Source: an uncultured Mollicutes bacterium
Lineage (GTDB): Bacteria > Bacillota_I > Bacilli_A > RFN20 > CAG-826
DNA length: 64,000 bases
Reading direction: 5' to 3'
Assembly (NCBI GenBank): GCA_900540395.1
Contig: UQFQ01000002.1
Location: 78,918 to 142,917, forward strand
Translations under genes and position numbers: made by a program
Notes under the pieces: model-generated
Told to the model about the DNA's origin: nothing
The model's input: only the letters and a program-made list of their open reading frames with translations
The model's database searches: none
Part shown: positions 1 to 64,000 of the stretch, one piece after another
Layout: each line of letters begins with the position of its first letter
How positions within the stretch are numbered: the stretch's first letter is position 1

Positions 1-1
1 G

Positions 2-1447
2 TTTGATAACTTGATTCAAGTATCAACAATTTTTGATATTAATATTTTTAGTATTGATGCAAGTTATGAAAACTTAAAAGGTATTGTTGAAGACTTTAAA
101 AGTTATAACAAAGTTGTTTGGTCAACAAATTTAGAAGAAGATTATGATTATTATCAAGCAATTGCTAGTGGAGCAAATGGACTAATTAGTCCTAATTTTT
201 CAAAGTTAATTGAATGCTCTTCTAAATTTGATGAAGCTGGATTAACAAGTCGACAATTTATAAGTGCCCATCGAGGCGCAGTAAATAGTGAAGTTAATGA
301 GAACTCTTTAAGTTCTATTCAAAGAGCGGTTGATTTAAATGCTGACTTTGTTGAAATTGACCTTCAAATTACCGAAGATAAAGAAATTATGCTTTGTCAT
401 AATGATGCTTTAAAATACACAACAAGTTGTGAAGATGGATCGACTTTTCAAAGATTAACTTATGAAGAAACACAACAATATGTTCTAACCGATAACGGGG
501 TCGAAAAAAACGAAAAGATTCCAACTTTAAAAGAAGTTTTTGAAGCTAACAAAGATAATGACTTAAAATTCATCCTGGAATTTAAATTTGATCAAGGCTT
601 TTTAACTGGCAGTTGGGATGTTGCTAAATATGTCGATGAAATTGTCAGACAGTACGATATGGAAAATCGTGTTTTAGGTATAACTTTCTTTAAAATTTAC
701 TTTGAAAGCATGAATGAACATATGCCTTATATGCCTAAGATGTATTTAGGTTTAGATACAACTGATGTTGAATATAAGGGTGTAGAAGATGTTACTAGAT
801 TAATCAAATATTTTAAAAAATATACTACAGGTTTTGATATTGGATATAAGGATTCATTTAGTGAATACGCTAGTGATTATATTTCAAGAGGATATAATTT
901 AAACTCTTGGACATTTACAGACTATACTTCTTTTTCAAAGCCTTTAAATTTTGTTACAACTGATACTACTGATGAATTTGTTGAACTTGTTAAAGAAATT
1001 CATTTGCCATCAAAATATATGGTTTTTGAAAAAAGCAGTGATATTAGCGAGAATATTCAATTAGAAGTAGAGAAATTTAATGGTGAAAAAGAAACAAAAG
1101 ATCTTAAACTAAAGATACTAGAAGGTGATATTGACTCAGCTTATTTGACTTGCGTTGCATATTATGAAGACTCCCTTCATAATTATGGATTGTATAGTGA
1201 TATTTTTACTATTTCTAATCTTGAAAAAGGAGGACTAGAAGAAGAAAGTAAAGACTACATAAAGGGGAGTCAAGAGTTTAATATTACAAAAGACAATTAT
1301 TTAGATGAAATAGGAGAATTGACATATCATCATGACAATCTCGGCTTAATTATTTCTCTTTCAATAGCTATACCTTTATTATGTGTTTTTGTTGGAGTTT
1401 TAATTCTTGTCTTAGTTAGAAAAAAATTGATAAAAATTAAGAAATAA
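2..1447 (+). CDS. Glycerophosphodiester phosphodiesterase (GDPD) family protein with C-terminal membrane anchor; 5' end cut by window edge
   Basis: The frame stays open back to base 2, so the TTG at 11 is probably not the real start. GDPD catalytic region 'FISAHRGA..NENSL..AVDLNADFVEIDLQITEDKEIMLCHND'. The first ~70 aa ('VVWSTN..GANGLISPNF') look like the tail of a preceding GDPD-type barrel. C-terminal helix 'LGLIISLSIAIPLLCVFVGVLILVLV' followed by RKKLIKIKK. Confidence 0.8.
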   Translation, partial: FDNLIQVSTIFDINIFSIDASYENLKGIVEDFKSYNKVVWSTNLEEDYDYYQAIASGANGLISPNFSKLIECSSKFDEAGLTSRQFISAHRGAVNSEVNENSLSSIQRAVDLNADFVEIDLQITEDKEIMLCHNDALKYTTSCEDGSTFQRLTYEETQQYVLTDNGVEKNEKIPTLKEVFEANKDNDLKFILEFKFDQGFLTGSWDVAKYVDEIVRQYDMENRVLGITFFKIYFESMNEHMPYMPKMYLGLDTTDVEYKGVEDVTRLIKYFKKYTTGFDIGYKDSFSEYASDYISRGYNLNSWTFTDYTSFSKPLNFVTTDTTDEFVELVKEIHLPSKYMVFEKSSDISENIQLEVEKFNGEKETKDLKLKILEGDIDSAYLTCVAYYEDSLHNYGLYSDIFTISNLEKGGLEEESKDYIKGSQEFNITKDNYLDEIGELTYHHDNLGLIISLSIAIPLLCVFVGVLILVLVRKKLIKIKK

Positions 1448-1535
1448 TTACGCATATTTACTAAATAACCTACTAAATATTAAGAAAGTAAAGAATATAA
1501 TTTACAATTTAGAAAACAAAAAAGAGGATAAATTT

Positions 1536-3101
1536 ATGAAGAAAAAGTTTTTATTGGTAAGTGGAGTATTACTTTGTGCGAGTATGCTTGTTACTTCTTG
1601 TGGAGGTGGAGATGAACCAGGTCCAAATCCTGATCCAAATCCAAATCCTGGTCCAGCTGAGGACATTAATTTAATCGATTCAAGAGAAGATCTTTTTACT
1701 GCTGTTAGTGGTGCTTTAGATGAAAGTGGAAATTTTGTTGCTGATGGAAAAGAAGAAGATTTCCCATCTTTATATGAAGCAGCTAACTATGTTTTTGATG
1801 ACTGTGATAATGGCAGTTATGTCAAATTAAAAGGCGATACTGAAAACAATATTTTATATCAAAAGAGAAGTGGACAAGCTGGTATTGATGGAGCCATTAA
1901 AGATCAATGGTTCTATTATAGAGATGGCAGCACACTTGATGGATATTCAGAATATTTAACTGGTGATACTGATTTCTTCCATGGCGAAAAAGTTACTCGT
2001 TTAATGGCTAGTAGCGCCAATTTAAAATACACATATCAACCTTATGCTTTAATTGCTAGAGAAGGTCATGCTGAAACAACAGCAGCTTGGAATATTCTTC
2101 CACTTATGGATACATCAATTAGATATAATCCAAAGGCTTTCGTTGGTATGAGAAATGAAGTTGTTTCTATTCAATTAAGTGATGCTAGAATTAGACCTTC
2201 ATATAATGAAACTCAAAAAGCAGTACCTACAATTACTCTTTCTACCACCGATTCATTCTTCTGGTCTAACCAAGGTATTTGGATGGATACAGATACTGGA
2301 AATTGGTATTTTGTCGAAGGTGAAACTCAATCAGATGTCAAATCTTTAACCTATGATTCAATGGAAGGAAACCCTGTTATTTTAACTTCAACATGGGATG
2401 AAGAAAAACAAGAATGGACACCAGATGGTGACATTAAGATGTCTCTTGAATATGTTCAAGATCCTGAGATGGAAGTTTGGCTTTTTGATTTTTCAATTGA
2501 AGTTACAGTCGACGGAGAAACAAAAACTTACGAAAACGTTTATGAAAACATCAACGCTACCGGTAGAGGCACCCCTAGATTAAATATTTCTTTAGATATG
2601 GTTGCTGCTACTGATGATTATGACGAAACAACCTTTGCTCCTGATTTTATGTCTGGCGCTTATTTTAAAGGTATTAATGTGACTGAAGCAAAAGGAACAG
2701 TACCTGAAGGATTAACCGATGAAGAATATCAAGGTGATGCTGATATGTGTGGTGTACCAGGAGAAACATATAGTTTCCTTGCAAAAGATATGGGAGAAGA
2801 TAATCCATCTGATGTTGAAATCATTTTAGATCACTACGATGCTATTACTTATCATGAAGATATTACAGATAGCGATGTCTTTGATATTTCTTATGAACAA
2901 AGAGCTAGTGATAAAGCTAGAACTGACGAAGTTGCTGAAGTTGAAAAATTAATTGCTCAAATTCCTGAAGATGCAACAAGTAGTGATGCAAGCGTTATTA
3001 AAGCAAGTGCAAAATATGAACCACTTGAAACAACACAACAAAGATTAATTAGATATTTTGACGGATATACAGCATTAGAAGACGCTTTAAATAGAGGTTA
3101 A
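1536..3101 (+). CDS. Lipoprotein of unrecognised family (paralogue A)
   Basis: RBS 'agagga' upstream. Signal peptide with lipobox 'LVTS-C22', then 'GGGDEPGPNPDPNPNPGP' linker. No motif I recognise in the remaining ~480 aa. Weak similarity to the next ORF ('VSIQLSDARIRPSYNE' vs 'ATVRMSEMRYRPASDG'). Confidence 0.75.
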   Translation: MKKKFLLVSGVLLCASMLVTSCGGGDEPGPNPDPNPNPGPAEDINLIDSREDLFTAVSGALDESGNFVADGKEEDFPSLYEAANYVFDDCDNGSYVKLKGDTENNILYQKRSGQAGIDGAIKDQWFYYRDGSTLDGYSEYLTGDTDFFHGEKVTRLMASSANLKYTYQPYALIAREGHAETTAAWNILPLMDTSIRYNPKAFVGMRNEVVSIQLSDARIRPSYNETQKAVPTITLSTTDSFFWSNQGIWMDTDTGNWYFVEGETQSDVKSLTYDSMEGNPVILTSTWDEEKQEWTPDGDIKMSLEYVQDPEMEVWLFDFSIEVTVDGETKTYENVYENINATGRGTPRLNISLDMVAATDDYDETTFAPDFMSGAYFKGINVTEAKGTVPEGLTDEEYQGDADMCGVPGETYSFLAKDMGEDNPSDVEIILDHYDAITYHEDITDSDVFDISYEQRASDKARTDEVAEVEKLIAQIPEDATSSDASVIKASAKYEPLETTQQRLIRYFDGYTALEDALNRG

Positions 3102-3106
3102 TATCA

Positions 3107-4522
3107 ATGAAACACAAAAGATTTTTATCAATATTATCTCTATCTTTCCTTGCAGCTTGCTCTTTAGCAAGCTGTGGAGGTGGCGATGAACCAGGACCTG
3201 GACCAGGCCCTGATCCAGATCCAACCCCAACTGAACCAACAGTTGAAAATCCTTTAGTAGTTGATGAAATTACAGCTGATAGTGAAGGCATAAAACTTGT
3301 TGCTCCTTTTACCATTTATACAGAAGATGGTGGAACTCCAGAAGAACTTGAATACAATACTGAAACTTTTGATTCTAATGTATTCGAGAATATGTATGAA
3401 GCAATTAGAGTTGCTGGAGCAAATTCGACTAACGCAAATAAATTACAAGTTCAAGATGCTAATCACACACAAATTTTCATTCGTCAAAAAGCCAGTAACT
3501 GGTTCGTTTTTGATGGACATGATTATGTAGGAACTGATTCTCAAACAACTTGTAAAGAATATATTGATTCTCATCCAGATGCTTATGGAATTTATGGACA
3601 AGGTAGCGGCTATGCCTATCTTGGAAGAGAAGATTATGTTGATGAAATGGAATTAAGTGAATCTCAACTTGAACTTAATGCCGGTGCTTATAACTATATG
3701 TTCTCTAAAAATGGGGTAGGAGCTGGAGAGAGTGGTCAAAACCTCAATGGTTTCTCTTATGTTACGGCAACCGTTAGAATGAGCGAAATGAGATATCGTC
3801 CTGCTAGTGATGGTGATGGATGGAACGCTTATATTTTCATTAACTTAAGAGCTGGTATTATTTCTGACCTTGGCTTGATTGGTAATTTGATGAGTGACAA
3901 TACAGTTCAATGGAGACTTGTTAGAAACTGTACATCTACTTCACACGGAACTGCCGGTTTCTTGACTTTCCCAGATAAAGGAATTGTCAATCAATCAACA
4001 AAATATGATGCAGAAACCGGAGAATATTACGGATTTGATGATCTATATTTTGAAGCTTGTGGCTTAAGTAATGGTTGGCTTTTAAACATTACTAATTTAA
4101 GAACAGGACAAACTTATTCACTTGATGAAAGACATTATCAAAGCGATGGAGTTACTCCTCTTGTTGAAAATCCAGATCCAATTTATTATCAAGCATTAAT
4201 TGCTTCTAGCTATTGTCCAGTTGTAGGAAATGTCTGGAACTGGGATTGTGGCGCATCAACTACAAATGTCTTATGGGAAAATATCACTATGCAAAGATAT
4301 GTTGATGATAATATTGAAACATATCGTAATGCAGATGATTCTTTAAAATATAAATTTACCCCTGATAGTGATTATTTAAGAGATGGTTATTCACAAGGTG
4401 CATTTGCTGCTTCTCATGAATTTGGTGTTTATGAAGAAGATGGTGTTTATGCAAGTGGTGCAACATATAAAAAAGGAGATACATACTTATCTCAAAGTGT
4501 AAGTTATACTAATCCTTGGTAA
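3107..4522 (+). CDS. Lipoprotein of unrecognised family (paralogue B)
   Basis: Starts 5 nt after the previous stop. Lipobox 'LAS-C23' then 'GGGDEPGPGPGPDPDPTPTEP'. The nucleotide stretch tgtggaggtgg[a/c]gatgaaccagg is nearly identical to that in 1536..3101. The rest has no recognisable family. Confidence 0.75.
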   Translation: MKHKRFLSILSLSFLAACSLASCGGGDEPGPGPGPDPDPTPTEPTVENPLVVDEITADSEGIKLVAPFTIYTEDGGTPEELEYNTETFDSNVFENMYEAIRVAGANSTNANKLQVQDANHTQIFIRQKASNWFVFDGHDYVGTDSQTTCKEYIDSHPDAYGIYGQGSGYAYLGREDYVDEMELSESQLELNAGAYNYMFSKNGVGAGESGQNLNGFSYVTATVRMSEMRYRPASDGDGWNAYIFINLRAGIISDLGLIGNLMSDNTVQWRLVRNCTSTSHGTAGFLTFPDKGIVNQSTKYDAETGEYYGFDDLYFEACGLSNGWLLNITNLRTGQTYSLDERHYQSDGVTPLVENPDPIYYQALIASSYCPVVGNVWNWDCGASTTNVLWENITMQRYVDDNIETYRNADDSLKYKFTPDSDYLRDGYSQGAFAASHEFGVYEEDGVYASGATYKKGDTYLSQSVSYTNPW

Positions 4523-4539
4523 TAAAGGAGGCCAAATAA

Positions 4540-6210
4540 ATGATGGAAAAAAGATTTTTCTTTGCATTGTTTGCCATAACAATGCTCACAGGTGGGAGTT
4601 TACTTTCTTGCGGAGAAGCAATTGATCCAACAGGAGATTGGACAATTGATGTTGACGCAACTAAAGGGGATATTACATTAAATACTTACTTCCCAGCTTT
4701 TGGTCAAAGTAACGACAAGGTACAAAATGGTTTTATCGCAAATGAACTTGAAAAAATGACGGGTTATAAAGTTACTTATAACCAGACAAGCGAATCTAAT
4801 GCAGATAGTCAAGTTCAAGCTATTTTAACTGGAAAAGAGCCAGTTGATGTTTTAAAAATATCGCCTACTTTGTTCAATAACTACGTAACTCAAGGATATT
4901 TTACTGATTTAACAGAAGGTATTGAAAAGTATGGTGATAACATTAATACCGTTGCTGAAATCAGCGATGAAGAGTGGGAAGCCTGCACTTATAATGGTAA
5001 GGTTTATGCCATTCCTGAAGTTGGACATACTTCAATGGTTAACGTTGCTCTTGTTTGGAACTATGACCATTTAAAAGAAGTTGGTATAAACAAGATTCCT
5101 GAAACAATTTCCGAATTTGATACTGCTGTAAGAGCTCTTCAAGCTCATTTTGGTGAAAATAATGCTAATTATCATGCCTTAGGTCTTGCTGGAACAAACG
5201 CTGAATTCAATCCAATTACCGCAGCATTTGATATGCCAAAGAACTGGTTTGAAAACGAAAATGGCGAACTTGAAAATGCTTTATTTAGTGATCGTACCGA
5301 AGCTTATTTAAATTATATGCATGGCATTTATGAAGCAAGTTGTTTAGCTCAAGGTTGGTCAACACAAATGGAATCAAGCATCATCAATAACTTCGTCAAC
5401 CAAAATTGTAGCGTTATGAATGTTTCTTATTGGAACGTTACAAACTTAAGACAATCCTGTGTTGCTTCTTATGACTTCCCAGAAGGCGTTAATACTGACA
5501 CCAAAAAAACAAATCATGTTTATGGAACTTTAGATCATGAATATGGCTATGCAAGTAGTGACGCAATGATTCAATGGCAAGTCTACTTAAAAGGCGATGG
5601 AACTAACGGAACAAACTATCAAGAAGCTGGCAAATCTCGTGATTCTAAAGGTATTGCTTATTATATTGTTGTTCCTGTTGCTAGTGCTAAAAGAGCGGCA
5701 TATTCACTTGATTGGATTAACTCCAAGATGGAAGAAGATGTTTCTCAAATGATGAGTGCTGGAATTGAAGGAACACACTTTGAATATTCAACCGCTGATG
5801 ATAAAGAAGCAGTTAAACTTATTACTGAAGATGGTGAAGAAGAGGAATACGCAAAAATTCTTGATCAATATAGTAATGACATTTCAGGTATGAGCCAATA
5901 TCAAACTGGTGTTAATAAAAAAGTAGCTAGAAAATGGTGGCCACTTGCTGAACAAGGTTTTGATGCTTGGTCTGTTCTTGCTCTTGATGATAGTCGAGTA
6001 ATTTATGATCCGTTTGCTGTTCACCCAGTTTTACCAAATTTTGCTAGAGTTGACTTAACAGCACAAAATTATGTTATTACTCAACTTCAAAATTGCATCA
6101 ATCAAGGTGGCGATACTTTAGCTAATGCTAGAAATACCTATACCTCAAGATATTGGACTGATACCATCAAAAACGAAGTTAATGATTGGTATAAAAGTTC
6201 TAAAAACTAA
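4540..6210 (+). CDS. ABC transporter extracellular solute-binding lipoprotein (large LplA/YtcQ-like sugar SBP)
   Basis: Strong RBS 'aggagg' 8 nt upstream. Lipobox 'LLS-C'. The ~550 aa size and position directly upstream of LplB/LplC-type permeases fit this family. Confidence 0.8.
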   Translation: MMEKRFFFALFAITMLTGGSLLSCGEAIDPTGDWTIDVDATKGDITLNTYFPAFGQSNDKVQNGFIANELEKMTGYKVTYNQTSESNADSQVQAILTGKEPVDVLKISPTLFNNYVTQGYFTDLTEGIEKYGDNINTVAEISDEEWEACTYNGKVYAIPEVGHTSMVNVALVWNYDHLKEVGINKIPETISEFDTAVRALQAHFGENNANYHALGLAGTNAEFNPITAAFDMPKNWFENENGELENALFSDRTEAYLNYMHGIYEASCLAQGWSTQMESSIINNFVNQNCSVMNVSYWNVTNLRQSCVASYDFPEGVNTDTKKTNHVYGTLDHEYGYASSDAMIQWQVYLKGDGTNGTNYQEAGKSRDSKGIAYYIVVPVASAKRAAYSLDWINSKMEEDVSQMMSAGIEGTHFEYSTADDKEAVKLITEDGEEEEYAKILDQYSNDISGMSQYQTGVNKKVARKWWPLAEQGFDAWSVLALDDSRVIYDPFAVHPVLPNFARVDLTAQNYVITQLQNCINQGGDTLANARNTYTSRYWTDTIKNEVNDWYKSSKN

Positions 6211-6284
6211 TTAATTGAGTTAATTAAAAACAATTAAAATCTCTACTTAAAAGCAGAAAAGAAATAAAGAAAAGACGTTTGATT

Positions 6285-7313
6285 ATGGAAAGTTTTGTTA
6301 TTGGAAATAAGAAAAGAAAAAAACTAAATAGTAGTTCTTTAAACTACTTTCATCGTGTTGGAGTAAAGATAAAAAAGTATGCTTCAATCTTCTGGTTTAT
6401 TTTGCCAGCCATGATTTTAGCCTTTCTTTTTGGTTATGTTCCTTTAATCTTTATTCTTGCTGCTTTTAAGTCTGATTTTATTTTAGCTATCAACTCGCCT
6501 CTAGTTGAACTTTTTAGAAATAACTGGAGTTTTGTGCAGTTTACGAAATTATTTGGGGATAATAGTGAACAATTTTTATTAGCGTTATCCAATACATTAA
6601 TCATTAATGTTATTAAAATTTGTCTTGTTTTCCCTTTCTCAATTTTACTTGCAATTATGCTAAGTGAAGTAAAGTCAACATTTGCAAGTAAACTTATTTT
6701 AATTATTTTGTGTCTTCCAAACTTCTTATCATGGCCAACAGTTATTGGTATTTGGAACAACTTATTTAGAGATCAAAATGGTGTTATTAATAATCTTTTG
6801 ATGTCGATGGGGTTAATTAAAGAGCCAATCTTCTGGTTTGGCGATAATATTGGAGGAATTGCGGGATTCAACTTGTTCAAGTTCTTTGCAATTTTAATGG
6901 ATGCTTGGAAAGGAAGTGGATGGAATTCCATCATGATTTATACAGCTATTATGAGTATTGATAAATCTTACTATGAAGCTAGTGAAATCGATGGATGTAA
7001 CAAAGTTAAACAAGTCTGGTATTTAACTCTTCCTTCAATCTTCCCAATTATTGCGCTCATGTTTATCATGAATATAACTTATATTTTATCGAGTGGATTT
7101 GAACAAATTAATTTATTGGCACAGATTTCTGATCCAAGTTTAAAAGAAAGAATGAAAACACTTGATGTTTATCTTTATGAAGTGGCCCTTGGTGCAGGAG
7201 CGGATATGTCTTTTGCAACGGCTTTAGGTATCTTTAATTCATCAATTTCATTAATCTTAATGCTTGCTGGAAATCAAATAGCAAAGAAGTTCTTACATAG
7301 AGGTTTATGGTAA
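6285..7313 (+). CDS. Sugar ABC transporter permease (LplB-type)
   Basis: Six hydrophobic segments. EAA loop 'YEASEIDGCNKVKQVWYLTLPSI'. I prefer the ATG at 6285 over the TTG at 6279. Confidence 0.85.
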   Translation: MESFVIGNKKRKKLNSSSLNYFHRVGVKIKKYASIFWFILPAMILAFLFGYVPLIFILAAFKSDFILAINSPLVELFRNNWSFVQFTKLFGDNSEQFLLALSNTLIINVIKICLVFPFSILLAIMLSEVKSTFASKLILIILCLPNFLSWPTVIGIWNNLFRDQNGVINNLLMSMGLIKEPIFWFGDNIGGIAGFNLFKFFAILMDAWKGSGWNSIMIYTAIMSIDKSYYEASEIDGCNKVKQVWYLTLPSIFPIIALMFIMNITYILSSGFEQINLLAQISDPSLKERMKTLDVYLYEVALGAGADMSFATALGIFNSSISLILMLAGNQIAKKFLHRGLW

Positions 7314-7314
7314 T

Positions 7315-8223
7315 ATGAAAAGCCCATTTATTAGTGTTCATAAAAAAAGACTTAAAAAGATCATTAAAAAACCAACTAGTGATCGTGTTTTAAGTGGAAT
7401 TAATATTGCTTTACTTATATTTTTCTGTCTTATTGTTATAATTCCTCTTTTAAACTTATTAGCTTTTGCTTTTTCAACTGGAACTAGAAATAGCGAAGTT
7501 ACTTTTTTACCAGCTGGCTTTACATTTGATATGTTTGCTTATGTCATGAATGATTTTGCTTTCTGGAGAAGTTTAGGTAATAGTGTAATTATTACCTTTG
7601 CTGTAACAATTTTGTCCAATTTGTTTATGGCAATGGCGGCTTACCCACTCTCTAAACCAGATTTTCCATTTAAAAAAGGAATTCTTGTTTTCTTCATTAT
7701 TACCATGTTATTTAGCGCTGGTATTGTTCCTTCAGTTTTACTTTTAAGAGGTCTTGGTTTATATGGAACAATTTGGGCAGTTATCTTAATTTCAATTAAT
7801 AACGTCTTCAATATGCTTTTATATAAATCTTTCTTTGAAGGTTTACCAAAAGAAACAATCGAAGCAGCCGAAGTTGATGGAACAACAAACTTCCAAATGT
7901 TTATTAAAATTGTTCTTCCAATGTCTTTACCTGTCTTTGCTAGTTGCTGTTTCTTCTCAATTGTTGGAACATGGAACTCATATAGTGGAGCTTTAATGTT
8001 TATTGGAACAACAAGTGATAAAGAAGCTTATTGGTCACTTTCTCTATACATTTATAATCTTTTACAAACAGATCCATCAAACGATCCAACTAGTTTCTTA
8101 AATATGAATTTAACTAATGTTCAAAGTGCATCAATTGTTATTTCAGTTATACCAATTTTAATAATCTATCCATTTGTTATTCGTTACATTAAAAGTGGCA
8201 TTACTTTGGGGAGTGAAAAATAA
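7315..8223 (+). CDS. Sugar ABC transporter permease (LplC-type)
   Basis: EAA loop 'IEAAEVDGTTNFQMFIKIVLPMSLP'. Starts 1 nt after the preceding stop. Confidence 0.85.
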   Translation: MKSPFISVHKKRLKKIIKKPTSDRVLSGINIALLIFFCLIVIIPLLNLLAFAFSTGTRNSEVTFLPAGFTFDMFAYVMNDFAFWRSLGNSVIITFAVTILSNLFMAMAAYPLSKPDFPFKKGILVFFIITMLFSAGIVPSVLLLRGLGLYGTIWAVILISINNVFNMLLYKSFFEGLPKETIEAAEVDGTTNFQMFIKIVLPMSLPVFASCCFFSIVGTWNSYSGALMFIGTTSDKEAYWSLSLYIYNLLQTDPSNDPTSFLNMNLTNVQSASIVISVIPILIIYPFVIRYIKSGITLGSEK

Positions 8224-8226
8224 AAT

Positions 8227-9354
8227 ATGTTTACGCAAGAAGAAATTAATAAAGCTTATAAATATGTTAAAGAAGATGATGATAACTTCTTTAATGATTT
8301 TGAAATGGAGTATCATGACCCATATAATGAAAACGAATTTAAGTTTTATGGAAGTGGCGTTATTGAACATAAAACTTTAGGAAGATTTACTGAAGAAGAA
8401 ATTAATAAAGTAAAACTAGTTTCTAAAGATGTGCCTTGGTTAGCTACTCAAAGTGCTGGTATTCAAATTCATTTTAAAACTGATTCTAGATTAATTACTG
8501 TTCGTGCCTTTGAAAATGGAGTTCATGATATGAAAAACATGAACTTTATGGCTCAATGCGGATTTGATTTGTATTACAAAGAAAATGGGCAATATATTTA
8601 CCATAACTCAACTTTTGGAAACTATATTGATGCTAAAAAATTCGTTGCAAATCTAGGGGTTTTTAGAGAAAAAAAGGAAAGAGAAATTGTAATTAATTTA
8701 CCTCTTTATATAGGGCTAGTAACTCTTGATATTGGACTTGAAAAAGGTTCAATAATTAAACCAAATTGTGACTTAAAGTCAGGAAGAATAGTTTGCTATG
8801 GAACAAGCATTCTTCAAGGAGGATGTGTCTCGCGTCCTGGACTTTGTATAACAAATGTATTATCACGTTATTTTGAAAGAGAAGTTTTAAATTATGGTTT
8901 TAGTGGAGCTGGACTTTTAGAAGAAGAAATTGGTGAAGTTATTGCTAGTCGAGACGATATTAAACTATTAATAATTGATGCTGAGGCTAATGCTGGTTGC
9001 GATAAACGGATGGTCAATAATTTTGAAAAATTTATAAATAAGTTTTATGAAAGATATCCTAATCTTCCAGTTATCGTCATGAATAAAACTAAAATGGCTA
9101 TTGATTCATTTTTACCACGTAACAAAGGAATGAAAATCTTTAATGATCGCTTTTTAAAAGCAATGGTTAATAAATATAAAAGGAAAGGGAAAGAAATCTA
9201 TTTCGTAGATAATTACCATATCTTTGATAAACAAGATATTGATAGTAGTGAATTTACTGTTGATGGTGTTCATCCTAATGATATGGGAATGCATTTATTG
9301 ACTAATAGCTATATAAAAGCGATTAAAAAGGTTAAATCTTTAGATTTAAAATAG
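8227..9354 (+). CDS. SGNH/GDSL-type esterase with N-terminal GxDLY domain
   Basis: 'CGFDLYY' (GxDLY motif). Block I 'CYGTSILQGG'. Block V 'DGVHPND'. No signal peptide, so cytoplasmic. Confidence 0.7.
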   Translation: MFTQEEINKAYKYVKEDDDNFFNDFEMEYHDPYNENEFKFYGSGVIEHKTLGRFTEEEINKVKLVSKDVPWLATQSAGIQIHFKTDSRLITVRAFENGVHDMKNMNFMAQCGFDLYYKENGQYIYHNSTFGNYIDAKKFVANLGVFREKKEREIVINLPLYIGLVTLDIGLEKGSIIKPNCDLKSGRIVCYGTSILQGGCVSRPGLCITNVLSRYFEREVLNYGFSGAGLLEEEIGEVIASRDDIKLLIIDAEANAGCDKRMVNNFEKFINKFYERYPNLPVIVMNKTKMAIDSFLPRNKGMKIFNDRFLKAMVNKYKRKGKEIYFVDNYHIFDKQDIDSSEFTVDGVHPNDMGMHLLTNSYIKAIKKVKSLDLK

Positions 9355-9365
9355 GGGTGATATTT

Positions 9366-10877
9366 ATGAAAGTTATCGTTGTTCCTCTTGATGAGAGACC
9401 ATGCAATTATGAGTATTTGCTTAATCTTCCATTACCAAAAGAGGTAGAACTTGTTTTACCAAGTCGAGATTTACTGTCTAAGAAAAAAGATGTTTGTAAA
9501 ATTTACCCTTTGCATGAATGGCTTTTTGACAACGCTAAAGATGCTGATTATTTAGTAGTTTCTTTTGATACACTTTTATATGGTGGAATAATTCCTTCTC
9601 GTTTGCATCATTTAGAACAAGATGAAATTTTAAAAAGAGCTGAAGCAGTTCGTAAAGTTAAAGAAATTAATCCTAAAATTAAAATATATGCAAATTGCTT
9701 AATTATGAGATGCCCTGCTTATAATTGTGGGGATGAAGAACCAGATTATTTTGATGAATATGGTTATAACATTTTTAGATATGGTCAACTTCTTGATAAA
9801 GAGAAGCAAGGTTTAATTTCACAAAATGAAGTACTTGAAAAAGAGAATTTAACTAAAAAAATACCAAGTGAATATTTAAATGATTTTATTTCTAGAAGAA
9901 AGAAAAACCTTGAAGCAATTTTAAAAATTTTAACTTATGTTAAAGATGGAATAATTGATTTTTTCATCATTCCACAAGATGATTGCAGTGAATATGGATT
10001 TACTTCAATTGACCAAAGAAAAGTAAAATCATTTATTAGCAAAAAGAAAATTGATGATAAAGTAGTTATTTATCCTGGAGCTGATGAAGTTGGCTTAACT
10101 TTAATGGCTCGAGTATTAAATGATTATTATAATTACTCGCTTAAATTTTATGTTTTCTATAGTTCAACTTTAGGAAGCAATTCAATTCCAATGTTTGAAG
10201 ATCGACCAATTTCTGAAACAATTAAATATCATATTTATTCCACTAAAGGAGTTATGGTTTCTTCAATTAGTGAAGCGGATATTTGTTTAGGAATAAATAT
10301 TGGAAGTGAATTTTTAGATAAACACGATAAACGCTGCCATATCGTTTATGGAAAGAATCGAAATATTCCTTCTTTTGTTGATACAATCTCTTACATTTTA
10401 AATTCTGGAAAAGTATGTGGAATTGGAGATTGTGCCTATTGTAATGAAGCTGATAAAGAACTCTTAGAGTTTTTAAAAACAAAAGGATTACTATTTAAGC
10501 TTTCTTCTTTTGCTGGTTGGAATACTTCAAGTAACACTTTAGGAACAACAATCTCTAATTTAACAAGCTACTATTATTCAAAAGATGAAAAAAAGAAAAA
10601 TATATCTTTAATTAATCGTTATATTGATGATTTTATTTATATGGCGATTGTTAGAGAAAAGTTAATCATGTTTATTGAAGGTGAAAAGATTAATGGAATT
10701 AATTGTTTCAATTTGGGCGAACATAAAAAGCGTTATGAAACAATTGCTAAAGAAATGATTAAAGAAGAAGCTAAAAACTTTTCTTTAGAACTTAATAATT
10801 ATATTAAAGATCTTGATGTTAACTTTATCTGGAATCGCACTTTTGAAATTTTACTTCATTTAGAAACTAATTTATAA
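9366..10877 (+). CDS. DUF4127 family protein (function unknown)
   Basis: N-terminal 'VVPLDERPCNYEY' carries the LDERP signature I recall for DUF4127. The ~500 aa length fits that family. RBS 'agggg' precedes the ATG at 9366, so the GTG at 9357 is too close to the RBS. Confidence 0.6.
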   Translation: MKVIVVPLDERPCNYEYLLNLPLPKEVELVLPSRDLLSKKKDVCKIYPLHEWLFDNAKDADYLVVSFDTLLYGGIIPSRLHHLEQDEILKRAEAVRKVKEINPKIKIYANCLIMRCPAYNCGDEEPDYFDEYGYNIFRYGQLLDKEKQGLISQNEVLEKENLTKKIPSEYLNDFISRRKKNLEAILKILTYVKDGIIDFFIIPQDDCSEYGFTSIDQRKVKSFISKKKIDDKVVIYPGADEVGLTLMARVLNDYYNYSLKFYVFYSSTLGSNSIPMFEDRPISETIKYHIYSTKGVMVSSISEADICLGINIGSEFLDKHDKRCHIVYGKNRNIPSFVDTISYILNSGKVCGIGDCAYCNEADKELLEFLKTKGLLFKLSSFAGWNTSSNTLGTTISNLTSYYYSKDEKKKNISLINRYIDDFIYMAIVREKLIMFIEGEKINGINCFNLGEHKKRYETIAKEMIKEEAKNFSLELNNYIKDLDVNFIWNRTFEILLHLETNL

Positions 10878-10879
10878 AA

Positions 10880-11719
10880 ATGAATATTGTTGCTTTAGAT
10901 ATTGGTGGAACAAGTATAAAAAGTGGTTTATTTTCTAATGATTTGTTATTAGAAAGTTTTGATAACCAAACTTTTGGCAATAAAGGTCTAGAAAAAATTA
11001 AAGAAAGCATATGTATCGCAATAAATCATTATTTAGGTAAAAGAAAAATTGATTGTATTGCAATTTCAACTGCTGGAGATATTGATCCTTTTAAAGGTGA
11101 AGTAGTTTATGCTAGTGATAACTTAAAAGGCTTTACTGGTTTTAAAATTAAAGAATTCGTTGAAAGTTTATATAAAGTTAAATGTTTTGTTAATAATGAT
11201 GCTGTTTGTCATTTATTAGGGATAATTGATGACACTAATAAAGATAAAAATATCTTTATGCTTACTTTAGGAACAGGAGTTGGAGCAGTTTTATATAAAA
11301 ATAAAGAAATTTATTATGGAGAAAAATTTAATTTAGGTAAATTTGCTCATTATGTTTTGGTAGAAAATGGGATTCAATGTGATTGTGGTCAAAAAGGATG
11401 TGCTGAAAAAGAGTTATCTAAAAATTTCTTTTTAGTTAAAAGCAAAGAATATTTTCATGAAGAAAAAAGTGCTAAAGAAGTTTTTGATTTATTTAAAGAA
11501 GGCGATTTAAACGCTAAAAAAATCATTGATGAATACTTTGTTAACTTTAATAACTATCTTCAATATTTAGAAAAATTAGATTTAGATTTAATTTATATTT
11601 CAGGAGGCATTGCAACTTATACAGATATCTTTAAAATGTATCTTAAAAATGAAAAGATTAAGTATGTAAAGGAGAATGCTTTATTAGGTGTTTATGGCGC
11701 TAAAAAGCTAGTTAAGTGA
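10880..11719 (+). CDS. ROK family sugar kinase (NanK-like candidate)
   Basis: 'ALDIGGTSIKSG' ATP-binding start. ROK zinc motif 'CDCGQKGCAEKE'. 279 aa. Confidence 0.8.
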   Translation: MNIVALDIGGTSIKSGLFSNDLLLESFDNQTFGNKGLEKIKESICIAINHYLGKRKIDCIAISTAGDIDPFKGEVVYASDNLKGFTGFKIKEFVESLYKVKCFVNNDAVCHLLGIIDDTNKDKNIFMLTLGTGVGAVLYKNKEIYYGEKFNLGKFAHYVLVENGIQCDCGQKGCAEKELSKNFFLVKSKEYFHEEKSAKEVFDLFKEGDLNAKKIIDEYFVNFNNYLQYLEKLDLDLIYISGGIATYTDIFKMYLKNEKIKYVKENALLGVYGAKKLVK

Positions 11720-11720
11720 T

Positions 11721-13556
11721 ATGACAAATTTTGAATATTGTTTTAAAAATTTACAAATAGAATTCAACTTTTGCGGGGTTTTAAATCTAGAACCTGAAGA
11801 TATTATTCTTCAGCAAACTGAGTTTGCTTCAGCTAGATATATCGCAAGTGAGAAAAAATATTTAATAAATTATCGTAATGAACATGATATTTGGCGATTA
11901 ATTTATGAAACATTTAACTACAATTTAAAAACTAATTTTCAAATCTTTATTAATCATACTTTTGATGATTTAGCCATAATGGTTGATGTAGCTAGAAATA
12001 ATGTTTTAACTGTTCAAAGTTTTAAAAGATTAATCCATCATATCGCTATTTTAGGGTATAGCACTTTAAAAATATATTTAGAAGATGTTTTTGAAATAGA
12101 GGGCGAACCATATTTTGGACATTTTAGAGGAAGATATAAAAAGGAAGAACTAAGTGAAATTGTTTCTTACGCTAAACTTTTTAACTTAAATGTTGTTCCT
12201 TGTATTCAAACTTTAGCTCATCTTAAAACATTAAAAAGATGGTGTGTCTATCGTCCTTATTTTGATATTGATGATATTTTGATGGTTGGCGAACCAAAAG
12301 TTTATGAACTCATTGATAAAATGATGAAAACAGTTAAAGAAATCTTTAATTCTGATGTCATTAATATTGGTATGGATGAAGCTCATAATTTAGGAAGAGG
12401 AGCTTATCTTGATAAAAATGGATATCGTAAAAGAATTGATATATTAAAAGAACATTTAGCAAAGGTTTTAAAGATTGCTCAAAAATATAATTTCCATGTT
12501 GAAATGTGGTCAGATATGTTCTTTAACAATTTATATAGTATTGATCAAGATAGTAGTGTTTATGAAGGTAGCGAAGTAGAAAAATCTTTAAAAATTATTT
12601 ATTGGGATTATTCCTATCGCTTAGTTGAAGAATATAAGAAAAATATTGCTTTGCATAAAACTTTAACGGAAAACGTAACTATTGCTAGTGGCTCATGGAA
12701 ATGGCTAGGTTTTATACCTAATAACCATTACGCGATTAAACATAATAAAAATATGTTTATTGCGGCTAAAGATATGGGCATAAAAGAATATACCTTAACT
12801 TGTTGGGGAGATAATGGGGGAGAAACTTCAATCTTTGCAATATTACCAGTGATTAATTATGTAGCAAATTTAAATTATATTAATGAAAACGTTAAAGAAA
12901 GTTATCAATTTAAAAAATTAACTAATATTGATTATGAAGATTTTATAAAGATAGATCTTGTAAATAACACTAAAAATGAATTAAACATTGATACATTAAA
13001 TTCATCTAATAGAGATTATCTTTATAACGATATAATGCTAGGAATATTTGATTCTTGTATTAAAGAAGACCAAGTCAAAACTTATGAAACTGTGATAGAA
13101 AGCCTGCAAAACATTGGTAAAAGTTCAAAATTTGATTATATCTTTGATACAAGTAGAAGTTTAGCACTTGTTTTAAAAAGAAAAGTTAAGATTGCTTTAA
13201 GTTTAAGAAAAGCTTATCAAAATAAAGACTATAAAGAACTTAAATCGACAATTTCTGACTTAATGAAACTTAAAATGGAAGTGGAGGATTTCTATCAAAC
13301 TTTCTATAAGCAATGGCATAAAGAAAGCAAAGGTTTTGGCTTTGAAGTTCAAGACATTAGAATTGGTGCTTTAAAGCAAAGAATTGAATCAACTATAAGA
13401 AGAATAGAGGATTACCTTCAAGGAAAAATTAGAGATATTGATGAACTTGAAGAAATCGCTTTAGATTTTTATGGAAATAATCAAGATTTTTATAAACCTG
13501 ATGATTTAGTAGATCCATATTGGGTCAAAATGAGTTCAGTTAATGTTAATGATTAA
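11721..13556 (+). CDS. Glycoside hydrolase family 20 beta-N-acetylhexosaminidase (cytoplasmic, GH20C-like)
   Basis: 'MVDVARN', catalytic 'NIGMDEAHNLG' (D-E pair), 'WGDNGGE'. No signal peptide. The ROK-GH20 adjacency resembles a known streptococcal arrangement (from memory). Confidence 0.75.
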   Translation: MTNFEYCFKNLQIEFNFCGVLNLEPEDIILQQTEFASARYIASEKKYLINYRNEHDIWRLIYETFNYNLKTNFQIFINHTFDDLAIMVDVARNNVLTVQSFKRLIHHIAILGYSTLKIYLEDVFEIEGEPYFGHFRGRYKKEELSEIVSYAKLFNLNVVPCIQTLAHLKTLKRWCVYRPYFDIDDILMVGEPKVYELIDKMMKTVKEIFNSDVINIGMDEAHNLGRGAYLDKNGYRKRIDILKEHLAKVLKIAQKYNFHVEMWSDMFFNNLYSIDQDSSVYEGSEVEKSLKIIYWDYSYRLVEEYKKNIALHKTLTENVTIASGSWKWLGFIPNNHYAIKHNKNMFIAAKDMGIKEYTLTCWGDNGGETSIFAILPVINYVANLNYINENVKESYQFKKLTNIDYEDFIKIDLVNNTKNELNIDTLNSSNRDYLYNDIMLGIFDSCIKEDQVKTYETVIESLQNIGKSSKFDYIFDTSRSLALVLKRKVKIALSLRKAYQNKDYKELKSTISDLMKLKMEVEDFYQTFYKQWHKESKGFGFEVQDIRIGALKQRIESTIRRIEDYLQGKIRDIDELEEIALDFYGNNQDFYKPDDLVDPYWVKMSSVNVND

Positions 13557-13567
13557 GGGATGAAGTT

Positions 13568-15769
13568 ATGGAATATAAAGTTGAAAAAAATAAAGTTGAA
13601 ATTTTAATTAATAACAAAAGTTTAAATATTGAATTATTAAACAAAAATATTATTCGTCTTTATGTTAAAAAGAATAGATGTGATTTAATTGATTTAAATG
13701 TCAAAAAAGCTAGAAGAAATTTTGAAGTTAAAAAAGAAGACAATTCATTAGTAGTAATTGATCGTAATTACAAATTACTTTTTAAAGAAGATGAAGGTGT
13801 CTCTTTATACTTTAAAGATTCTTATTTGACATCAATTAGCTTTAATAAACTTTTTGATGAAGTCGAAAAAAGAGAATATTTTAACACTAGCTTTAAGATT
13901 AATGATAACGACAACATCTTTGGCTTAGGTGATAAGATGGCCTATCTTGATAAAAAAGGATATTTTTGGGCAAGCTGGGCAACTGATGACTCAAATCATC
14001 AAGATGAACTTTTCCCATCATTATATAAATCAATTAATTACCTGTTATTACGTAGCAATAAAAAATTCTTTGGGGTTTTCTTCCCATCAACTTTTAGATT
14101 AACTTTTGATGCTTGCAAAACTGATTTACACAAATTAACAGTTAATAATTTTGAAGAAGAACAAGATATGTTTCTTGTTTTAGGAGATGATATTAAAGAA
14201 GTTACTAGAAGTTATAGTGAACTTGTTGGTCATCCTTATTTTATTAGAATGAAAATGTTAGGTTATCAACAATCTCGTTGGTCATATGAAAATGAAGAGA
14301 TGGTTAAAACTTTAAGAGATAATTTTATTAAACATGAAATTCCATTAGATTATATTCATTTAGATATACACTATATGGATGGATACCGTGATTTCACAAT
14401 TGATAAAACTCGTTTTCCTGATATTAAAACTTTAAGTGAAGAACTTAAAAAAGATGAAATTGAACTTGTTGGGATAAACGATGCTGCAATAAAAGAAGAT
14501 CCTGAATTTGATTTATATAAATATTTAGAAGACAATCATCTTTTTGGAACACTTGATGGTAAAACATATATTAATGCCGTGTGGCCAGGAGATAGTGGCT
14601 TCCCAAACTACTTTGATGACAAGTGCAAGAAGTATTTTGAAAGCTACGCTTCAAAATTTTTAGATGATACTGGAATTAGTGGTATTTGGTGCGATATGAA
14701 TGAGCCAGCCAGTTTTAATGGACCTTTACCAGATGAAGTTGATTTTACTTTTGGAAAAAGAAAACTTCTTCATAAAGAAGCACACAATGTTTATGCTGAA
14801 CATATGGTGAAATCCTTTGTTAGCACCTTTAAAAAGAAAAATATAAGACCATATTTATTCTCAAGAGCTGCTTTTGCAACTACTGCAAAATATGCCTTTG
14901 TATGGAATGGAGACAATTTTTCACTTTGGCATCATTTAAGATATTCAATTCCTCAAATTTTGTCTTTAAGTATGTCAGGCTTTATGTTTAATGGCGTTGA
15001 TATTGGTGGATTTGGTGGCGACAGCAACAAAGAACTTCTTATTAGATGGCTTGAAGCAAATTTATTCATTCCGTTTTTAAGAAATCACTCAACACTTCAT
15101 ACTAAAGCTCAAGAACCTTATGCATATGATGAAGAAACTTTAAATATCTTTAAAAAGTATTTAAAGATTAGATATGAGTTTATCCCATATTTATATAATC
15201 TTGCTCAAGAAATGTCTTTTAAAGGCGAGCCAATTGTTTCTCCACTTTTCTATCATTTTGAAGATGATGAAAATACTTTAGAAATTAACGATGAGTATAT
15301 GGTTGGAGATTCTTTACTTGTTGCTCCAATTTTAGATAAAGATGCTAGAAGAAGAATGATTTATCTTCCTAAAGGGACTTGGATAGATTTATTTACAGGC
15401 AAAAAGTACATAGGCGGAAAATATATAATTTTTGCTGAAAACCTTGCAGAAAGTGGATACTTTATCAAAAACAATACTTTAATTCCAATGTTTGAAAATT
15501 TGAAACATATTAAAAAGAGTGAAATCGATACCCTTGTTATTAAAGTCTTTGGTAATAGTGGAAAAGTTAAAATCTATGAAGATGATGGTGAAACTTTAGA
15601 CTATGAAAAAGGTATTTATAACATTTATGAAGCTAGAGTAAATAAAGATAAATTTACTTTTAAGAAAGTTAAAGGAAGTTACGATTCCCCATTTAAAAAG
15701 ATTAAACTTATTAAAGATGGGGAAACAAAAATATTTGATTTTAAAGATGATTTAAGTGAAATCATCTAA
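13568..15769 (+). CDS. Glycoside hydrolase family 31 (alpha-glycosidase)
   Basis: GH31 nucleophile motif 'GIWCDMNEP'. 'FVWNGDN' acid/base region. 733 aa. Confidence 0.85.
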   Translation: MEYKVEKNKVEILINNKSLNIELLNKNIIRLYVKKNRCDLIDLNVKKARRNFEVKKEDNSLVVIDRNYKLLFKEDEGVSLYFKDSYLTSISFNKLFDEVEKREYFNTSFKINDNDNIFGLGDKMAYLDKKGYFWASWATDDSNHQDELFPSLYKSINYLLLRSNKKFFGVFFPSTFRLTFDACKTDLHKLTVNNFEEEQDMFLVLGDDIKEVTRSYSELVGHPYFIRMKMLGYQQSRWSYENEEMVKTLRDNFIKHEIPLDYIHLDIHYMDGYRDFTIDKTRFPDIKTLSEELKKDEIELVGINDAAIKEDPEFDLYKYLEDNHLFGTLDGKTYINAVWPGDSGFPNYFDDKCKKYFESYASKFLDDTGISGIWCDMNEPASFNGPLPDEVDFTFGKRKLLHKEAHNVYAEHMVKSFVSTFKKKNIRPYLFSRAAFATTAKYAFVWNGDNFSLWHHLRYSIPQILSLSMSGFMFNGVDIGGFGGDSNKELLIRWLEANLFIPFLRNHSTLHTKAQEPYAYDEETLNIFKKYLKIRYEFIPYLYNLAQEMSFKGEPIVSPLFYHFEDDENTLEINDEYMVGDSLLVAPILDKDARRRMIYLPKGTWIDLFTGKKYIGGKYIIFAENLAESGYFIKNNTLIPMFENLKHIKKSEIDTLVIKVFGNSGKVKIYEDDGETLDYEKGIYNIYEARVNKDKFTFKKVKGSYDSPFKKIKLIKDGETKIFDFKDDLSEII

Positions 15770-15780
15770 GGAGTAAATCT

Positions 15781-17079
15781 ATGAAAAAGTGTATTAAAGT
15801 TGCAATTTTTGGCTGCGGAAATAGAGGAAATTTTTATGGCAGCTATGCAAAAGAAAAACCTAACTATATGAAGGTTGTTCAAGTGGTTGATTCTAATAAA
15901 ACCGCACTTGAATATGCTAAAAATTATTATGGATTAAATGATGAAGATTGTTTTTTATCTTTTGAAGAATGGTTAAAAGCACCTAAAAAAGCTGATGCAA
16001 TTTTAAATTGCTTCATGGATAAATATCATATTGAAACTACAATGCCTTTATTTAAAATGGGCTATGATGTTTTACTTGAAAAACCAATTTGTAATAATCC
16101 AGAAGAGTTAATTGCTTTAATGGATGAATCCAAAAAATACAACAAGACTTTAATGGTTTGTCACGTATTAAGATATACTCCATTTTATTCAAGAATTAAG
16201 AAAATTATCGATTCTAAAGAACTTGGTGATATTGTCACAATTGAAATGGCGGAACATGTTTATTTACCTCATATGATGTCAAGTTATGTTAGAGGTAAGT
16301 GGAGAAGCGAAAGTGAATGCGGTTCACCTATGATTATGGCAAAATGCTGCCACGATGCTGATTTAATGTGTTTCTTTAATTCAGATGCTAAACCAGTTTA
16401 TGTAACAAGTTTTGGTGAAAGAACCCAATTTGTTCCTTCTAGAAAACCAAAAGATGCTACAGATAAATGTCTAACTTGTCCACATATGAAAACTTGCCAA
16501 TATTCTTGCTATTGGTATTTAGAAAATAAAGCTCAAGATCCAATCGTTTTTAATAATGCTGTTGAAGGTAAAAGATGGGATGAAGTTACTATTGAAGACA
16601 AGAAAAAAGTCTTTATGGAATCAGATTCGCTTGGAAAATGTGCATTTGATGGCCCACAAGATTTAGTTGATCATCAAACAACTGCTGTAGATTTTTCTAA
16701 TGGTGTAACCGCAACTTTAACTATGGTTGGTGGAGCTAGCTATCCTTGTAGAACAATTCATATCATCCTTACAAAAGGTGAGTTATATGGAATGTTTGAA
16801 TCAAATAAACTTCATGTAATGAAATATGATATGACCAAATTCTCGAGAACAACAAAAACATTATATTTAGGTAATGTTGGAATTGGTCATGGTGGTGGAG
16901 ATATGAGACTTATTGCTGATTTCATCGAATATTTAAGAACTGGTAAAAAGTCAATTTCTCAAACAAGAATTGAAAACTCGATTGATGGTCATTTGCTTGG
17001 AATTGGTGCTGACCTTAGCGACAAAACAAGAAAAACCGTTAAAATTACAGATGATCGAAATTTAGAGGTATTAAAGTGA
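15781..17079 (+). CDS. Gfo/Idh/MocA family oxidoreductase with Cys-rich insert
   Basis: Rossmann start 'KVAIFGCGNRGNFY', 'LLEKP' motif. Unusual Cys cluster C230-x2-C233-x5-C239-x3-C243 plus C180/C189/C190/C197/C287. Confidence 0.75.
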   Translation: MKKCIKVAIFGCGNRGNFYGSYAKEKPNYMKVVQVVDSNKTALEYAKNYYGLNDEDCFLSFEEWLKAPKKADAILNCFMDKYHIETTMPLFKMGYDVLLEKPICNNPEELIALMDESKKYNKTLMVCHVLRYTPFYSRIKKIIDSKELGDIVTIEMAEHVYLPHMMSSYVRGKWRSESECGSPMIMAKCCHDADLMCFFNSDAKPVYVTSFGERTQFVPSRKPKDATDKCLTCPHMKTCQYSCYWYLENKAQDPIVFNNAVEGKRWDEVTIEDKKKVFMESDSLGKCAFDGPQDLVDHQTTAVDFSNGVTATLTMVGGASYPCRTIHIILTKGELYGMFESNKLHVMKYDMTKFSRTTKTLYLGNVGIGHGGGDMRLIADFIEYLRTGKKSISQTRIENSIDGHLLGIGADLSDKTRKTVKITDDRNLEVLK

Positions 17080-17750
17080 AACTTAATGAAGGACTCATCG
17101 TTTCTTGCCAAGCATTAAAAGATGAGCCAATGTATGGTGGCGACACTATTGAAAAATTTGCTTACGCAGCTTATCTTGCTGGAGCTAAAGGCATTAGAGC
17201 TAACACTATAAAAGACATTAATGGAATAGCGAAGAAATTGAATCATGAACTTCCAATAATTGGAATTATTAAAGAAGTTTATCCAAATAGTGAAGTTTAT
17301 ATCACTCCAACAATTAAAGAAGTTAAAAAACTTATTCGTTCAAAATGTGATGTTATTGCTCTTGATGCAACTTTAAGGAAAAGGCCTGGAAAAGATAATT
17401 TATTGTCTTTAGTTCGCTATATAAGAAGTCATTCAGATAAATTAATTATGGCTGATTGTGCAACTTTAGAAGAAGTAAAAAATGCTGATCAAATTGGCTT
17501 TGATTATATTTCCTCTACATTAAGAAGTTACACAAAAGAAAGCGCTGGTATAAAAATTCCAGATATTGAATTTACAAAAGAAATGTTAAATACAGTTAAA
17601 AATGCCAAGGTTATTTTTGAAGGCGGAATTGATTCACCTCAAACTTTGGCAAAAGTATTAGAAACTGGAGTTAAATATGTTGTAATTGGAGGAGCAATAA
17701 CCCGCCCTCTTCAAATTACAAAACGTTATTTACAAGAATTCAAAAATTGA
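17076..17750 (+). CDS. nanE: N-acetylmannosamine-6-phosphate 2-epimerase
   Basis: Near full-length resemblance to NanE: 'GLIVSCQAL.DEP', 'GIRAN', 'VIALDAT', 'GFDYISSTL', 'VVIGGAITRP..ITKR'. GTG start overlaps the previous stop (GTGA). Confidence 0.9.
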   Translation: MKLNEGLIVSCQALKDEPMYGGDTIEKFAYAAYLAGAKGIRANTIKDINGIAKKLNHELPIIGIIKEVYPNSEVYITPTIKEVKKLIRSKCDVIALDATLRKRPGKDNLLSLVRYIRSHSDKLIMADCATLEEVKNADQIGFDYISSTLRSYTKESAGIKIPDIEFTKEMLNTVKNAKVIFEGGIDSPQTLAKVLETGVKYVVIGGAITRPLQITKRYLQEFKN

Positions 17751-17805
17751 TAAATATTCATATTTACTTATTCTTATTTAAGTAAACATTGTCAAAAATT
17801 ATGAA

Positions 17806-17834
17806 TTGACTTGTTCTATACTTATAATTTTAAT
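17806..17834 (+). promoter_or_regulatory. Candidate internal sigma-70 promoter (TTGACT-N17-TTTAAT) for the ATPase/GH36 genes
   Basis: TTGACT at 17806-17811 and TTTAAT at 17829-17834. It lies in the only ~95 nt gap of the operon and is followed by RBS 'gagg' (17835-17838) and the ATG at 17847. Confidence 0.4.
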
Positions 17835-17846
17835 GAGGTACAAGAG

Positions 17847-19709
17847 ATGTCTAATATTATAAACAAATTCAAAAATCATTTAGCTGACAATAAAGAAAGA
17901 AAATTAAAAGAACGTGAAGAATACGAAAAACGTGTTATTAATTATAACCGTGTTGTTGCAGTAGAACTGGCAAATCGTAGAAAGCCTAAAAAAGCACCTG
18001 AAGGTTCTTTTATATCGCTTCAAAATATCAACAAGATTTATGATAATCTTGTTCAAGCAGTTTATGATTTTAATTTAGACATCAAGAAAAATGAATTTGT
18101 TGTTTTCGTTGGGCCTTCTGGTTGTGGTAAATCAACAACTTTAAGAATGATTGCTGGCCTTGAAGAAATTACTGCTGGTAATTTATTTATTGATGGAGTT
18201 TACGCTAATTCTTTAGCGCCAAAAGATAGAAATATAGCTATGGTTTTCCAAAGCTATGCTTTATATCCACATATGTCTGTTTTTGATAACATGGCTTTTT
18301 CCATGAAAATTAGACCAACTGAATGCCCAATTTTAGATGAAAACGGAAATCCTAAACTTGGAATAGATGATGAAAAACTTCAAAAACTAGAAAAATCAAA
18401 AGAATTTAAGAATAACGATTTAAATAAATTAATTGAAAAAGAATCTAGTTTTGCAAATATTTTAGAAGAAACGAAGGCTAAATTTGGTGTTGAGGAAAGT
18501 AAAGACGCCAAAGAAAACATTTATAATGCAAGAGATAATCTTTTAAGTGTTCAATATGAAATTAAGAAACTAGAAAATGAAATTAATGAACTCGATGAAC
18601 AAATTGAAAAAGTTAAAAATACTCAAATCGTTTTAACTGAATACCGTAAGTTAAACAAAGATGAAATAAAAAAGAATGTTTTAGAAGCAGCCAAGATTCT
18701 TCAAATTGATGAATATTTAGATAGAAAACCAAAAGCATTAAGTGGTGGTCAAAGACAAAGAGTTGCTTTAGGACGTGCAATTTGTAAGAAAGCTAAACTT
18801 TTCTTAATGGATGAGCCTTTATCTAATCTTGATGCAAAACTTAGAGTCTCAATGCGTAGTGAAATTATAAGACTTCATAAAGCAATAGGAGCAACAACAA
18901 TTTATGTTACTCATGATCAAACCGAAGCTATGACTATGGCCGATCGTATTGTTATTATGGAAAAAGGTGTTGTTCAACAAATTGGTTCACCTCGTGAAAT
19001 CTATAATCATCCAGCTAATGTCTTTGTAGCTACCTTTATTGGCTCACCATCTATGAACATTTTAAAAGTCCAAATTAAAGATGGAAGAATTAAATTTGAT
19101 GAGAATAATTATCTTGAATTGCCTAAAGAAATTATTGATAAATTAGTCGCTAAACTTGAGGAAAGAGTCGCAAAAATCAATTATTTCATTAAAAATGGCG
19201 TTCAAGAAGAATATGAAAAAGAACTTAATGTTAAACGTGAAACTTTAAGAATTAAACTTGACACTAAAGGCTATAAATTTAGTCATGATAAAAATGGAAA
19301 TGTATTAGATCCAATTGAAAGTTTAACTCTTAATGAAGAAGAAAAAGCCGTTTGTGAAAGCTTCTATAAAGAAAAATTAAAACGCCTTTTAACTTTTAAA
19401 GATAGTTACGAAAAGATGTTAAAGGAAGGCGTCTATGAAGTTATCTTTGGTGTCAGACCAGAAGATGTTTACTTTAAAGACAATATTACCGAAAGATTTG
19501 TTAAAGAAAGTAACGAACTTACCCTTACAATTTCAATTCCTGAATTGTTAGGACATGAATATTTCTTACATGCTGAACTTGGTAAAAAAGATTTTGTCTT
19601 TAAAACTAGCGCTAATTATGATGTTAAAGAAAATTCTAATGTCAAAGTTATTGTTGATTTAAATAAAATTCATCTTTTCGATACAATTGATAAGAATATT
19701 TTGGTTTAA
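17847..19709 (+). CDS. MsmK/MalK-type sugar ABC ATP-binding protein with N-terminal extension and ~110 aa insertion
   Basis: Walker A 'GPSGCGKST', Q-loop 'MVFQSYALYPHMSV', signature 'LSGGQRQRVALGRA', Walker B 'LFLMDEPLSNLD', H-loop 'YVTHDQ'. A Lys/Glu-rich segment sits between 'FSMKIR' and 'KLNKDEIKKNVLEAAKIL'. ATG at 17847 chosen because of the RBS. Confidence 0.85.
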   Translation: MSNIINKFKNHLADNKERKLKEREEYEKRVINYNRVVAVELANRRKPKKAPEGSFISLQNINKIYDNLVQAVYDFNLDIKKNEFVVFVGPSGCGKSTTLRMIAGLEEITAGNLFIDGVYANSLAPKDRNIAMVFQSYALYPHMSVFDNMAFSMKIRPTECPILDENGNPKLGIDDEKLQKLEKSKEFKNNDLNKLIEKESSFANILEETKAKFGVEESKDAKENIYNARDNLLSVQYEIKKLENEINELDEQIEKVKNTQIVLTEYRKLNKDEIKKNVLEAAKILQIDEYLDRKPKALSGGQRQRVALGRAICKKAKLFLMDEPLSNLDAKLRVSMRSEIIRLHKAIGATTIYVTHDQTEAMTMADRIVIMEKGVVQQIGSPREIYNHPANVFVATFIGSPSMNILKVQIKDGRIKFDENNYLELPKEIIDKLVAKLEERVAKINYFIKNGVQEEYEKELNVKRETLRIKLDTKGYKFSHDKNGNVLDPIESLTLNEEEKAVCESFYKEKLKRLLTFKDSYEKMLKEGVYEVIFGVRPEDVYFKDNITERFVKESNELTLTISIPELLGHEYFLHAELGKKDFVFKTSANYDVKENSNVKVIVDLNKIHLFDTIDKNILV

Positions 19710-19718
19710 TTTTGATAT

Positions 19719-21917
19719 ATGGAAATTAGATTTGATGAAAAAAGTAAAACTTTCTTTCTAAAAGCAGAAAAATTTACTTATATCTTTTATGTTAATCATT
19801 TGAATATTTTAACTAAGTTATATTTTGGTGAACCTATTGAAATTGGCGAAATTAGTAATAACTTATTAAACTTTATTAATTGTTTAAATGCAGATTCTTA
19901 TAATTACTTTGATTTAAAAACTCAAAAAGAAGTAATTAATCAAGACCCTTATTTTTCAGGTTTAACTAGTGAAATTGAAGCGCCTTCTTTTTTAACTTAT
20001 GATAAAAGAGGAGCTTTAGTTGAAATAAGGCATAGTGATAATTCATCATTAACTGATTTTCGCTATGTTAGCCATAAGATTTATACAGGCAAAGAAGATT
20101 TAGATGACTTACCTCATTTTAATGATAAAGATGCTTTAACTTTAGAATTACTACTTAAAGATATTAAAGATGAAATCTATTTAAAAATGTTTTATACCCT
20201 TTATGAAGGAGAAAACATTTTAGTTAGACACAATGAAATTATTAATAAAAGTAAAAATGAAGTAAAAATCTTAAAGGCTAATTCTTTAGCTTTAGATTTG
20301 CCAACTTTAGATTATGATCTTTTATCGGTTTATGGAACTTATGCGACTGATCGAATTCTTGAAAGAGAAGAACTTAAACATAATATAACTTCAATTACAG
20401 AAAATGCCGGTGGAAAAGGTTTTTACCATAATCCAATGTGTATGCTTTTAAAAAAAGATACCACTTATGATAATGGTGAAACAATTGGAATTGGTTTAGT
20501 TTATTCAGGTAATTTCAAGTTTGATTTTATTGGTAACCCACTTAATAAATTAAGATGTTTAATTGGAATTAACGATGAAAATTTTGAATATCCATTAAAA
20601 ACTGGTGAGACTTTTATTACGCCGGAAGCCTTTATTTCTTATTCGATTAATGGCATTAATTCAATGAGTCATATTTTCCATAATGCAATTAAAAATCATC
20701 TTTTAAGAAAAGTAGATGGCTTTAATAAAACTATTCTTCTTAACTCTTGGGAAGGATGCATGATGGATTTTAACACTCAAAAAATTATTAAATTCATCGA
20801 TAAAGCTAAAGAGATGGGTGTTAATTTATTTGTTTTAGATGATGGGTGGTTTGCTAAAAGAAATAGCGATGATTCTTCTTTAGGTGATTGGTACGTCAAT
20901 AAAGATAAGATTGATGTTAAAAAAGTTGTAGATTATGCTCACTCAAAAAATATTAAATTTGGTATTTGGATTGAACCAGAAATGATTTCTTTTGATAGCG
21001 AATTATATCGTGCACATCCTGAATATGCTTTATATGATAGAACAGTTAATCCAACTGTCTTACGTCATCAATTTGTTTTAGATATTACCCAAAAAGAAGT
21101 AAGAGATTATATTTTTAATCAGATTAAGACATTATTTGAAGAATATCATTTTGATTATTGTAAATGGGATTTTAATCGTTTGCTTACAGAAGCAGTTAGT
21201 CAAATGGATCCAAGTAAGAACTCATATTTATATCATGCTTTTACATTAGGAAGCTATGATTTGTTAAATCGTTTTATGAAAACCTTTCCAAATGTTTTAC
21301 TTGAAACGTGTGCCGGTGGTGGCGGTAGATTTGATTTAGGAATGCTTTATTATTCTTCTCAAATTTGGGGAAGTGATGAAACAGATGGAGTAGCCCGTAC
21401 TTTGATTCAGTTTGCAACTAATGTTTTTTATCCATTAAAAGTAATTGGATCTCATGTTAGTGCTCGTAAGTTTTTAAGCATTAAAGAAAAAGCTGCGGTC
21501 GCTTTATTTGGAACATTTGGTTATGAACTTGATCCTACTAAATTAAGTGATGAAGAATTAAAAGAAGTTAAAATATCAAACGAGTGGTTTGATAAATATG
21601 AAGATTTAATTGATGAAGGGGATTATTATTCATTAATTTCACCTTATGGTAATAATTTTGTTGCTTGGGAAGTTGTTAAAAAAGATCAAAGTGAGGCTTT
21701 AATCTTTTTCATGAATTATCGTCAAGTTAACCGGGAATCACGCTTTTTAAAAGTCCACGGACTTAAAAAAGACGCTTATTATCAAAATGATTTAACTAAT
21801 GATGTATTTAAAGGGGATATTTATTCTAAGATTGGGTTAAACTTATCTAGTGGAAGACAATCGTTTACTCCAAGCTTAATCCATTTAAAAGAAGTTAGTG
21901 ATGAAAAAGAAAGATAA
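19719..21917 (+). CDS. Glycoside hydrolase family 36 (alpha-galactosidase / alpha-N-acetylgalactosaminidase type)
   Basis: 'LDDGWF', 'CKWDFNR', 'ETCAGGGGRFDLG', 'QIWGSDETD'. Classic GH36 blocks. 732 aa. Confidence 0.85.
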   Translation: MEIRFDEKSKTFFLKAEKFTYIFYVNHLNILTKLYFGEPIEIGEISNNLLNFINCLNADSYNYFDLKTQKEVINQDPYFSGLTSEIEAPSFLTYDKRGALVEIRHSDNSSLTDFRYVSHKIYTGKEDLDDLPHFNDKDALTLELLLKDIKDEIYLKMFYTLYEGENILVRHNEIINKSKNEVKILKANSLALDLPTLDYDLLSVYGTYATDRILEREELKHNITSITENAGGKGFYHNPMCMLLKKDTTYDNGETIGIGLVYSGNFKFDFIGNPLNKLRCLIGINDENFEYPLKTGETFITPEAFISYSINGINSMSHIFHNAIKNHLLRKVDGFNKTILLNSWEGCMMDFNTQKIIKFIDKAKEMGVNLFVLDDGWFAKRNSDDSSLGDWYVNKDKIDVKKVVDYAHSKNIKFGIWIEPEMISFDSELYRAHPEYALYDRTVNPTVLRHQFVLDITQKEVRDYIFNQIKTLFEEYHFDYCKWDFNRLLTEAVSQMDPSKNSYLYHAFTLGSYDLLNRFMKTFPNVLLETCAGGGGRFDLGMLYYSSQIWGSDETDGVARTLIQFATNVFYPLKVIGSHVSARKFLSIKEKAAVALFGTFGYELDPTKLSDEELKEVKISNEWFDKYEDLIDEGDYYSLISPYGNNFVAWEVVKKDQSEALIFFMNYRQVNRESRFLKVHGLKKDAYYQNDLTNDVFKGDIYSKIGLNLSSGRQSFTPSLIHLKEVSDEKER

Positions 21918-23178
21918 AAATAAAGAATATACCTATTTAATAGCTAAAAGATCGAGAAGCTTTATGGCAATGGCTCTTGATTCAATAATTGTTTGTATTT
22001 TAACAATTGTTCTTTTTTATGCAGGAGCAAATCCGATTTTAAATGCAAATGGTCAAAATGATTTAATTGCTTTAAAGGATGAAGAATCTAGTAAATTGAC
22101 GTCAATTTTAAAAGATTCACACCTAGCGGCTTATAATGATGAAACAGGAGTACTTAGTACACCTGAAAGCTTATATAATGTTTTCGTTTATCAAAACATT
22201 AAGTATTGTTATGAGAATTACCCAGAAATTTATAAGAATGATCTCGATGAATATGGATATGAAACTAAAAAAGAATTTTTCAAAGATGTTAATGAAATTA
22301 GTTTTGACAACGATTATTTAGGTTATTTTTACACAAACTATATTATTGATAAAAAAGATCTAAATAATGAAAACATCTTAGATATCAATAAAGATAATGC
22401 TAATGAATATTTCGTTAATGAAGTGCTAGACCTTAATAAAGAAGAAGGCAGTAAATTTTTTGAAATTAATAACAACGATTATTCTTGCTATCCAAGATTA
22501 AATAAAGATGTTTGTCGTTATTTATTTCAATATCATTTAATGAATGTATCTTATTCAACATTAAGAGATGTTGACAATGCTTTTTACAATTACTTTTTAG
22601 ATCGTTATGTTGAAGCTGGTAATTATTTATTAGAGTATGAAGAATATGCTAACGCCTTAAATAATTACAATTCTTATTATGATCAAATTCAGTCTAATTT
22701 ATTAACTGCAGTGATATTAACTTATACTGTTATAATTTTAATTTATTATTTTATTATTCCTGTATTTTTACCAAATAAATCAAGCTTTGCAGGGTTTTTG
22801 CTTAAAATTCACCGTTTAACCGATGATAAAAAGAGTAAACTTTATATCTATTTTTTAACAGGAATTAATTCTTACTTACATAATTTCTTCACTTTATTAG
22901 TGTCGACTTTGTTGACAGCTGGAGTAAATACTTTAAATTTTCATTTTGCTGAGTTAGGAGTGTTTACTTTTAACATTTTACACATCATTCTTTTATCTTT
23001 AATAATTAACGTTATTTCGCTTATTGTCTTTTGTGTTAGAAAAGATGGGAAAGGCTTATTCTCATTGGTTACTAAAACAAATTATTATTACTTAGTTGAT
23101 GGCGTAAAAGAAGAAAATAACGAAAAAGAAAAAGAAGATTCAACGAGCGAACCTTCTTTTGACAGCTTACTTAATTGA
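21901..23178 (+). CDS. Polytopic membrane protein, possibly RDD-family
   Basis: N-terminal 'KRSRSFMAMALDSIIVCILTIVLF' resembles an RDD domain start. Long Asn/Tyr/Asp-rich middle region, then 3-4 C-terminal TM helices. Overlaps the GH36 stop by ~17 nt. Confidence 0.55.
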   Translation: MKKKDKNKEYTYLIAKRSRSFMAMALDSIIVCILTIVLFYAGANPILNANGQNDLIALKDEESSKLTSILKDSHLAAYNDETGVLSTPESLYNVFVYQNIKYCYENYPEIYKNDLDEYGYETKKEFFKDVNEISFDNDYLGYFYTNYIIDKKDLNNENILDINKDNANEYFVNEVLDLNKEEGSKFFEINNNDYSCYPRLNKDVCRYLFQYHLMNVSYSTLRDVDNAFYNYFLDRYVEAGNYLLEYEEYANALNNYNSYYDQIQSNLLTAVILTYTVIILIYYFIIPVFLPNKSSFAGFLLKIHRLTDDKKSKLYIYFLTGINSYLHNFFTLLVSTLLTAGVNTLNFHFAELGVFTFNILHIILLSLIINVISLIVFCVRKDGKGLFSLVTKTNYYYLVDGVKEENNEKEKEDSTSEPSFDSLLN

Positions 23179-23988
23179 GTAAATATAAAGTTTTCGATAT
23201 TGCTTAGGTGTTAAGCCAGTTGCGCCTTTAAATTTTCTAATAAAGTTATTGGCATTATTAAAACCACATTCAACAGCGATTTCCTTAATACTTTTACTGG
23301 ATACTTTAAGGAGTTTTTTAGAAGCATTGACCTTAACATTTAATAAATATTCTTTGTAAGTCATCCCAACATTTTTCTTAAAGAAATCACAGAAATAATT
23401 CTTTTGATAGCCACAGAAATTACTTAACTCTTGTAGTGATGGGTTTTTATTGTAATTAGCTTGAATGTAACGCAAAACATCAACACTAGAACTTTTTCCA
23501 TTTTTTGCACATTTAACAAAACTAGAACCAATAACTATTAATAGCAAAGCATTTAATAAGTGAGATAAGATAAGCTCTTTATTTGATCTATGACCAAAGA
23601 AGATTTCTTGAATAACTTCAGCAGTTGATAAAACTTGCTTTAGTTTATTTGGTGTAAGATCAATAACAATGTCATTATCATAATCAAAGAAATTAGTAAG
23701 AATTGATTCGTCTAAAATTGATGAAGTAAATGCAATATTGATAATTTTTAGTGGCTTAGTGGCAATAATTTCATGATAATCAGTTGGTCTAAATAAGAAC
23801 ATTCTAGATTTAGAAATGTCATATTTAACTTGATTGATTATTTCGTAGCCTTCTCCTTCGATTGGAATTTCAAGTTCATAAAAATCATGGAAGTGCAAAG
23901 GGTAATATTTATCAACTTCACTTAGAACAAAATAAATTTCATTTCCGAATAAGAAACTAGTATCTAACAAATTTGGTGCATTTTTCAT
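23167..23988 (-). CDS. AraC family transcriptional regulator (cupin sensor + HTH)
   Basis: N-terminal cupin-like 'YYPLHFHDFYELEIPIEGEG'. C-terminal AraC HTH 'LQELSNFCGYQKNYFCDFFKKNVGMTYKEYL..ECGFNNANNFIRKFK'. Its 3' end overlaps the convergent membrane-protein gene by 12 nt. Confidence 0.85.
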   Translation of the reverse strand: MKNAPNLLDTSFLFGNEIYFVLSEVDKYYPLHFHDFYELEIPIEGEGYEIINQVKYDISKSRMFLFRPTDYHEIIATKPLKIINIAFTSSILDESILTNFFDYDNDIVIDLTPNKLKQVLSTAEVIQEIFFGHRSNKELILSHLLNALLLIVIGSSFVKCAKNGKSSSVDVLRYIQANYNKNPSLQELSNFCGYQKNYFCDFFKKNVGMTYKEYLLNVKVNASKKLLKVSSKSIKEIAVECGFNNANNFIRKFKGATGLTPKQYRKLYIYSIK

Positions 23989-24232
23989 AATTCTTTAATA
24001 ATCACTTTTTAATAATTTTTCTTTAATAAACTGCAATATATACTCAAATATTAAGATTGTAAAGCAATATTTACAATTATTATTATAATGAATAAATCTT
24101 AATTTTTGATAATTTTTATCGAGATTAATAAATATGCCCTAAATATTGCATATTTCTTCTTAATATTGTGATAAACATAATTCTGTCGTATGTAATATAA
24201 TTTTTACGACTAGAGAAAAGAGGAAGAAAAAG

Positions 24233-25270
24233 ATGAACGAAACAATTATGCATAAAGAGATTTTCTTAATACCTGAATCGTTAAAATTGACTAAATCTTA
24301 TAATGAAAAAATAGTTAAAGAACTTAAGAAAGTCTTTCTTGAAAAAGATATTAAAAATGTAATGGTCGTCGCAAGAGGAAGTAGCGATAACGTTGGAGTT
24401 TATCTTAAATATTTGTTTGAAATATATTTACATATTCCAGTATCTTTTGCAGCCTGTAGTGTAGTCACAAAATATAATTCTTATCTTAATTTTGACAAAA
24501 CTTTAGTAATCGGCATTTCTCAATCTGGAGCCGGAGAAGACATTAGATCTTATCTTGAGATGGCTAGAAAAAATGGTGCTTTAACTCTTGCTATTACAAA
24601 TAATTTAGATTCAATCTGTGCTAAAGCTTCAGAATTTAATTTTTATCTTAACTTAACAAAAGAAGAGGCTCTTGCCGCAACAAAAACATTTATCTCTCAA
24701 ATGTATGTTGTTTTAATGCTTGTTAAAGAACTTAGTGATAATGAAAAAGTGGCACTTGCTTTAGATTCTCTTGATGAAAAAGTAAAAGAGATTTTAAGCA
24801 AGGAAGAAGATATAAAAGAGGTCGCAAAAAATTGTACATCCTTCATTGACTGCTATTTACTTAGTAGAGGAATTAATTATGTTTCTTCTTTAGAAGGCGC
24901 TTTAAAAATTCAAGAAACAACTTTTATCAAAGCTAAAGCTTATGCAAGTAGTGATTTCTATCATGGACCAATGGCAATTGTTGATGAGAAACAAAACATG
25001 TTTTTACTTGCTGCTAGGGGTGAAGTAGAAGATGATAATCACGCTATCTATGACAAAATCAAAAGCTTAAAAGCAAATATAATTGCGATTACAAATGATG
25101 AATACTATAAGGATGAAAAGAACTTAATTAAGATTCCAGAATGTGATGAAATCATTTCTCCATTTTTAATAATTATTGCAATTCAACTTCTTGTTTGTAA
25201 TATCTCGATTTTAAAAGGAATAGATGTTGACCATTCAAGAAATTTAAATAAAGTTACAGTAACTAGATGA
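24233..25270 (+). CDS. Tandem SIS-domain sugar-phosphate isomerase/deaminase (AgaS / GlmS-C-terminal-like)
   Basis: SIS motif 'VIGISQSGAGEDI'. A second SIS half contains 'EGALKIQETTFI'. 345 aa. Divergent from the AraC gene. Confidence 0.7.
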   Translation: MNETIMHKEIFLIPESLKLTKSYNEKIVKELKKVFLEKDIKNVMVVARGSSDNVGVYLKYLFEIYLHIPVSFAACSVVTKYNSYLNFDKTLVIGISQSGAGEDIRSYLEMARKNGALTLAITNNLDSICAKASEFNFYLNLTKEEALAATKTFISQMYVVLMLVKELSDNEKVALALDSLDEKVKEILSKEEDIKEVAKNCTSFIDCYLLSRGINYVSSLEGALKIQETTFIKAKAYASSDFYHGPMAIVDEKQNMFLLAARGEVEDDNHAIYDKIKSLKANIIAITNDEYYKDEKNLIKIPECDEIISPFLIIIAIQLLVCNISILKGIDVDHSRNLNKVTVTR

Positions 25271-25321
25271 TCTAAATCGCCTAGGTAAAACTAAACGATT
25301 TTTTTAAAAACCTTGTAAATC

Positions 25322-25501
25322 TTATCTATTTTTGTTTTCTTTTTCAATTTTCTTGTTTAATTCATCAAGAAATAACTGACCCGCTTTTGATAAAACTTGG
25401 TATTTTTTCCAAGCAAAATAGATGTTAGAAGTTAACTCTGGTTCAAATTTTTTGAAGACGCCTTTATTATCATCTTTTAAAAGTTTATCAATAGTAATTG
25501 C
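25322..25501 (-). pseudogene. C-terminal remnant of a LysR-type regulator (no start, no N-terminal HTH)
   Basis: The minus-strand frame reads 'AITIDKLLKDDNKGVFKKFEPELTSNIYFAWKKYQVLSKAGQLFLDELNKKIEKENKNR*'. The pattern '..W.K...LSKA...FLD.L' is typical of LysR substrate-binding domain C-termini. The frame is closed by a stop immediately upstream (25502-25504). Confidence 0.4.
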
Positions 25502-25551
25502 TTAAACTGCAATCCTCTTTAACCAATGATAAAGAAGAAGCGGATGTAACT

Positions 25552-25896
25552 ATGAAAATAAATATAGAAATTAACAGTGAAATATTTGAAGCTGATATTG
25601 AAAACTCTTCAACTGGAAAGGCTTTTTAGATATTTTACCTATGGAATTAGAAATGAATGAATTAAACGGAAATGAAAAATATTTTTATTTAGACGAATCC
25701 TTACCTGTTAATCCTTATTCGCCTAATACTATTGGGAAAGGTGATATTATGCTTTTTGGTTCGTCTTGCCTTGTTATATTTTATGAAAATTTTAATACAT
25801 CATATTCATTTACAAGGATTGGAAAAATAAATAATGCTAATAATTTTAGATATACTTTTAGGAAGTAACGATGCAACAGTTACTTTTTCAAAATAA
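25552..25896 (+). pseudogene. Cyclophilin-like-fold small protein gene broken by two compensating homopolymer frameshifts
   Basis: Frame 1 reads 'MKINIEINSEIFEADIENSSTGKAF' and then hits TAG at 25627. Frame 0 continues '(L)DILPMELEMNELNGNEKYFYL..GDIMLFGSSCLVIFYENFNTSYSFTRIGKI'. Frame 1 resumes with 'LDILLGSNDATVTFSK*' (stop at 25894-25896). The shifts sit at T-runs 25623-25627 and 25844-25847. Confidence 0.6.
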
Positions 25897-25911
25897 TGCT
25901 ATAATTAAAAC

Positions 25912-27213
25912 ATGAAAAGAACTACATTTATTAAATCATTAGCTTTTTTATCGTTATTTTCGTGTATTACTTCTTGTAGTAATGGTAAAGCGACACTACT
26001 ATTTGAAGCTAGCAAGAACTTTAGTATCTCAAGGGGAGATCTTGAGACTGAAAATTATCAAAAATTAATTGCTGGAGCTAAATCTTTTTCAGCAAAACTT
26101 TCAGAAGAATTGTTAAAAGATTATCAAGATGGCACAAATCTTGCTTTTTCACCAATATCTATTTATCTAGATTTAGGTTTAGGAGCTAGAGCAAGTGCAG
26201 GCAATACACAAGAACAAATATTAAATGCTTTAAATGTAGATTTTGAAACATTAAATAGCAGTTATAAAACTTTATTTTGTCTCTTAAACGATGAATATGA
26301 TGAAGGCAAGATATTAACAACAAACTCTGTTTGGCTAGCACAAAACCAAGATTTAAAATTTAATGAAGACACTTTAAAAGATTTAGCTAATGATTATTAT
26401 TGTTATTCTTATTCAGCTGATTTTGCAAACGACAATGCAAACGCTAATAAAGCGATTACTAATTTTATTAAAGAAAAAACAAACGGCTTATTATCGCCTG
26501 ATTTAAAGTTATCTAGCGAAACTTTCTTTGTTTTACTTAACACGCTTTATTTAAAAGATGTTTGGAATATATTGGGAAACGATTTAGCACTTTACAATGG
26601 AGATATTGATTTTACTAATAGTGATGGAAGTGTAGCATCAAATAAAGATTTTCTTCTCGGTAATTACGAGACAGGTTTAACTTATGAAAGCGATGATTTC
26701 GAATCGTTTTACGCTGAAACTTTAAACGGTTATGAACTTATTTTTATTAAGCCAAAAGGTGATAAAAAAGTTGAAGATGTATTTACTCAAGAAAATATAG
26801 AGTATTTAATGGATCATGATTTTGCGCTAGGTGCTCTTGACAATGAAAATCTTTTAGAACATAAAACTCGAGTAATATTTCCAGAATTTGAAGCAGAATT
26901 TTTTAAAGAAATAAAGGATACTTTAATTACTGATTTTGGTATTACAGATTTGTTTAATTATAAGTGTGATTTAACACCTTTAATTAAAACAGATGTACCA
27001 CATTGGTGTACAGACTTAATTCATGCTACAAAATTAAAAGTTGATAGAAAAGGAATAGAAGGTGCTGCAATTAGTGCTTTAGTGGATGCAGCAACCGCTT
27101 ATGATCCATATGAAAAAGTTTTCCATGATTTTGTAGTTGATCGTAGTTTTGGCTATTTGATTAGAAGTGGTCGCGACAAGATTTTATTTAGTGGTGTTGT
27201 TGAAACTTTATAA
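25912..27213 (+). CDS. Serpin-family protease inhibitor, lipoprotein
   Basis: Lipobox 'ITS-C'. Serpin N-terminal block 'NLAFSPISIYLDLGLGARASAGNTQEQILNAL'. Hinge/RCL 'KGIEGAAISALVDAATAY'. C-terminal 'FVVDRSFGYLIR' (cf. F.ADHPFLF.I). Confidence 0.8.
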   Translation: MKRTTFIKSLAFLSLFSCITSCSNGKATLLFEASKNFSISRGDLETENYQKLIAGAKSFSAKLSEELLKDYQDGTNLAFSPISIYLDLGLGARASAGNTQEQILNALNVDFETLNSSYKTLFCLLNDEYDEGKILTTNSVWLAQNQDLKFNEDTLKDLANDYYCYSYSADFANDNANANKAITNFIKEKTNGLLSPDLKLSSETFFVLLNTLYLKDVWNILGNDLALYNGDIDFTNSDGSVASNKDFLLGNYETGLTYESDDFESFYAETLNGYELIFIKPKGDKKVEDVFTQENIEYLMDHDFALGALDNENLLEHKTRVIFPEFEAEFFKEIKDTLITDFGITDLFNYKCDLTPLIKTDVPHWCTDLIHATKLKVDRKGIEGAAISALVDAATAYDPYEKVFHDFVVDRSFGYLIRSGRDKILFSGVVETL

Positions 27214-27249
27214 AGAAGTTTAGAAACTCTTTAGGAAAAGAAGATAAAA

Positions 27250-27445
27250 CTATCGTTACTTATTTAAACTACATTACTCTTTTAGAAATTCAAGAAAGCA
27301 GTAAATTAACATATCGAGTTAATGATTTTAATAGAATACATATTAACGGTAATGAAAGATAACTTTACACATCTAAAGTGATGGACGTTTTAAATTTTTC
27401 GAAATTAGATATACATAATTAAATTGAGAAGAAACAATAGAGAAA
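27250..27445 (+). pseudogene. Degenerate fragment of a class I mannose-6-phosphate isomerase gene (copy of part of 40374..41264)
   Basis: 27277-27430 aligns collinearly with 40897-41050 at a constant offset of 13620 ('tttagaaattcaagaaag.agtaaattaac.tatcgagtt'). Roughly four-fifths of the bases match by eye. The translation 'LLEIQESSKLTYRVNDFNR..' contains in-frame stops. Confidence 0.7.
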
Positions 27446-27608
27446 CTAAAGAAAGTAAATATAAAAGTTATTTGGCATTGCCTTGTTAAAAATATCTATT
27501 AAAGAAGACTTATTCTTAATAACTACTAATTAATTAACCATTTTGGTTGATAACTTTTAGGCAAAATAATTTTTTAAACTAACTAATTGAGATTAAAGGT
27601 ATTTTATA

Positions 27609-27625
27609 GTGATAATGATTATCAC
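27609..27625. promoter_or_regulatory. 17-bp palindrome GTGATAATGATTATCAC upstream of the TrmB gene (candidate operator)
   Basis: Perfect 8-nt arms around a central G. Lies ~25 nt upstream of TATAAT (27650-27655). Confidence 0.3.
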
Positions 27626-27663
27626 TATCGACAATCTTAAATTAGTTTTTATAATTGATTTTG

Positions 27664-28554
27664 ATGAGTTGTGTTGGCAATACTAAAAAATATGATTTCC
27701 TTTTAAATATAGGCTTTACTTTAAATGAAGCTAAAGTTTATTTAGCACTTATTCAATATAATGAATTAAATGGTTATGAAGCGAGTAAGCTTTCTGGAGT
27801 TTCACGTTCTTTAGTTTACGATGTGTTAGAAAGATTAGTGAACAAAGGTTTTGTTTTCAAATGTAACGGTTATACAAATATTTATAAAGCTTTAGATTAT
27901 GATAAATTGATTGAGAAAATAAATAGGACAAATCAAAATAATTTGTTAATTGCTAAAGAAAAACTCAAGGATTGTTCAGGTAAAGAAAAAGAGAGCGAAT
28001 TTATTTTTAATATTAAAGGGTTTGATAATTTTATCTCAAAAGCTAAAAGTTTAATTTTAGAAGCTAAAAAGGAGATTTCTTTATCATTATGGAAAAATGA
28101 ATTCAATCTAATAAAAGATGAACTAACTGAAGCGATCAAAAAAGGAATTAAGGTCTACATTTTTTCTTTTGAAGATATTTATTTAGAGAATGCTTCAATA
28201 TTTTCTTATAAGATAAATGATCCTGAAAAGTTATTTCCTTATCGTAGAACAACAATAATTGTTGATAACTTAGATACTTTACTTGGGGAAAATACAGGTG
28301 ATAAAAGTGTTTCAATTTATACAAAAAATCACGCTTTAACTTCATTAGCAACTGATGAAATTGTGTTAAACATTTTCTGGTATAAATTGATTAAAAAAAG
28401 AAATCTTTTGGAAAAATGTTCGAATTTTGCAAGCTTTTTGAATGTTTTAAAGGCTTTAAAAGAAGAGTTTGATATTGATGAAAAAATGACAAAAAACTTT
28501 ATGGTTTTTGATTTTCAATTTGGAGGAGATAAAAATGGAACAGTCAAAAATTGA
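27664..28554 (+). CDS. TrmB family transcriptional regulator
   Basis: Winged-helix 'LNEAKVYLALIQYNELNGYEASKLSGVSRSLVYDVLERLVNKGFV' plus a C-terminal TrmB-type effector domain. Start uncertain (ATG at 27664, no SD). Confidence 0.75.
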   Translation: MSCVGNTKKYDFLLNIGFTLNEAKVYLALIQYNELNGYEASKLSGVSRSLVYDVLERLVNKGFVFKCNGYTNIYKALDYDKLIEKINRTNQNNLLIAKEKLKDCSGKEKESEFIFNIKGFDNFISKAKSLILEAKKEISLSLWKNEFNLIKDELTEAIKKGIKVYIFSFEDIYLENASIFSYKINDPEKLFPYRRTTIIVDNLDTLLGENTGDKSVSIYTKNHALTSLATDEIVLNIFWYKLIKKRNLLEKCSNFASFLNVLKALKEEFDIDEKMTKNFMVFDFQFGGDKNGTVKN

Positions 28555-29950
28555 AAAGCTAAAAGCGCGTGAAGCAAAAGAATTGGTTAGGCGAGAAAGG
28601 CAGTTCAAATTTAAAGAAAATAAGTTTTATCTTATTTATCTTTTTATGATTCTTTCTCTGGTCTTTATTACCGATGAAATTGCTTCGACAATCTCAATTC
28701 AATTTCAATCTAATATTGTTAATGAATTTTTTGTTGATAATATGGGACTTTCTTATGGTGAAGGATTGTCTATTTTTTCGGCTTTAGGCTTTATTACTTA
28801 CCCAATTTCTTTATTAATGGTTATTTATCGACCATTAGCAGACCGATTTGGCCGAAAGCCATTTCTAATTATCAATACTTTTTGCATGGCTTTAGGCTTA
28901 TTTATTGTTTATCTTTCTAAAGAAATAGTTGTTTATATGATTGGTGGAACTCTCATGGGCTTTATGGTTTCTCATGATATGCAAGCGGTTTATATATTAG
29001 AATGTAGTGATGAGAAAAATAGGGCAAGAAACTATTCGATAGTTAAATCAATAGCCATTTTAGGTACGCTTCTTATTCCTCTTTTAAGGGAAACTTTAAT
29101 GAAAAATATTAGTTCAAGATGGCATTTAGTTTATCTTGTTCCGGCTATAATTGGTTTTGTATTGTCGTTTGTTGCTTTATTATTTGCTAAGGAAACTCAT
29201 ACCTTTTTGACAAATAGAATTAAATACTTAAAAACTCCTTATGAAGTAAGAGAGCAGGAAAGCAAAGAAGAAAAAATAAACAATGCACAAGGTGGAATAA
29301 TTAATGGAGTAAAATTTGCTTTTAAGCATCACCAGTTAAGATGGCTAATAATTGCCTGTGTTTTCTTCTACTTTGCTTCTTTAGCGACTTCGACCTATAA
29401 CACAGTTATGGCTGAATCAGCGAAAATGAGTGAGCAAGATATAACTTACGCTTTATATCTATATCCAGTCGGGAATGCCTTAGCTACTTTTATAAGTGGA
29501 TGTATTTCAGATAAATTTGGCAGGAAAACTACCATTATTGCCATGGGCAGCGCTTCATTAGTTTGCTATAGTCTTTTTATTGCCTCCTCCATGTTATCTT
29601 GGACGCCATTTTTAACTGGCTTTGCAATTGGTGGATTTATGGGCTCATATTGGGGCGCAGGCGACACAATTGGTTCTATTATGTTTTCAGAATCCTCACC
29701 AACTAATTTAAGATCATCAATAACAGTAATTAATACTTTACTTAATGGAATAATAGGAGGAGTTGCTTCAATTATATCCATGATAGTTGTACCTTTAATT
29801 CCTGAAAGTGCCTTTGGATATTTCTATTTATGTCTTACATTACCAGGATTAATTGGTGCAGTTATAGTAATGATAAAATGTGTTGGTGAAACTAAAGGAT
29901 TAGATTTAACTAAAGTTACCGGATTAGAATGGGATAAAAAGAAGGAGTAG
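28535..29950 (+). CDS. MFS transporter
   Basis: RBS 'ggagga' before the ATG at 28535. About 12 TM segments. The loop 2-3 motif 'PLADRFGRKP' and its repeat 'ISDKFGRKT' are typical of MFS. Confidence 0.8.
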   Translation: MEQSKIEKLKAREAKELVRRERQFKFKENKFYLIYLFMILSLVFITDEIASTISIQFQSNIVNEFFVDNMGLSYGEGLSIFSALGFITYPISLLMVIYRPLADRFGRKPFLIINTFCMALGLFIVYLSKEIVVYMIGGTLMGFMVSHDMQAVYILECSDEKNRARNYSIVKSIAILGTLLIPLLRETLMKNISSRWHLVYLVPAIIGFVLSFVALLFAKETHTFLTNRIKYLKTPYEVREQESKEEKINNAQGGIINGVKFAFKHHQLRWLIIACVFFYFASLATSTYNTVMAESAKMSEQDITYALYLYPVGNALATFISGCISDKFGRKTTIIAMGSASLVCYSLFIASSMLSWTPFLTGFAIGGFMGSYWGAGDTIGSIMFSESSPTNLRSSITVINTLLNGIIGGVASIISMIVVPLIPESAFGYFYLCLTLPGLIGAVIVMIKCVGETKGLDLTKVTGLEWDKKKE

Positions 29951-29952
29951 AA

Positions 29953-30738
29953 ATGGATACTAAATTATTCGAATTACAACAAGGTGAAAAACCTTTAGAT
30001 ATTATTAAGGAAAATTGCGGTTTTGCAGGGATTTTTAAAGAAATAGGAGTAATTGGTGATTCATTATCTAGTGGAGAATTTGAATCTACTGGATCAAATG
30101 GAGAAGTTTTATACCATGATTTTTATGAATATTCGTGGCCAGCGATTCTAGAAAGATTAACTGGTACTAAATACGCTAATTATTCTCGAGGAGGAATGAG
30201 CTTTAAGGAATTTTATGAATCTTGGGCAGATAAAAATAATTTTTGGCAAAAAAAGCAAGCTTATATAATTTCTTTAGGAAATAATGATTTATTTGTTTTT
30301 AATCAAGCTATCGGAAGCGCTAAAGATATTAATTTAGATGATCCTTCAAAAAATCACGATACTTATTTTGGATATATGGGGAAGGTGATTTCTAAGTTAA
30401 AATCTCTTCAAAAAGATGCACGTATTTTTCTTGTTTCTCTTCAAATTGATCATACCTCAAAAGAAAAAGATGAAGCAGCATATTATGTTTGTGAAGAAAT
30501 GAAAAAGGTAGTTAAAATGTTCTCTTTTACTTACCTTCTTGATATGACTCATTATGGTCCTCTTTATGATGAAAAAGCGAGAGAAAAATTTGCAATGGGA
30601 TTTCATCCTAATGCAATGGGATATTATGTTTATGCTTTAGCAATCGGTAATTATATTGATTATATAATTAGAGAAAATTATAAAGATTTTTTTGAAGTTC
30701 CTTTTATTGGGACAAATTTTAAAAACAAAAATATTTAA
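29953..30738 (+). CDS. SGNH/GDSL hydrolase (cytoplasmic esterase)
   Basis: Block I 'VIGDSLSSG', block III 'SLGNNDL', block V-like 'GFHPNAMGY'. RBS 'aaggag'. Confidence 0.75.
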   Translation: MDTKLFELQQGEKPLDIIKENCGFAGIFKEIGVIGDSLSSGEFESTGSNGEVLYHDFYEYSWPAILERLTGTKYANYSRGGMSFKEFYESWADKNNFWQKKQAYIISLGNNDLFVFNQAIGSAKDINLDDPSKNHDTYFGYMGKVISKLKSLQKDARIFLVSLQIDHTSKEKDEAAYYVCEEMKKVVKMFSFTYLLDMTHYGPLYDEKAREKFAMGFHPNAMGYYVYALAIGNYIDYIIRENYKDFFEVPFIGTNFKNKNI

Positions 30739-30828
30739 ATATAAAAATTAAGAAAAACTAAGTTATTTGCCTATTCCTACACGAATTTTTTTAATGAATT
30801 TATAATATTTAAATTGTAGAATTTAGGC

Positions 30829-31506
30829 ATGAATGATTTTTTAATTTATTCGGTAGAAGATGATCATGAAATTTCTAATTTAATTCGAATAGCTTTAGAA
30901 AAAAGTGATTTTGAGGTTCGCTGTTTTGATGATGACGAATCTTTTTTAAAAACTTTCGAAATAAAAAAACCAAATTTAATTCTTCTTGATTTAATGCTTC
31001 CTGGAATTCAAGGTGATGAAATTTTAAAAATAATAAGAAAAGATATAGATAATGATAAAATTCCTATCGTTATATTAAGTGCGAAATCTCTTCTTGAAGA
31101 TAGAATTACAGGTTTAAATAATGGTGCAGATGATTATATTGTTAAGCCTTTTAATATTAAAGAACTAATAAGTAGAATTAACGTACATTATCGTAAATTT
31201 TTAAAAGATAAATATATTATCAAGATTAATGAATATACATTAGATTTTAAAAATGAACAATTTTATAAATATGATTCTTTAATTGATTTAACTTCGAATG
31301 AATTTAAAATTTTAAAATATTTATTTTTAAAGCAAGGTAATGTTGTTTCTCGTGATGAACTTTATAATCAAATTTGGGGAACAAATAATAAAAATAATTC
31401 TCGAAGTGTTGATATGCATATTAAATCTTTACGCGAAAAGATTGGTGACGAGAATAAAAACTTTATTAAATCTATATATGGTGGCGGCTATATAATTGAA
31501 AAATGA
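30829..31506 (+). CDS. OmpR-family response regulator
   Basis: Receiver 'LILLDLMLPG', 'ILSAKS', 'GADDYIVKPF'. Winged-helix output 'LTSNEFKILKYLF..VVSRDELY..VDMHIKSLREK'. Confidence 0.9.
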   Translation: MNDFLIYSVEDDHEISNLIRIALEKSDFEVRCFDDDESFLKTFEIKKPNLILLDLMLPGIQGDEILKIIRKDIDNDKIPIVILSAKSLLEDRITGLNNGADDYIVKPFNIKELISRINVHYRKFLKDKYIIKINEYTLDFKNEQFYKYDSLIDLTSNEFKILKYLFLKQGNVVSRDELYNQIWGTNNKNNSRSVDMHIKSLREKIGDENKNFIKSIYGGGYIIEK

Positions 31507-33164
31507 CTCGATTTAAAAGAACTTTCATATTATTTTTATTTACTCTTGGGTTTATTGTAATTATGCTAGTGGGACTATTAGTTCCATTTTTCGGCTTAGA
31601 AAATTCTTATAAAGAGGCGCTAACTAATGTCGCTTTAAATATAAATAGTAATTTGAACTCAGAAAATCAAGGCGATGTTTTATCCTTTTTTAAAAGCGAC
31701 GAAACAAAAGACATTATTATGTTTAATGGAAGCGGAAATGTTATAGAATCAACTGATGAGATAAGTTTTGAGCCTAATTATTTATTTAAGTTAAAAAATA
31801 ATTTAAATAATGTCTTTTCTTTTAAAAATAGTGATGGGCGAGATGGATTGGCTTATTGTCTATACAATAGTGACTCATCTTTATACGTTTTAACCATCAT
31901 TTATTTTGATTCAACTTATATTATCTTTAAGGTATTTGTTATTGTCTTTCCAATACTTTTAATAATTTTATCTGTGTTTTGCATACTTTTTGAATATTTA
32001 AAGACAAAAAAAGATGCTTCCTATCTTAAATATCAAGTTAGAAAATTAAGAAACATTGTTAATATTCAAACTATGGTTGAATACGATAATGATGTTGAGA
32101 ATTTGGCCAATATTTTAAAAGACACCAGAAGAGAGCTTGATCGACAACTTAAAAATAATTTCTTAAGCGAAAAGAAACTTAATTTTATTTTGGATTCTAT
32201 CGAGCAAGGAATACTCGTAGTTAATTTGGAAGGAGTAATAATTCTTTCTAACAAAAAAGGAAGAGATATTATTAAAGTCGAAAGAAATGACAAGAAAATT
32301 ATTGAAAGTCCTTTGACTCATGACATTTTAGTAAATGTAAAAGTGGTTTCTTCTTTAAATAGACCAATGTTATTTAATAAAGAAATAGATGGGAAAATTT
32401 ATGAATTTAATATTAATAATATTGATGATTCATTTAATGAAAACTCTTCAAAAGTGAGAAGTGTGTCCATCTTAATTGTTGATATTACTGATAAATTTAA
32501 TAGTGAAAAGATGAAAAGAGACTTCTTTGCTAATGCAGCCCATGAGTTAAAATCACCATTAACTACAATTTTAGGATATCAAGAGCTTATAAAAGATGGT
32601 GTTTTAAGTACAAACGAAGAAATTAAAACAGCTAATGAAAAAACAATTAAAGAAAGTGAGAGAATGAACAAACTTATTATGGAAATGCTTGAACTTTCTT
32701 CTTTAGAAAATAATAATTTAAGACCAATTGAAAAGGTTGATGTTTCTAAAGAACTCGATAATATTTTGCTGATGCTTGAAGAGCAAATTTCAGCTAAACA
32801 TATTAAGGTCATTAAAAACTATGAAAAATTAATTTTAAAAATTAACAATGAAGATTTTTATAACTTATTTAAGAACATTATTGAAAACGCCATCCGTTAT
32901 AACAAAGAAGGTGGCGAAATTGTAATTATGATTGACACAAAAAATCACAAAATTTCAGTTAAAGATAGCGGAATTGGTGTGAGTGATGAGAATAAATCAC
33001 GTATTTTTGAAAGATTTTATCGTGTTGATAAAGCTAGAAGTAGAGAAAATGGTGGAACCGGACTTGGTCTATCGATTGTTAAATATATCTGCAACTATTA
33101 CGATTATAAGATTGACGTTAAAAGTAGCTTAGGAAAGGGTTCAGAATTTACAATTACTTATTAA
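31503..33164 (+). CDS. Sensor histidine kinase (2 TM, extracytoplasmic loop, PAS-like, HisKA, HATPase_c)
   Basis: H-box 'FFANAAHELKSPLTTI', N-box 'IENAIRYN', G-boxes 'DSGIGV' and 'GGTGLGLSIVK'. ATGA overlap with the response regulator gene. Confidence 0.9.
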   Translation: MTRFKRTFILFLFTLGFIVIMLVGLLVPFFGLENSYKEALTNVALNINSNLNSENQGDVLSFFKSDETKDIIMFNGSGNVIESTDEISFEPNYLFKLKNNLNNVFSFKNSDGRDGLAYCLYNSDSSLYVLTIIYFDSTYIIFKVFVIVFPILLIILSVFCILFEYLKTKKDASYLKYQVRKLRNIVNIQTMVEYDNDVENLANILKDTRRELDRQLKNNFLSEKKLNFILDSIEQGILVVNLEGVIILSNKKGRDIIKVERNDKKIIESPLTHDILVNVKVVSSLNRPMLFNKEIDGKIYEFNINNIDDSFNENSSKVRSVSILIVDITDKFNSEKMKRDFFANAAHELKSPLTTILGYQELIKDGVLSTNEEIKTANEKTIKESERMNKLIMEMLELSSLENNNLRPIEKVDVSKELDNILLMLEEQISAKHIKVIKNYEKLILKINNEDFYNLFKNIIENAIRYNKEGGEIVIMIDTKNHKISVKDSGIGVSDENKSRIFERFYRVDKARSRENGGTGLGLSIVKYICNYYDYKIDVKSSLGKGSEFTITY

Positions 33165-33260
33165 TTTCTTTACAATTTATAAAATCTTAATTTATTCGAT
33201 TATTATCGTAAAAAATAACAATAATTTAATTGCAAAATTAAAGATTGTAAATTTTTTTAC

Positions 33261-33288
33261 TTGAATTGTAAGCGCTTACATTTATAAT
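33261..33288 (+). promoter_or_regulatory. Candidate promoter TTGAAT-N16-TATAAT for the 33328 operon
   Basis: TTGAAT at 33261-33266 and TATAAT at 33283-33288, ~40 nt upstream of the RBS 'aggagg'. Confidence 0.45.
33267..33280. promoter_or_regulatory. Perfect cre-type / LacI-family palindrome TGTAAGCGCTTACA
   Basis: Matches the Gram-positive cre consensus TGWAANCGNTNWCA at every specified position. It fills the -35/-10 spacer of the candidate promoter. Confidence 0.6.
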
Positions 33289-33327
33289 TAAAGTATCTAA
33301 AAAAAACTTTTTGTAGGAGGATTTATA

Positions 33328-34695
33328 ATGAAAAAGTCAAAAGGTTTGTTTACGTTGAGTGCTGCTATAATCTGTGCATGTACTATGACAGCTTGTGGTG
33401 GTAGCGGCAATGATGCTATTAAAGATACAAATAAAGATATCATTGCAGAAGCTCAAACTTTATCAAGAGATGAGCTCTTTAAAAAAGCTGCTGAAGAAAT
33501 TGGTAGTGGAACATTAAAGTTTATTGGAACATCATCAAGATTTAAAAATGCTATTGATGGATTTAAAGCTGAACTTGCTGAATATAATCCAGAGTGTGCT
33601 AATATGGAAATAGCCACTGATACAGCAGTTGATGGTAAAATTTATACAAAACTTTGCGGTGAAATTGATGCTGGTTTAACAACAGGATATGATGCCGCTT
33701 TAGTCCAAGATGGTTATCAATTGCAAGCTCTTGGAATTAACACAGGAAAATTTTTAAACTACGTTCCAAAAGAATGGAGTGATGCAACAGATACTGATAA
33801 AACTAAGAACGCAAATCCATTCTCACTTCAATATAATATGAAGACTTGGATGGTTAATAATGGTGGTAAAGGTGCTGATGTTGTTGTCGATAACATTTGG
33901 GATGTTACACAATCTAAATTTAAAGGTCACATCCACACTATGGATCCAGATAACGAAAACGTTAATAGAGACTGGTTAATTATGCTCACTCAAAAAGAAT
34001 GGTGTGACGCTCTTGAAGATGCTTTTAATGATTCAACAAATGATAATAAGTCTTTAGATATCACTAAATATGATAAATATGGTGAACAAAAATATGCATA
34101 TGCATTTATTGAAGGTTTCTTAACTAATGCTGTTTTCTATGGTGATGATGGGCTTGCTCGTGATGCTTTCATGAGAGATTATGGCGGTCTTGCCTGGATT
34201 GTTTATTCTAAAATTGCTTCAATTCAAGAAACAGCTGAAATAACTAAGAAAAATATTACAATTGCTGCTTTAGGTAAAGATATTAGTGACGGAGCAAATC
34301 CTGGTGATTCAAAGATTAATGGATTTGGTGGATTTATGTATAAACACTACTTACAAATCATGCCATATACTCAACATCCTTGGACTTCATGTGCCTTTAT
34401 TAACTATTTGAGTACAACTAAAGAAGGCTATGCTGCTTGGGGAAAAGATATTGGTGATTACCCATCAATGCCTTCAATTAATATCAATAGAACCAAATTC
34501 GGTCATGGTAAGCTTGATGAGAATTATGAATTCACCCAAAGTGATGATGGTGAAAACGTCTTCCCTTGCTTAAACGATCCAGCATCAAGTTGGTGGGAAG
34601 GTAAAGCAAACGTTGTTATTGAAGATCCAGCTTATATCGTCAAAGCGTATCAAGACGTCAATGACTTTATTAAAGACGTTAAAACTAATAAATAA
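33328..34695 (+). CDS. ABC transporter solute-binding lipoprotein (Fbp/Afu-type system)
   Basis: Lipobox 'MTA-C' then 'GGSGND'. Assigned by context, since it sits upstream of a fused double permease and an ATPase. 455 aa. Confidence 0.7.
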   Translation: MKKSKGLFTLSAAIICACTMTACGGSGNDAIKDTNKDIIAEAQTLSRDELFKKAAEEIGSGTLKFIGTSSRFKNAIDGFKAELAEYNPECANMEIATDTAVDGKIYTKLCGEIDAGLTTGYDAALVQDGYQLQALGINTGKFLNYVPKEWSDATDTDKTKNANPFSLQYNMKTWMVNNGGKGADVVVDNIWDVTQSKFKGHIHTMDPDNENVNRDWLIMLTQKEWCDALEDAFNDSTNDNKSLDITKYDKYGEQKYAYAFIEGFLTNAVFYGDDGLARDAFMRDYGGLAWIVYSKIASIQETAEITKKNITIAALGKDISDGANPGDSKINGFGGFMYKHYLQIMPYTQHPWTSCAFINYLSTTKEGYAAWGKDIGDYPSMPSININRTKFGHGKLDENYEFTQSDDGENVFPCLNDPASSWWEGKANVVIEDPAYIVKAYQDVNDFIKDVKTNK

Positions 34696-34717
34696 TAAAA
34701 TTTAAATTTAAGTCGTT

Positions 34718-34752
34718 CTTTGCGGGTAATTAATTTTACCCGCAAAGTTTTC
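34718..34752 (+). terminator. Intra-operon stem-loop / partial terminator after the SBP gene
   Basis: Perfect 12-bp stem ctttgcgggtaa / ttacccgcaaag (34718-34729 and 34736-34747), 6-nt loop, then 'ttttc'. Confidence 0.6.
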
Positions 34753-34771
34753 TATCTAAACGGAGTTAATT

Positions 34772-36598
34772 ATGGAAAATACACAATATTTAGATTCCAT
34801 GAAATTAAAAGCAAAAAAGGCCATGAATAAAGGGTTAACATTTTTTGGTTTACCTGCTAATTCAATATTGGTCATTTTTGGCGTTTTGCTTTTAATTTTA
34901 ACCTTTGTTCCATTAATTTACGTTGTCATAGATTCATTTACAGTTCACATCATGGAAGCTCCTAGTCTTGGCCTTGCAACAGGAAGTTTTACTTTTGCTC
35001 ATTGGCAAGAAGTGTTTGCTGGAAAAAATAGCGTTAGTTATTTTTGGCGACCACTAGGAAATTCTTTACTTGTGTCTGTTTTAGCATGTATCTTTTCAAT
35101 CGTTTTTGGTGGAGTGGTTGCATATTTAGTCACCAGAACAAATATGCCATTTAAAAAATTTATTTCTAGTGTTTTTATTTTTCCTTACATAATGCCTCAA
35201 TGGACTTTGGCTTTATTCTGGAAAAACTTTTTTATCTCAACAAATTGTACTGGTGGATATATAGGCGAATTACAAGCCTTAACTGGATTTGTTTCTCCTG
35301 AATGGTTAGTTTATGGAGCATTTCCAATCTCACTTGTTTTAGGACTTCACTATGCTCCTTTTGCCTATATTTTAATTGGCGGAATTTTAAGAAATATGGA
35401 TGCTAACTTAGAAGAAGCAGCCACAATTTTAAATGTTCCACGTCGAAAAATATTCACCCATATTACAATTCCAATTTTAAAACCTGCACTTTTAAGTACA
35501 GTTTTGCTGGTTTTTTCAAGTGCAATGAGCTCTTATCCAGTTGCAACAACTCTTGGTAAACCAATCAATTATCAAGTTTTAGCTACTCAACTTAATGTCA
35601 TGCTACAAGGTGGCAAGTATTCAAGTGAAGCTGGGATGGGCGCAATTATTTCTCTTGTTTTAATTGCAATAGGTGTTGTTATTCTTTTACTTAATACCGC
35701 TTCAACAGGTAGTCGTAAACAATATACAACTGTTAGTGGGAAGAGTGGTCAAGTTAGTAAAAATAACCTTGGAAAAGTAGGTAAATGGATTGCTGCCGTC
35801 ATATTATCAATTATTGTTTTATTCTTCTGCATTGGTCCAATGATTTCGTTTATATTTGAATCATTATTGCCAAATTCTGGTGACTATTCAATTGGTTTTA
35901 CTACAAAATGGTGGACATCTAAAGAAGTATTAAGAAATGGATTTAAAGGCGTCTTCTATACTCCAGAAATTTGGAGTGCCTTAGGTGGATCAATTGCGTT
36001 ATCACTTGTCTGTTCCTTGCTTGCAGGAACATTTGGTTTACTCATTGGCTATGCTGTTAGTAAAAAAAGAAAGAGTAAACTTGCTCAAGGCGTTAATGCT
36101 TTAGCATTCTTACCTTATTTGCTTCCTTCAATTTCACTTTCTGCAATTTTCTTTATGGTTAGTTTGAATATTAATTGGCTATATGCAACACCATTCTTGC
36201 TTTGTGCAATTGTCGGCATTGTTAAATATATTCCATTTGCTAGTAGAAGTAGTTTGAATGCCATGCTTCAGCTTAGTAATGAAATTGAAGAAGCAGCAAT
36301 GATTCAAAACATTCCTTGGTGGAAGAGAATGGTTCGTATCGTATTCCCAATTCAAAAATCAAGTTTCTTAAGCGGATATTTATTACCATTCATTAGTTGT
36401 ATGAGAGAGTTATCACTCTTTGTCTTCATTGCTCCAACTGGAATGATTCTTACAACATTTATGTTCCAACTTGAAGAAACTGGTTTACCAGCATTAGAAA
36501 ACGCTGCGAACTTAATTCTTGTTATTGTAATTTTAATCTTTAACTGGTTAATCAATAAAGTTACTGGTGCCAGCTTAGATAAAGGTATAGGAGGTTAA
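34772..36598 (+). CDS. Fused two-domain ABC permease (FbpB/AfuB/ThiP-like)
   Basis: 608 aa with two tandem permease modules. Each has an EAA loop ('LEEAATILNVPRRKIFTHITIPILKP' and 'IEEAAMIQNIPWWKRMVRIVFPI'). Confidence 0.85.
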   Translation: MENTQYLDSMKLKAKKAMNKGLTFFGLPANSILVIFGVLLLILTFVPLIYVVIDSFTVHIMEAPSLGLATGSFTFAHWQEVFAGKNSVSYFWRPLGNSLLVSVLACIFSIVFGGVVAYLVTRTNMPFKKFISSVFIFPYIMPQWTLALFWKNFFISTNCTGGYIGELQALTGFVSPEWLVYGAFPISLVLGLHYAPFAYILIGGILRNMDANLEEAATILNVPRRKIFTHITIPILKPALLSTVLLVFSSAMSSYPVATTLGKPINYQVLATQLNVMLQGGKYSSEAGMGAIISLVLIAIGVVILLLNTASTGSRKQYTTVSGKSGQVSKNNLGKVGKWIAAVILSIIVLFFCIGPMISFIFESLLPNSGDYSIGFTTKWWTSKEVLRNGFKGVFYTPEIWSALGGSIALSLVCSLLAGTFGLLIGYAVSKKRKSKLAQGVNALAFLPYLLPSISLSAIFFMVSLNINWLYATPFLLCAIVGIVKYIPFASRSSLNAMLQLSNEIEEAAMIQNIPWWKRMVRIVFPIQKSSFLSGYLLPFISCMRELSLFVFIAPTGMILTTFMFQLEETGLPALENAANLILVIVILIFNWLINKVTGASLDKGIGG

Positions 36599-36602
36599 TT
36601 TA

Positions 36603-38606
36603 ATGCCTACAATAGATTTAGTAAATGTTACAAAAAGATGGGGAGATTTCTATGCGGTAGATAACTTAAATCTCCATATCGATGATTATTCTTTTATTAC
36701 ACTTCTTGGTCCTTCTGGATGTGGAAAAACAACAACTTTAAGAATGATTGCTGGTCTTGAAACACCAACAAGCGGCAAAATTTATATTAATGGTGTCCCT
36801 GTTTTTGATAGCGATTTAGGTATTAACATTCCTGCTAGCAAAAGACATGTTGGATTCTTATTTCAAAACTATGCTCTTTGGCCACATATGACCGTTCAAA
36901 AGAATATTGAATTTGGTCTACAAAATCTAAAAGAGTATATGCCAGTAATCGATAGTGATTATACACAATATAAAAATGACTTAATTTTATTCAATAACCC
37001 TGCAAAAGTTATCGATATTGTTAAACAAAATATTGATAAAAAAGGGAAAGTAGATAAAAGAAGAGCCTTAATTGCTATTATTGATTACTTTAAAGTTTCG
37101 ATGTATTCAGCTAAAAAAGTCTTTGATCTTAATCTTGAAGAAAAGAGTGAAGAAGAAGTAAAAGCAATTTGTGAAAGCAAGATTAAAGAAACAAACGAAA
37201 AGATAGAAGCTATTGTTAAAAGATGCGAAGAAAAAGGAATTGACCTTAATAGCGATGGCTATGTATTAGGCGATTCTGAACTTGCAGAAGATTATATCTC
37301 TGTTAAATTAACTTACGACATCATTAAAGATTATAAAACTTTATTATCTTACATTGAGAAAGCCAAAGAAGAAAATGTTAAACCTGTTAAGTATATTATG
37401 AGAAAAACTAATGTCTCATATAAAACAGCTAAAACTTTATTTGATTTTGCTAGCTCAATTGCTACAAAAGATGATGTAGAAAAAGAAGATGAAGTTAAAA
37501 GAGAACTCCAATTCTATAGCGATGAAATTGCTAGAATTAAGAGTTATTACTTAAACAATGGTTTCCATCTTAATGAAAAAGGTGAAAAAATTCCAACAAT
37601 CGATTATGAAGACAAATCATGGGATGGTAAAAAAGTTCACTTATATAAATTAAGAGGTTTATCAAAAGAAGAAATCGATCTTAAAGTAAGACATGTTTCT
37701 AGAGTTGTTAAAATCGGAGAATTCATGGATCGTTATCCAAGTGAGTTAAGTGGTGGCCAACAACAAAGAGTTGCAATCGCTCGTACACTTGCTCCAGGAC
37801 CAAAAGTCTTATTTATGGATGAACCACTTTCGAACCTTGATGCAAAACTTCGTCTTGAAATGAGAAGTGAACTTAAGCGTTTACACCTTGAAACAGGTTC
37901 AACCTTTGTCTATGTTACTCATGATCAACTTGAAGCCATGACTCTTGCTACAAAGATTTGCTTAATTAATAATGGTGTTTTACAACAATATGACGCACCT
38001 CTTGATGTTTATAAAAAACCTAAAAATATCTTTGTCGCTGACTTTGTTGGCTCGCCTGCAATTAACTTTGTTGAAGCTTTTGTAGAACAAGACGAAGATA
38101 AACGAATCAAACTTCAACTTTTAAATGATTTACATTTTGAATTTAATCCTTTAATTGATGTTGATCTTAAAGCTTTAAGAGAAGAAAGAGATCTCGAATT
38201 TGCTAAAGAGGAAGAAGAAAGAGCAAAACTTAAAGAGAATAAGAAATTTGTTGAAAAAGGTAACAAAGATAAAGACTTTAACTTCTCTATTCAAAAAGTA
38301 ACTGAAACAATGAGTTCGGATGAAGAAAAAGTTATTCAAGATAATGAATATATTATTGGTATTAGACCTGAATTTATTCGTTTATCTGATGAAGGCAAAA
38401 TTGAAGGTGAAATATATAGCGCACTCCCATCAGGTATGGAAACAATTGTTAAAATAAGAGTTGGTGAATTCTTATTAACAAGTGTTATCTTTGGTGGAGT
38501 CGATTATAAAGTTGGTAGTATTTGTCGCTTTGATTTTGTTGGTAAAGAAATTTTACTATTCGATAGAAAGAGCGGTAAATTAATTTCTCAAGGCGGATTA
38601 GAGTAA
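36603..38606 (+). CDS. ABC ATP-binding protein (MalK/PotA/FbpC-like) with ~240 aa internally duplicated insertion
   Basis: Walker A 'GPSGCGKTT', Q-loop 'FLFQNYALWPHMTV', signature 'LSGGQQQRVAIARTL', Walker B 'VLFMDEPLSNLD', 'YVTHDQ'. The insertion lies between 'FGLQNLK' and 'KLRGLSKEEIDLKV'. Confidence 0.85.
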   Translation: MPTIDLVNVTKRWGDFYAVDNLNLHIDDYSFITLLGPSGCGKTTTLRMIAGLETPTSGKIYINGVPVFDSDLGINIPASKRHVGFLFQNYALWPHMTVQKNIEFGLQNLKEYMPVIDSDYTQYKNDLILFNNPAKVIDIVKQNIDKKGKVDKRRALIAIIDYFKVSMYSAKKVFDLNLEEKSEEEVKAICESKIKETNEKIEAIVKRCEEKGIDLNSDGYVLGDSELAEDYISVKLTYDIIKDYKTLLSYIEKAKEENVKPVKYIMRKTNVSYKTAKTLFDFASSIATKDDVEKEDEVKRELQFYSDEIARIKSYYLNNGFHLNEKGEKIPTIDYEDKSWDGKKVHLYKLRGLSKEEIDLKVRHVSRVVKIGEFMDRYPSELSGGQQQRVAIARTLAPGPKVLFMDEPLSNLDAKLRLEMRSELKRLHLETGSTFVYVTHDQLEAMTLATKICLINNGVLQQYDAPLDVYKKPKNIFVADFVGSPAINFVEAFVEQDEDKRIKLQLLNDLHFEFNPLIDVDLKALREERDLEFAKEEEERAKLKENKKFVEKGNKDKDFNFSIQKVTETMSSDEEKVIQDNEYIIGIRPEFIRLSDEGKIEGEIYSALPSGMETIVKIRVGEFLLTSVIFGGVDYKVGSICRFDFVGKEILLFDRKSGKLISQGGLE

Positions 38607-38613
38607 AAAGGAT

Positions 38614-38640
38614 AAGGGGCGAGTTTTTCGCCCCTTTAAT
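38614..38640 (+). terminator. Rho-independent terminator
   Basis: GC-rich stem aaggggcga / tcgcccctt with loop 'gtttt', followed by 'ttaataaaaa'. It starts 8 nt after the stop codon. Confidence 0.7.
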
Positions 38641-38670
38641 AAAAATATTGACGATTTGCGGGGTTATTTT

Positions 38671-40377
38671 ATGAATAATATAGCTTTAAATAATTTTAAT
38701 ATTTGGAAAAATAAGTTAGAAAGTATTTCAAATAATGATTTTGAAACGCTTTTAAAAATGGATGAAGAAATAATTTCTGATTCATTTTATAAAGATCTTA
38801 GTTTTGGAACAGGTGGATTAAGAGGAAAAATGGGACTTGGCACTAATAGAATTAATGCCTATACCATTTATAAAGCGACAAGAGGAGTTGGTTTATATTT
38901 AAAAACCAAATTTAACAAGCCAAGCGTTGTAATTGGATATGATTCACGTAATCATTCTCAAGAATATGCTTATTTAAGTGCAAACGTTTTTGCTAATTTA
39001 GGTATAAAGACTTATATTTTTAAAGAACTTATACCAACTCCTGTTGTTAGTTTTGCTATTCGATATTTAAAAGCCAGTGCTGGAATTATATTAACAGCAA
39101 GTCACAATCCAAAAGAATACAATGGCTATAAAGTTTATAATGATGGGGGCAATCAGATAACTTTAGAAGAAGCTAATCAAATCATTAATCAAATAAATAA
39201 GATTGACCCTCTTGATGAGTTTTTAAAATTTATTGATGATAAAAATGTAAAAGACTTAATAAATGAAATTGAAGAGAATTTAATAGATGCTTTTATTAAA
39301 TCGACGAAAAATACTTCACTTTTGCAAGATTTTTCGGAAAAAGAAATCAAAATTGTTTATACGCCATTAAATGGAGCAGGCTATAAAATAGTTCCGAAGG
39401 TCTTAAAAGAATGTGGCTTTAAAAATTTGTTAATCGTAGAAGAACAAAAAAATCCAGATGGTAATTTTCCAACTTGTCCAAAGCCTAACCCAGAATTAAA
39501 GGAAGCGATGGAACTAGGAATCGAGCTGGCTAAATCTTCTAATAGCGATTTATTAATTGCAACTGATCCAGATTCTGATCGATGTGGGATAGGTGTACGT
39601 TATAAAGATGAATTTCTGCTTTTAAATGGCAACGAAGTTGCTATTTTGATGCTTAATTATTTAACAAAGGTTAAAAGTGATTTAAAAGGGAAAGAAATTG
39701 TTCGTAGTATCGTATCAACTTCATTTGTTGATAAGATAGCTCGTGATTATGTAATCAAAGTCAAAGAAGTATTAACTGGTTTTAAATATATTGGTGAAGA
39801 AATGAATCGTTTAGAAAAAAGTGGTCAGCTAGATAAATATTTATTTGGCTTTGAAGAAAGCTATGGATATTTAACAAATAAAGATGTCCGTGATAAAGAT
39901 GCTGTAAACGCTTCACTATTTATCGCTGAAATGAGTGAATATTATCGTCGAAATGGACACTCACTAATTGAGGAATTAAACGACATTTATCTAAAGTATG
40001 GTTATAACAAGACTATTCTGCTAACTGAAGAATTAGACGGAGAACAAGGCTTAATAAGAATAAATCAAATTGTACAAAATTTAAGAGAAATGAGTTTTGA
40101 AAAACTCAATGAACTATTTTCTGAAAAAGTTTTAGTTAAAGAAGACTATTCTCTTTCTAAAGCTTTCTTTAAAGAAAAAACAGAGGACATTCACTTACCA
40201 AAAAGTAATGTTTTAATCTTTAAATTAAACGACGAAACACGTTTTATGATTAGACCAAGTGGCACCGAACCAAAAATTAAGTGTTATATAGAAACTAATG
40301 ATAGCAACAAAAACAAATGTCTAGAAAAATTAGATAAATATTCAAGATTATTTAAAAAGGTGGTTAATGAATTATGA
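38671..40377 (+). CDS. Phosphoglucomutase/phosphomannomutase (alpha-D-phosphohexomutase, PgcA-like)
   Basis: Active-site 'TASHNPKEYNGYKV', metal loop 'ATDPDSDR', sugar loop 'GFEESYG', phosphate loop 'RPSGTEPK'. Confidence 0.85.
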   Translation: MNNIALNNFNIWKNKLESISNNDFETLLKMDEEIISDSFYKDLSFGTGGLRGKMGLGTNRINAYTIYKATRGVGLYLKTKFNKPSVVIGYDSRNHSQEYAYLSANVFANLGIKTYIFKELIPTPVVSFAIRYLKASAGIILTASHNPKEYNGYKVYNDGGNQITLEEANQIINQINKIDPLDEFLKFIDDKNVKDLINEIEENLIDAFIKSTKNTSLLQDFSEKEIKIVYTPLNGAGYKIVPKVLKECGFKNLLIVEEQKNPDGNFPTCPKPNPELKEAMELGIELAKSSNSDLLIATDPDSDRCGIGVRYKDEFLLLNGNEVAILMLNYLTKVKSDLKGKEIVRSIVSTSFVDKIARDYVIKVKEVLTGFKYIGEEMNRLEKSGQLDKYLFGFEESYGYLTNKDVRDKDAVNASLFIAEMSEYYRRNGHSLIEELNDIYLKYGYNKTILLTEELDGEQGLIRINQIVQNLREMSFEKLNELFSEKVLVKEDYSLSKAFFKEKTEDIHLPKSNVLIFKLNDETRFMIRPSGTEPKIKCYIETNDSNKNKCLEKLDKYSRLFKKVVNEL

Positions 40378-41264
40378 AACATGTTTATGAATTAATTCCA
40401 CCTTTAAAAGAATATATTTGGGCTGGAAACAATCTAAAAAAGTATAAGAAGACTGATTTAGAAAAGATCTCTGAAAGCCGGGAATTGTCATTTTTAGATG
40501 GGGATGAAAGTAAACTTATTTATGATGACAAGGAAGTTAATATAACTGAATTTATTAAATCGGAACCAATAAATAAATATATTAATCCGAAAATTCAAAA
40601 CTTGCTAATTAAGCTTATTGATTCAGCCCAATCTTTATCTATTCAAGTTCACCCAAGTGATGAATATGCTTTAAAATATGAAAATTCACTAGGGAAAACT
40701 GAAATGTGGATTATTTTAGATGCAAAAGAAGGTTCATATATTAATCTCGGCTTTAATCAAGACATAAAAAAAGAAGAGTTTCCAAAACTTATTAAAGACG
40801 ATTCAATACTATCTTATCTTAATAAGATTTATGTTAAGCCTGGCGATATTTATTTAATTAAACCTGGAACAATTCATGCAATAGGAGAAGGAATAACTCT
40901 TTTAGAAATTCAAGAAAGTAGTAAATTAACTTATCGAGTTTATGACTTTAATAGAAAAGATAAAAATGGCAACAAAAGAGAACTTCATGTATCTAAAGCA
41001 ATGGATGTTTTAAATTTTTCCAAATTGAATATACAAAATTTAAATAGAGAAGAAGTTATTAAAACTAATTATTTCGAAGTTTATAAAGGAAAGAATTTAA
41101 ACGAAAACAAGATAGATATTATAAAGCCATCAATAATTACTATTATTGAAGGTAATGGATTTATTGACGACACTGAAGTTAGCAAATTTAAGAGCTATTT
41201 TGTTTTACCTTGTGAAAAATTAAAGTTAAAAGGGAATTTTGAGTATTTTGTAACTACTATTTAG
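40374..41264 (+). CDS. manA: Mannose-6-phosphate isomerase, class I
   Basis: 'QVHPSDEYA', 'KTEMWIIL', 'PGTIHAIGEG', 'LEIQESSKLTYRVYDFNRKDKNGNKRELH'. ATGA overlap with the preceding gene. Confidence 0.85.
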   Translation: MKHVYELIPPLKEYIWAGNNLKKYKKTDLEKISESRELSFLDGDESKLIYDDKEVNITEFIKSEPINKYINPKIQNLLIKLIDSAQSLSIQVHPSDEYALKYENSLGKTEMWIILDAKEGSYINLGFNQDIKKEEFPKLIKDDSILSYLNKIYVKPGDIYLIKPGTIHAIGEGITLLEIQESSKLTYRVYDFNRKDKNGNKRELHVSKAMDVLNFSKLNIQNLNREEVIKTNYFEVYKGKNLNENKIDIIKPSIITIIEGNGFIDDTEVSKFKSYFVLPCEKLKLKGNFEYFVTTI

Positions 41265-41967
41265 CTGAATTTAATTCAATTCTTTTTAAGTTTTCTTCAT
41301 CGTTTATGTTTATACCTAATCTAACTTTATAAACATTAAAGTAACCAATGTATAAACCAATGCATGTAATCAAAATAATGAAAATCACATTGTAATAATC
41401 TGGATAAAAGACGACATCTCCCATAACGCCTCCATTTTCAACAGGCTTCATAAAAGCTTTAAAAATTGTTAAACCGATAGCTATAGAATAAAAGACTGAG
41501 ACAGTCTTGTTTAATCTTTTTCGGATAGATATATTATCTCTGCTTGAGTAGTAATAATTTAAATCGCTACATAACTGTAAAATACCAATAACTATTAGCC
41601 ATGAGTAGCAAAAATAACCAATCAAACTGAAATAATAATCAAATAGATACTCTATTGATTCGTCAAGAAAGTAATTTGAGTAATGCACAAGCATCATAAA
41701 ACCATTTATTGGTAAAAATATTTGAGAAATGATTATTAGTTTTCTTTTATCAAAGCCTTTGATATTAATAAATTTGTAAATTACTGCAGATATAATTCCT
41801 AAAATTATTGAAAGGAGTGAAAAAATCAAAATTATTAGCGGTACACCTGAAGAAAAATCAATGATGCTGCCTTTTTTAGGATCCCAAAATATTGAATAAA
41901 ATGTTATTAAGAATGAATAAATTGGTAATAAAATCATATATATGGATGGAGAGTATATTTTTTTCAT
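41257..41967 (-). CDS. Polytopic membrane protein, unknown family
   Basis: About 6 hydrophobic helices, Tyr/Phe/Ile-rich. Start overlaps the stop of the upstream minus-strand gene. No recognisable motif. Confidence 0.55.
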   Translation of the reverse strand: MKKIYSPSIYMILLPIYSFLITFYSIFWDPKKGSIIDFSSGVPLIILIFSLLSIILGIISAVIYKFINIKGFDKRKLIIISQIFLPINGFMMLVHYSNYFLDESIEYLFDYYFSLIGYFCYSWLIVIGILQLCSDLNYYYSSRDNISIRKRLNKTVSVFYSIAIGLTIFKAFMKPVENGGVMGDVVFYPDYYNVIFIILITCIGLYIGYFNVYKVRLGININDEENLKRIELNSAK

Positions 41968-42623
41968 TTTACTATTACCTCATTTGCAAGTTGGTCTAAA
42001 TTAGTGAATTTATATAATGAAAAACCTAAGTAAGCAAGGAAGGAAGCAAAGTAAAAAGATGCTGTAGTGCATGTTATTGCAAAATTAGGGATATAACGTT
42101 TTTCGTTTTCTTCAAGTGCTACATAATCTATAACAATTAAACTAAATATATAAATGACGAGTAATAATAAGATAATTTGTTTAAATAGGTTTATCAAAAA
42201 AGATAATTTAGGGTATTTAAAATCAAACAGAAAATTTAGAGTATCAAAGACTAACAACGCTATAAAAACTATTAGTAAAATATAACTTAAATATGTAAAT
42301 TTGGCAAAGTGCGGATCTACTGGTATAACCAGGAGTAAAACTATAATAGGTATATAAAGTAAACAGTTTTTAAATGTATACAAAAATAAATCAAAAGATT
42401 TTTTAGAACTACGGAAATAAGCTAAGAAAAAATAAATAAATGCTAAAATAGAAAAGATTCCTAAAACAAAATAAGTATATTTCCCTGCATAACTTTGTGG
42501 TTCATATCTGGAAAATGGATAGAACAAGTATTGCAAGCTTTTTACGAATGGTATCTCATTAATTGCTAATAAAAAAAGTGATGATGTAAGAAAAATTAAG
42601 TTTTCTATATGGTTTGACTTCAT
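41964..42623 (-). CDS. Polytopic membrane protein, unknown family
   Basis: About 6 TM helices. I prefer the start at 'MKSNHIENL' (42623) because 'ggagg' lies 12 nt upstream. Separated by 1 nt from the small ORF upstream. Confidence 0.55.
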   Translation of the reverse strand: MKSNHIENLIFLTSSLFLLAINEIPFVKSLQYLFYPFSRYEPQSYAGKYTYFVLGIFSILAFIYFFLAYFRSSKKSFDLFLYTFKNCLLYIPIIVLLLVIPVDPHFAKFTYLSYILLIVFIALLVFDTLNFLFDFKYPKLSFLINLFKQIILLLLVIYIFSLIVIDYVALEENEKRYIPNFAITCTTASFYFASFLAYLGFSLYKFTNLDQLANEVIVK

Positions 42624-42624
42624 T

Positions 42625-42822
42625 TTATAATATATCCTCCGCAGCAAAAGTTGCATAAACGTTATTTATGCCAACTGAACTAATTGTTACAATATAAAGT
42701 TGTTTTTCTAGATTTTCATTTTGCTTACATTTTTTAATTGGCAAATTAGTGTTGTTTTCAATGCCTCTTGAACTAAAAAGCAATAAAAGCAATGTGCTTA
42801 AGAAAAATATTATATGTTTCAT
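42625..42822 (-). CDS. Small exported protein (65 aa), unknown
   Basis: RBS 'ggagg' upstream. Signal-peptide-like 'MKHIIFFLSTLLLLLFSSRG'. First gene of the 3-gene minus-strand unit. Confidence 0.4.
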   Translation of the reverse strand: MKHIIFFLSTLLLLLFSSRGIENNTNLPIKKCKQNENLEKQLYIVTISSVGINNVYATFAAEDIL

Positions 42823-43090
42823 AATTCCTTTGCCTCCAAAGATTATCTTGGATAACTTAATTCTAGATAATTATAACAAGAAATAATAACATTAAAATTA
42901 ATGTAAAATTGCTTATTAATTAAGTTTATGACGATTATTATCGTATTTTCTTTTATTATGCGATTTGCTTAAACAAAGTTCTAAACTTGTAGGGAAAACT
43001 AAGAAATAGATAGTTTTGATATGATTTAATTTGATTTATATAAATAGAAAAATAATTTAAAATAGTTGTACTTTATGAGGAAAAGATATT

Positions 43091-43681
43091 ATGACTATTA
43101 GTGAAAAGATTAAGGAACTGAGGTTAAATAAAAATATTTCAATAGAGGAAATTAGCAAAATAAGCGAAATACCATTAAAGAAACTTAAAAGAATTGAAAA
43201 CGACTTATACATACCAACGCGAGAAGAAGTGCAAAAACTTTGTGAAGTTTTTGGCGTTGAAGAAAAAGAAATCATAAACGAAGAAACTAGAAAAGATACA
43301 GTAAAAATTGAAGCTAAAATCTCAATGCTCAATTTTTCATATTGGATAATGAATGCTATTGTCTATCTTTTCTTTATTATTGTTGCTTTTATTCCAGCAT
43401 TAAAAGTTGATTTAGATGGATCAACATTGCTTTATAGTTTTAATTCATTATTAATGGGAAACGGGAATCCTCTTGTTATAGTAACCTATGCGTTTTCAAC
43501 TATAGGTTTAATTGTTTCTTTAACAATGTGTGCTTTAAGATTTGCTAGTAAAATTAAATTATCGGAAAAACAAATCTTATGTATAAACGTTTTACTGCTT
43601 GCGATACTGGTTCTAGTTATTGCAACAATATTTACAGTAATTATTACTTATTCAAATGATTTTGTGTCATTGATTATTTGA
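43091..43681 (+). CDS. Membrane-anchored XRE-family HTH protein
   Basis: N-terminal HTH_3 'IKELRLNKNISIEEISKISEIPLKKLKRIENDLYIPTREEVQKLCEVFGV', followed by 3-4 TM helices. Divergent from the 42822 unit. Confidence 0.75.
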   Translation: MTISEKIKELRLNKNISIEEISKISEIPLKKLKRIENDLYIPTREEVQKLCEVFGVEEKEIINEETRKDTVKIEAKISMLNFSYWIMNAIVYLFFIIVAFIPALKVDLDGSTLLYSFNSLLMGNGNPLVIVTYAFSTIGLIVSLTMCALRFASKIKLSEKQILCINVLLLAILVLVIATIFTVIITYSNDFVSLII

Positions 43682-43822
43682 AATAGTTGAGTTTTGCTTG
43701 TTTTTTGCAAGAAAAGTGGTTGTTTAGCTTCGTTAACAATCAGTTAAAATTGAATATAGATTGTGTTAAGATTTAGCCAAATATAAAAAAGTAGTACAAT
43801 AAACAAGAAAAGAGGTAGTGAG

Positions 43823-45169
43823 ATGAAAAACCAATTAAATGATGAACTTATTGCATTTTTAAATGAAAGTCATAATGAATATTTAGCTGCAAATGCTATT
43901 AGAAACATTTTAAGTAAATCAGGATTTAAAGAAATCAAAGAAAATGAAACTTGGAATTTGAAAGAAAATAGTCGATATTTCTTTTTAAGAAACGGTAATT
44001 CTTTAGTTGCTTTCGCTACTCCATATAGACTTAATAAAAGCGATTTCTATTACAAAATCATTTCATCGCATTTAGATTCACCAGCTTTAAAATTAAAAGA
44101 AAACCCTGCAGTTTCCACAAATTTTTATGAAAAATGGAAGGTTGAAGCTTACGGCGGGCTCATTAATTCTACTTATGTTGATAGACCATTAGGCCTTGCT
44201 GGGAGATTAATTGTTAAAACTAAAAACGGATTAGAAACAAGAATTGTTGATACTAAAAAAGCTGTAGCGATTATTCCTAATGTTGCTATTCATCAAAATA
44301 GAAATATTAATAATGGATTTATCTATAATCCACAAGTTGATTTATTACCTATAGCTGGTACAAGCGAGAAAGCACACTATTTTGATGAAATTATTTCTTC
44401 CTTTTTAAAAGACGATGAAGAATTAGTGTCTTATGATTTATATCTTTATAATTTTGATAGAGCCCAATATGTTGGTTTTAATGATGATTTAATCTGCGGA
44501 CAAAAAGAAGATGATTTATCTAGTGCTTTCCTGTCTTTAAAAGCCTTAGTAGATAGTGAAACAAATTATAATGAAACTGGAATTAAAGTCGCTGCGTTCT
44601 TTAACAATGAAGAAACTGGATCTTTGTCTTTCTCAGGAGCAGACAGCGATTTATTAAAGTCCACTTTAAGAAGAATAGCTTTATCTTTTAATGTAAAAGA
44701 AAGTGAATACTTTGCAGCAATTAAAAAATCATTTGTTTTAAGTGCTGATAATGGGCATGCAATTCATCCTAATCATCCAGAAATGAGTGATGATAAAAAT
44801 CTTTGCTTATTAAATAAAGGCATTTTACTCAAATTTAATTCAAATATGGCTTATACAAGTGATGCTTTTACATCAGCTTTTGTTAAATCTTTATGTAAAG
44901 AAAATAATATTCCTTATCAAGTTTTCTTTAATAGAAGTGATGTAAGAGGAGGGTCAACTCTTGGAAATATTTCTATATCACAAGAAAGTTTCTTGACTGC
45001 TGATATTGGTATGCCTCAACTTGCTATGCATTCTTTTTTTGAAACAATAGGAAGCGAAGATACAAAACATATGTTTAACTTAATGTCTAGTTTCTATAAA
45101 ACAGTATTTAAGATTGATGGAGATACTATAAAATTTATAAAGACATCAAAAAACAATAAACTTTTATAA
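43823..45169 (+). CDS. M18 family aminopeptidase (aspartyl aminopeptidase-like)
   Basis: 'SSHLDSPALKLK', 'FNNEETGS', 'SADNGHAIHPNHPE', 'RGGSTLGNI', 'IGMPQLAMHS'. Characteristic M18 blocks. Confidence 0.85.
   Translation: MKNQLNDELIAFLNESHNEYLAANAIRNILSKSGFKEIKENETWNLKENSRYFFLRNGNSLVAFATPYRLNKSDFYYKIISSHLDSPALKLKENPAVSTNFYEKWKVEAYGGLINSTYVDRPLGLAGRLIVKTKNGLETRIVDTKKAVAIIPNVAIHQNRNINNGFIYNPQVDLLPIAGTSEKAHYFDEIISSFLKDDEELVSYDLYLYNFDRAQYVGFNDDLICGQKEDDLSSAFLSLKALVDSETNYNETGIKVAAFFNNEETGSLSFSGADSDLLKSTLRRIALSFNVKESEYFAAIKKSFVLSADNGHAIHPNHPEMSDDKNLCLLNKGILLKFNSNMAYTSDAFTSAFVKSLCKENNIPYQVFFNRSDVRGGSTLGNISISQESFLTADIGMPQLAMHSFFETIGSEDTKHMFNLMSSFYKTVFKIDGDTIKFIKTSKNNKLL
44873..45118 (+). repeat. Direct repeat copy 1 (246 bp, inside 3' part of the aminopeptidase gene)
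   Basis: Base-by-base comparison with 54388-54633 gives 3 mismatches in 246 nt and no indels. Sequence diverges sharply on both sides. Confidence 0.9.
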
Positions 45170-45177
45170 AAGTATTT

Positions 45178-46164
45178 TTAGCAAGTAGTGCCTTGATAAA
45201 AAGCGACGTTAATTTTAATTAGTTTTAATTCGTAGTTTTTGTTTTCAATCATATCGAGAATTGTCGATATTGTTTCAGCAACTATTCTTTCATTATCTGG
45301 GGCGATACTACTTACTCTAATTGGATAGCGGAATGATTTTTGAATATTATCATAACCAATTACTTTAACTTTGTTGATAATGTTTAAATCATATAAAACC
45401 TCTAAGACATCAAAAGCTAGTAAATCACTAAAGCAGAAAATTCCATCTACAGGATTGTTATTAATTTGAATTTTTAACAAGTCTTTTGCTTTGTTTTCTT
45501 CATCACCTATAACGACAAGTGGTTTCTTATTAAATGAAGCGCATACGCAGTCTTCAAACCCTTTATGTCTAATATTATCGATATCTAAATCTTTATGCTC
45601 AGTATAATAAAGCAAGTTTTTTAGTCCAAGATTTATAAAGGTTTGAGCAGCTAATTTTCCGCCTTCATAATCATCACTATATATACTTGTTGTATTAGTA
45701 TTAACGCCATTTCTACCAATTAAGACTATTGGAGTCTTGCTGTTATCAATAATTGCTTTAGCCTCTATAGTTGGTTCAATAAAAGTTATAATTCCTGCAA
45801 CATGGAATGAAATAACTCGCTTTGCTATTTCAAGCGAAAGATAACCTATAGAGTGGCGATCAATAAAAATCATTGTCTCATACTTGTAATTAAATAATTT
45901 TGCCGTTATTTGATCCAGCATCATGGAATAATAAGGGTTGTTTAAATTATCATAAATTATAGCAATTACATCCATTTTGCCTGCTCTTAAAGCGCTTGCT
46001 CTCATGTCAGGAATATAGCCTAATTTATCAGCAATTTTTCGGACTTTTTCTTGAGTTTTTAAAGAGATATTTTTCTTTTGTTTAAGAGCTCTTGATGCGG
46101 AATTTACCGAAATCCCAGCGAGTTTAGCAATGTCTTTTAAAGTAGGTTTTTTCTGCGACTTCAT
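45178..46164 (-). CDS. LacI family transcriptional regulator
   Basis: 'PTLKDIAKLAGISVNSASRALK' HTH plus a periplasmic-binding-protein-like sugar domain. Its stop lies 8 nt from the convergent aminopeptidase stop. Confidence 0.9.
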   Translation of the reverse strand: MKSQKKPTLKDIAKLAGISVNSASRALKQKKNISLKTQEKVRKIADKLGYIPDMRASALRAGKMDVIAIIYDNLNNPYYSMMLDQITAKLFNYKYETMIFIDRHSIGYLSLEIAKRVISFHVAGIITFIEPTIEAKAIIDNSKTPIVLIGRNGVNTNTTSIYSDDYEGGKLAAQTFINLGLKNLLYYTEHKDLDIDNIRHKGFEDCVCASFNKKPLVVIGDEENKAKDLLKIQINNNPVDGIFCFSDLLAFDVLEVLYDLNIINKVKVIGYDNIQKSFRYPIRVSSIAPDNERIVAETISTILDMIENKNYELKLIKINVAFYQGTTC

Positions 46165-46238
46165 AGAAATATTCTTACATTAATTTTCATGTAATGCAAT
46201 AAAAAACATACGACCATTATCGCAAAATTTAATTTTTT

Positions 46239-46254
46239 AGGTTAACGATAACCT
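46239..46254. promoter_or_regulatory. Inverted repeat AGGTTA-ACGA-TAACCT (candidate LacI operator)
   Basis: 6-nt perfect arms. Directly upstream of the candidate -35 of the 46318 operon, in the divergent LacI/operon intergenic region. Confidence 0.3.
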
Positions 46255-46262
46255 AAATTTTA

Positions 46263-46291
46263 TTGACTTAAAAAAATTAATGAAATAATAT
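46263..46291 (+). promoter_or_regulatory. Candidate promoter TTGACT-N17-TAATAT for 46318..54181 operon
   Basis: TTGACT at 46263-46268 and TAATAT at 46286-46291, followed by RBS 'aaagga' and the ATG at 46318. Confidence 0.45.
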
Positions 46292-46317
46292 TGAATTAGC
46301 AAAGAAAGGAAATCAAA

Positions 46318-48336
46318 ATGAGAAAAGCATTATTAGTTTTGGCTTTAACTACTTTTGGCGTATTAACAATGAGTAGTTGCCAAAATACTCCTGAAGTAAA
46401 CGAAGACGTAAAATACACTGTAACTTTTATAATTGATGGTGTAAAAACCGAGAAAAGTGTAGAAGACGGAGAAAAAGTTACTGCGATTGAAGAGCCAAAA
46501 AAAGACGGCTATACCTTCACTGGTTGGTATACTTCCGCAAATTGTGAAGAAGACGAATTATATAATTTTGATTCTGCAGTTACTTCTAATTTAACTTTAT
46601 ATGCTGGTTTTGAAAAGAATGAAGAAATCAAGACTTTTACGGTAACATTAGAACTTAATGGTGGAATTTTAGATGGCGAAACTTCTTTTGTACTTAATGA
46701 AGGCGAACTTGTAAGTAAACCTACTGATCCAGTCAAAAATGGATATACATTTGATTATTGGGCTAGCGATAGTGAATTGACAAAAGAATTTGATTTCGAA
46801 ACTACGATAATTACAAGCGACATCACTCTATACGCTAAATTTGATTTAATAGAAATTGATGTTAAATATGAAATTGTTGCAAGCAGTGAAGATGGCGTAG
46901 AATATCGCATCGATTATGCTGCAGATGGAAATTCTGAAACATATTGGAAAGCTAAAGATGGCAGTGCTCAAACATTAACTGTCGATTTAGGTTCAACAAA
47001 ATCCGTTAACTATGTTAGCCAAGAGTTTAATGATATGGCATCATGGAATTTTACAATTTCTGGTTCTATTGATGGCGAAACTTACGTTCCAATTATAGAT
47101 AATAGCGGTGATACTGTTGGTTCAAAATACGAAAGAGACCTCACTGGTTACTACCGTTATATTAGAATGGATATTGCTGAAAGTGAAGTTGTTGCTACAA
47201 GTAAGGAATTTGAAATTGAATTTACTGATTTGAATGAAGGCATTAATCTTGCTTATGGTATGAAAGGAATTGCTGATTGCTGGGCAGGCGGTTATGAGCC
47301 AGAAAAAATGTTTGATGGTAACACTGGAAATTATCATTGTGCAAACGCTGCACATGACAATCATTATATGGGAATAGATACCAATGAAGATTATTACGTA
47401 GATAATATTGAAATTTATTTCCCTAATGAAACAGACCATAAATTCTTTGTAGATTATGCTAGTGTTGCAAATGGCGGAACATGGATTCAAAAAGAAGAAT
47501 TGAATTTATTAACTAACACTGAAAAGTTCAGTTCAATTAAACTTGATGTTAATGACTTAGTTTCATCATTATTGGTTCATTATAGCAGCAATTCTGATGG
47601 ACATTGGCCAGCTATTTCTGAATTAAAAGTAAACGGATTTAAGCTCAATAAAGATGTAACAATTAATGAAAATGTTATAGATTTAGGCAGTCAATCTTAT
47701 CTTTCTAGAATTTATATAGGAGAAACAACAGGATTAACATTCGAAACTTCAATGGATAATACCAGTTATGAAGAAGTTACACCAACTATAGAAAATGGCT
47801 ATGCAGTTTTCGATAAAGAATGTAGATATGTTAAGGTGAGCGGTGATGCTGATTTATCAACTTTTAAAGTTTATTCAGCTTCATTTATTCGCAATTTAGC
47901 GTTGAATACTTCCCCAGTCGCTACAACAAGGAGTGATGATGCAGGATTTTGGGAAGCTATGATGGTTATGAATAAAGACTGTAAAGATGCTCAAGGCAGA
48001 TTCTGGTGTGCTCATGATGCCGATACTAAAGAAACGATTACCTTAGATTTTGGAATTAACGTATTAGCAAATGATATTTTCTACAAATATCAAGACCCAG
48101 CAGTAAACTATAATTATCAGTTAAAGATTTATGTCTCTAAAGATAATGAAGAATTTATTAATGTTTTAGATACTACCGCAAATGAAAATGGCGGCAGTAA
48201 TGAACAATCTTATACTGCACATCTTGAAGAAGATCAACGCAGTTTTAGATACTTGAAGATTGAAACTTATAATGCTAGTGGTTTTACAAATTGCAATACA
48301 TTGGCAGTTAATGGAATAGGTTCACCAATTATTTAA
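46318..48336 (+). CDS. Surface lipoprotein: 2x Listeria-Bacteroides (Flg_new) repeats + multiple F5/8 type C (discoidin/CBM32-like) domains
   Basis: Lipobox 'MSS-C'. 'GYTFTGWYTS..LYNFDSAVTSNLTLYAGF' and 'GYTFDYWASD..FDFETTIITSDITLYAKF' are Flg_new repeats. Discoidin signatures 'AADGNSETYWKA' and 'KMFDGNTGNYHCA'. Confidence 0.75.
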   Translation: MRKALLVLALTTFGVLTMSSCQNTPEVNEDVKYTVTFIIDGVKTEKSVEDGEKVTAIEEPKKDGYTFTGWYTSANCEEDELYNFDSAVTSNLTLYAGFEKNEEIKTFTVTLELNGGILDGETSFVLNEGELVSKPTDPVKNGYTFDYWASDSELTKEFDFETTIITSDITLYAKFDLIEIDVKYEIVASSEDGVEYRIDYAADGNSETYWKAKDGSAQTLTVDLGSTKSVNYVSQEFNDMASWNFTISGSIDGETYVPIIDNSGDTVGSKYERDLTGYYRYIRMDIAESEVVATSKEFEIEFTDLNEGINLAYGMKGIADCWAGGYEPEKMFDGNTGNYHCANAAHDNHYMGIDTNEDYYVDNIEIYFPNETDHKFFVDYASVANGGTWIQKEELNLLTNTEKFSSIKLDVNDLVSSLLVHYSSNSDGHWPAISELKVNGFKLNKDVTINENVIDLGSQSYLSRIYIGETTGLTFETSMDNTSYEEVTPTIENGYAVFDKECRYVKVSGDADLSTFKVYSASFIRNLALNTSPVATTRSDDAGFWEAMMVMNKDCKDAQGRFWCAHDADTKETITLDFGINVLANDIFYKYQDPAVNYNYQLKIYVSKDNEEFINVLDTTANENGGSNEQSYTAHLEEDQRSFRYLKIETYNASGFTNCNTLAVNGIGSPII

Positions 48337-48339
48337 TTT

Positions 48340-50679
48340 ATGAAGAAAAGATTATTATTAACTTCTCTTTCAATGTTAGCCTTGCTTCCTTTAGCATCTT
48401 GCTCAGAGGAAGCAAATTCTAACGAGGGAGATGATTTAAAAGCATTTATTCAAGACCAAGAAAATAAATATGCAATTACTTTTAAAGAAGGAGATACTTT
48501 ATCTTCGATAATTTCTTATGAAGTTGAAGGCAAAAGTATTATCAATTTTTATACTGATGATGAGTTTTTAAGCAAAGCCGACACGTCAATCTCTTTAAAA
48601 GAAGGAGAGACATATTTTGCTTTAACGGAATCTACTAGTGATATTATAGAAATCTCAACAGCTCAAGATTTTAAAAATATAACTGAATATGGTAATTATC
48701 GTTTAACTAACGATATTGATTTTAATGGGGAAATTATTGATTTAAATTTTGATTATTTGAATCCTTTTAAAGGGTATTTTAATGGTAATGGTCATACACT
48801 AAAGAATTTTAACTTACCTGATAAAGAGTACAGTGCATTATTTGGTGTAGTTGAAGGGACAATTTTTAATGTTAAAGTCGATACAGAAATAAATGCAATT
48901 TTTAATAATGTAACTTATGTTTCTCCTCTTGTTGGATATTTAAAATCTGGTGGCTTAATAAGAGAATGCTCTGCTTATGGTAATGTTTCAATCAATACAA
49001 CTAAAGAAAGGGGCGGAGTATATTTAGGCGGAATTAATGCTAGAAATGATCAAGGTAGAATTTTGCTTTCAGAAAATTTTTCTTCATTATCCAACTATAC
49101 AAATGTAAATGCTTTTACTGGTGGTATAGTTGCCTATAATGGTGGAGGAGAACCTTTTGAAAGTAAATTATCCTATTCTTATTCCAGTAGTAAATATATA
49201 ACATCATCAACAGGTGGTCATAACACTTCTTCTTATTGCGGTGGAATTGCGGGTTTCAATTTTGGGGAGGTTTCGCATACTTATTCAAACGATAAAGTAA
49301 TTAGAAGTAGAAGTAACGACTATCAAGCTTTTGGAGCATCTTTAGTTGCTGATAACAATGGAGGAAAAGTATCTAATTCCTTTGGATTAGGTGATGTCAT
49401 GGTTACTTCAGACAGCGGATATGTGTTTAGCGGAAATACCATTGGTAGAAATTTTAAAAGCAGTCTAGAAGATGATAGTGGAACTGTGTCTAATCTTTTC
49501 GGTTATGATAAACAAAATATTAAATCTTTTAATGGCTCAAGAAACGCACTCAAAGAAAACTTATACTTTACATCATTAAAATATGAAGAGATTTCTTCTA
49601 GTGAATTTTTAGAAAAACTAGGTTTTTGCAGTGTTTTTAATGTAAAAAGTGGATATTTACCATCGATTAATTCAAGCTTTGAGCAAGTAGATTCTAACGT
49701 AGAATATCAAGGAATTACTAACGTTGAAGATTTTCTAGATATAAAAAATGATTTAACAGGTAAATATATATTGACTAATGATATCACAATCGATGAAAGT
49801 GACTATTCACCAATCGGAAATTATCAAACACCATTTAAAGGCATCTTAGATGGTAATGGTCATACAATTACTTATGAGGTTTCTCCTTCTAGTAGAAACA
49901 GCCAAGATGGTTTATTTGGATTTTTAAATGGTGTAGTTAAAAATCTTAAAATAGTCGTAAAAGGAGACATAGTAAATGAATCCAATAATGTAATATTTGG
50001 TGGATTAAGTGGATATGCTCTCAAATCATCAATTGAAAACGTTAATGTTAATTACGAAAATACTATTGAAGGAAACGGTGTTGTTTTCGGTGGCTTAATT
50101 GGCATAAATGAAGATTCTTTAATTGAAAAATCATCTGCAAACGGTTCAATTTCGGCTAAGGCAAGTGAGATTGAATCTTATTTAGGTGGTCTTGTTGGTA
50201 GAAACAGTGGAGAAATTAATTTCGGAAGTTCTGATTCAACAATTGAGGTTTCTCAAGGAAGTATCGTTTATATTGGCGGACTAGTTGGTAAAAACTATAA
50301 AAAAATAAAATCTTCATATGCTATTAGTGAAATCAAATCCTCAAATATAAGCGATGAAAAAGCAATTGGCGGGTTCACTGGTGCTAATTTTGACTTAGGA
50401 AATATAGTTGATTCTTATTCAAAGAGCAATATCGAAAATACAAGAGAAGCAACTATTAATCTTTTAGGTGGCTTTAGTGGTGACAATTTAAAAACCATTA
50501 CAAATTGTTATTATTATGCAAACGAAGAAATTAAATATAGTGCAGGAGAATCATTAGTTTTTACTGATATTGATAGAGTGAGTTTGGAAGAGTTGAAAAC
50601 TTTGGCTTCTAGGTTAAATGATAATTTCGTTGATGGAGAAAATGGTTATCCGGTTTTAAATTCTGAGGAAAATATATGA
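48340..50679 (+). CDS. Surface lipoprotein with duplicated GLUG-motif beta-helix modules
   Basis: Lipobox 'LAS-C'. Two module heads: 'ISTAQDFKNI..YRLTNDIDFNGE..FKGYFNGNGHTLKNF' and 'ITNVEDFLDI..YILTNDITIDES..FKGILDGNGHTITYE'. Each is followed by GLUG-like repeats (GGINA, GGIAG, GGLSG, GGLIG, GGLVG x2, GGFTG, GGFSG). Confidence 0.7.
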   Translation: MKKRLLLTSLSMLALLPLASCSEEANSNEGDDLKAFIQDQENKYAITFKEGDTLSSIISYEVEGKSIINFYTDDEFLSKADTSISLKEGETYFALTESTSDIIEISTAQDFKNITEYGNYRLTNDIDFNGEIIDLNFDYLNPFKGYFNGNGHTLKNFNLPDKEYSALFGVVEGTIFNVKVDTEINAIFNNVTYVSPLVGYLKSGGLIRECSAYGNVSINTTKERGGVYLGGINARNDQGRILLSENFSSLSNYTNVNAFTGGIVAYNGGGEPFESKLSYSYSSSKYITSSTGGHNTSSYCGGIAGFNFGEVSHTYSNDKVIRSRSNDYQAFGASLVADNNGGKVSNSFGLGDVMVTSDSGYVFSGNTIGRNFKSSLEDDSGTVSNLFGYDKQNIKSFNGSRNALKENLYFTSLKYEEISSSEFLEKLGFCSVFNVKSGYLPSINSSFEQVDSNVEYQGITNVEDFLDIKNDLTGKYILTNDITIDESDYSPIGNYQTPFKGILDGNGHTITYEVSPSSRNSQDGLFGFLNGVVKNLKIVVKGDIVNESNNVIFGGLSGYALKSSIENVNVNYENTIEGNGVVFGGLIGINEDSLIEKSSANGSISAKASEIESYLGGLVGRNSGEINFGSSDSTIEVSQGSIVYIGGLVGKNYKKIKSSYAISEIKSSNISDEKAIGGFTGANFDLGNIVDSYSKSNIENTREATINLLGGFSGDNLKTITNCYYYANEEIKYSAGESLVFTDIDRVSLEELKTLASRLNDNFVDGENGYPVLNSEENI

Positions 50680-53519
50680 AAAGGATTAATTTAAAAAGTA
50701 TCGTTCCTTTTACTTTACTTTTAACTAGTGTTGGGATTAATAATAATGATTCAAATTTAATCATGGCAAAATCAAATTTAAATTATGATTCAGAAGTTAC
50801 TGTTTCTTCAGAATCAAGCGATCATGGGAAAGCCTTAATTAACGATTTTAATTATGATACTTATTGGGAAGGCACTGAAGCCAATAACCAATCTGTTGTT
50901 TTAGATCTTCTTTCTATTAAAAAAGTAACTTCTGTTACACAAATCTTTAAAGATGAAGATGTTTGGTTTTTCACAATTGAGGCTAGTGGTGATGGAGAGA
51001 ATTACTTTCAGATTGTCGATCATAGCAAAGGCGCTTTTGGAAGGTCATTTGAAGAAAGCGTAACAACTTATGCACGTTATGTTAGATTAAATGTTGCTAA
51101 ATCCGAAAAAGGATATTTGCCTTCAAGTAAAGAGTTTTATGTAAACTTTGATGAAATAAGCGAAGGTGAAAATCTAGCATTAGGTGCTCAAGGAGGCGCT
51201 TCATCTTCGCAAGGTAATTATCTTCCAGAAAAAGCATTTGATGGTAATAGTGCAACTTATTGGTGTGCTAGTTCTGGAAATTATGAACAATGGCTAAGTG
51301 TTGAACTTGGTTCTTTCGCATATGTCAAAAACATTGTTCTCCATTTAAATAATTATGGAAGTTATGAATTTGAAGTTGAAGGTCGTAACGAAAATGGAGA
51401 ATGGGTTAAAGTAGTAGAAAGAGCAAAATTTAATGGTTCAACTTTTACTTTCTCAGTTGAAGGAAAATACGATGCATTTGTTTATAGAACATTTGCAGGA
51501 CCTGGTTGGGCGAATTTAAATGAATTTGAGGTTAATGGGTTTAAAAAAATAACCAATTACTCTCAAGAAGATAATATTATGGAATTCCCTTCCTTAATTT
51601 ATGTAGACTCTTTTACAGGAAGTGAAAGCATTGAGTACTCAGTAGATAAAACAAACTGGCATACTTTAAATAAAGATAGTGAAGGAGTGAATGCTCGTTA
51701 TATTCGTTCTAACTCTCAAGTAAAAATTTATGGAACAAGTATTCAAACTTCTTTATTAGAAGAAATGGATGGTAAAGTAAGTGACTATTTAGATCATGAT
51801 CATTTATTGTTAAATATAACAACCAGTAAAAGAAATGCTAATTATACTTCAAGAAGTTGGAAGTCTTCTATTGTTGGTCAAAAAGAAACAATCGAATTTG
51901 ATTTAGGCCGTATATCTTTACTCGATAATTTTGAAATTTTAATTCCAGCTAATACTTTATCTTCTATTTCTATTGAAGTTAGCAATGATGGATTAACTTA
52001 TCAAAAATATGCTGATTCTGCAGATATTTCTGAAGAAACAACGACTTTAATGTTAAATAACGAGAACATACAACAAGGTCGATATATAAGAATATTTGTA
52101 ACTCCTCAATCTGATAAACAAGCTGAGATTATAAATTTAAGTTTGTATGGATTAGGCAATTCAAAAGTAGAAAATTGGTGGGAAGATACAAGTGGAGTAA
52201 TTAGATTTTATCCTAAGTTACAAAAAGTTAGTCTTAACGAAATTACTTCAAGACTCGATGAATTTAGAAATAGCGGTTATAAAGTAATCGAGCTTCACCA
52301 ACCATATGAAGGTCTTGCTGATATTTGGGCAGGACTTGGTGGCACAAATAACTATATGGTTGATCCTTTAATCGGTACTCTTGATGATTTATTAAGATTA
52401 TTAGATGAAGCTCATAAACGTGATATGTATGTCTTTATGTTCGGCAATGTTGGATACGGTAAAAATACCGCTGACTATTTCAAGAAAGCCTGTAAAGATT
52501 ATGCTTTAGGAATTGACTCAAAAGAAAGAAATTGGTTTGTTTTTTCTGAAACTTGCCCAGATCCTACAAAATGGTTCTATAGTGATATTGCTAAAGCATA
52601 TTATTATGGCTATTGGGGAGAAAATGGACAAATTCCAACCTTCAATTTCGAAAACGAAGAATGGCAAGAGGAAGTTTACAATTATATAGATTATTGGTCT
52701 TCGATTGGTTTTGATGGCATTGCTTTAGATGCTCCAAATGTTTATTACTTTGGTAATGCTAATGCTAGTAGAGTTACTTATGAAACAATTACTAAAACCA
52801 TGATCAAGAAGAACTTATTTGTCCTTCCTGAAGGTACAGGAGATAATAGTTTTATATCTAATTATCATTATTCTTGTATACAAAACTATGGTTTATCAAG
52901 TTGGGGTGGCGCTGCTTTTTCTCTTGGACTAAATAATGCGCAAACAAACAGTGTTAACGATACTGAAAACGTTTTAAAAAATAATCGAGATATGACTGTT
53001 TCTTTAGGTGGTGTTTCCATGGGATGTATGAATTTTGAGGATAATTATCTAAATGAAACAGGAAACAACCGTGTTTTAGAAGCTGCTTTAGTTACTCAAA
53101 CTGGACATTTAGCTTTCTTGCATTCAGGAAGTGATGCAAGGATTGGACAAGACATAATGGCTAATTGGGATGAAGATACTCAATCTCAAATTCATTCATT
53201 ATTCGGACTTCAAAATTCAATGGCTGCTTTAAACCCTAGTGGTCATCGTTATAAGTTAACTTCAACAAATGAAAGTAAAATTTATGCATATTTGAAGAAG
53301 GATTTGCATAATAATTCTATAGTAATGCCAATATTTAACTACGCAATTGTTGATATAGATTATCAAATTAATTTGCAAAATACGGAGTTAAATTTTGAAG
53401 ATGGTGAATATGTTTTTTACGATGCTTTTAATGATGAAAACGTTAATGTAACCATAAGAGGAGGAATCATGTCTTTAAGTTCCCCTAAAGAATCTTATAG
53501 ATGTTTGATTATTAGATAA
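50676..53519 (+). CDS. Secreted multi-discoidin (CBM32-like) protein with C-terminal divergent GH13-like (alpha-amylase superfamily) catalytic domain
   Basis: Non-lipoprotein signal peptide. Discoidin signatures 'NYDTYWEG' and 'KAFDGNSATYWCA'. C-terminal 'YMVDPLIGTLDDLLRLLDEAHKRDMYVFMFGNVGY', 'GFDGIALDAPN', 'FVLPEGTG' and 'CMNFEDN' line up with GH13 regions I-IV, but the canonical His residues are absent. Confidence 0.6.
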   Translation: MKRINLKSIVPFTLLLTSVGINNNDSNLIMAKSNLNYDSEVTVSSESSDHGKALINDFNYDTYWEGTEANNQSVVLDLLSIKKVTSVTQIFKDEDVWFFTIEASGDGENYFQIVDHSKGAFGRSFEESVTTYARYVRLNVAKSEKGYLPSSKEFYVNFDEISEGENLALGAQGGASSSQGNYLPEKAFDGNSATYWCASSGNYEQWLSVELGSFAYVKNIVLHLNNYGSYEFEVEGRNENGEWVKVVERAKFNGSTFTFSVEGKYDAFVYRTFAGPGWANLNEFEVNGFKKITNYSQEDNIMEFPSLIYVDSFTGSESIEYSVDKTNWHTLNKDSEGVNARYIRSNSQVKIYGTSIQTSLLEEMDGKVSDYLDHDHLLLNITTSKRNANYTSRSWKSSIVGQKETIEFDLGRISLLDNFEILIPANTLSSISIEVSNDGLTYQKYADSADISEETTTLMLNNENIQQGRYIRIFVTPQSDKQAEIINLSLYGLGNSKVENWWEDTSGVIRFYPKLQKVSLNEITSRLDEFRNSGYKVIELHQPYEGLADIWAGLGGTNNYMVDPLIGTLDDLLRLLDEAHKRDMYVFMFGNVGYGKNTADYFKKACKDYALGIDSKERNWFVFSETCPDPTKWFYSDIAKAYYYGYWGENGQIPTFNFENEEWQEEVYNYIDYWSSIGFDGIALDAPNVYYFGNANASRVTYETITKTMIKKNLFVLPEGTGDNSFISNYHYSCIQNYGLSSWGGAAFSLGLNNAQTNSVNDTENVLKNNRDMTVSLGGVSMGCMNFEDNYLNETGNNRVLEAALVTQTGHLAFLHSGSDARIGQDIMANWDEDTQSQIHSLFGLQNSMAALNPSGHRYKLTSTNESKIYAYLKKDLHNNSIVMPIFNYAIVDIDYQINLQNTELNFEDGEYVFYDAFNDENVNVTIRGGIMSLSSPKESYRCLIIR

Positions 53520-53521
53520 TT

Positions 53522-54181
53522 ATGAAGAAAATATTATTACCTATTTTACTTGGAACGCTTTTATCCACTCCAAGTGTAAATAATCAAAAAGCAAAAGTTG
53601 ATGTTATGAAAAGTGAAAGTGGAGAAAGTGCTATTACATTAAGAAGTTCTAACTCTGCTTCAGTGGCTAATTCTAATTTCACAAGTTCTTATGAAGAAGA
53701 TGGTGTTAGATTTATAGTTAACTTTATTGATGAAGAAAGTTTAGTTGCAGATAACACATACGATATTGGCTATAACGACAACATTGAATTTTTGATTTCT
53801 AAAAAAACTACTTCAACAAGTTGGGAAATAGGAAAAACATATCATTTTCTTTTATCTGCTAATGGCGAAATTTATTTTGAAAGAGCGGTTGGAACCAATT
53901 CTTTAGGTGATAGATTTGATAAATCTATGGGTATAGTTTTAGGAGAAAATCTTGATTATAAGATTACCTATATAAAAAGTGGGAAATTAACAACTGGATT
54001 TAGTGCTGAGATATATCTAGCTTATGATTTACTTGGTTTGACAAAAGAAGAAGCACTTAATAACCTAACTTATTGTCCGGCTATAAGAAACGCACATATA
54101 TATAATGTGGATAGCACATGGGTTTATTATTCTCTTAATGGGTGTAATTGGTCTAATCCATCTACATTTGTTGAAATTTAG
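53522..54181 (+). CDS. Secreted protein, possible CBM9/DOMON-like carbohydrate-binding fold
   Basis: Signal peptide 'MKKILLPILLGTLLSTPSVNN'. 'YNDNIEFLIS' is reminiscent of the CBM9 'DDSVE.F.D' motif. Weak call. Confidence 0.4.
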   Translation: MKKILLPILLGTLLSTPSVNNQKAKVDVMKSESGESAITLRSSNSASVANSNFTSSYEEDGVRFIVNFIDEESLVADNTYDIGYNDNIEFLISKKTTSTSWEIGKTYHFLLSANGEIYFERAVGTNSLGDRFDKSMGIVLGENLDYKITYIKSGKLTTGFSAEIYLAYDLLGLTKEEALNNLTYCPAIRNAHIYNVDSTWVYYSLNGCNWSNPSTFVEI

Positions 54182-54241
54182 GTATTTGTGCAACTTAAAT
54201 AACCCGCTAAACCTAATTGGTTTTTGAAAAGATTTAACAGC

Positions 54242-54270
54242 AAACGTCCCTTAAAATATGGGGCGTTTTC
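54242..54270 (+). terminator. Rho-independent terminator of the 46318..54181 operon
   Basis: Stem aaacgtccc / ggggcgttt (one G-U pair), 9-nt loop, T-tract 'ttttc'. Confidence 0.6.
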
Positions 54271-54339
54271 TATATCTAAAATTCTACTTTAGATTAAAAA
54301 AACTATTATGATGTGACCTCCTGTCTAGAGTAAATTGTA

Positions 54340-54684
54340 ATGAAATTGAATATGTGTGATTATTTGACGAAATTTCGAAGATTCAAATCAGCTTTTGTTA
54401 AAACTTTATGTAAAGAAAATAATATTTCTTATCAAGTTTTCTTTAATAGAAGTGATGTAAGAGGAGGGTCAACTCTTGGAAATATTTCTATATCACAAGA
54501 AAGTTTCTTGACTGCTGATATTGGTATGCCTCAACTTGCTATGCATTCTTTTTTTGAAACAATAGGAAGCGAAGATACAGAACATATGTTTAACTTAATG
54601 TCTAGTTTCTATAAAACAGTATTTAAGATTGATAATGATAAAATAACATTCCTTAATCCAGGAAAAGCAAGCAAGATTTTATAG
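54340..54684 (+). pseudogene. 3' fragment of an M18 aminopeptidase gene (duplicate of the end of 43823..45169)
   Basis: Encodes only the last ~100 residues ('SAFVKTLCKENNISYQVFFNRSDVRGGSTLGNISISQESFLTADIGMPQLAMHSFFETIGSEDTEHMF..'). The upstream 15 codons are unrelated and there is no RBS. Confidence 0.8.
54388..54633 (+). repeat. Direct repeat copy 2 (246 bp)
   Basis: See copy 1. The three mismatches are t/a in 'gttaaa[t/a]c', c/t in 'att[c/t]ct' and a/g in 'aca[a/g]aac'. Confidence 0.9.
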
Positions 54685-54694
54685 TCATTTTAAG

Positions 54695-54718
54695 GTTTAC
54701 ATTAAAATTATTGTAAAC
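54695..54718. promoter_or_regulatory. Inverted repeat GTTTACA-N10-TGTAAAC after the aminopeptidase fragment
   Basis: Perfect 7-nt arms. Could be a weak AT-rich terminator hairpin or an operator. Confidence 0.25.
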
Positions 54719-54854
54719 TTTAAAAACATAATAATTTAGTTAAAACTTTCACAATTAAATTTATAAAACCAAACGAAATGACCGAATTTTATCGCTCTTT
54801 TTAGATTTTTGGCAAATCAACTTTTAAAATTTTATTAAATTTAGGTGTGGAAAT

Positions 54855-54868
54855 TGTAAGCGCTTCCA
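54855..54868. promoter_or_regulatory. cre-like / LacI-type operator TGTAAGCGCTTCCA
   Basis: 13 of 14 identical to the perfect palindrome at 33267. Central CG. Upstream of the 55043 locus. Confidence 0.45.
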
Positions 54869-54877
54869 GTTTTTAAA

Positions 54878-54891
54878 AGAAAGCGCTTACA
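54878..54891. promoter_or_regulatory. cre-like / LacI-type operator AGAAAGCGCTTACA
   Basis: Second copy, 23 nt (start to start) from the first. The core is AAGCGCTTACA. Confidence 0.45.
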
Positions 54892-54931
54892 TTAAAAATA
54901 ATGTTTTAAAATTGAACATAATTAGAAAAGT

Positions 54932-54945
54932 ACGATAATTATCGT
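54932..54945. promoter_or_regulatory. Perfect 14-bp palindrome ACGATAATTATCGT
   Basis: Self-complementary. Related ACGAT-N4-ATCGT elements occur at 42931-42944 and, partially, at 33197-33208. Confidence 0.35.
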
Positions 54946-55042
54946 TATTTTTTAAAACATTACGCAACATTACAATTTTGACAACGATATTTCTTTAAAG
55001 TTAACTTAAAGACAACAAAAATACTTTTTTAGGAGGATAGCT

Positions 55043-56638
55043 ATGAAAAGAAGAAAAGTATTAAGCGTCGCACTTTTAAGTGCACTTACATTCGGGTCAA
55101 TCGTTGGAATGACTTCTTGTGGAAATGATGAAGGTGGCGATGTTATACCTGATAACGTAACCGTTAATTGGACTGGTCTTGAAACAGTTTATTTAAACAT
55201 GGGCGATACAGCACCAGATCCATTAGTTGGCGTCAAAGCAACTTCAAGTGAGGGCGATGAACTTAAAGTTGTTTTAGATAGTGAAAGCTCAATGACTATT
55301 GATACTGGTTACCCAGGAACTTATACCGTTTATTATTATGCTGAAACAGCAGACGGTACTAAAGTTGATGCAGAAGGAACTGGTTATGCTTATAAAACAT
55401 TTATTGTTGAAAGAGGCACAACTTTAGACAATTCAACTTTTGATACAGGTGTCACTAGTTGGAGTGGAAACGGAAATGCTGGTTCTAAAATGGAATTTTC
55501 TTGGGATTCAACAGAAAAAGCTTTAAAAGTTGATATCACCAATGCTGGTTTAGAATATTGGAATAACCAAGTTGAATACAATGGTTTAAATTTAGATGCT
55601 AATTCAACTTATGAAATTACATTTAAAGCTAAATCAAATAGTGGCAGAAATATTGGTGTAACTATGGAAGTTCCAGCCAATGGATATGCAGTTGTTGAAA
55701 ATCCAAATTGCTATGGTCTTCCTACAAAAACAGAATATCAAGACTATAAATTCTATTACACAACTGGCGATGAAAAATTAGAGGCAATTAAATTTGGCTT
55801 TTTACTTGGAAGATTTACTGAAGCTGACGATGTTGCTGCTGGTGAAAAAGATACTGTTTGGATTGATGATGTTTATGTCAAAAAGATGGCAAAAACAGCA
55901 AATACAACTGGTGTAGTCTTTGAAAATGCTGGAAGAGTTAAATTAGATGGTTTAAATCCATTTAAATCATATGCTGAAGCTAAAAAAGTTACAGCAAAAG
56001 ATAAAGACGGAAACGATATCACAGATAAATTAGTTAAAACTGGCGTTGTCCCAACATCATTTACTGATACAATGACAAAAGCCAATTTTGCAGAACAATA
56101 TATGTATACTGATGACGAAGGAAATATTTCCTATGTTAGAAGAGAGTATACATGGGAAAAACCTGCAAACCGTGAAAATGATTGGGATTTAATGAATGAT
56201 GATTTCAATGATGGCCTTACATATTGGAATTTAGAGCAAAATGATATTGTTGAAATCTCAGAAAAAGATGGTATTGCTACAATTAAGGCTTTAAATGAAT
56301 CATCCAAAGTAGATGATTGGAAAGCTCAATTACAACAAAATAATACTGGTAACGTCTTAAAAGCCGGTGAAACTTATTATGTTGAAGTTAAAGCTAAAGT
56401 TGATGATCCATCTGTTAGAACATTAAGACTTGAGTTCTGTGCTAATGCAGGAGGTAATCCAAATGCAAAAACAGATATGATTTTCGAAAAAGCTAATGAA
56501 TGGACAGTATTTAAGAGTTCAGAATATACTCCAAAAGCTGATGTTAGCGGTGGAAATTTAAGAGTTGGTCTCTTACTTGCTGAATATAACGTCAAATATA
56601 CAATGGATGTTGACTACATTAGAATTGTAAAAAAATAA
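55043..56638 (+). CDS. Surface lipoprotein with Ig-like (DUF5011-type) domain and two CBM4_9/CBM22-like carbohydrate-binding modules
   Basis: RBS 'aggagg'. Lipobox 'MTS-C'. 'YPGTYTVYYYAETADG' is Ig-like. 'LDNSTFDTGVTSWSGNGNAG..YWNNQVEY..STYEITFKAKS' and 'LMNDDFNDGLTYWNLEQND..WKAQLQQN..ETYYVEVKAKV' are two CBM4_9-type modules. Confidence 0.7.
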   Translation: MKRRKVLSVALLSALTFGSIVGMTSCGNDEGGDVIPDNVTVNWTGLETVYLNMGDTAPDPLVGVKATSSEGDELKVVLDSESSMTIDTGYPGTYTVYYYAETADGTKVDAEGTGYAYKTFIVERGTTLDNSTFDTGVTSWSGNGNAGSKMEFSWDSTEKALKVDITNAGLEYWNNQVEYNGLNLDANSTYEITFKAKSNSGRNIGVTMEVPANGYAVVENPNCYGLPTKTEYQDYKFYYTTGDEKLEAIKFGFLLGRFTEADDVAAGEKDTVWIDDVYVKKMAKTANTTGVVFENAGRVKLDGLNPFKSYAEAKKVTAKDKDGNDITDKLVKTGVVPTSFTDTMTKANFAEQYMYTDDEGNISYVRREYTWEKPANRENDWDLMNDDFNDGLTYWNLEQNDIVEISEKDGIATIKALNESSKVDDWKAQLQQNNTGNVLKAGETYYVEVKAKVDDPSVRTLRLEFCANAGGNPNAKTDMIFEKANEWTVFKSSEYTPKADVSGGNLRVGLLLAEYNVKYTMDVDYIRIVKK

Positions 56639-56649
56639 TTTATTAATTT

Positions 56650-57627
56650 ATGGGCTACAAAACTAATGTTTGCCTGAAATCTATTGCATATGAACTAAAG
56701 GTTTCAGTAAATACGGTTTCAAGAGCACTTAGAGATTGTAGCGATATATCTGAAAAAACAAAGAAGAAGGTCAGGCAGAAAGCCCTTGAAATGGGCTATC
56801 TGCCTAGTAACCTTTTACACTCAGTAAAAGAAGATAGCTCCAAACTAATTGCCCTTGTAATTAATAACATCAAAAATTATTACTTCATTCTTATGAGTAA
56901 TAAGCTAATGTTTTATCTAAAAAGAGAAGGTTATGTATGTGTTTTAATTAATCTTTTTGGAGATAAATTCACAATTGATGCTGTTAAAGAATGTATCTAT
57001 CAAAGAGTTGATGGAGTAATTTCATTTGTTGAACCAACACAGGATTCAATAGAGTTAATGAAATTAAATAAAATGCCATTTCTAATGATTGGTAGAAAAC
57101 TAGAAGACAATTATTGTGAAATGCTTTACACAGACGATTTTAAAGGGGGAGAGCTAGCTGCTAAATATTTATTAAGTAAAAAATGTACAAACTTTATTTA
57201 CATAAATATTAATGGTAGCGAATGTTCAGTCCGTAGGTATAAAGGTTTTGTCCACTATCTTAGATATGTTCGAAAAACCACAAAATATCAAAAAATTGAT
57301 ATAGAAAATCTAAAAACAGCATTGAAAGATGTGCTGAATTTAGAAAATTTAGGAATATTCTGCTATAACGATGAACATGCTTTCATGGTTATAGATTATT
57401 TAAAAAATATAAATTTTGATTTAAATAGAGTCGAAATTATTGGTTATGACGCGATAAGTCAAAACTCACTTGGGACAAATGATATAGCTTCTATTGGATT
57501 TGATTATGGATTAATTGCAAAAACAGCAAGTTATTGTATAACAACTGATCCAAAAGAAAGAGAAAAACTCAATATGTGTTTTGATGTAAGAGTCTATCAA
57601 AAAGGAGAAAAAAATGAAGTTACTTAA
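56650..57627 (+). CDS. LacI family transcriptional regulator
   Basis: 'LKSIAYELKVSVNTVSRALRD' HTH plus a sugar-binding domain. Co-directional, embedded between structural genes. Confidence 0.85.
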   Translation: MGYKTNVCLKSIAYELKVSVNTVSRALRDCSDISEKTKKKVRQKALEMGYLPSNLLHSVKEDSSKLIALVINNIKNYYFILMSNKLMFYLKREGYVCVLINLFGDKFTIDAVKECIYQRVDGVISFVEPTQDSIELMKLNKMPFLMIGRKLEDNYCEMLYTDDFKGGELAAKYLLSKKCTNFIYININGSECSVRRYKGFVHYLRYVRKTTKYQKIDIENLKTALKDVLNLENLGIFCYNDEHAFMVIDYLKNINFDLNRVEIIGYDAISQNSLGTNDIASIGFDYGLIAKTASYCITTDPKEREKLNMCFDVRVYQKGEKNEVT

Positions 57628-58672
57628 ATTTGCCTTATGTGCATTAAGCTCCATGATTTTAGTTGGCTGTACTCCTAGTCAAAGTGATGATGTCGGCGAT
57701 GATAATAATGATTCAACATTGACAACAACTCGTTATCAAAATCCTATTATTATGGCTGATTGTCCTGATCCTACCGTTATTAGAGATGGTAGTACTTTTT
57801 ATATTTTCGGAACCGGTGGACGTGTTTATAAAAACGAAGATTTAAATAATGGCTATTGGGAACAACTTGACGATATTAAAAGAACAGTTAAATGGGGAAA
57901 TACATACGATGCAATTTGGGCTCCAGATGTCGTTAAAATTGGTGACAAATGGAACTATTATTACTCCGTTTCTGTTTGGGGAGATGAAGACCCTGGAATT
58001 GGCGTAATGCAATCAGATAGTTTAGAAGGACCATGGGAAGATAAAGGAAAAATTTTCTTATCTAGTGAAATTGGTGTTGATAACTCTATAGATCCAGTTG
58101 TCCTCGAGGATAATGGAAAAGTTTGGATGGCTTGGGGAAGTTTCCGTGGTATTTTCATTGTCGAGTTAAATGAAGATGGGACTGCTTTAAAAAATCCTGA
58201 AACTGCTAAAGACGATAAGATTTTAATTGCTGGTATTGTTGGCCCTTGGAACGGTGGCACTTACGAAGGCGCGTATATTAGAAAAATAAATGATTACTAT
58301 TATTTATTTGGTTCTCAAGGCACTTGTTGTGAAGGTGTAAATTCAACATATCATGTTAAAGTTGCTAGAAGTAAAAGCATAACAGGTCCTTATGTTGATG
58401 CAGAAGGAGTTGACATGCTTGGTACAGATCGTGGTGAATTAGTTGTTAAAGGCGATCAAAACGTCGCAGGTCCTGGACATATGTCTTTATTTCAAGATGA
58501 CGCTAATGATTGGTGGATGGTTTACCATGGATATGACAAACTTGCTCCAGCCGGAAGATATGTTTTCATGGACAAACTTGAATGGGATGATAATGGTTTC
58601 CCACATTTAGTTTCATACGCTCCAAGCTACTTTAGAACAGTTGCTGGACCAAAAATAAAATACGAGAAATAA
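57614..58672 (+). CDS. Glycoside hydrolase family 43 lipoprotein
   Basis: Lipobox 'LVG-C'. 'NPIIMADCPDPTVIRDGSTFYIFGT', 'IWAPDVVKIGDKWNYYYS', 'YEGAYIRKINDYYYLF'. GH43 five-bladed propeller blocks. Confidence 0.85.
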   Translation: MKLLKFALCALSSMILVGCTPSQSDDVGDDNNDSTLTTTRYQNPIIMADCPDPTVIRDGSTFYIFGTGGRVYKNEDLNNGYWEQLDDIKRTVKWGNTYDAIWAPDVVKIGDKWNYYYSVSVWGDEDPGIGVMQSDSLEGPWEDKGKIFLSSEIGVDNSIDPVVLEDNGKVWMAWGSFRGIFIVELNEDGTALKNPETAKDDKILIAGIVGPWNGGTYEGAYIRKINDYYYLFGSQGTCCEGVNSTYHVKVARSKSITGPYVDAEGVDMLGTDRGELVVKGDQNVAGPGHMSLFQDDANDWWMVYHGYDKLAPAGRYVFMDKLEWDDNGFPHLVSYAPSYFRTVAGPKIKYEK

Positions 58673-58687
58673 GAGGAGAATATTTCA

Positions 58688-60106
58688 ATGAAAAAAAGAT
58701 TATTTTTAATCGGTGTTGCTGCACTTGCAACTACTCTTGCTACAGTTGGTTGTGGTGGAGATGAAGGATCTATGGATATTGGAGAAGATGGCGAAATTGT
58801 ATTCAGAAATGTCAATATTTCCTTCCAACACGTTATTACAGGTACCGATAATACTTATTTAACTAATCTTGTTAATGAATTTAACAAAGAACATCAAGGT
58901 CAAATTAGAGTCCAAGCTGCTCCTGTTCAAGCAGCAGATATTTATGGAAACTTACCATTAACAACTTCTAATAATCGTAACTCTGATGTCATGTTAATTC
59001 ATGCTGAAAGAGTTTTACAATTTGCTGCACAAGAAGAAAATGGTTCAAGCAGATACTTTAGAGAATTAGATGATATTATGGAACTTGCTAAAGTTGAGCT
59101 TGATCCAAAAGATTTCCCTGCAGATGTTTGGGATAATATGCAATTTAATGGCGAACAATATGGTATTCCATTCGATATGCATATGGCAGGTATTTATGTA
59201 AATACTACTATGCTCAAAGAACTTGGTTTAGAAATGCCAGAAACTAGAGAAGACATTATTGCAGCTGCACAAGCAGCAATTAAGGCAGGCCACCAAGGTT
59301 TCCCAATTTCGAATGGTTACCCTGATACATATTTCTTCATTAATGCTTTCTTAAATAATGGCGGAAAACAAATGCTTCAAGAAGATGATGAAGGATTTGA
59401 TCCAAATCAAAAATTGAGTGATGGCACAGTTGTTCCTTATCAACCAGGTGCTTATTATAACGATGCAGCATTTAAAGCTGGCGATTCAATTAGAGATTTA
59501 ATGTATGGTGCAAACAAAATTTGCGAACCACAACTTCAAACTGACGCTGGTATTAGCCAATTTAGAAGTGGTAATGCATTATTTACTTGTGATGGTATTT
59601 GGCTTTTAAACGATGTTATCGAAGATGCTAAAGATGAATTTGAATTTGATGTTCTTCCAATGAGTACATTATTTAATTCAACAGCTAATAGTGGTTATAA
59701 AGGTGTTAACTATACCAATGGTCATATCTTTGTTTTACCAAAACATACATTAGGTGGAGAAACAAAGACACGTCAACAAGCTAGTATGTATTTTGTCAAA
59801 TGGATGCTTGAACATTCAGCTGATTGGGCAGCAAGTGGTAAGATCCCAGCTTATGCTCCTGCAAGAGAAGAAGAAGCTTTCACCAAACTTCCTTATCTTG
59901 ATGGATATGGTGAAATCGATTCATTCGTTGCAATGCAAGCTAGCCCATACACTTATAGTGCATTCTCTCCACTTCAACAAGTCACAACTGCAGTCATGAA
60001 TGCAAACCATGAATTAAGTGATGATGAGCTTAATACTTATGTAGATAAATATTATCAAGAAGGTATTAATCTTGTTAAAGCTGATATGAGTGGTGGAAGT
60101 ATTTAA
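58688..60106 (+). CDS. Sugar ABC transporter solute-binding lipoprotein (family 1)
   Basis: RBS 'gaggag'. Lipobox 'TVG-C' then 'GGDEGS'. 472 aa. Followed by MalF/MalG-type permeases. Confidence 0.85.
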   Translation: MKKRLFLIGVAALATTLATVGCGGDEGSMDIGEDGEIVFRNVNISFQHVITGTDNTYLTNLVNEFNKEHQGQIRVQAAPVQAADIYGNLPLTTSNNRNSDVMLIHAERVLQFAAQEENGSSRYFRELDDIMELAKVELDPKDFPADVWDNMQFNGEQYGIPFDMHMAGIYVNTTMLKELGLEMPETREDIIAAAQAAIKAGHQGFPISNGYPDTYFFINAFLNNGGKQMLQEDDEGFDPNQKLSDGTVVPYQPGAYYNDAAFKAGDSIRDLMYGANKICEPQLQTDAGISQFRSGNALFTCDGIWLLNDVIEDAKDEFEFDVLPMSTLFNSTANSGYKGVNYTNGHIFVLPKHTLGGETKTRQQASMYFVKWMLEHSADWAASGKIPAYAPAREEEAFTKLPYLDGYGEIDSFVAMQASPYTYSAFSPLQQVTTAVMNANHELSDDELNTYVDKYYQEGINLVKADMSGGSI

Positions 60107-60120
60107 TCAATAATTTATGT

Positions 60121-60140
60121 AGGGGCTTTAATAAGCCCCT
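60121..60140 (+). other. Intercistronic GC-rich stem-loop (mRNA stabiliser/attenuator) after the SBP gene
   Basis: aggggctt-taat-aagcccct, a perfect 8-bp stem. The T-tract is poor ('cttccctt'), so it probably does not terminate fully. Confidence 0.5.
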
Positions 60141-60161
60141 CTTCCCTTAGGAGAAAGTAAA

Positions 60162-61151
60162 ATGGATGAAATAATTACTTTTGAACAGAGGATCGAAGAA
60201 CAAAAGAAAGCAAGTAAGCGTAGTGCTGAGATATCAAAATGGCTTACTGTGGCTCTTTTCTTTGGTCCTTATTTGTTCTTTTTCGTTTTATTTTTCGTCT
60301 ATCCTTTAATTCAAGGAATTGTTGATTCATTCTTCTTCTTTAATTTTGGTGATAGCGAAAAAACTTTTGTTGGTTGGCAAAACTATCAGAATATTTTAAT
60401 TAGAAATCCTGATTTTCCTCAACCTTATGATTATTTTAATGAAGGTTTACAACACACCATTTTGTTTGTTGTGTTAACAGTGCCTTTTTTAATTTTAATC
60501 CCACTAATCCTCGCTCTTTTGTTAAATAAAAAACCATGGGGTGAAGGATTTTTTAGAGCTTTATTCTTTTTACCAAACGTTTTATCTGTTTCAACAGTCT
60601 GCTTAATTTTCAAGTTCTTATTTAACAATGACTTTGGATTTGTTAAAGGATTCCCATTTTTAAGTGATCCTGTTTCCGCTTGGATTGTTATTGTTTTTAC
60701 AACTTTATGGTGGACTGTTGGTAACAACATGGTCATTTTAAATGCTGGTATTAAACAAGTTGACAAATCATTATATGAAGCAGCAGCAATTGATGGATGT
60801 GGTGAATTAAAAAGTATAATTCATATTACAATTCCACAAATTGCTAACCAAGTATTGATATGTTCAATTACTACAATTATTGCTTCTTTTAACGTTTATG
60901 GACAATCACAATTAATCACAACGGGCGGACCTGATGATGCAACAATGATGTTTATTCAAAGAGTTCTTGAAATGCTCAAATTACCTAATAGAGGTGTTGG
61001 TGGAGCTGGTATTGCTAATGCAATGTGTGTTCTTTTTGCTTTAATCATTCTTGCAATTTCTCTTATCCAACTTTACGTCACACGTGATAAAAAAGATAGT
61101 CATCGTCGTTTATTTAAAAAACAACATGCCTATCAAAAAACGGAGGCTTAA
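60162..61151 (+). CDS. Sugar ABC transporter permease (MalF/UgpA-type)
   Basis: EAA loop 'YEAAAIDGCGELKSIIHITIPQI'. 6 TM segments. Confidence 0.85.
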   Translation: MDEIITFEQRIEEQKKASKRSAEISKWLTVALFFGPYLFFFVLFFVYPLIQGIVDSFFFFNFGDSEKTFVGWQNYQNILIRNPDFPQPYDYFNEGLQHTILFVVLTVPFLILIPLILALLLNKKPWGEGFFRALFFLPNVLSVSTVCLIFKFLFNNDFGFVKGFPFLSDPVSAWIVIVFTTLWWTVGNNMVILNAGIKQVDKSLYEAAAIDGCGELKSIIHITIPQIANQVLICSITTIIASFNVYGQSQLITTGGPDDATMMFIQRVLEMLKLPNRGVGGAGIANAMCVLFALIILAISLIQLYVTRDKKDSHRRLFKKQHAYQKTEA

Positions 61152-61153
61152 TT

Positions 61154-62023
61154 ATGGGTACTAAAAGAAGTATTTTAATTGGTCGAATTGTATCAACTAT
61201 CTGCTTACTCATTTTAGGCGCCATTTGGATTATGCCTTTAATCTGGGCATTAGGTGCAAGTTTTAAGCCTGATACAATTACCGATATTAATCAGATTTTT
61301 CCATCATTTGATAACTGGACTTTTGAATGGTATCAATTGTTATTTTCCTTTGATGGTGAATACCCAGTTTTAAGATGGATTTTAAATAGCTTTATAGTTG
61401 GCTGCATTCACACAGTACTTTATTTAATTATTGTTAGTTTTGCAGCTTATGCGCTTGTTTTCTTAGATTGGAAATTTAAAAACGCAATCTTCACCGTCGT
61501 TGTTTCAAGTATGATGTTCCCAGGAATTATTACCCTTGTTCCTTTATATAACTTATTTAATAGTTTAGGAATTGCCGGTAATCCAACATGGGTTTATTTA
61601 ATTGGATGTATTTTACCAGGACTTGGTGGCGTTTTCGGTTTATTCCTTATTCGTCAATTCTTCCTCGGACTTCCAAAAGAATTAGTTGAGGCTTGTAAGG
61701 TTGATGGTTGTAATAATTTCCAAATTTTCTTTAGAGTAATTCTTCCAATAGGTAAAAATGCTATCTTTGTTGCAGCAATTTTTGCTTTCTTAGGAAACTG
61801 GAATGATTACTTATGGCCACAACTTATCGCTTCTGGAGGAGTTGATGTTTTAGGAAGAGAATGGCTTACCTTGCCAGTCGGACTTTCTGTTTTAGTTAGT
61901 GGTAGAACTGGTGATACTTCACCACTTGCTGGTGCAGTTATTAGTGCAATCCCAGTTATGATTGTTTACTTATTTGCACAAAAATACATCATTAATGGTG
62001 TTAGTAGAAGCGGAATTAAATAA
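61154..62023 (+). CDS. Sugar ABC transporter permease (MalG/UgpE-type)
   Basis: EAA loop 'LVEACKVDGCNNFQIFFRVILPIG'. 6 TM segments. Confidence 0.85.
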   Translation: MGTKRSILIGRIVSTICLLILGAIWIMPLIWALGASFKPDTITDINQIFPSFDNWTFEWYQLLFSFDGEYPVLRWILNSFIVGCIHTVLYLIIVSFAAYALVFLDWKFKNAIFTVVVSSMMFPGIITLVPLYNLFNSLGIAGNPTWVYLIGCILPGLGGVFGLFLIRQFFLGLPKELVEACKVDGCNNFQIFFRVILPIGKNAIFVAAIFAFLGNWNDYLWPQLIASGGVDVLGREWLTLPVGLSVLVSGRTGDTSPLAGAVISAIPVMIVYLFAQKYIINGVSRSGIK

Positions 62024-62044
62024 TAGAAATAAGAGGTTATATTT

Positions 62045-63847
62045 ATGTGTATTAGAAACGAAGATCCAAGACCATACTTAAAAAGAGATAGTGAATTAAT
62101 TAATTTAAATGGTAAATGGGATTTTGACTTTGATGATGAAAATCTGGGTCATAAAGAGAAATGGTTTTTAGACCATTCTTATTCAAAATCAATCGAAGTT
62201 CCTTTTCCTTTTCAATCTAAATTAAGTGGGATAAACGATACTAAATTTCATGATTATATGTGGTATCATCGTAGCTTCGATGTTACTTTTGACGCAAATA
62301 AAAAGTATATTGTTACTTTTAATGGCGTTGACTATGAAAGTGAAATTTATATTAATGGGTTTTTAGTTTCTAAACACATAGGTGGAGCTAGTATCAACAA
62401 AGTTGACATTAGTGATTTTGTAGTTGAAGGTAAAAATGAACTTACTGTATTTTGTTATGACGATTCAAGATCACAAGATTTTCCAAGAGGAAAACAATAT
62501 TGGAAAGAAAAAAGTGAATCAATTTTCTATACAAGAACTAGTGGAATCTATAAAAATGTTTATCTAGAAATCTTAAATAACAATTATATAGATGAATATT
62601 ATATTTCTAGTGATATTGATAGAGGTGAAGTTAAGGTTGAAACCTTAACGCTTAAACCTGCTTTTAAAATTGAATATGTAATTTCATTAAAAGGTATTGA
62701 ACTTGCTAGAAATGTTGTTTACACAAAAGATAAAGATAGAGTCATTTCTAAAATTAAAGTTTGGAACAATCAAGACATTATGGAAACTTTCTTCCATAAT
62801 GGTGAATTATGTTGGAGTCCAGACAATCCTGTTTTATATGATATTAATATTAAAGTTTATCAAGATGAAGAAACAGTAATTGATAACGTTACAACTTATT
62901 TTGCCATGAGAAAGATTGCAGTTGAAGATGGAGCTTTCTCTTTAAATAACCGTGTTTTTTATCAAAAACTCGTGCTAATTCAAGGTTATTTTAAAGATGG
63001 TTTATTAGCTTATCCTTCAGTTGATGATCTTATTAATGATATTAAACTTGCAAAAGAAATGGGTTTTAATGGCGGAAGAATTCACCAAAAAATAGAAGAT
63101 CCTTATTTCTATTATCTTTGTGATAAACTTGGATTTATTTGCTGGCTTGAATGTCCAAGTGCTCAAGTTTTTAATAACAAATTAATTGAACTTCAAAGTA
63201 AAGAATGGAGTGAAATTGTTAAACAATATTTTAACTTCCCATCAATATTTACTTTAGTTCCTTTAAATGAAAGCTGGGGTGTTCCTGAATTAAATAGCGA
63301 TCCAAAACAAGTTCATTATCAAAATGCTTTATACCACTTAACAAAATCTTTAGATGCAACCCGTTTAGTCGTTGGTAATGATGGATGGGAAATGGCAAGT
63401 ACAGATATATGTTCAATTCATAATTATCGTCATGGCAATAAAGATGATTTAATTCAACATGAAAAGTTTGAAAAATCTTTAGCTGACAAAGATATTATGA
63501 TGCATTCATGTCCAGGCAATAGAGTTATTTTCCTTGAAGGATATGAAAATAAAAAAGTGCCATTTATGTTAACGGAGTTTGGTGGAATTTCCTTCTTAAC
63601 AAATATTAAGGAAGGCTGGGGTTATACTAATGTTAATAGCGAAAAAGATTTCTTGAATGAGTATAAAAGAATTGTTGAAGCTATCGCTAAAAGTGATGGT
63701 TTATGTGGTTTCTGTTATACCCAACTTTATGATGTTGAACAAGAAATCAATGGTCTTTTAACTTACACTCGTAAACCAAAAACTGATCCAGAAAATATTA
63801 AAAAAATTAATGATATCGTTAATAAAGATATCATCTTTATAAAATAA
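62045..63847 (+). CDS. Glycoside hydrolase family 2 (cytoplasmic, ~600 aa)
   Basis: Sugar-binding domain 'MWYHRSFDV'. TIM barrel 'GFNGGRIHQK', acid/base region 'VPLNESWG', nucleophile region 'PFMLTEFGG'. Confidence 0.75.
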   Translation: MCIRNEDPRPYLKRDSELINLNGKWDFDFDDENLGHKEKWFLDHSYSKSIEVPFPFQSKLSGINDTKFHDYMWYHRSFDVTFDANKKYIVTFNGVDYESEIYINGFLVSKHIGGASINKVDISDFVVEGKNELTVFCYDDSRSQDFPRGKQYWKEKSESIFYTRTSGIYKNVYLEILNNNYIDEYYISSDIDRGEVKVETLTLKPAFKIEYVISLKGIELARNVVYTKDKDRVISKIKVWNNQDIMETFFHNGELCWSPDNPVLYDINIKVYQDEETVIDNVTTYFAMRKIAVEDGAFSLNNRVFYQKLVLIQGYFKDGLLAYPSVDDLINDIKLAKEMGFNGGRIHQKIEDPYFYYLCDKLGFICWLECPSAQVFNNKLIELQSKEWSEIVKQYFNFPSIFTLVPLNESWGVPELNSDPKQVHYQNALYHLTKSLDATRLVVGNDGWEMASTDICSIHNYRHGNKDDLIQHEKFEKSLADKDIMMHSCPGNRVIFLEGYENKKVPFMLTEFGGISFLTNIKEGWGYTNVNSEKDFLNEYKRIVEAIAKSDGLCGFCYTQLYDVEQEINGLLTYTRKPKTDPENIKKINDIVNKDIIFIK

Positions 63848-63861
63848 TGGAGGGACTGAAA

Positions 63862-64000
63862 ATGTCAGAAAACGAACAACAAAAAGAGAAGAAGAGCTTG
63901 CAAGAATTACGTATTGAAGCTTTAAGAAATCCTAATATTGATTCTTATATTTCTCTTAAAAACATTAACAAAGTTTATCCAAATGGCTTCCAAGCAGTTT
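63862..64000 (+). CDS. MsmK/MalK-type ABC ATP-binding protein, 5' part only (runs off window)
   Basis: RBS 'ggaggg'. 'MSENEQQKEKKSLQELRIEALRNPNIDSYISLKNINKVYPNGFQAV' parallels the N-terminal extension and start of the 17847 ATPase ('SFISLQNINKIYDNLVQAV'). Confidence 0.7.
   Translation, partial: MSENEQQKEKKSLQELRIEALRNPNIDSYISLKNINKVYPNGFQAV

Follow-up and report, generated by a model that had tools for sequence, protein, structure and literature searches.

The 64,000-nt window analyzed here (the whole stretch of DNA, from an uncultured gut-type Bacilli bacterium) contains a long sugar-utilization operon. With a probability of about one half, it serves to break down phosphodiester-linked bacterial wall polymers that contain ManNAc, with a DUF4127 protein releasing ManNAc or ManNAc-6-phosphate. 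The substrate would most likely be wall teichoic acid (WTA), including its ManNAc-beta1,4-GlcNAc-1-P linkage unit, or else a related secondary cell-wall polymer (SCWP). No prior description of such a locus was found in the literature. The first-pass annotation had proposed a single amino-sugar glycan locus that includes a NanE step but lacks both lyase and sialidase, and this outline holds. All ORFs of its gene string are present (Table 1). Pfam and NCBIfam searches recovered the solute-binding protein (SBP), two permeases, GxDLY-SGNH, DUF4127, ROK, GH20, GH31, Gfo/Idh/MocA, NanE, ATPase, GH36, AraC, and SIS families, such that nearly all domain calls were right, except for an RDD-like call, an AgaS-like call, and a start position.

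The string had been taken to begin at 1536. However, a glycerophosphodiester phosphodiesterase (GDPD) ORF that runs off the window start, with no stop codon from base 2, is also part of the locus and ends in a hydrophobic C-terminal transmembrane anchor (LGLIISLSIAIPLLCVFVGVLILVLV). From this ORF onward, successive gaps are 88, 5, 17, 68, 1, 3, 11, 2, 1, 11, 11, -4, 60, 9, and -20 nt, the -4 overlap being the GTGA at 17076-17079 shared by the oxidoreductase and nanE genes. With gaps of 1-88 nt and these overlaps, no intergenic terminator was found within the string. The AraC-family gene is convergent with the operon, as first described, with a 12-nt overlap, and is divergent from the SIS gene. 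A collinear contig of a relative (L085; 96% identity over 13.1 kb) extends 8.4 kb upstream of base 1. In that contig the full-length GDPD has 652 aa and a signal peptide, and the upstream genes encode a CE2 esterase lipoprotein, a second anchored GDPD, a GNAT-like protein, an NAGPA lipoprotein with a DGGGS motif, and a Flg_new lipoprotein. The window is best read as the downstream two-thirds of a locus that spans at least 33 kb. Two other genera-level relatives (L002 and L005) keep the gene order from GDPD to GH36, at 47-87% protein identity. The comparison set comprised 81 DUF4127 loci, namely the window locus and 80 others.

Table 1. Genes of the locus in the window, with the main evidence for each assignment.
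Feature	Position	Strand	Evidence
GDPD, 3' part, surface glycerophosphodiester phosphodiesterase	1..1447	+	Pfam GDPD 63.5 bits
LipoA, surface lipoprotein, predicted concanavalin-like beta-jelly-roll fold	1536..3101	+	lipobox VTSC; AF2 pLDDT 90.8
LipoB, second surface lipoprotein	3107..4522	+	lipobox LASC
SBP of ABC importer, large lipoprotein (556 aa)	4540..6210	+	SBP_bac_1 41.6 bits; lipobox LLSC
ABC permeases (two)	6279-7313, 7315-8223 (6279..8223)	+	BPD_transp_1
GxDLY-SGNH esterase, cytoplasmic	8227..9354	+	Lipase_GDSL_3 119.9 bits; GxDLY 78.9 bits
DUF4127, cytoplasmic putative enzyme	9366..10877	+	PF13552 485 bits
ROK sugar kinase	10880..11719	+	ROK 95 bits
GH20 exo-beta-N-acetylhexosaminidase, GH20C/GcnA type, intracellular	11721..13556	+	Glyco_H_20C_C 167 bits
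GH31, alpha-glucosidase type, intracellular	13568..15769	+	Glyco_hydro_31 326 bits
Gfo/Idh/MocA oxidoreductase, Cys-rich	15781..17079	+	Pfam; generic PDB matches only
NanE, ManNAc-6-phosphate 2-epimerase	17076..17750	+	PF04131 188 bits; NF002231 267 bits
ABC ATPase, MalK/UgpC-type	17811..19709	+	UgpC model 427 bits; MalK 367 bits
GH36 alpha-galactosidase, intracellular	19719..21917	+	Melibiase 367 bits
Multi-pass membrane protein, weakly RDD-like	21898..23178	+	RDD 20.7 bits
AraC-family regulator	23167..23988	-	HTH_AraC, HTH_18, AraC_binding
Two-SIS-domain protein, GlmS isomerase domain/NagB-II-like	24233..25270	+	SIS 103 bits

Across the loci, signal or lipoprotein leaders are found on all phosphodiesterase, NAGPA, GH26-like, and LipoA-like proteins and on none of the GH20, GH31, GH36, DUF4127, ROK, and NanE proteins. 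The lipoprotein calls for LipoA, LipoB, and the SBP are borne out by their lipoboxes. LipoA has no Pfam match and belongs to a small family (34 clusters). Its model matches YncM, glutamic peptidases, GH16, PL7, and lectins in Foldseek (TM up to 0.58 on the target), suggesting a putative glycan-binding or endo-acting module, and homologous segments occur in lipoproteins of 1200-1500 aa in 18 of the 81 loci. LipoB has no Pfam or NCBIfam match; its homologs are found in L001, L002, L005, L011, L029, and L050. GDPD homologs lie beside DUF4127 in 16-20 of the 81 loci and NAGPA in 16 loci. No NAGPA gene is present in the window itself, and its presence upstream is inferred from the 96%-identical contig of another genome. 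The DGGGS motif, which recognizes GlcNAc-1-P (PMC13474241), is kept in 16/16 of these NAGPA proteins. This phosphodiesterase context (GDPD and NAGPA) favors polymers of the teichoic-acid type over host sialoglycans. Counting against a wall polymer, lipid head groups are also substrates of GDPD domains. The phosphodiesterase context had been overlooked in the first-pass annotation.

For the importer, SBP homologs occur in 24 and permease homologs in 45-49 of the 81 loci. The ATPase carries a Lys/Glu-rich insertion of about 110 aa; its Walker A motif lies at residue 101 and its LSGGQ motif at 310. The membrane protein downstream had been called RDD-like, but its score falls below the Pfam cutoff (24.1 bits), and none of the 81 loci has a homolog. 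Inside the cell, the SGNH esterase may de-O-acylate the imported fragment; its sole PDB relative is the uncharacterized 4lhs, and it adjoins DUF4127 in about 19-26 loci. The GH20 closely matches Streptococcus pneumoniae GH20C (5a69, E 4e-126) as well as 2epk (E 7e-122) and has homologs in 29-31 of the 81 loci. Its suggested role in releasing ManNAc is mechanistically unlikely: GH20 catalysis involves participation of the 2-acetamido group and needs a 1,2-trans gluco or galacto substrate, whereas beta-ManNAc is 1,2-cis. The GH31 scores 429 bits against a MalA-like model (cutoff 800), and its best bacterial PDB match is the alpha-glucosidase 3n04. The GH36 matches AgaSK (2yfn, E 4.5e-147) and AgaA/AgaB, with homologs in five of the 81 loci (L002, L005, L013, L049, and L050); together with the ATPase, it could be a separate alpha-galactoside module.

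Among the ManNAc steps, NanE is secure: its NF002231 score exceeds the cutoff of 189 bits, and it shares 33% identity with Escherichia coli NanE. The proposal that ROK and NanE together define the conversion of ManNAc to ManNAc-6-P and GlcNAc-6-P stands for NanE only. The ROK protein scores about equally as beta-glucoside kinase (BglK, 93 bits), NanK (85 bits), and glucokinase (85 bits), all far below cutoffs, and its best PDB matches are a ManNAc kinase (5nck, 75 bits) and a glucokinase (3vov, 74 bits). ManNAc, GlcNAc, or a disaccharide are thus candidate substrates, among which sequence is not decisive. The SIS protein had been called AgaS-like, but the GlmS (223 bits) and NagB-II (200 bits) models far outscore AgaS (29 bits), all below cutoffs; it is a candidate GlcN-6-P deaminase. 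A tblastn search of the whole window with E. coli NagA and NagB gave no match.

The reported lack of sialic-acid enzymes was confirmed. No NanA was detected by tblastn with the E. coli protein over the whole window, no sialidase/BNR domain occurs in the scanned ORFs, and all six frames are free of Asp-boxes (S.D.G..W). Nor does the 96%-identical contig carry a nanA or sialidase gene in its 8.4 kb upstream of base 1. The analogy drawn with the 2,7-anhydro-Neu5Ac (nan) cluster of Ruminococcus gnavus fails. The oxidoreductase accompanies DUF4127 in only 12 of the 81 loci, and its PDB matches include no NanOx/YjhC structure. It was rejected as NanOx/NanY, with 22% identity to E. coli NanY over 89 aa of the Rossmann region. 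Eight of its 16 Cys residues are conserved (77, 127, 189, 190, 230, 233, 239, and 287).

The suggestion that proteins of unassigned role carry out undescribed steps has strong support in the case of DUF4127. Its start is placed at ATG 9366 (503 aa), with a Shine-Dalgarno-like GGGGTGA upstream, replacing GTG 9357. The AF2 model is confident (pLDDT 93); it has no PDB relative by sequence or by fold (best Foldseek TM about 0.2), and hhalign gives a probability below 1% against the GHL10 and GH26-like families. DUF4127 is syntenic with NanE, ROK, GH20, GH31, and RpiR, and the neighborhood check found NanE in 42 and ROK in 39 of the 81 loci. An AGE-type N-acylglucosamine 2-epimerase replaces NanE/ROK in L018, L023, L007, and L046, and about 19 of the 81 loci have no epimerase within 10 kb. 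Furthermore, DUF4127 is fused to ROK (six cases), NanE (one), SGNH (one, P0187), and GHL10 (one). Two loci on one contig of distant Clostridia (L012 and L013) have the same parts list in a different order, as one super-locus of about 30 kb. Three Clostridium species have an operon NanE-EIIC-HAD-EIIA-EIIB-DUF4127-RpiR with a complete lactose/cellobiose-family PTS. This operon has no kinase and no GH1/GH4, which puts DUF4127 in the slot that a 6-phospho-beta-glycosidase occupies in cel/chb operons. Because these species are closely related, the three loci probably represent one evolutionary event. A secreted, signal-peptide-bearing DUF4127 clade also exists, consistent with a hydrolase that needs no cofactor.

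WTA is made up of GroP repeats that bear D-Ala or alpha-Glc, a linker of ManNAc-beta1,4-GlcNAc, and a glycosidic phosphodiester bond to MurNAc, and GlpQ stalls at substituted units (PMC7086022). Each of these bond types is matched by a candidate enzyme in the locus. Outside the cell, the membrane-anchored GDPDs would cleave polyol-phosphate bonds, and, judging from the genes seen upstream in the 96%-identical relative, an NAGPA-type glycosidase would cleave HexNAc-1-phosphate bonds and the CE2 esterase would remove acyl or D-alanyl esters. LipoA and LipoB may bind or cut the polymer, and the large-SBP importer would take up the fragments. Inside, the SGNH esterase, GH31 (alpha-Glc), GH36 (alpha-Gal), and GH20 (beta-HexNAc) would strip substituents. 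DUF4127 would then free ManNAc from a beta-ManNAc glycoside, or ManNAc-6-P after ROK phosphorylation of a disaccharide, a step covered by no known enzyme. ROK and NanE would convert released ManNAc to GlcNAc-6-P, followed possibly by a NagB-II-type deaminase (the SIS protein).

A WTA chain has 30-50 repeats and a single ManNAc residue (PMC7086022), so a ManNAc-rich polymer may be the true substrate. The same enzymology could act on non-teichoic polymers rich in ManNAc, such as pyruvylated [ManNAc-GlcNAc]n SCWPs or phosphodiester capsules that contain ManNAc, possibly as turnover of the own wall in walled carriers. Among the cultured carriers, many belong to Paenibacillus (including P. alvei), Bacillus, and Thermoanaerobacterium, groups known to have ManNAc-GlcNAc SCWPs (PMC11464976). 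These loci have neither GDPD nor NAGPA but a PF12831 FAD oxidoreductase and GHL10 in their place, and 15 loci encode a GH26-like (beta-mannanase-like) lipoprotein. However, the window has none of the GH26-like, GHL10, and FAD oxidoreductase genes, and loci of the window and Clostridia types encode two GDPDs plus NAGPA, whereas an SCWP would have only its single linkage phosphodiester to cleave; this explanation is unlikely, though the likeliest of the alternatives. A locus for host or diet glycans (mucin or N-glycan HexNAc, alpha-Gal, alpha-Glc), with ROK and NanE salvaging cross-fed ManNAc and DUF4127 in an unrelated role (deacetylase, isomerase, or chaperone), appears rather improbable. Loci for host and plant oligosaccharides typically encode GH20C-type, GH31, and GH36 enzymes, and the window is rich in further genes for glycan foraging, among them CBM32/F5_F8, GH13, GH2, and GH43-like genes. 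Nevertheless, such a locus would leave unexplained the recurrent surface GDPD and DGGGS-positive NAGPA, the fusions of DUF4127 to ROK and NanE, and the minimal Clostridium operon (only PTS, NanE, HAD phosphatase, DUF4127, and RpiR), and ManNAc enters host glycans only via sialic acid, for which the lyase is missing.

It is more doubtful still that alpha-galactoside (ATPase and GH36), alpha-glucoside (GH31), and HexNAc (GH20/ROK/NanE) modules were concatenated by chance and share no single substrate. GH36 is a raffinose-type alpha-galactosidase, MsmK-type ATPases are often shared by several importers, and GH36 and the Cys-rich oxidoreductase recur in few loci. Against chance stand the order conserved in L002 and L005, the recurrence of the gene set in another order in L012/L013, and the tight, terminator-free spacing. 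Finally, DUF4127 could be a non-homologous replacement of NanA in a sialic or nonulosonic acid pathway, yielding ManNAc and pyruvate for ROK (as NanK) and NanE. The DUF4127-ROK-NanE core with RpiR parallels NanA-NanK-NanE-NanR, the core found in Gram-positive nan clusters. NanA is systematically absent (one weak homolog, 27% identity, among the 80 other loci), and the weak Foldseek matches of DUF4127 are TIM-barrel sugar enzymes. This is nevertheless very improbable, given that neither the window nor the recurrent neighbor families include a sialidase, the surface enzymes are phosphodiesterases, no NanT homolog was found in the window, the Clostridium DUF4127 gene lies within the operon of a PTS of a class that transports beta-disaccharides and not sialic acid, and the signal-peptide clade exists.

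Taken together, genomic context makes the widespread DUF4127 family the best candidate for the missing step that releases ManNAc or ManNAc-6-P in the breakdown of wall polymers. Within the window and the upstream contig, the locus would feed ManNAc into central metabolism without any sialic-acid enzymes, and the polymers dismantled would most likely be teichoic-acid-like ones in the cell walls of other bacteria.

The window is AT-rich (GC 26–36%), and its co-directional ORFs are followed by a convergent AraC gene and then by a SIS gene. Intergenic gaps within this string are 1–88 nt; promoter and terminator scans, which performed at chance level, found no terminators between the genes, and an Rfam scan of the window gave no match. 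Pfam and NCBIfam searches recovered nearly all domains named in the first-pass annotation, namely a large SBP, two permeases, a GxDLY-SGNH esterase, DUF4127 (485 bits), a ROK kinase, GH20 with a GH20C C-terminal domain, GH31, a Gfo/Idh/MocA oxidoreductase, NanE, a MalK/UgpC-type ATPase, GH36, AraC, and a SIS protein. Two assignments did not hold: the RDD call for the membrane protein scored below threshold, and the SIS protein, labeled AgaS-like, is closer to the GlmS isomerase domain and NagB-II. GH31 is alpha-glucosidase-like and GH36 is a raffinose-type alpha-galactosidase (AgaSK at E 4.5e-147). GH20 is a clear homolog of the intracellular beta-N-acetylhexosaminidases S. pneumoniae GH20C (E 4e-126) and S. 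gordonii GcnA; the pneumococcal enzyme resides in an N-glycan processing locus, a context that differs from that of the window.

Coordinates (nt) of features in the window
Feature	Position	Remarks
3' part of a GDPD gene	1–1447	GDPD domain and C-terminal anchor
Match to L085 (Logan contig)	1–13101	96% identity over 13.1 kb
Co-directional ORFs	1–23178
LipoA, unannotated lipoprotein	1536–3101	Lipobox
LipoB, unannotated lipoprotein	3107–4522	Lipobox
LipoA/LipoB/SBP genes	2000–6000	GC 35–36%, versus 26–30% in downstream cytoplasmic-enzyme genes; lipobox also on SBP
DUF4127 start codon	9366	ATG, not GTG; gene at 9366–10877
Cys-rich Gfo/Idh/MocA oxidoreductase	15781–17079	Eight conserved Cys, including C189-C190, C230-x2-C233-x5-C239, and C287
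GTGA overlap	17076–17079
MalK/UgpC-type ATPase of the string	17811–19709	Walker A to LSGGQ ~209 residues
Bacterial serpin	25912–27213	PF00079, 132 bits; directly downstream of the locus, 640-nt gap
Module after the serpin	27655–30738	TrmB-family sugar regulator, MFS sugar transporter, second SGNH esterase
Two-component system	30829–33164	Precedes the second ABC system
Second ABC system	33328–40377	Lipoprotein without Pfam match, fused double permease (608 aa), 667-aa ATPase; followed by phosphoglucomutase/phosphomannomutase
Second MalK/UgpC-type ATPase	36603–38606	Walker A to LSGGQ ~346 residues
Dense glycan-foraging genes	46318–63847	Surface proteins with Listeria-Bacteroides repeats, F5/8 type C (CBM32-like) and GLUG domains; GH13 with CBM32-like domains; CBM4_9 protein; two LacI regulators; GH43-like lipoprotein; another SBP with two permeases; GH2 with best PDB match beta-glucuronidase (7xyr)

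Several genes in the window have unusual features. The cysteines of the Gfo/Idh/MocA protein, scored for conservation against four homologs from other DUF4127 loci, suggest a metal or Fe-S site, which would be unusual in this family. In both MalK/UgpC-type ATPases, large insertions that are rich in Lys/Glu and coiled-coil-like separate Walker A from LSGGQ, a spacing that is usually about 100 residues in such ATPases; insertions of this kind occur in Mollicutes-like lineages. The higher GC content of the surface-protein genes may reflect a Gly/Pro/Asp-rich composition rather than foreign origin. Serpins, one of which lies beyond the locus, are uncommon in bacteria, and the module that follows it may represent a further unit for the uptake of acylated sugars.

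The locus extends beyond the window. L085 reaches 8.4 kb further upstream and there encodes lipoproteins of three kinds, namely a CE2-type esterase, a "phosphodiester glycosidase" (NAGPA), and a protein with Flg_new repeats, as well as a cytoplasmic GNAT-like protein and a second GDPD that bears both a signal peptide and a C-terminal anchor. L085 also has the full-length form of the GDPD (652 aa, with a signal peptide) whose 3' part opens the window. Because of these upstream genes, the locus is at least 33 kb in size and opens with surface phosphodiesterases. Judging from this 96% identical contig, NAGPA is probably present in the window organism as well.

For sialic acid catabolism, NanE was the only E. 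coli query that matched the window by tblastn; NanA (E<0.01), NanT, NanQ, NanK, NagA, and NagB had no match there. Pfam detected no sialidase/BNR or DHDPS domain in the scanned window ORFs, and the Asp-box is absent from all six frames of the window. The E. coli NanA query also found nothing in L085. A nanA or sialidase gene directly upstream of base 1 had been named beforehand as evidence against a lyase-free locus, and the 8.4-kb upstream stretch of L085 has neither. Among the 80 other DUF4127 loci that were fetched, NanA occurs in one (27% identity), and NagA and NagB in three each. The NanE assignment is clear (PF04131, 188 bits; NF002231, 267 bits versus a cutoff of 189; 33% identity to E. 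coli NanE). The ROK fold was confirmed, with NanK models scoring 71–85 bits against cutoffs of 283–450, BglK as the best NCBIfam match (93 bits), and nearly equal scores for ManNAc kinase (75 bits) and glucokinase (74 bits) in the PDB. The first-pass observation of an amino-sugar locus with a NanE step and neither lyase nor sialidase is confirmed by the gene content, and its interpretation stands in part; the ROK sequence gives no substrate assignment.

Canonical nan clusters (E. coli nanATEK, and those with RpiR-type NanR in Gram-positives) combine NanA, NanK, and NanE with a transporter and a regulator. The window shares with them NanE, an adjacent ROK kinase, an importer, and GlcNAc-6-P as the output, and RpiR regulators are found in related loci. 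However, NanA, sialidase, NanT, and NanQ are absent, DUF4127 occupies the slot of the "ManNAc-producing" enzyme, and surface phosphodiesterases take the place of sialidases. The locus therefore falls outside the nan family for want of NanA and sialidase, and works like a Gram-positive ABC-type glycan utilization locus joined to the lower half of the nan pathway. The proposed analogy to the R. gnavus 2,7-anhydro-Neu5Ac cluster (IT-sialidase, SBP and permeases, NanOx, NanA/K/E, esterase, and AraC; NanX/NanY being the E. coli counterpart) proved superficial. The importer genes (SBP and two permeases), the esterase, NanE, and the presence of a Gfo/Idh/MocA protein and an AraC regulator are shared, but the window and the 8.4 kb upstream in L085 have neither GH33 (intramolecular trans-sialidase) nor NanA. 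Moreover, the oxidoreductase aligns by BLASTP with E. coli NanY, the NanOx ortholog, only across 89 aa of the Rossmann region (22% identity, 31 bits), and no NanOx/YjhC chain is among its PDB matches (E<1e-3). A NanOx identity was rejected on these two comparisons. NanE/ROK loci of the DUF4127 type are easily mis-annotated as sialic-acid clusters, an error that is corrected here.

Two proteins of the string were considered as substitutes for the missing enzymes. LipoA was rejected as a hidden sialidase, since its AF2 model is a concanavalin-like jelly-roll rather than a beta-propeller; Foldseek relates it to YncM/glutamic peptidases, GH16, PL7, and lectins, and the model predicts a binding or endo-acting module. 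GH20 had been proposed as the enzyme that releases ManNAc directly from a glycan, and this was rejected on mechanism. GH20 enzymes work by acetamido participation, which is impossible in the 1,2-cis beta-ManNAc linkage, and such a bond is thus beyond their reach. This cleavage thus calls for a new enzyme, for which DUF4127 is the candidate.

The window DUF4127 protein matches PF13552 with 484.9 bits (cutoff 27) over model positions 2–488 of 489 and has 73 invariant columns in common with 20 diverse members. The family is large: when 1.84 billion cluster representatives were searched with a profile, 1,104 clusters (50% identity) scored below E 1e-30. A word-index search gave no functional names among the best 120 matches listed; a 96% homolog (P0001) stood in for the window protein in sequence look-ups. 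The AF2 model is confident (pLDDT 93). A sequence-profile search of the PDB found no relative, and Foldseek gave assorted TIM-barrel enzymes at a best TM of about 0.2, such that we refrain from assigning a TIM-barrel fold. Neither sequence nor fold related the protein to GH1, GH4, or GH170 (TM about 0.17 at most against GH1/GH4), and hhalign gave probabilities below 1% against the neighboring GHL10 and GH26-like families. The pneumococcal protein SP1680, considered as a possible member, was rejected as a small hypothetical protein. Among the best 150 representatives, there are six DUF4127-ROK fusions, one DUF4127-NanE fusion (NanE domain, 233 bits), and single fusions to SGNH and GHL10 (P0181).

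For the genomic context of DUF4127, homologs of the window proteins were scored within 10 kb of this gene in 81 loci, i.e., the window and 80 loci from GTDB species representatives, a reference set without the window organism (nearest reference at 63%). The most frequent neighbors are permeases (45–49 of 81 loci), NanE (42), ROK (39), GH31 (34), and GH20 (29), followed by SGNH (26), SBP (24), GDPD (20), and LipoA (18). The Gfo/Idh/MocA oxidoreductase (12) is not a conserved module partner. GH36 is found in only five loci, and together with the ATPase may serve more than the ManNAc-polymer pathway. Unbiased clustering of all ORFs in these loci identified further partners, including RpiR regulators (35 loci), NAGPA (16), a PF12831 FAD oxidoreductase (16), a GH26-like lipoprotein (15), a GNAT-like protein (10), GHL10/DUF4985 (9), and an AGE-family epimerase (4).

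The gene order differs among lineages. The window type (GDPD-LipoA-LipoB-SBP-Perm-Perm-SGNH-DUF4127-ROK-GH20-GH31-GFO-NanE-ATPase-GH36) is kept in two other loci (L002 and L005) at 47–87% identity. A Clostridia super-locus (L012 and L013 on one contig, CALVUR010000001.1) has the order NAGPA-SGNH-DUF4127-ROK-GH20-GH31-GNAT-RpiR-LipoA-like-SBP-Perm-Perm-DUF4127-GH31-u201-GDPD-GH26-like-NanE-GH36. Two DUF4127 paralogs per super-locus are present in several genomes (L012/L013; L018 and L023), one adjoining ROK/GH20 and the other adjoining permeases/GH31, which suggests two related substrates or phosphorylated and unphosphorylated routes. In rumen Bacilli, an AGE-type N-acylglucosamine 2-epimerase (320 bits to this NCBIfam model versus 78 to cellobiose 2-epimerase) replaces NanE and ROK. 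The Paenibacillus/Bacillus type (RpiR-SBP-Perm-Perm-DUF4127-FADox-GHL10-NanE-ROK-esterase-GH20) lacks GDPD and NAGPA; in six such Bacillus and Paenibacillus loci (L053, L052, L058, L061, L062, and L072), DUF4127 is followed by the PF12831 FAD-dependent oxidoreductase and GHL10/DUF4985, and then by NanE-ROK. The synteny of DUF4127 with NanE/ROK spans several Firmicutes orders and a few other phyla, and cultured carriers exist (Clostridium sartagoforme and Paenibacillus alvei).

The Clostridium type (NanE-EIIC-HAD-EIIA-EIIB-DUF4127-RpiR) has a complete lactose/cellobiose-family PTS (EIIC TIGR00410, 340 bits versus 236; EIIA PF02255; EIIB PF02302) beside DUF4127 in three Clostridium species (L045, L055, and L056), and DUF4127 is translationally coupled to EIIB. 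A PTS of this class takes up beta-linked disaccharides, with phosphorylation at C6 of the non-reducing sugar, and a phospho-beta-glycosidase is normally the next step. The operon contains no kinase, GH1, or GH4 (domains of the latter two checked in L055), leaving DUF4127 as the sole candidate for this step, and the adjacent NanE implies ManNAc-6-P as the product. The window has an ABC importer and ROK instead of a PTS, and its scanned ORFs have no GH1/GH4 domain either. The arrangement is similar to cel/chb operons, which pair a PTS of this family with a GH1 or GH4 6-phospho-beta-glycosidase, in having Lac-family EIIA, EIIB, and EIIC, one gene in the hydrolase slot, and an RpiR regulator. Likewise, the ABC variants pair DUF4127 with a ROK kinase that scores highest in NCBIfam, though below cutoff, against BglK, the kinase of the beta-glucoside route. 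Unlike in cel/chb operons, the hydrolase slot is filled by DUF4127 and the downstream NanE implies ManNAc-6-P. A DUF protein in a glycosidase slot has a precedent in S. aureus MupG (formerly DUF871), which Kluj et al. are said to have described in 2018 as a 6-phospho-N-acetylmuramidase of an RpiR-regulated murQ operon, although its enzyme family (GH170) differs. The locus thus resembles cel/chb and MupG-type systems in logic, not in enzyme family.

Taken together, four independent lines, namely synteny, fusion, partner displacement (NanE by AGE; ABC importer and ROK by a PTS without kinase), and the glycosidase slot of the PTS operon, tie DUF4127 to ManNAc(-6-P). A separate clade of the family (P0240, P0247, P0251, P0252, P0264, P0266, P0273, P0280, and P0292) carries signal peptides and has DDRPV[SN] or DNRPIS where other members have DERPCN, so that the Cys of this motif is missing. 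From this secreted clade, it follows that DUF4127 is most simply a cofactor-independent hydrolase, a catalytic class suggested by genomic context, and that a phosphorylated substrate is not required by every member; for at least some members, the clade points to unphosphorylated substrates.

For the substrate, signal peptides or lipoboxes are present on the GDPDs, NAGPA, the CE2 esterase, LipoA/LipoB, the GH26-like protein, and u201, and leaders are absent from SGNH, DUF4127, ROK, GH20, GH31, GH36, the oxidoreductase, NanE, and the GNAT-like protein. The DGGGS motif, which recognizes GlcNAc-1-phosphate in human NAGPA (PMC13474241), is kept in all 16 NAGPA neighbors. Given this enzyme set and its locations, the extracellular target would be a polymer whose bonds include polyol-phosphate diesters, HexNAc-1-phosphate diesters, and acyl esters, and from the gene neighborhood the imported fragments probably bear alpha-Glc, alpha-Gal, beta-HexNAc, and ManNAc. 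Such a polymer would match wall teichoic acid (WTA), in which GroP repeats bear D-Ala or alpha-Glc, ManNAc-beta1,4-GlcNAc serves as the linker, and the bond to MurNAc is a glycosidic phosphodiester (PMC7086022). The weak point of the WTA reading is that ManNAc is a single residue per chain. In some lineages, e.g., those with Paenibacillus/Bacillus-type loci, the locus may chiefly serve ManNAc-rich secondary cell-wall polymers (SCWPs) or capsules.

WTA degradation under phosphate starvation by the B. subtilis exo-acting GDPD GlpQ and the endo-acting PhoD (PMC7086022; Myers et al., 2016, PMC5207077) offers a comparison for the GDPD step alone. Both systems have secreted or surface GDPD-family phosphodiesterases with the same proposed substrate class. 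GlpQ halts at substituted WTA units (PMC7086022), and the known system, as far as these sources describe it, ends at GroP release, with no import or catabolism of the substituents or the ManNAc-GlcNAc linker. In contrast, the candidate WTA-active GDPDs reported here belong to a full operon for import and catabolism that also includes NAGPA, esterases, glycosidases, and NanE.

Our preferred explanation is a catabolic locus for phosphodiester-linked, ManNAc-containing bacterial wall polymers. Surface GDPD, NAGPA, and esterase would act before import, and DUF4127, ROK, and NanE would act after it, with DUF4127 releasing ManNAc or ManNAc-6-P from a beta-ManNAc glycoside. Based on genomic context, we give this catalysis and substrate a probability of roughly one half. 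A more specific version is tentative and rather doubtful: DUF4127 might be a new GH family of beta-N-acetylmannosaminidases (in some clades acting on the 6-phosphorylated sugar) that cleaves the ManNAc-beta1,4-GlcNAc linker of WTA and SCWP in the first complete teichoic-acid utilization system. Beyond GlpQ and PhoD, we know of nothing on the breakdown or recycling of teichoic acids or of the universal ManNAc-GlcNAc linker. The literature that we searched, with incomplete coverage, described no DUF4127 function, beta-N-acetylmannosaminidase, other enzyme acting on beta-ManNAc glycosides, or teichoic-acid catabolic locus; for loci of teichoic-acid/ManNAc catabolism, it yielded the GlpQ/PhoD work and general reviews only. 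For DUF4127, a large family without functional annotation, a hypothesis for the missing enzyme is now directly testable. If the locus is indeed a complete teichoic-acid utilization system, Gram-positive wall polymers would constitute a defined nutrient niche that gut Bacilli and Clostridia can occupy, and bacterial necromass and cell-wall polymers may provide a nutrient route in gut and rumen communities.

Follow-up and report, generated by a model that had tools for sequence, protein, structure and literature searches.

Direct repeats of an aminopeptidase gene end around a five-gene block: the probable scar of an old recombination in an uncultured low-GC Bacilli species

Introduction

In an uncultured low-GC Bacilli species, five genes stand between two nearly identical direct repeats of the 3′ end of an aminopeptidase gene, one repeat belonging to an intact copy of the gene and the other to a 5′-truncated relic. 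What kind of event leaves such a structure behind, and in which direction did it proceed? The window considered here (the whole stretch of DNA that was analysed, 64,000 nucleotides; GCA_900540395.1 UQFQ01000002.1:78918-142917) had received an initial annotation in which the pattern was read as insertion or replacement by homologous recombination within the aminopeptidase gene, the block arriving together with the 3′ end of a foreign allele or displacing the native one.

Structure of the locus

Repeat search, pairwise alignment and base-by-base comparison all yield two direct repeats of 246 bp (copies A and B; table 1) with three mismatches, at 44888 (T in copy A, A in copy B), 44912 (C/T) and 45065 (A/G), each of which alters an amino acid. 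The starts of the repeats could be resolved to 44872/44873 for copy A and to 54387/54388 for copy B, and to the left of these points the two flanks are unrelated. To the right, the final 51 nt of the two open reading frames are equal in length and place the stop codon at the same position, with 21 of the 51 nt differing between them, so that tails A and B are homologous yet strongly diverged. Tail A, which together with copy A makes up the final 297 nt of the aminopeptidase gene, is a genuine aminopeptidase tail, as judged from its length, its stop position and its distance to the tail of a third haplotype (L014, 15/51 nt different). Because the duplication is contained in at least five independent assemblies of differing sequence, it is not an assembly artefact. 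The initial annotation, which had described the 246-bp repeats and their three differing positions, the abrupt loss of identity on both flanks and the homologous but diverged ends, is borne out on these points, and a duplication made by assembly error, against which it had cautioned, was not seen.

Table 1. Features of the locus, in window coordinates.
Feature	Position	Strand	Remarks
Intact M18 aminopeptidase gene, 448 aa	43823..45169	+	Pfam Peptidase_M18 2.7e-105; NCBIfam NF002759 equivalog 1.4e-136
Direct repeat copy A	44873..45118	+	246 bp, differs from copy B at 3 positions
Putative gene-conversion tract (copy B into copy A), or assembly collapse	44944..45040	+	minimum 97 bp, maximum 152 bp; bounds 44912 and 45065
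Tail A, final 16 codons and stop (GDTIKFIKTSKNNKLL)	45119..45169	+	divergent aminopeptidase tail allele, only with block
LacI-family regulator, first block gene	45178..46164	-	Pfam LacI and Peripla_BP_3
Lipoprotein; Listeria-Bacteroides repeats (Flg_new), glycan-binding domains of F5/8 type C (discoidin)	46318..48336	+	Pfam; lipobox-like N-terminus
Lipoprotein with GLUG motifs	48340..50679	+	N-terminal LASC lipobox; Pfam, translation
Secreted protein; three F5/8 type C domains, catalytic domain distantly similar to GH13 (alpha-amylase superfamily)	50676..53519	+	Pfam
219-aa protein with signal peptide, last block gene	53522..54181	+	kept at block end in L017, L020
206-bp block-side spacer	54182..54387	+	terminator-like hairpin inside; joined illegitimately to copy B at its right end
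114-aa open reading frame across the relic	54340..54684	+	48 nt of spacer, copy B and tail B
Direct repeat copy B, 5′-truncated aminopeptidase relic	54388..54633	+	starts at approx. codon 351
Tail B (NDKITFLNPGKASKIL), native ancestral-type aminopeptidase tail	54634..54684	+	identical to tail of empty-site strain L012
Native region 3′ of the aminopeptidase gene, also upstream region of the CBM4_9 operon	54685..55042	+	
CBM4_9 lipoprotein, first gene of flanking glycan-utilisation cluster	55043..56638	+	Pfam

Exactly five genes fill the 9.3 kb between the repeats, namely a minus-strand gene for a LacI regulator and four plus-strand genes; the list of open reading frames and the Pfam scan agree with the earlier description of a regulator and a four-gene operon with nothing else beside them. 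The regulator gene is convergent with the aminopeptidase gene, their stop codons being 8 bp apart, and its orthologues in other species retain the same block. Along with this regulator, the discoidin/CBM32-like and Flg_new lipoproteins and the distant GH13-like domain (PDB sequence matches to GH13 pullulanase, amylase and TreS at 2e-10 and weaker) might belong to a Gram-positive polysaccharide-utilisation locus, which would combine a regulator with surface glycan-binding proteins, a glycoside hydrolase and a transporter; on its predicted content the block would be a sugar-handling cassette of secreted glycan-binding and GH13-like proteins. A transporter is absent within the block, an ABC system being located in the neighbouring cluster, and the 219-aa product of the last gene matched no known family in Pfam or NCBIfam. 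The gene for the GLUG lipoprotein also holds an internal 47-nt repeat, at 48752 and 49820.

The operon had further been credited with a promoter and a terminator of its own. The terminator finds support in a hairpin with a U-run behind it (54242-54268; -15 kcal/mol, z = -3.2), whereas a simple consensus scan gave no excess of promoters or terminators. In composition, which the initial annotation had proposed to compare with that of the flanks, the block is not unusual; it is native and not foreign. Downstream of the relic, the region 54685-55042 contains two predicted LacI-type operator palindromes (54855-54868 and 54878-54891) and leads into a cluster (LacI, GH43, ABC transporter, GH2) that is found in carriers of the block and in non-carriers alike.

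Neither a tyrosine nor a serine recombinase was detected by Pfam scan in the five block genes or in both flanks, and repeat search returned no inverted repeat of at least 30 nt in 42000-57000, in keeping with the integrase, transposase and terminal inverted repeats that the initial annotation had also failed to find. A transposon or composite insertion sequence was rejected on these grounds (no such inverted repeats, no transposase domain) and because what is duplicated is 246-297 bp of the target gene, unlike the short target-site duplication that such an element would leave.

Carriers, empty sites and other species

The block occurs at the same junctions in further carriers (L001/L022, L011, L015 and L016), and four further carrier assemblies keep the same spacer-copy B junction and the same boundary between repeat and tail as the window; since the carriers share both, the arrangement has a single origin. 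Empty sites exist in the same species (L012, L013, L023, L024 and L025), where an aminopeptidase gene ending in tail B is directly followed by the 54685-55042 region and the gene at 55043. Relatives of precisely this kind had been predicted from the window, and the opposite outcome, in which every relative would share the arrangement and its repeats would be equally diverged, did not occur.

The two tails follow the presence of the block. Tail A (‘GDTIKF...’) accompanies it in all five contexts examined, whereas tail B (‘NDKITF...’) is the tail of all block-lacking strains examined, and the tails of outgroup species (NDKITFF.., NDKIILF..) resemble tail B. Among 101 aminopeptidase alleles, approximately 19 have tail A versus 82 with tail B, the latter forming the majority and showing more tail diversity. 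The split is complete over the last 16 residues and the association fades upstream (E426, 89% versus 2%; D419 and C423, 95% versus approx. 25%; weak farther upstream). Because tail A is linked to the block and tail B resembles the tails of non-carriers and outgroups, the native end of the gene appears to have been moved downstream, the gene itself being closed by the end of a divergent allele. The 114-aa open reading frame that runs across the displaced end is probably not a functional gene: it is disrupted in L011, L015 and L016. In copy B, L011 and L015 each have a 1-nt insertion, L011 and L016 share an in-frame TAA, and L016 has a 28-bp tandem duplication. Among carriers, the block is 96-96.7% identical versus 92-96% for the flanks, and is thus only slightly less diverse; owing to this diversity close to that of the flanks, and to its native composition, the event seems to be old and its direction hard to read.

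The same five-gene block is present in three other species (L017, L018 and L020) in other contexts, where homology ends exactly at the LacI stop codon and no aminopeptidase fragment was found beside the block. As no donor lineage with tail A adjoining the LacI gene was found outside the window's species, the allele that had been called foreign is only putatively so. In a sister species (GCA_944336335.1), the same CBM4_9 regulatory region is immediately preceded by the block, and colinear homology begins 6-13 nt past the position of the tail B stop codon; this neighbourhood would be an odd coincidence if the block had inserted here independently.

Could the block be a site-specific integrative element in degenerate form (genomic island or IME), targeted to the aminopeptidase gene's 3′ end and bringing a replacement end, the 246-bp repeats being attL and attR and the integrase being lost or acting in trans? 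Elements that insert in gene 3′ ends typically show such a layout, and the locus shares with integrative genomic islands an intact target gene with what could be an element-supplied end, a direct repeat and a native end displaced downstream. Such an origin is nevertheless very improbable. Indeed, five genes fill the block, leaving neither recombinase, relaxase nor replication gene in 9.3 kb; the repeat far exceeds usual att cores; and in L017, L018 and L020 the cargo does not carry the target-derived repeat, the block occurring there without the aminopeptidase fragment and in unrelated contexts. Moreover, one common junction and an old, independent decay point to one event and not to repeated targeting.

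Origin of the arrangement

The feature is, in our judgement, quite probably a scar left by a single old recombination, insertion-duplication or C-terminal displacement in type. Donor DNA made of a divergent aminopeptidase 3′ end (tail A), the LacI regulator and the four-gene operon would have entered a resident M18 gene, the join on the aminopeptidase side being homologous and the far join (54387/54388) illegitimate. The gene would have stayed intact, now ending in tail A, while the resident end (copy B and tail B) was pushed 9.5 kb downstream. The donor may have been linear, acting through homology-facilitated illegitimate recombination, or a circle integrated by a Campbell-type single crossover, with an identical product. 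The arrangement now segregates in the population, where approximately one allele in five has the block, and copy B decays as a pseudogene, although homologous recombination would at times homogenise it with copy A and with functional alleles from other strains. This exchange would pass through the conserved 246 bp and stop at the tails, and the repeats may owe their sharp edges to the fact that it cannot enter such highly diverged sequence. The insertion or replacement within the aminopeptidase gene that was first proposed thereby draws support from the empty sites, from the linkage of tail and block and from the displaced native end, and each of its predictions that could be checked was borne out.

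The opposite polarity can be entertained as a possible, if rather doubtful, history: the carrier state would be the older one, and today's empty sites would result from homologous recombination of copy A with copy B, by which the block was precisely deleted and an intact gene with tail B restored. Repeats of 246 bp are long enough for RecA-dependent recombination, and excision of the block through them is possible. An old carrier state would also suit the position of the block in the sister species. A strain that bears on this question is L024, an empty site in which a carrier-type repeat (H) region, with 3-4 mismatches to L011A and L015A versus 16 to other empty sites, is joined to a perfect tail B; it may represent the type of allele into which the block was inserted, or else the product of excision at a later time, and its tail B equals that of functional alleles, unlike the decayed tails of the nearest carriers. 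Against excision as the general explanation stand the predominance of tail B alleles and their greater diversity, and no strain pair was found that differs solely by the block. Furthermore, an earlier event that made the relic would still be required, so that excision would supplement the insertion model without replacing it.

The same final structure would be reached if the relic, and not the block, had been inserted. A strain with the order aminopeptidase (tail A), LacI, block and CBM would have gained a 5′-truncated tail B fragment and the downstream region from an empty-type strain, by means of a homology anchor in the CBM upstream region and an illegitimate join at 54387/54388. This scenario would account for the adjacency of block and CBM gene in both the window's species and the sister species, and the relic tail and the 54685-55042 region are close to those of empty-site strains (tail of the window, 0/51 differences to that of L012; 54685-55042, 90% in the window and 98% in L011). 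It is unlikely, however, as a carrier without the relic was found in 0/5 cases and as tail A would have to be the resident allele, yet it is tail B that is outgroup-like.

Comparison with known systems

Insertion of the block into the aminopeptidase gene, as preferred here, can be set beside several known processes. In the Campbell-type insertion-duplication of standard Gram-positive genetics, a circle with a 3′-terminal gene fragment integrates by a single crossover. As at our locus, this gives a full upstream gene, the insert and a 5′-truncated downstream copy, the homology flanking the insert as direct repeats able to excise it; unlike such constructs, the locus shows no circular intermediate, replicon or vector-like sequence, and a natural circle is hypothetical.

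Homology-facilitated illegitimate recombination is known from natural transformation in Acinetobacter, S. pneumoniae and P. stutzeri, according to references 41, 42 and 47 as cited in PMC5361080. A one-sided anchor in the aminopeptidase gene and an illegitimate joint at 54387/54388 would give exactly the structure of the window. By contrast, the events obtained in experiments are mostly short insertions accompanied by deletions and not 9-kb operons, and here the process is deduced from its product alone.

The same mechanism was proposed for the rhs, cdiA and T6SS effector-immunity loci, where C-terminal displacement leaves orphan 3′ fragments (PMC5361080, whose summary of the model refers to Jackson et al. 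2009 and to Prudhomme et al. 2002); in PMC5361080, the model is set out for rhs loci and for T6SS effector-immunity arrays. In those systems, as here, a conserved gene body acquires, in frame, a divergent 3′ end together with the genes behind it, the former 3′ end lies downstream as a 5′-truncated orphan retaining a conserved stretch, no dedicated recombinase takes part, and the retained homology permits later recombination between gene and orphan. Indeed, the upstream gene is intact and its divergent 3′ end strictly block-linked (5/5 contexts; 101 alleles), the orphan keeps both the conserved stretch and the ancestral 3′ end and is followed by native downstream DNA, and the unoccupied allele exists in the same population. 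The differences concern what is displaced and what is carried: the gene is a cytoplasmic housekeeping aminopeptidase and no polymorphic toxin, the swapped tip is just 16 residues long and without evident function, and the cargo would be a glycan-utilisation cassette with no immunity gene, leaving one orphan and no array. The arrangement would represent a new instance of a recombination scar that is well documented and of an ordinary kind.

Near-identity of the two copies in the window

The approximately 99% identity of the repeats might be taken as a sign of recent insertion, a reading which the other carriers do not support. Their repeats are 93-96% identical, with a decayed copy B, and the mismatches between copies A and B within one genome number 3 in the window versus 10 in L001 and 16, 18 and 19 in other carriers; the 99% value is specific to the window. 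Compared with ERZ28576595 scaffold_75, the window shows only seven differences across 33823-64000 (30 kb), all of them in copy A (44944, 44950, 44990, 44992, 44995, 45036 and 45040). At these sites, the window has the copy B state (7/7) and ERZ28576595 scaffold_75 the normal allele, and it is to them that the window owes its extra identity; the copies in the window's lineage differ at 10 sites, with the window's copy A in the copy B state at seven. The change yields I390F and S405F in the aminopeptidase. Among population alleles, I390 is present in 102/102 and S405 in 101/102, and neither F390 nor F405 was found among approximately 102 population alleles or in the relic open reading frames of other strains. 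One contig encodes the protein with F390/F405 and seven the protein with I390/S405, the copy B fragment being on all eight.

The seven clustered sites represent either a relic-to-gene conversion of 97-152 bp or a repeat collapsed in the assembly. We place just short of an even chance on the latter, according to which the strain would truly have 10 mismatches (96%), like ERZ28576595 scaffold_75, the duplication itself being real. An assembler or polisher would have run copy B sequence through the middle of copy A, which agrees with the contig counts; the seven sites, sole differences in 30 kb, also fall inside a repeat with identity stretches of 24-53 bp between variant sites, on which low-k bubble popping acts. 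On the other hand, the changed sites are contiguous and the flanking discriminating sites 44888, 44912 and 45065 are intact, as in a biological conversion tract. At k of at least 55, moreover, the copies share no k-mers, so that a final-k graph would keep them apart, and other strains show exchanges among copy A, copy B and further alleles, which makes conversion plausible here.

Concerted evolution and gene conversion between dispersed repeats are well known, and conversion may also run from a pseudogene into a working gene, e.g. at tufA/tufB in Salmonella, from pilS to pilE in Neisseria and from CYP21A1P to CYP21A2 in humans. Unlike in these cases, the window gives no sign of programming or selection, and an assembly artefact is an alternative. 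The differences are confined to one contiguous tract and each matches the paralogous copy (7/7), and, as in such cases, the putative conversion would have replaced a short tract of the working gene with sequence of a non-functional paralogue, thereby importing I390F and S405F.

Structure of the repeat and of the block

The initial annotation had described two direct repeats of 246 bp and about 99% identity, with abrupt flanks and diverged tails, and this description was confirmed by repeat search and alignment. Copy A (44873-45118) is the 3' part of an intact M18 aminopeptidase gene, and copy B (54388-54633) belongs to a 5'-truncated relic; their period is 9,515 bp, and the only mismatches, at 44888, 44912 and 45065, are all amino-acid-changing. 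Left of 44873 and 54388 the similarity between the copies ends abruptly. On the right, both run on for another 51 nt (tail A, 45119-45169; tail B, 54634-54684) to a stop codon at the equal position, and 21 of these 51 nt differ. A third 'copy' of 33 nt at 56504 (76% identical) was treated as chance.

Five genes lie between the repeats, namely a LacI regulator and a four-gene operon (the 'block'). A search of 42000-57000 gave no inverted repeats of 30 nt or longer, and no recombinase or transposase domains were detected with Pfam in the block and its flanks. No tRNA gene and no Rfam family was detected in the window, which therefore holds neither a tRNA-type integration site nor an RNA element. 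Consensus promoter and terminator scans gave no enrichment; the terminator-like hairpin following the block genes was overlooked by the latter because its loop is 9 nt long. A compositionally foreign block was rejected: the comparison of GC and k-mer profiles proposed in the initial annotation gave values ordinary for the window (GC 0.309 versus 0.297 for the window; tetranucleotide distance rank 21 of 55). Within the block, the open reading frame of the GLUG lipoprotein is longer than in other assemblies by 11 codons (33 nt) at its 5' end (779 versus 768 aa), and the gene contains an internal 47-nt repeat at 48752 and 49820 whose units are 74% identical, suggesting that a domain was duplicated within it.

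Features of the block and of its surroundings, in window coordinates
Feature	Position	Strand	Remarks
Operator palindrome, LacI/CcpA-type	33267-33280		0 mismatches
M18 aminopeptidase gene, intact, 448 aa	43823-45169		Pfam 2.7e-105, NCBIfam equivalog; copy A is its 3' end
LacI regulator	45178-46164	minus
Flg_new/discoidin lipoprotein	46318-48336
GLUG lipoprotein	48340-50679
Protein with three discoidin domains and a distant GH13-like domain	50676-53519
Secreted protein of 219 aa, no known family	53522-54181
Terminator-like hairpin	54242-54268		3' of block genes
114-aa open reading frame holding copy B	54340-54684		matches only the final 75 positions of the M18 model
Perfect hairpin TTTACA-N10-TGTAAA, probably a terminator	54687-54721		directly after the relic stop codon
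Operator palindrome, LacI/CcpA-type	54855-54868		1 mismatch
Operator palindrome, LacI/CcpA-type	54878-54891		2 mismatches

Occupied and empty sites

The host is an uncultured low-GC member of the Bacilli, known from metagenomes only. A protein search retrieved about 106 aminopeptidase alleles at 91-100% identity, the final 16 residues of which fall into two classes with no intermediates between them: tail A, 'GDTIKFIKTSKsNKLL', as in the full gene of the window (19 alleles), and tail B, 'NDKITF[LF]N..KIL', as in the fragment (82 alleles); one allele has a third tail type. Since tail B resembles the tails of two outgroup species, it represents the ancestral type. The association with tail type fades fast upstream of the tail, the remaining gene being a recombining mosaic.

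Downstream gene content tracks tail type. Every readable tail-A context contains the block and the relic (the 'carriers': the window, ERZ28576595 scaffold_75 as L001/L022, L011, L015 and L016), and in every tail-B context (L012, L013, L023, L024 and L025) the aminopeptidase directly abuts the 54685-55042 region, with the CBM4_9/LacI/GH43 cluster beyond it. The empty site that had been predicted, with the aminopeptidase immediately before 54685-55042 and the 55043 locus, is thus found in five contexts. A third haplotype, L014 5354-8160 (Logan ERR5083919 contig 2046), has an aminopeptidase tail of its own ('GENIKFDKLTKISKIL'); the last 246 bp of its aminopeptidase are 12-13% diverged, and the gene is followed, as in the outgroup L003, by another M18 paralogue of 455 aa and by unrelated genes. 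The nearest GTDB species representatives, with aminopeptidases 76-79% identical to that of the window, share the upstream HTH gene and not the downstream region, and are therefore uninformative on the empty site. A donor of tail A was sought in aminopeptidases outside the species, down to about 54% identity, and no GDTIKF-type tail was detected; among the LacI orthologues of other species, none adjoins an aminopeptidase.

Metagenomes yield occupied, empty and alternative alleles alike, and the polymorphism of the block explains strain-level variation in carbohydrate-handling surface proteins of this uncultured Bacilli lineage.

One old event and the decay of the relic

The 206-bp spacer joins copy B at the same position in all carriers, the 246 bp and the tail likewise meet at one boundary, and one old event lies behind all of them. 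Among carriers the block is 96-96.7% identical, whereas the flanks are 92-96% identical; together with the ordinary composition, this identity indicates that the insertion is neither recent nor compositionally foreign. Outside the window, the carriers' copy B is decaying as a pseudogene, with a 1-nt insertion in L011 (relic at 20564-20865) and in L015 (relic at 20564-20864), an in-frame TAA common to L011 and L016, and a 28-bp tandem duplication in L016 (about 15680-15710); the 114-aa relic frame is kept open in several strains (P0195, P0196, P0197). Over the 246 bp, copies A and B differ at 19 positions in L011, 18 in L015, 16 in L016, 10 in L001 and 3 in the window. As the other carriers have 10-19 mismatches, the 99% identity is a property of the window and not of the element.

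The block in other species and the direction of the event

The five-gene block was found in three other species with no aminopeptidase fragment, the homology stopping exactly at the LacI stop codon, and in unrelated contexts, beside a GLUG fragment in one, a DpnII-type restriction-modification system in another and a Fic gene in the third. In the two more distant species its neighbourhoods are variable and defence-island-like: the block adjoins the DpnII-type system in L018 (7092-10311), and Fic and AAA/SMC-like genes in L020 (10881-14057). In the sister species (L017 1-10987; GCA_944336335.1, CALVLC010000036.1), the block, LacI and its four further genes, immediately precedes the CBM4_9 gene; it has no aminopeptidase relic beside it, and the aminopeptidase is on another contig (L002). 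An 84-aa open reading frame beside LacI in L017 was rejected as an aminopeptidase fragment, since it corresponds to a GLUG-like fragment.

In the sister species, colinearity of the intergenic region with window 54685-55042 begins 6-13 nt past the tail-B stop codon and takes in the TTTACA-N10-TGTAAA hairpin and two LacI-type operator palindromes. This hairpin forms the left border of the conserved stretch upstream of CBM; in empty-site strains it likewise lies 3' of the aminopeptidase, and in the sister species about 96 nt past the block. Three matches to the operator palindrome (TGTAAGCGCTTACA) were found versus 0.14 expected; two of them, which the sister species shares, precede the CBM4_9 operon, and there is none in the block's own divergent promoter region.

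As the block of the sister species is directly upstream of CBM4_9, the block/CBM neighbourhood may predate the species. If this neighbourhood is indeed older, at least some of today's empty sites could be deletions produced by recombination between copies A and B; possibly, the inserted piece was the relic and not the block. In the empty site L024, a carrier-type 246-bp region, with 3-4 mismatches to copy A of L011 and L015, is joined to a perfect tail B; either a recipient before the insertion or a product of early excision would fit. Its derivation by simple excision from a carrier like L011 or L015 was rejected, as tail B of L024 is free from their decay mutations. The question of polarity limits statements on direction and leaves the identity of the structure unaffected.

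Mechanism and comparison with known systems

The empty sites and the lack of a recombinase support the initial reading of recombination within the aminopeptidase gene, and a site-specific element is unlikely. An integrative element does not fit, as there is no recombinase and the block occurs elsewhere without an aminopeptidase fragment; neither does a transposon. The structure consists of the intact gene, now ending in a divergent tip, followed by the cargo and by a 5'-truncated copy that retains the old tip, with native DNA downstream of it. It matches the expectation for one homologous exchange inside the aminopeptidase gene and one illegitimate joint at 54387/54388. Such a product might arise from linear DNA via homology-facilitated illegitimate recombination, or from a circularised fragment via Campbell-type integration. 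The sharp right edge would reflect later exchanges, which could resolve anywhere in the conserved 246 bp and not in the tails, because these are 41% diverged with unrelated DNA beyond. The conserved 246 bp have long invariant stretches even between genera.

C-terminal displacement by a similar logic was proposed for rhs and T6SS effector-immunity loci (PMC5361080), and the aminopeptidase/block feature displays, as far as checked, the same structural traits. However, a housekeeping peptidase and a glycan-utilisation cassette are involved here, instead of toxin and immunity modules. The structure is a further instance of C-terminal displacement, or insertion-duplication, as already known, and no new kind of system. 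It provides a clean natural example of a 9-kb glycan-utilisation operon gained, and possibly lost, without mobile-element machinery, by recombination that has its anchor in a conserved gene.

Gene conversion or assembly collapse

Over 33823-64000, the window is identical to ERZ28576595 scaffold_75 but for seven sites (44944, 44950, 44990, 44992, 44995, 45036 and 45040), all within copy A, and at all seven the window has the copy-B base. Two residues of the aminopeptidase (P0194), I390 and S405, are thereby both changed to F. All 102 population alleles have I390, and 101 of 102 have S405, which lies two residues past the histidine of the conserved AMHS motif. Fragment ORFs of other strains also keep I and S, indicating that it was in this lineage's relic that the F/F variants originated. 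Seven contigs encode the normal protein and one the F/F protein, the relic ORF being present on all eight.

Two explanations are about equally probable: a real conversion of the gene by the relic over 97-152 bp, or a collapse of the repeat interior in assembly or polishing. The contiguous tract and the preserved outer discriminating sites slightly favour biology, whereas the presence of the variant in a single assembly speaks for collapse. The tract may represent documented conversion of a parent gene by its relic. Copy A of the window/L001 and L016 lineages has the tail-B-type residues N419, S423 and K426 up to the tail boundary (D/C/E in other carriers); independently of the seven sites, exchange with copy B or with alleles of other strains must therefore have taken place earlier. 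Relic repeats of about 250 bp can truly convert a working gene or mislead assemblers, and a single assembly shows both alike.

It is doubtful that the aminopeptidase 3' end acts as a recurrent docking handle, swapping downstream gene sets (at least three haplotypes, each with a 16-residue tail of its own, deeply diverged), with the relic actively feeding pseudogene mutations (I390F, S405F) into the working gene of an otherwise clonal lineage. The haplotypes concerned are those with the block, without it, and with a second M18 paralogue and other genes. If true, metabolic loci and housekeeping genes would join toxin genes as sites of rhs-style C-terminal displacement and orphan recombination.

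A second variable spot

Just upstream, between a 296-aa gene and the HTH gene (window 41257-43000), lies a second strain-variable spot, which was compared with L011 (6575-9000), L012 (6406-9000), L015 (5032-9000), L014 and L016. Other strains have no gene there (L014, L016) or genes of 307, 867 or 124 aa. In the window the spot is occupied by ORFs on the minus strand (236, 230 and 65 aa), none of which matches a Pfam family.
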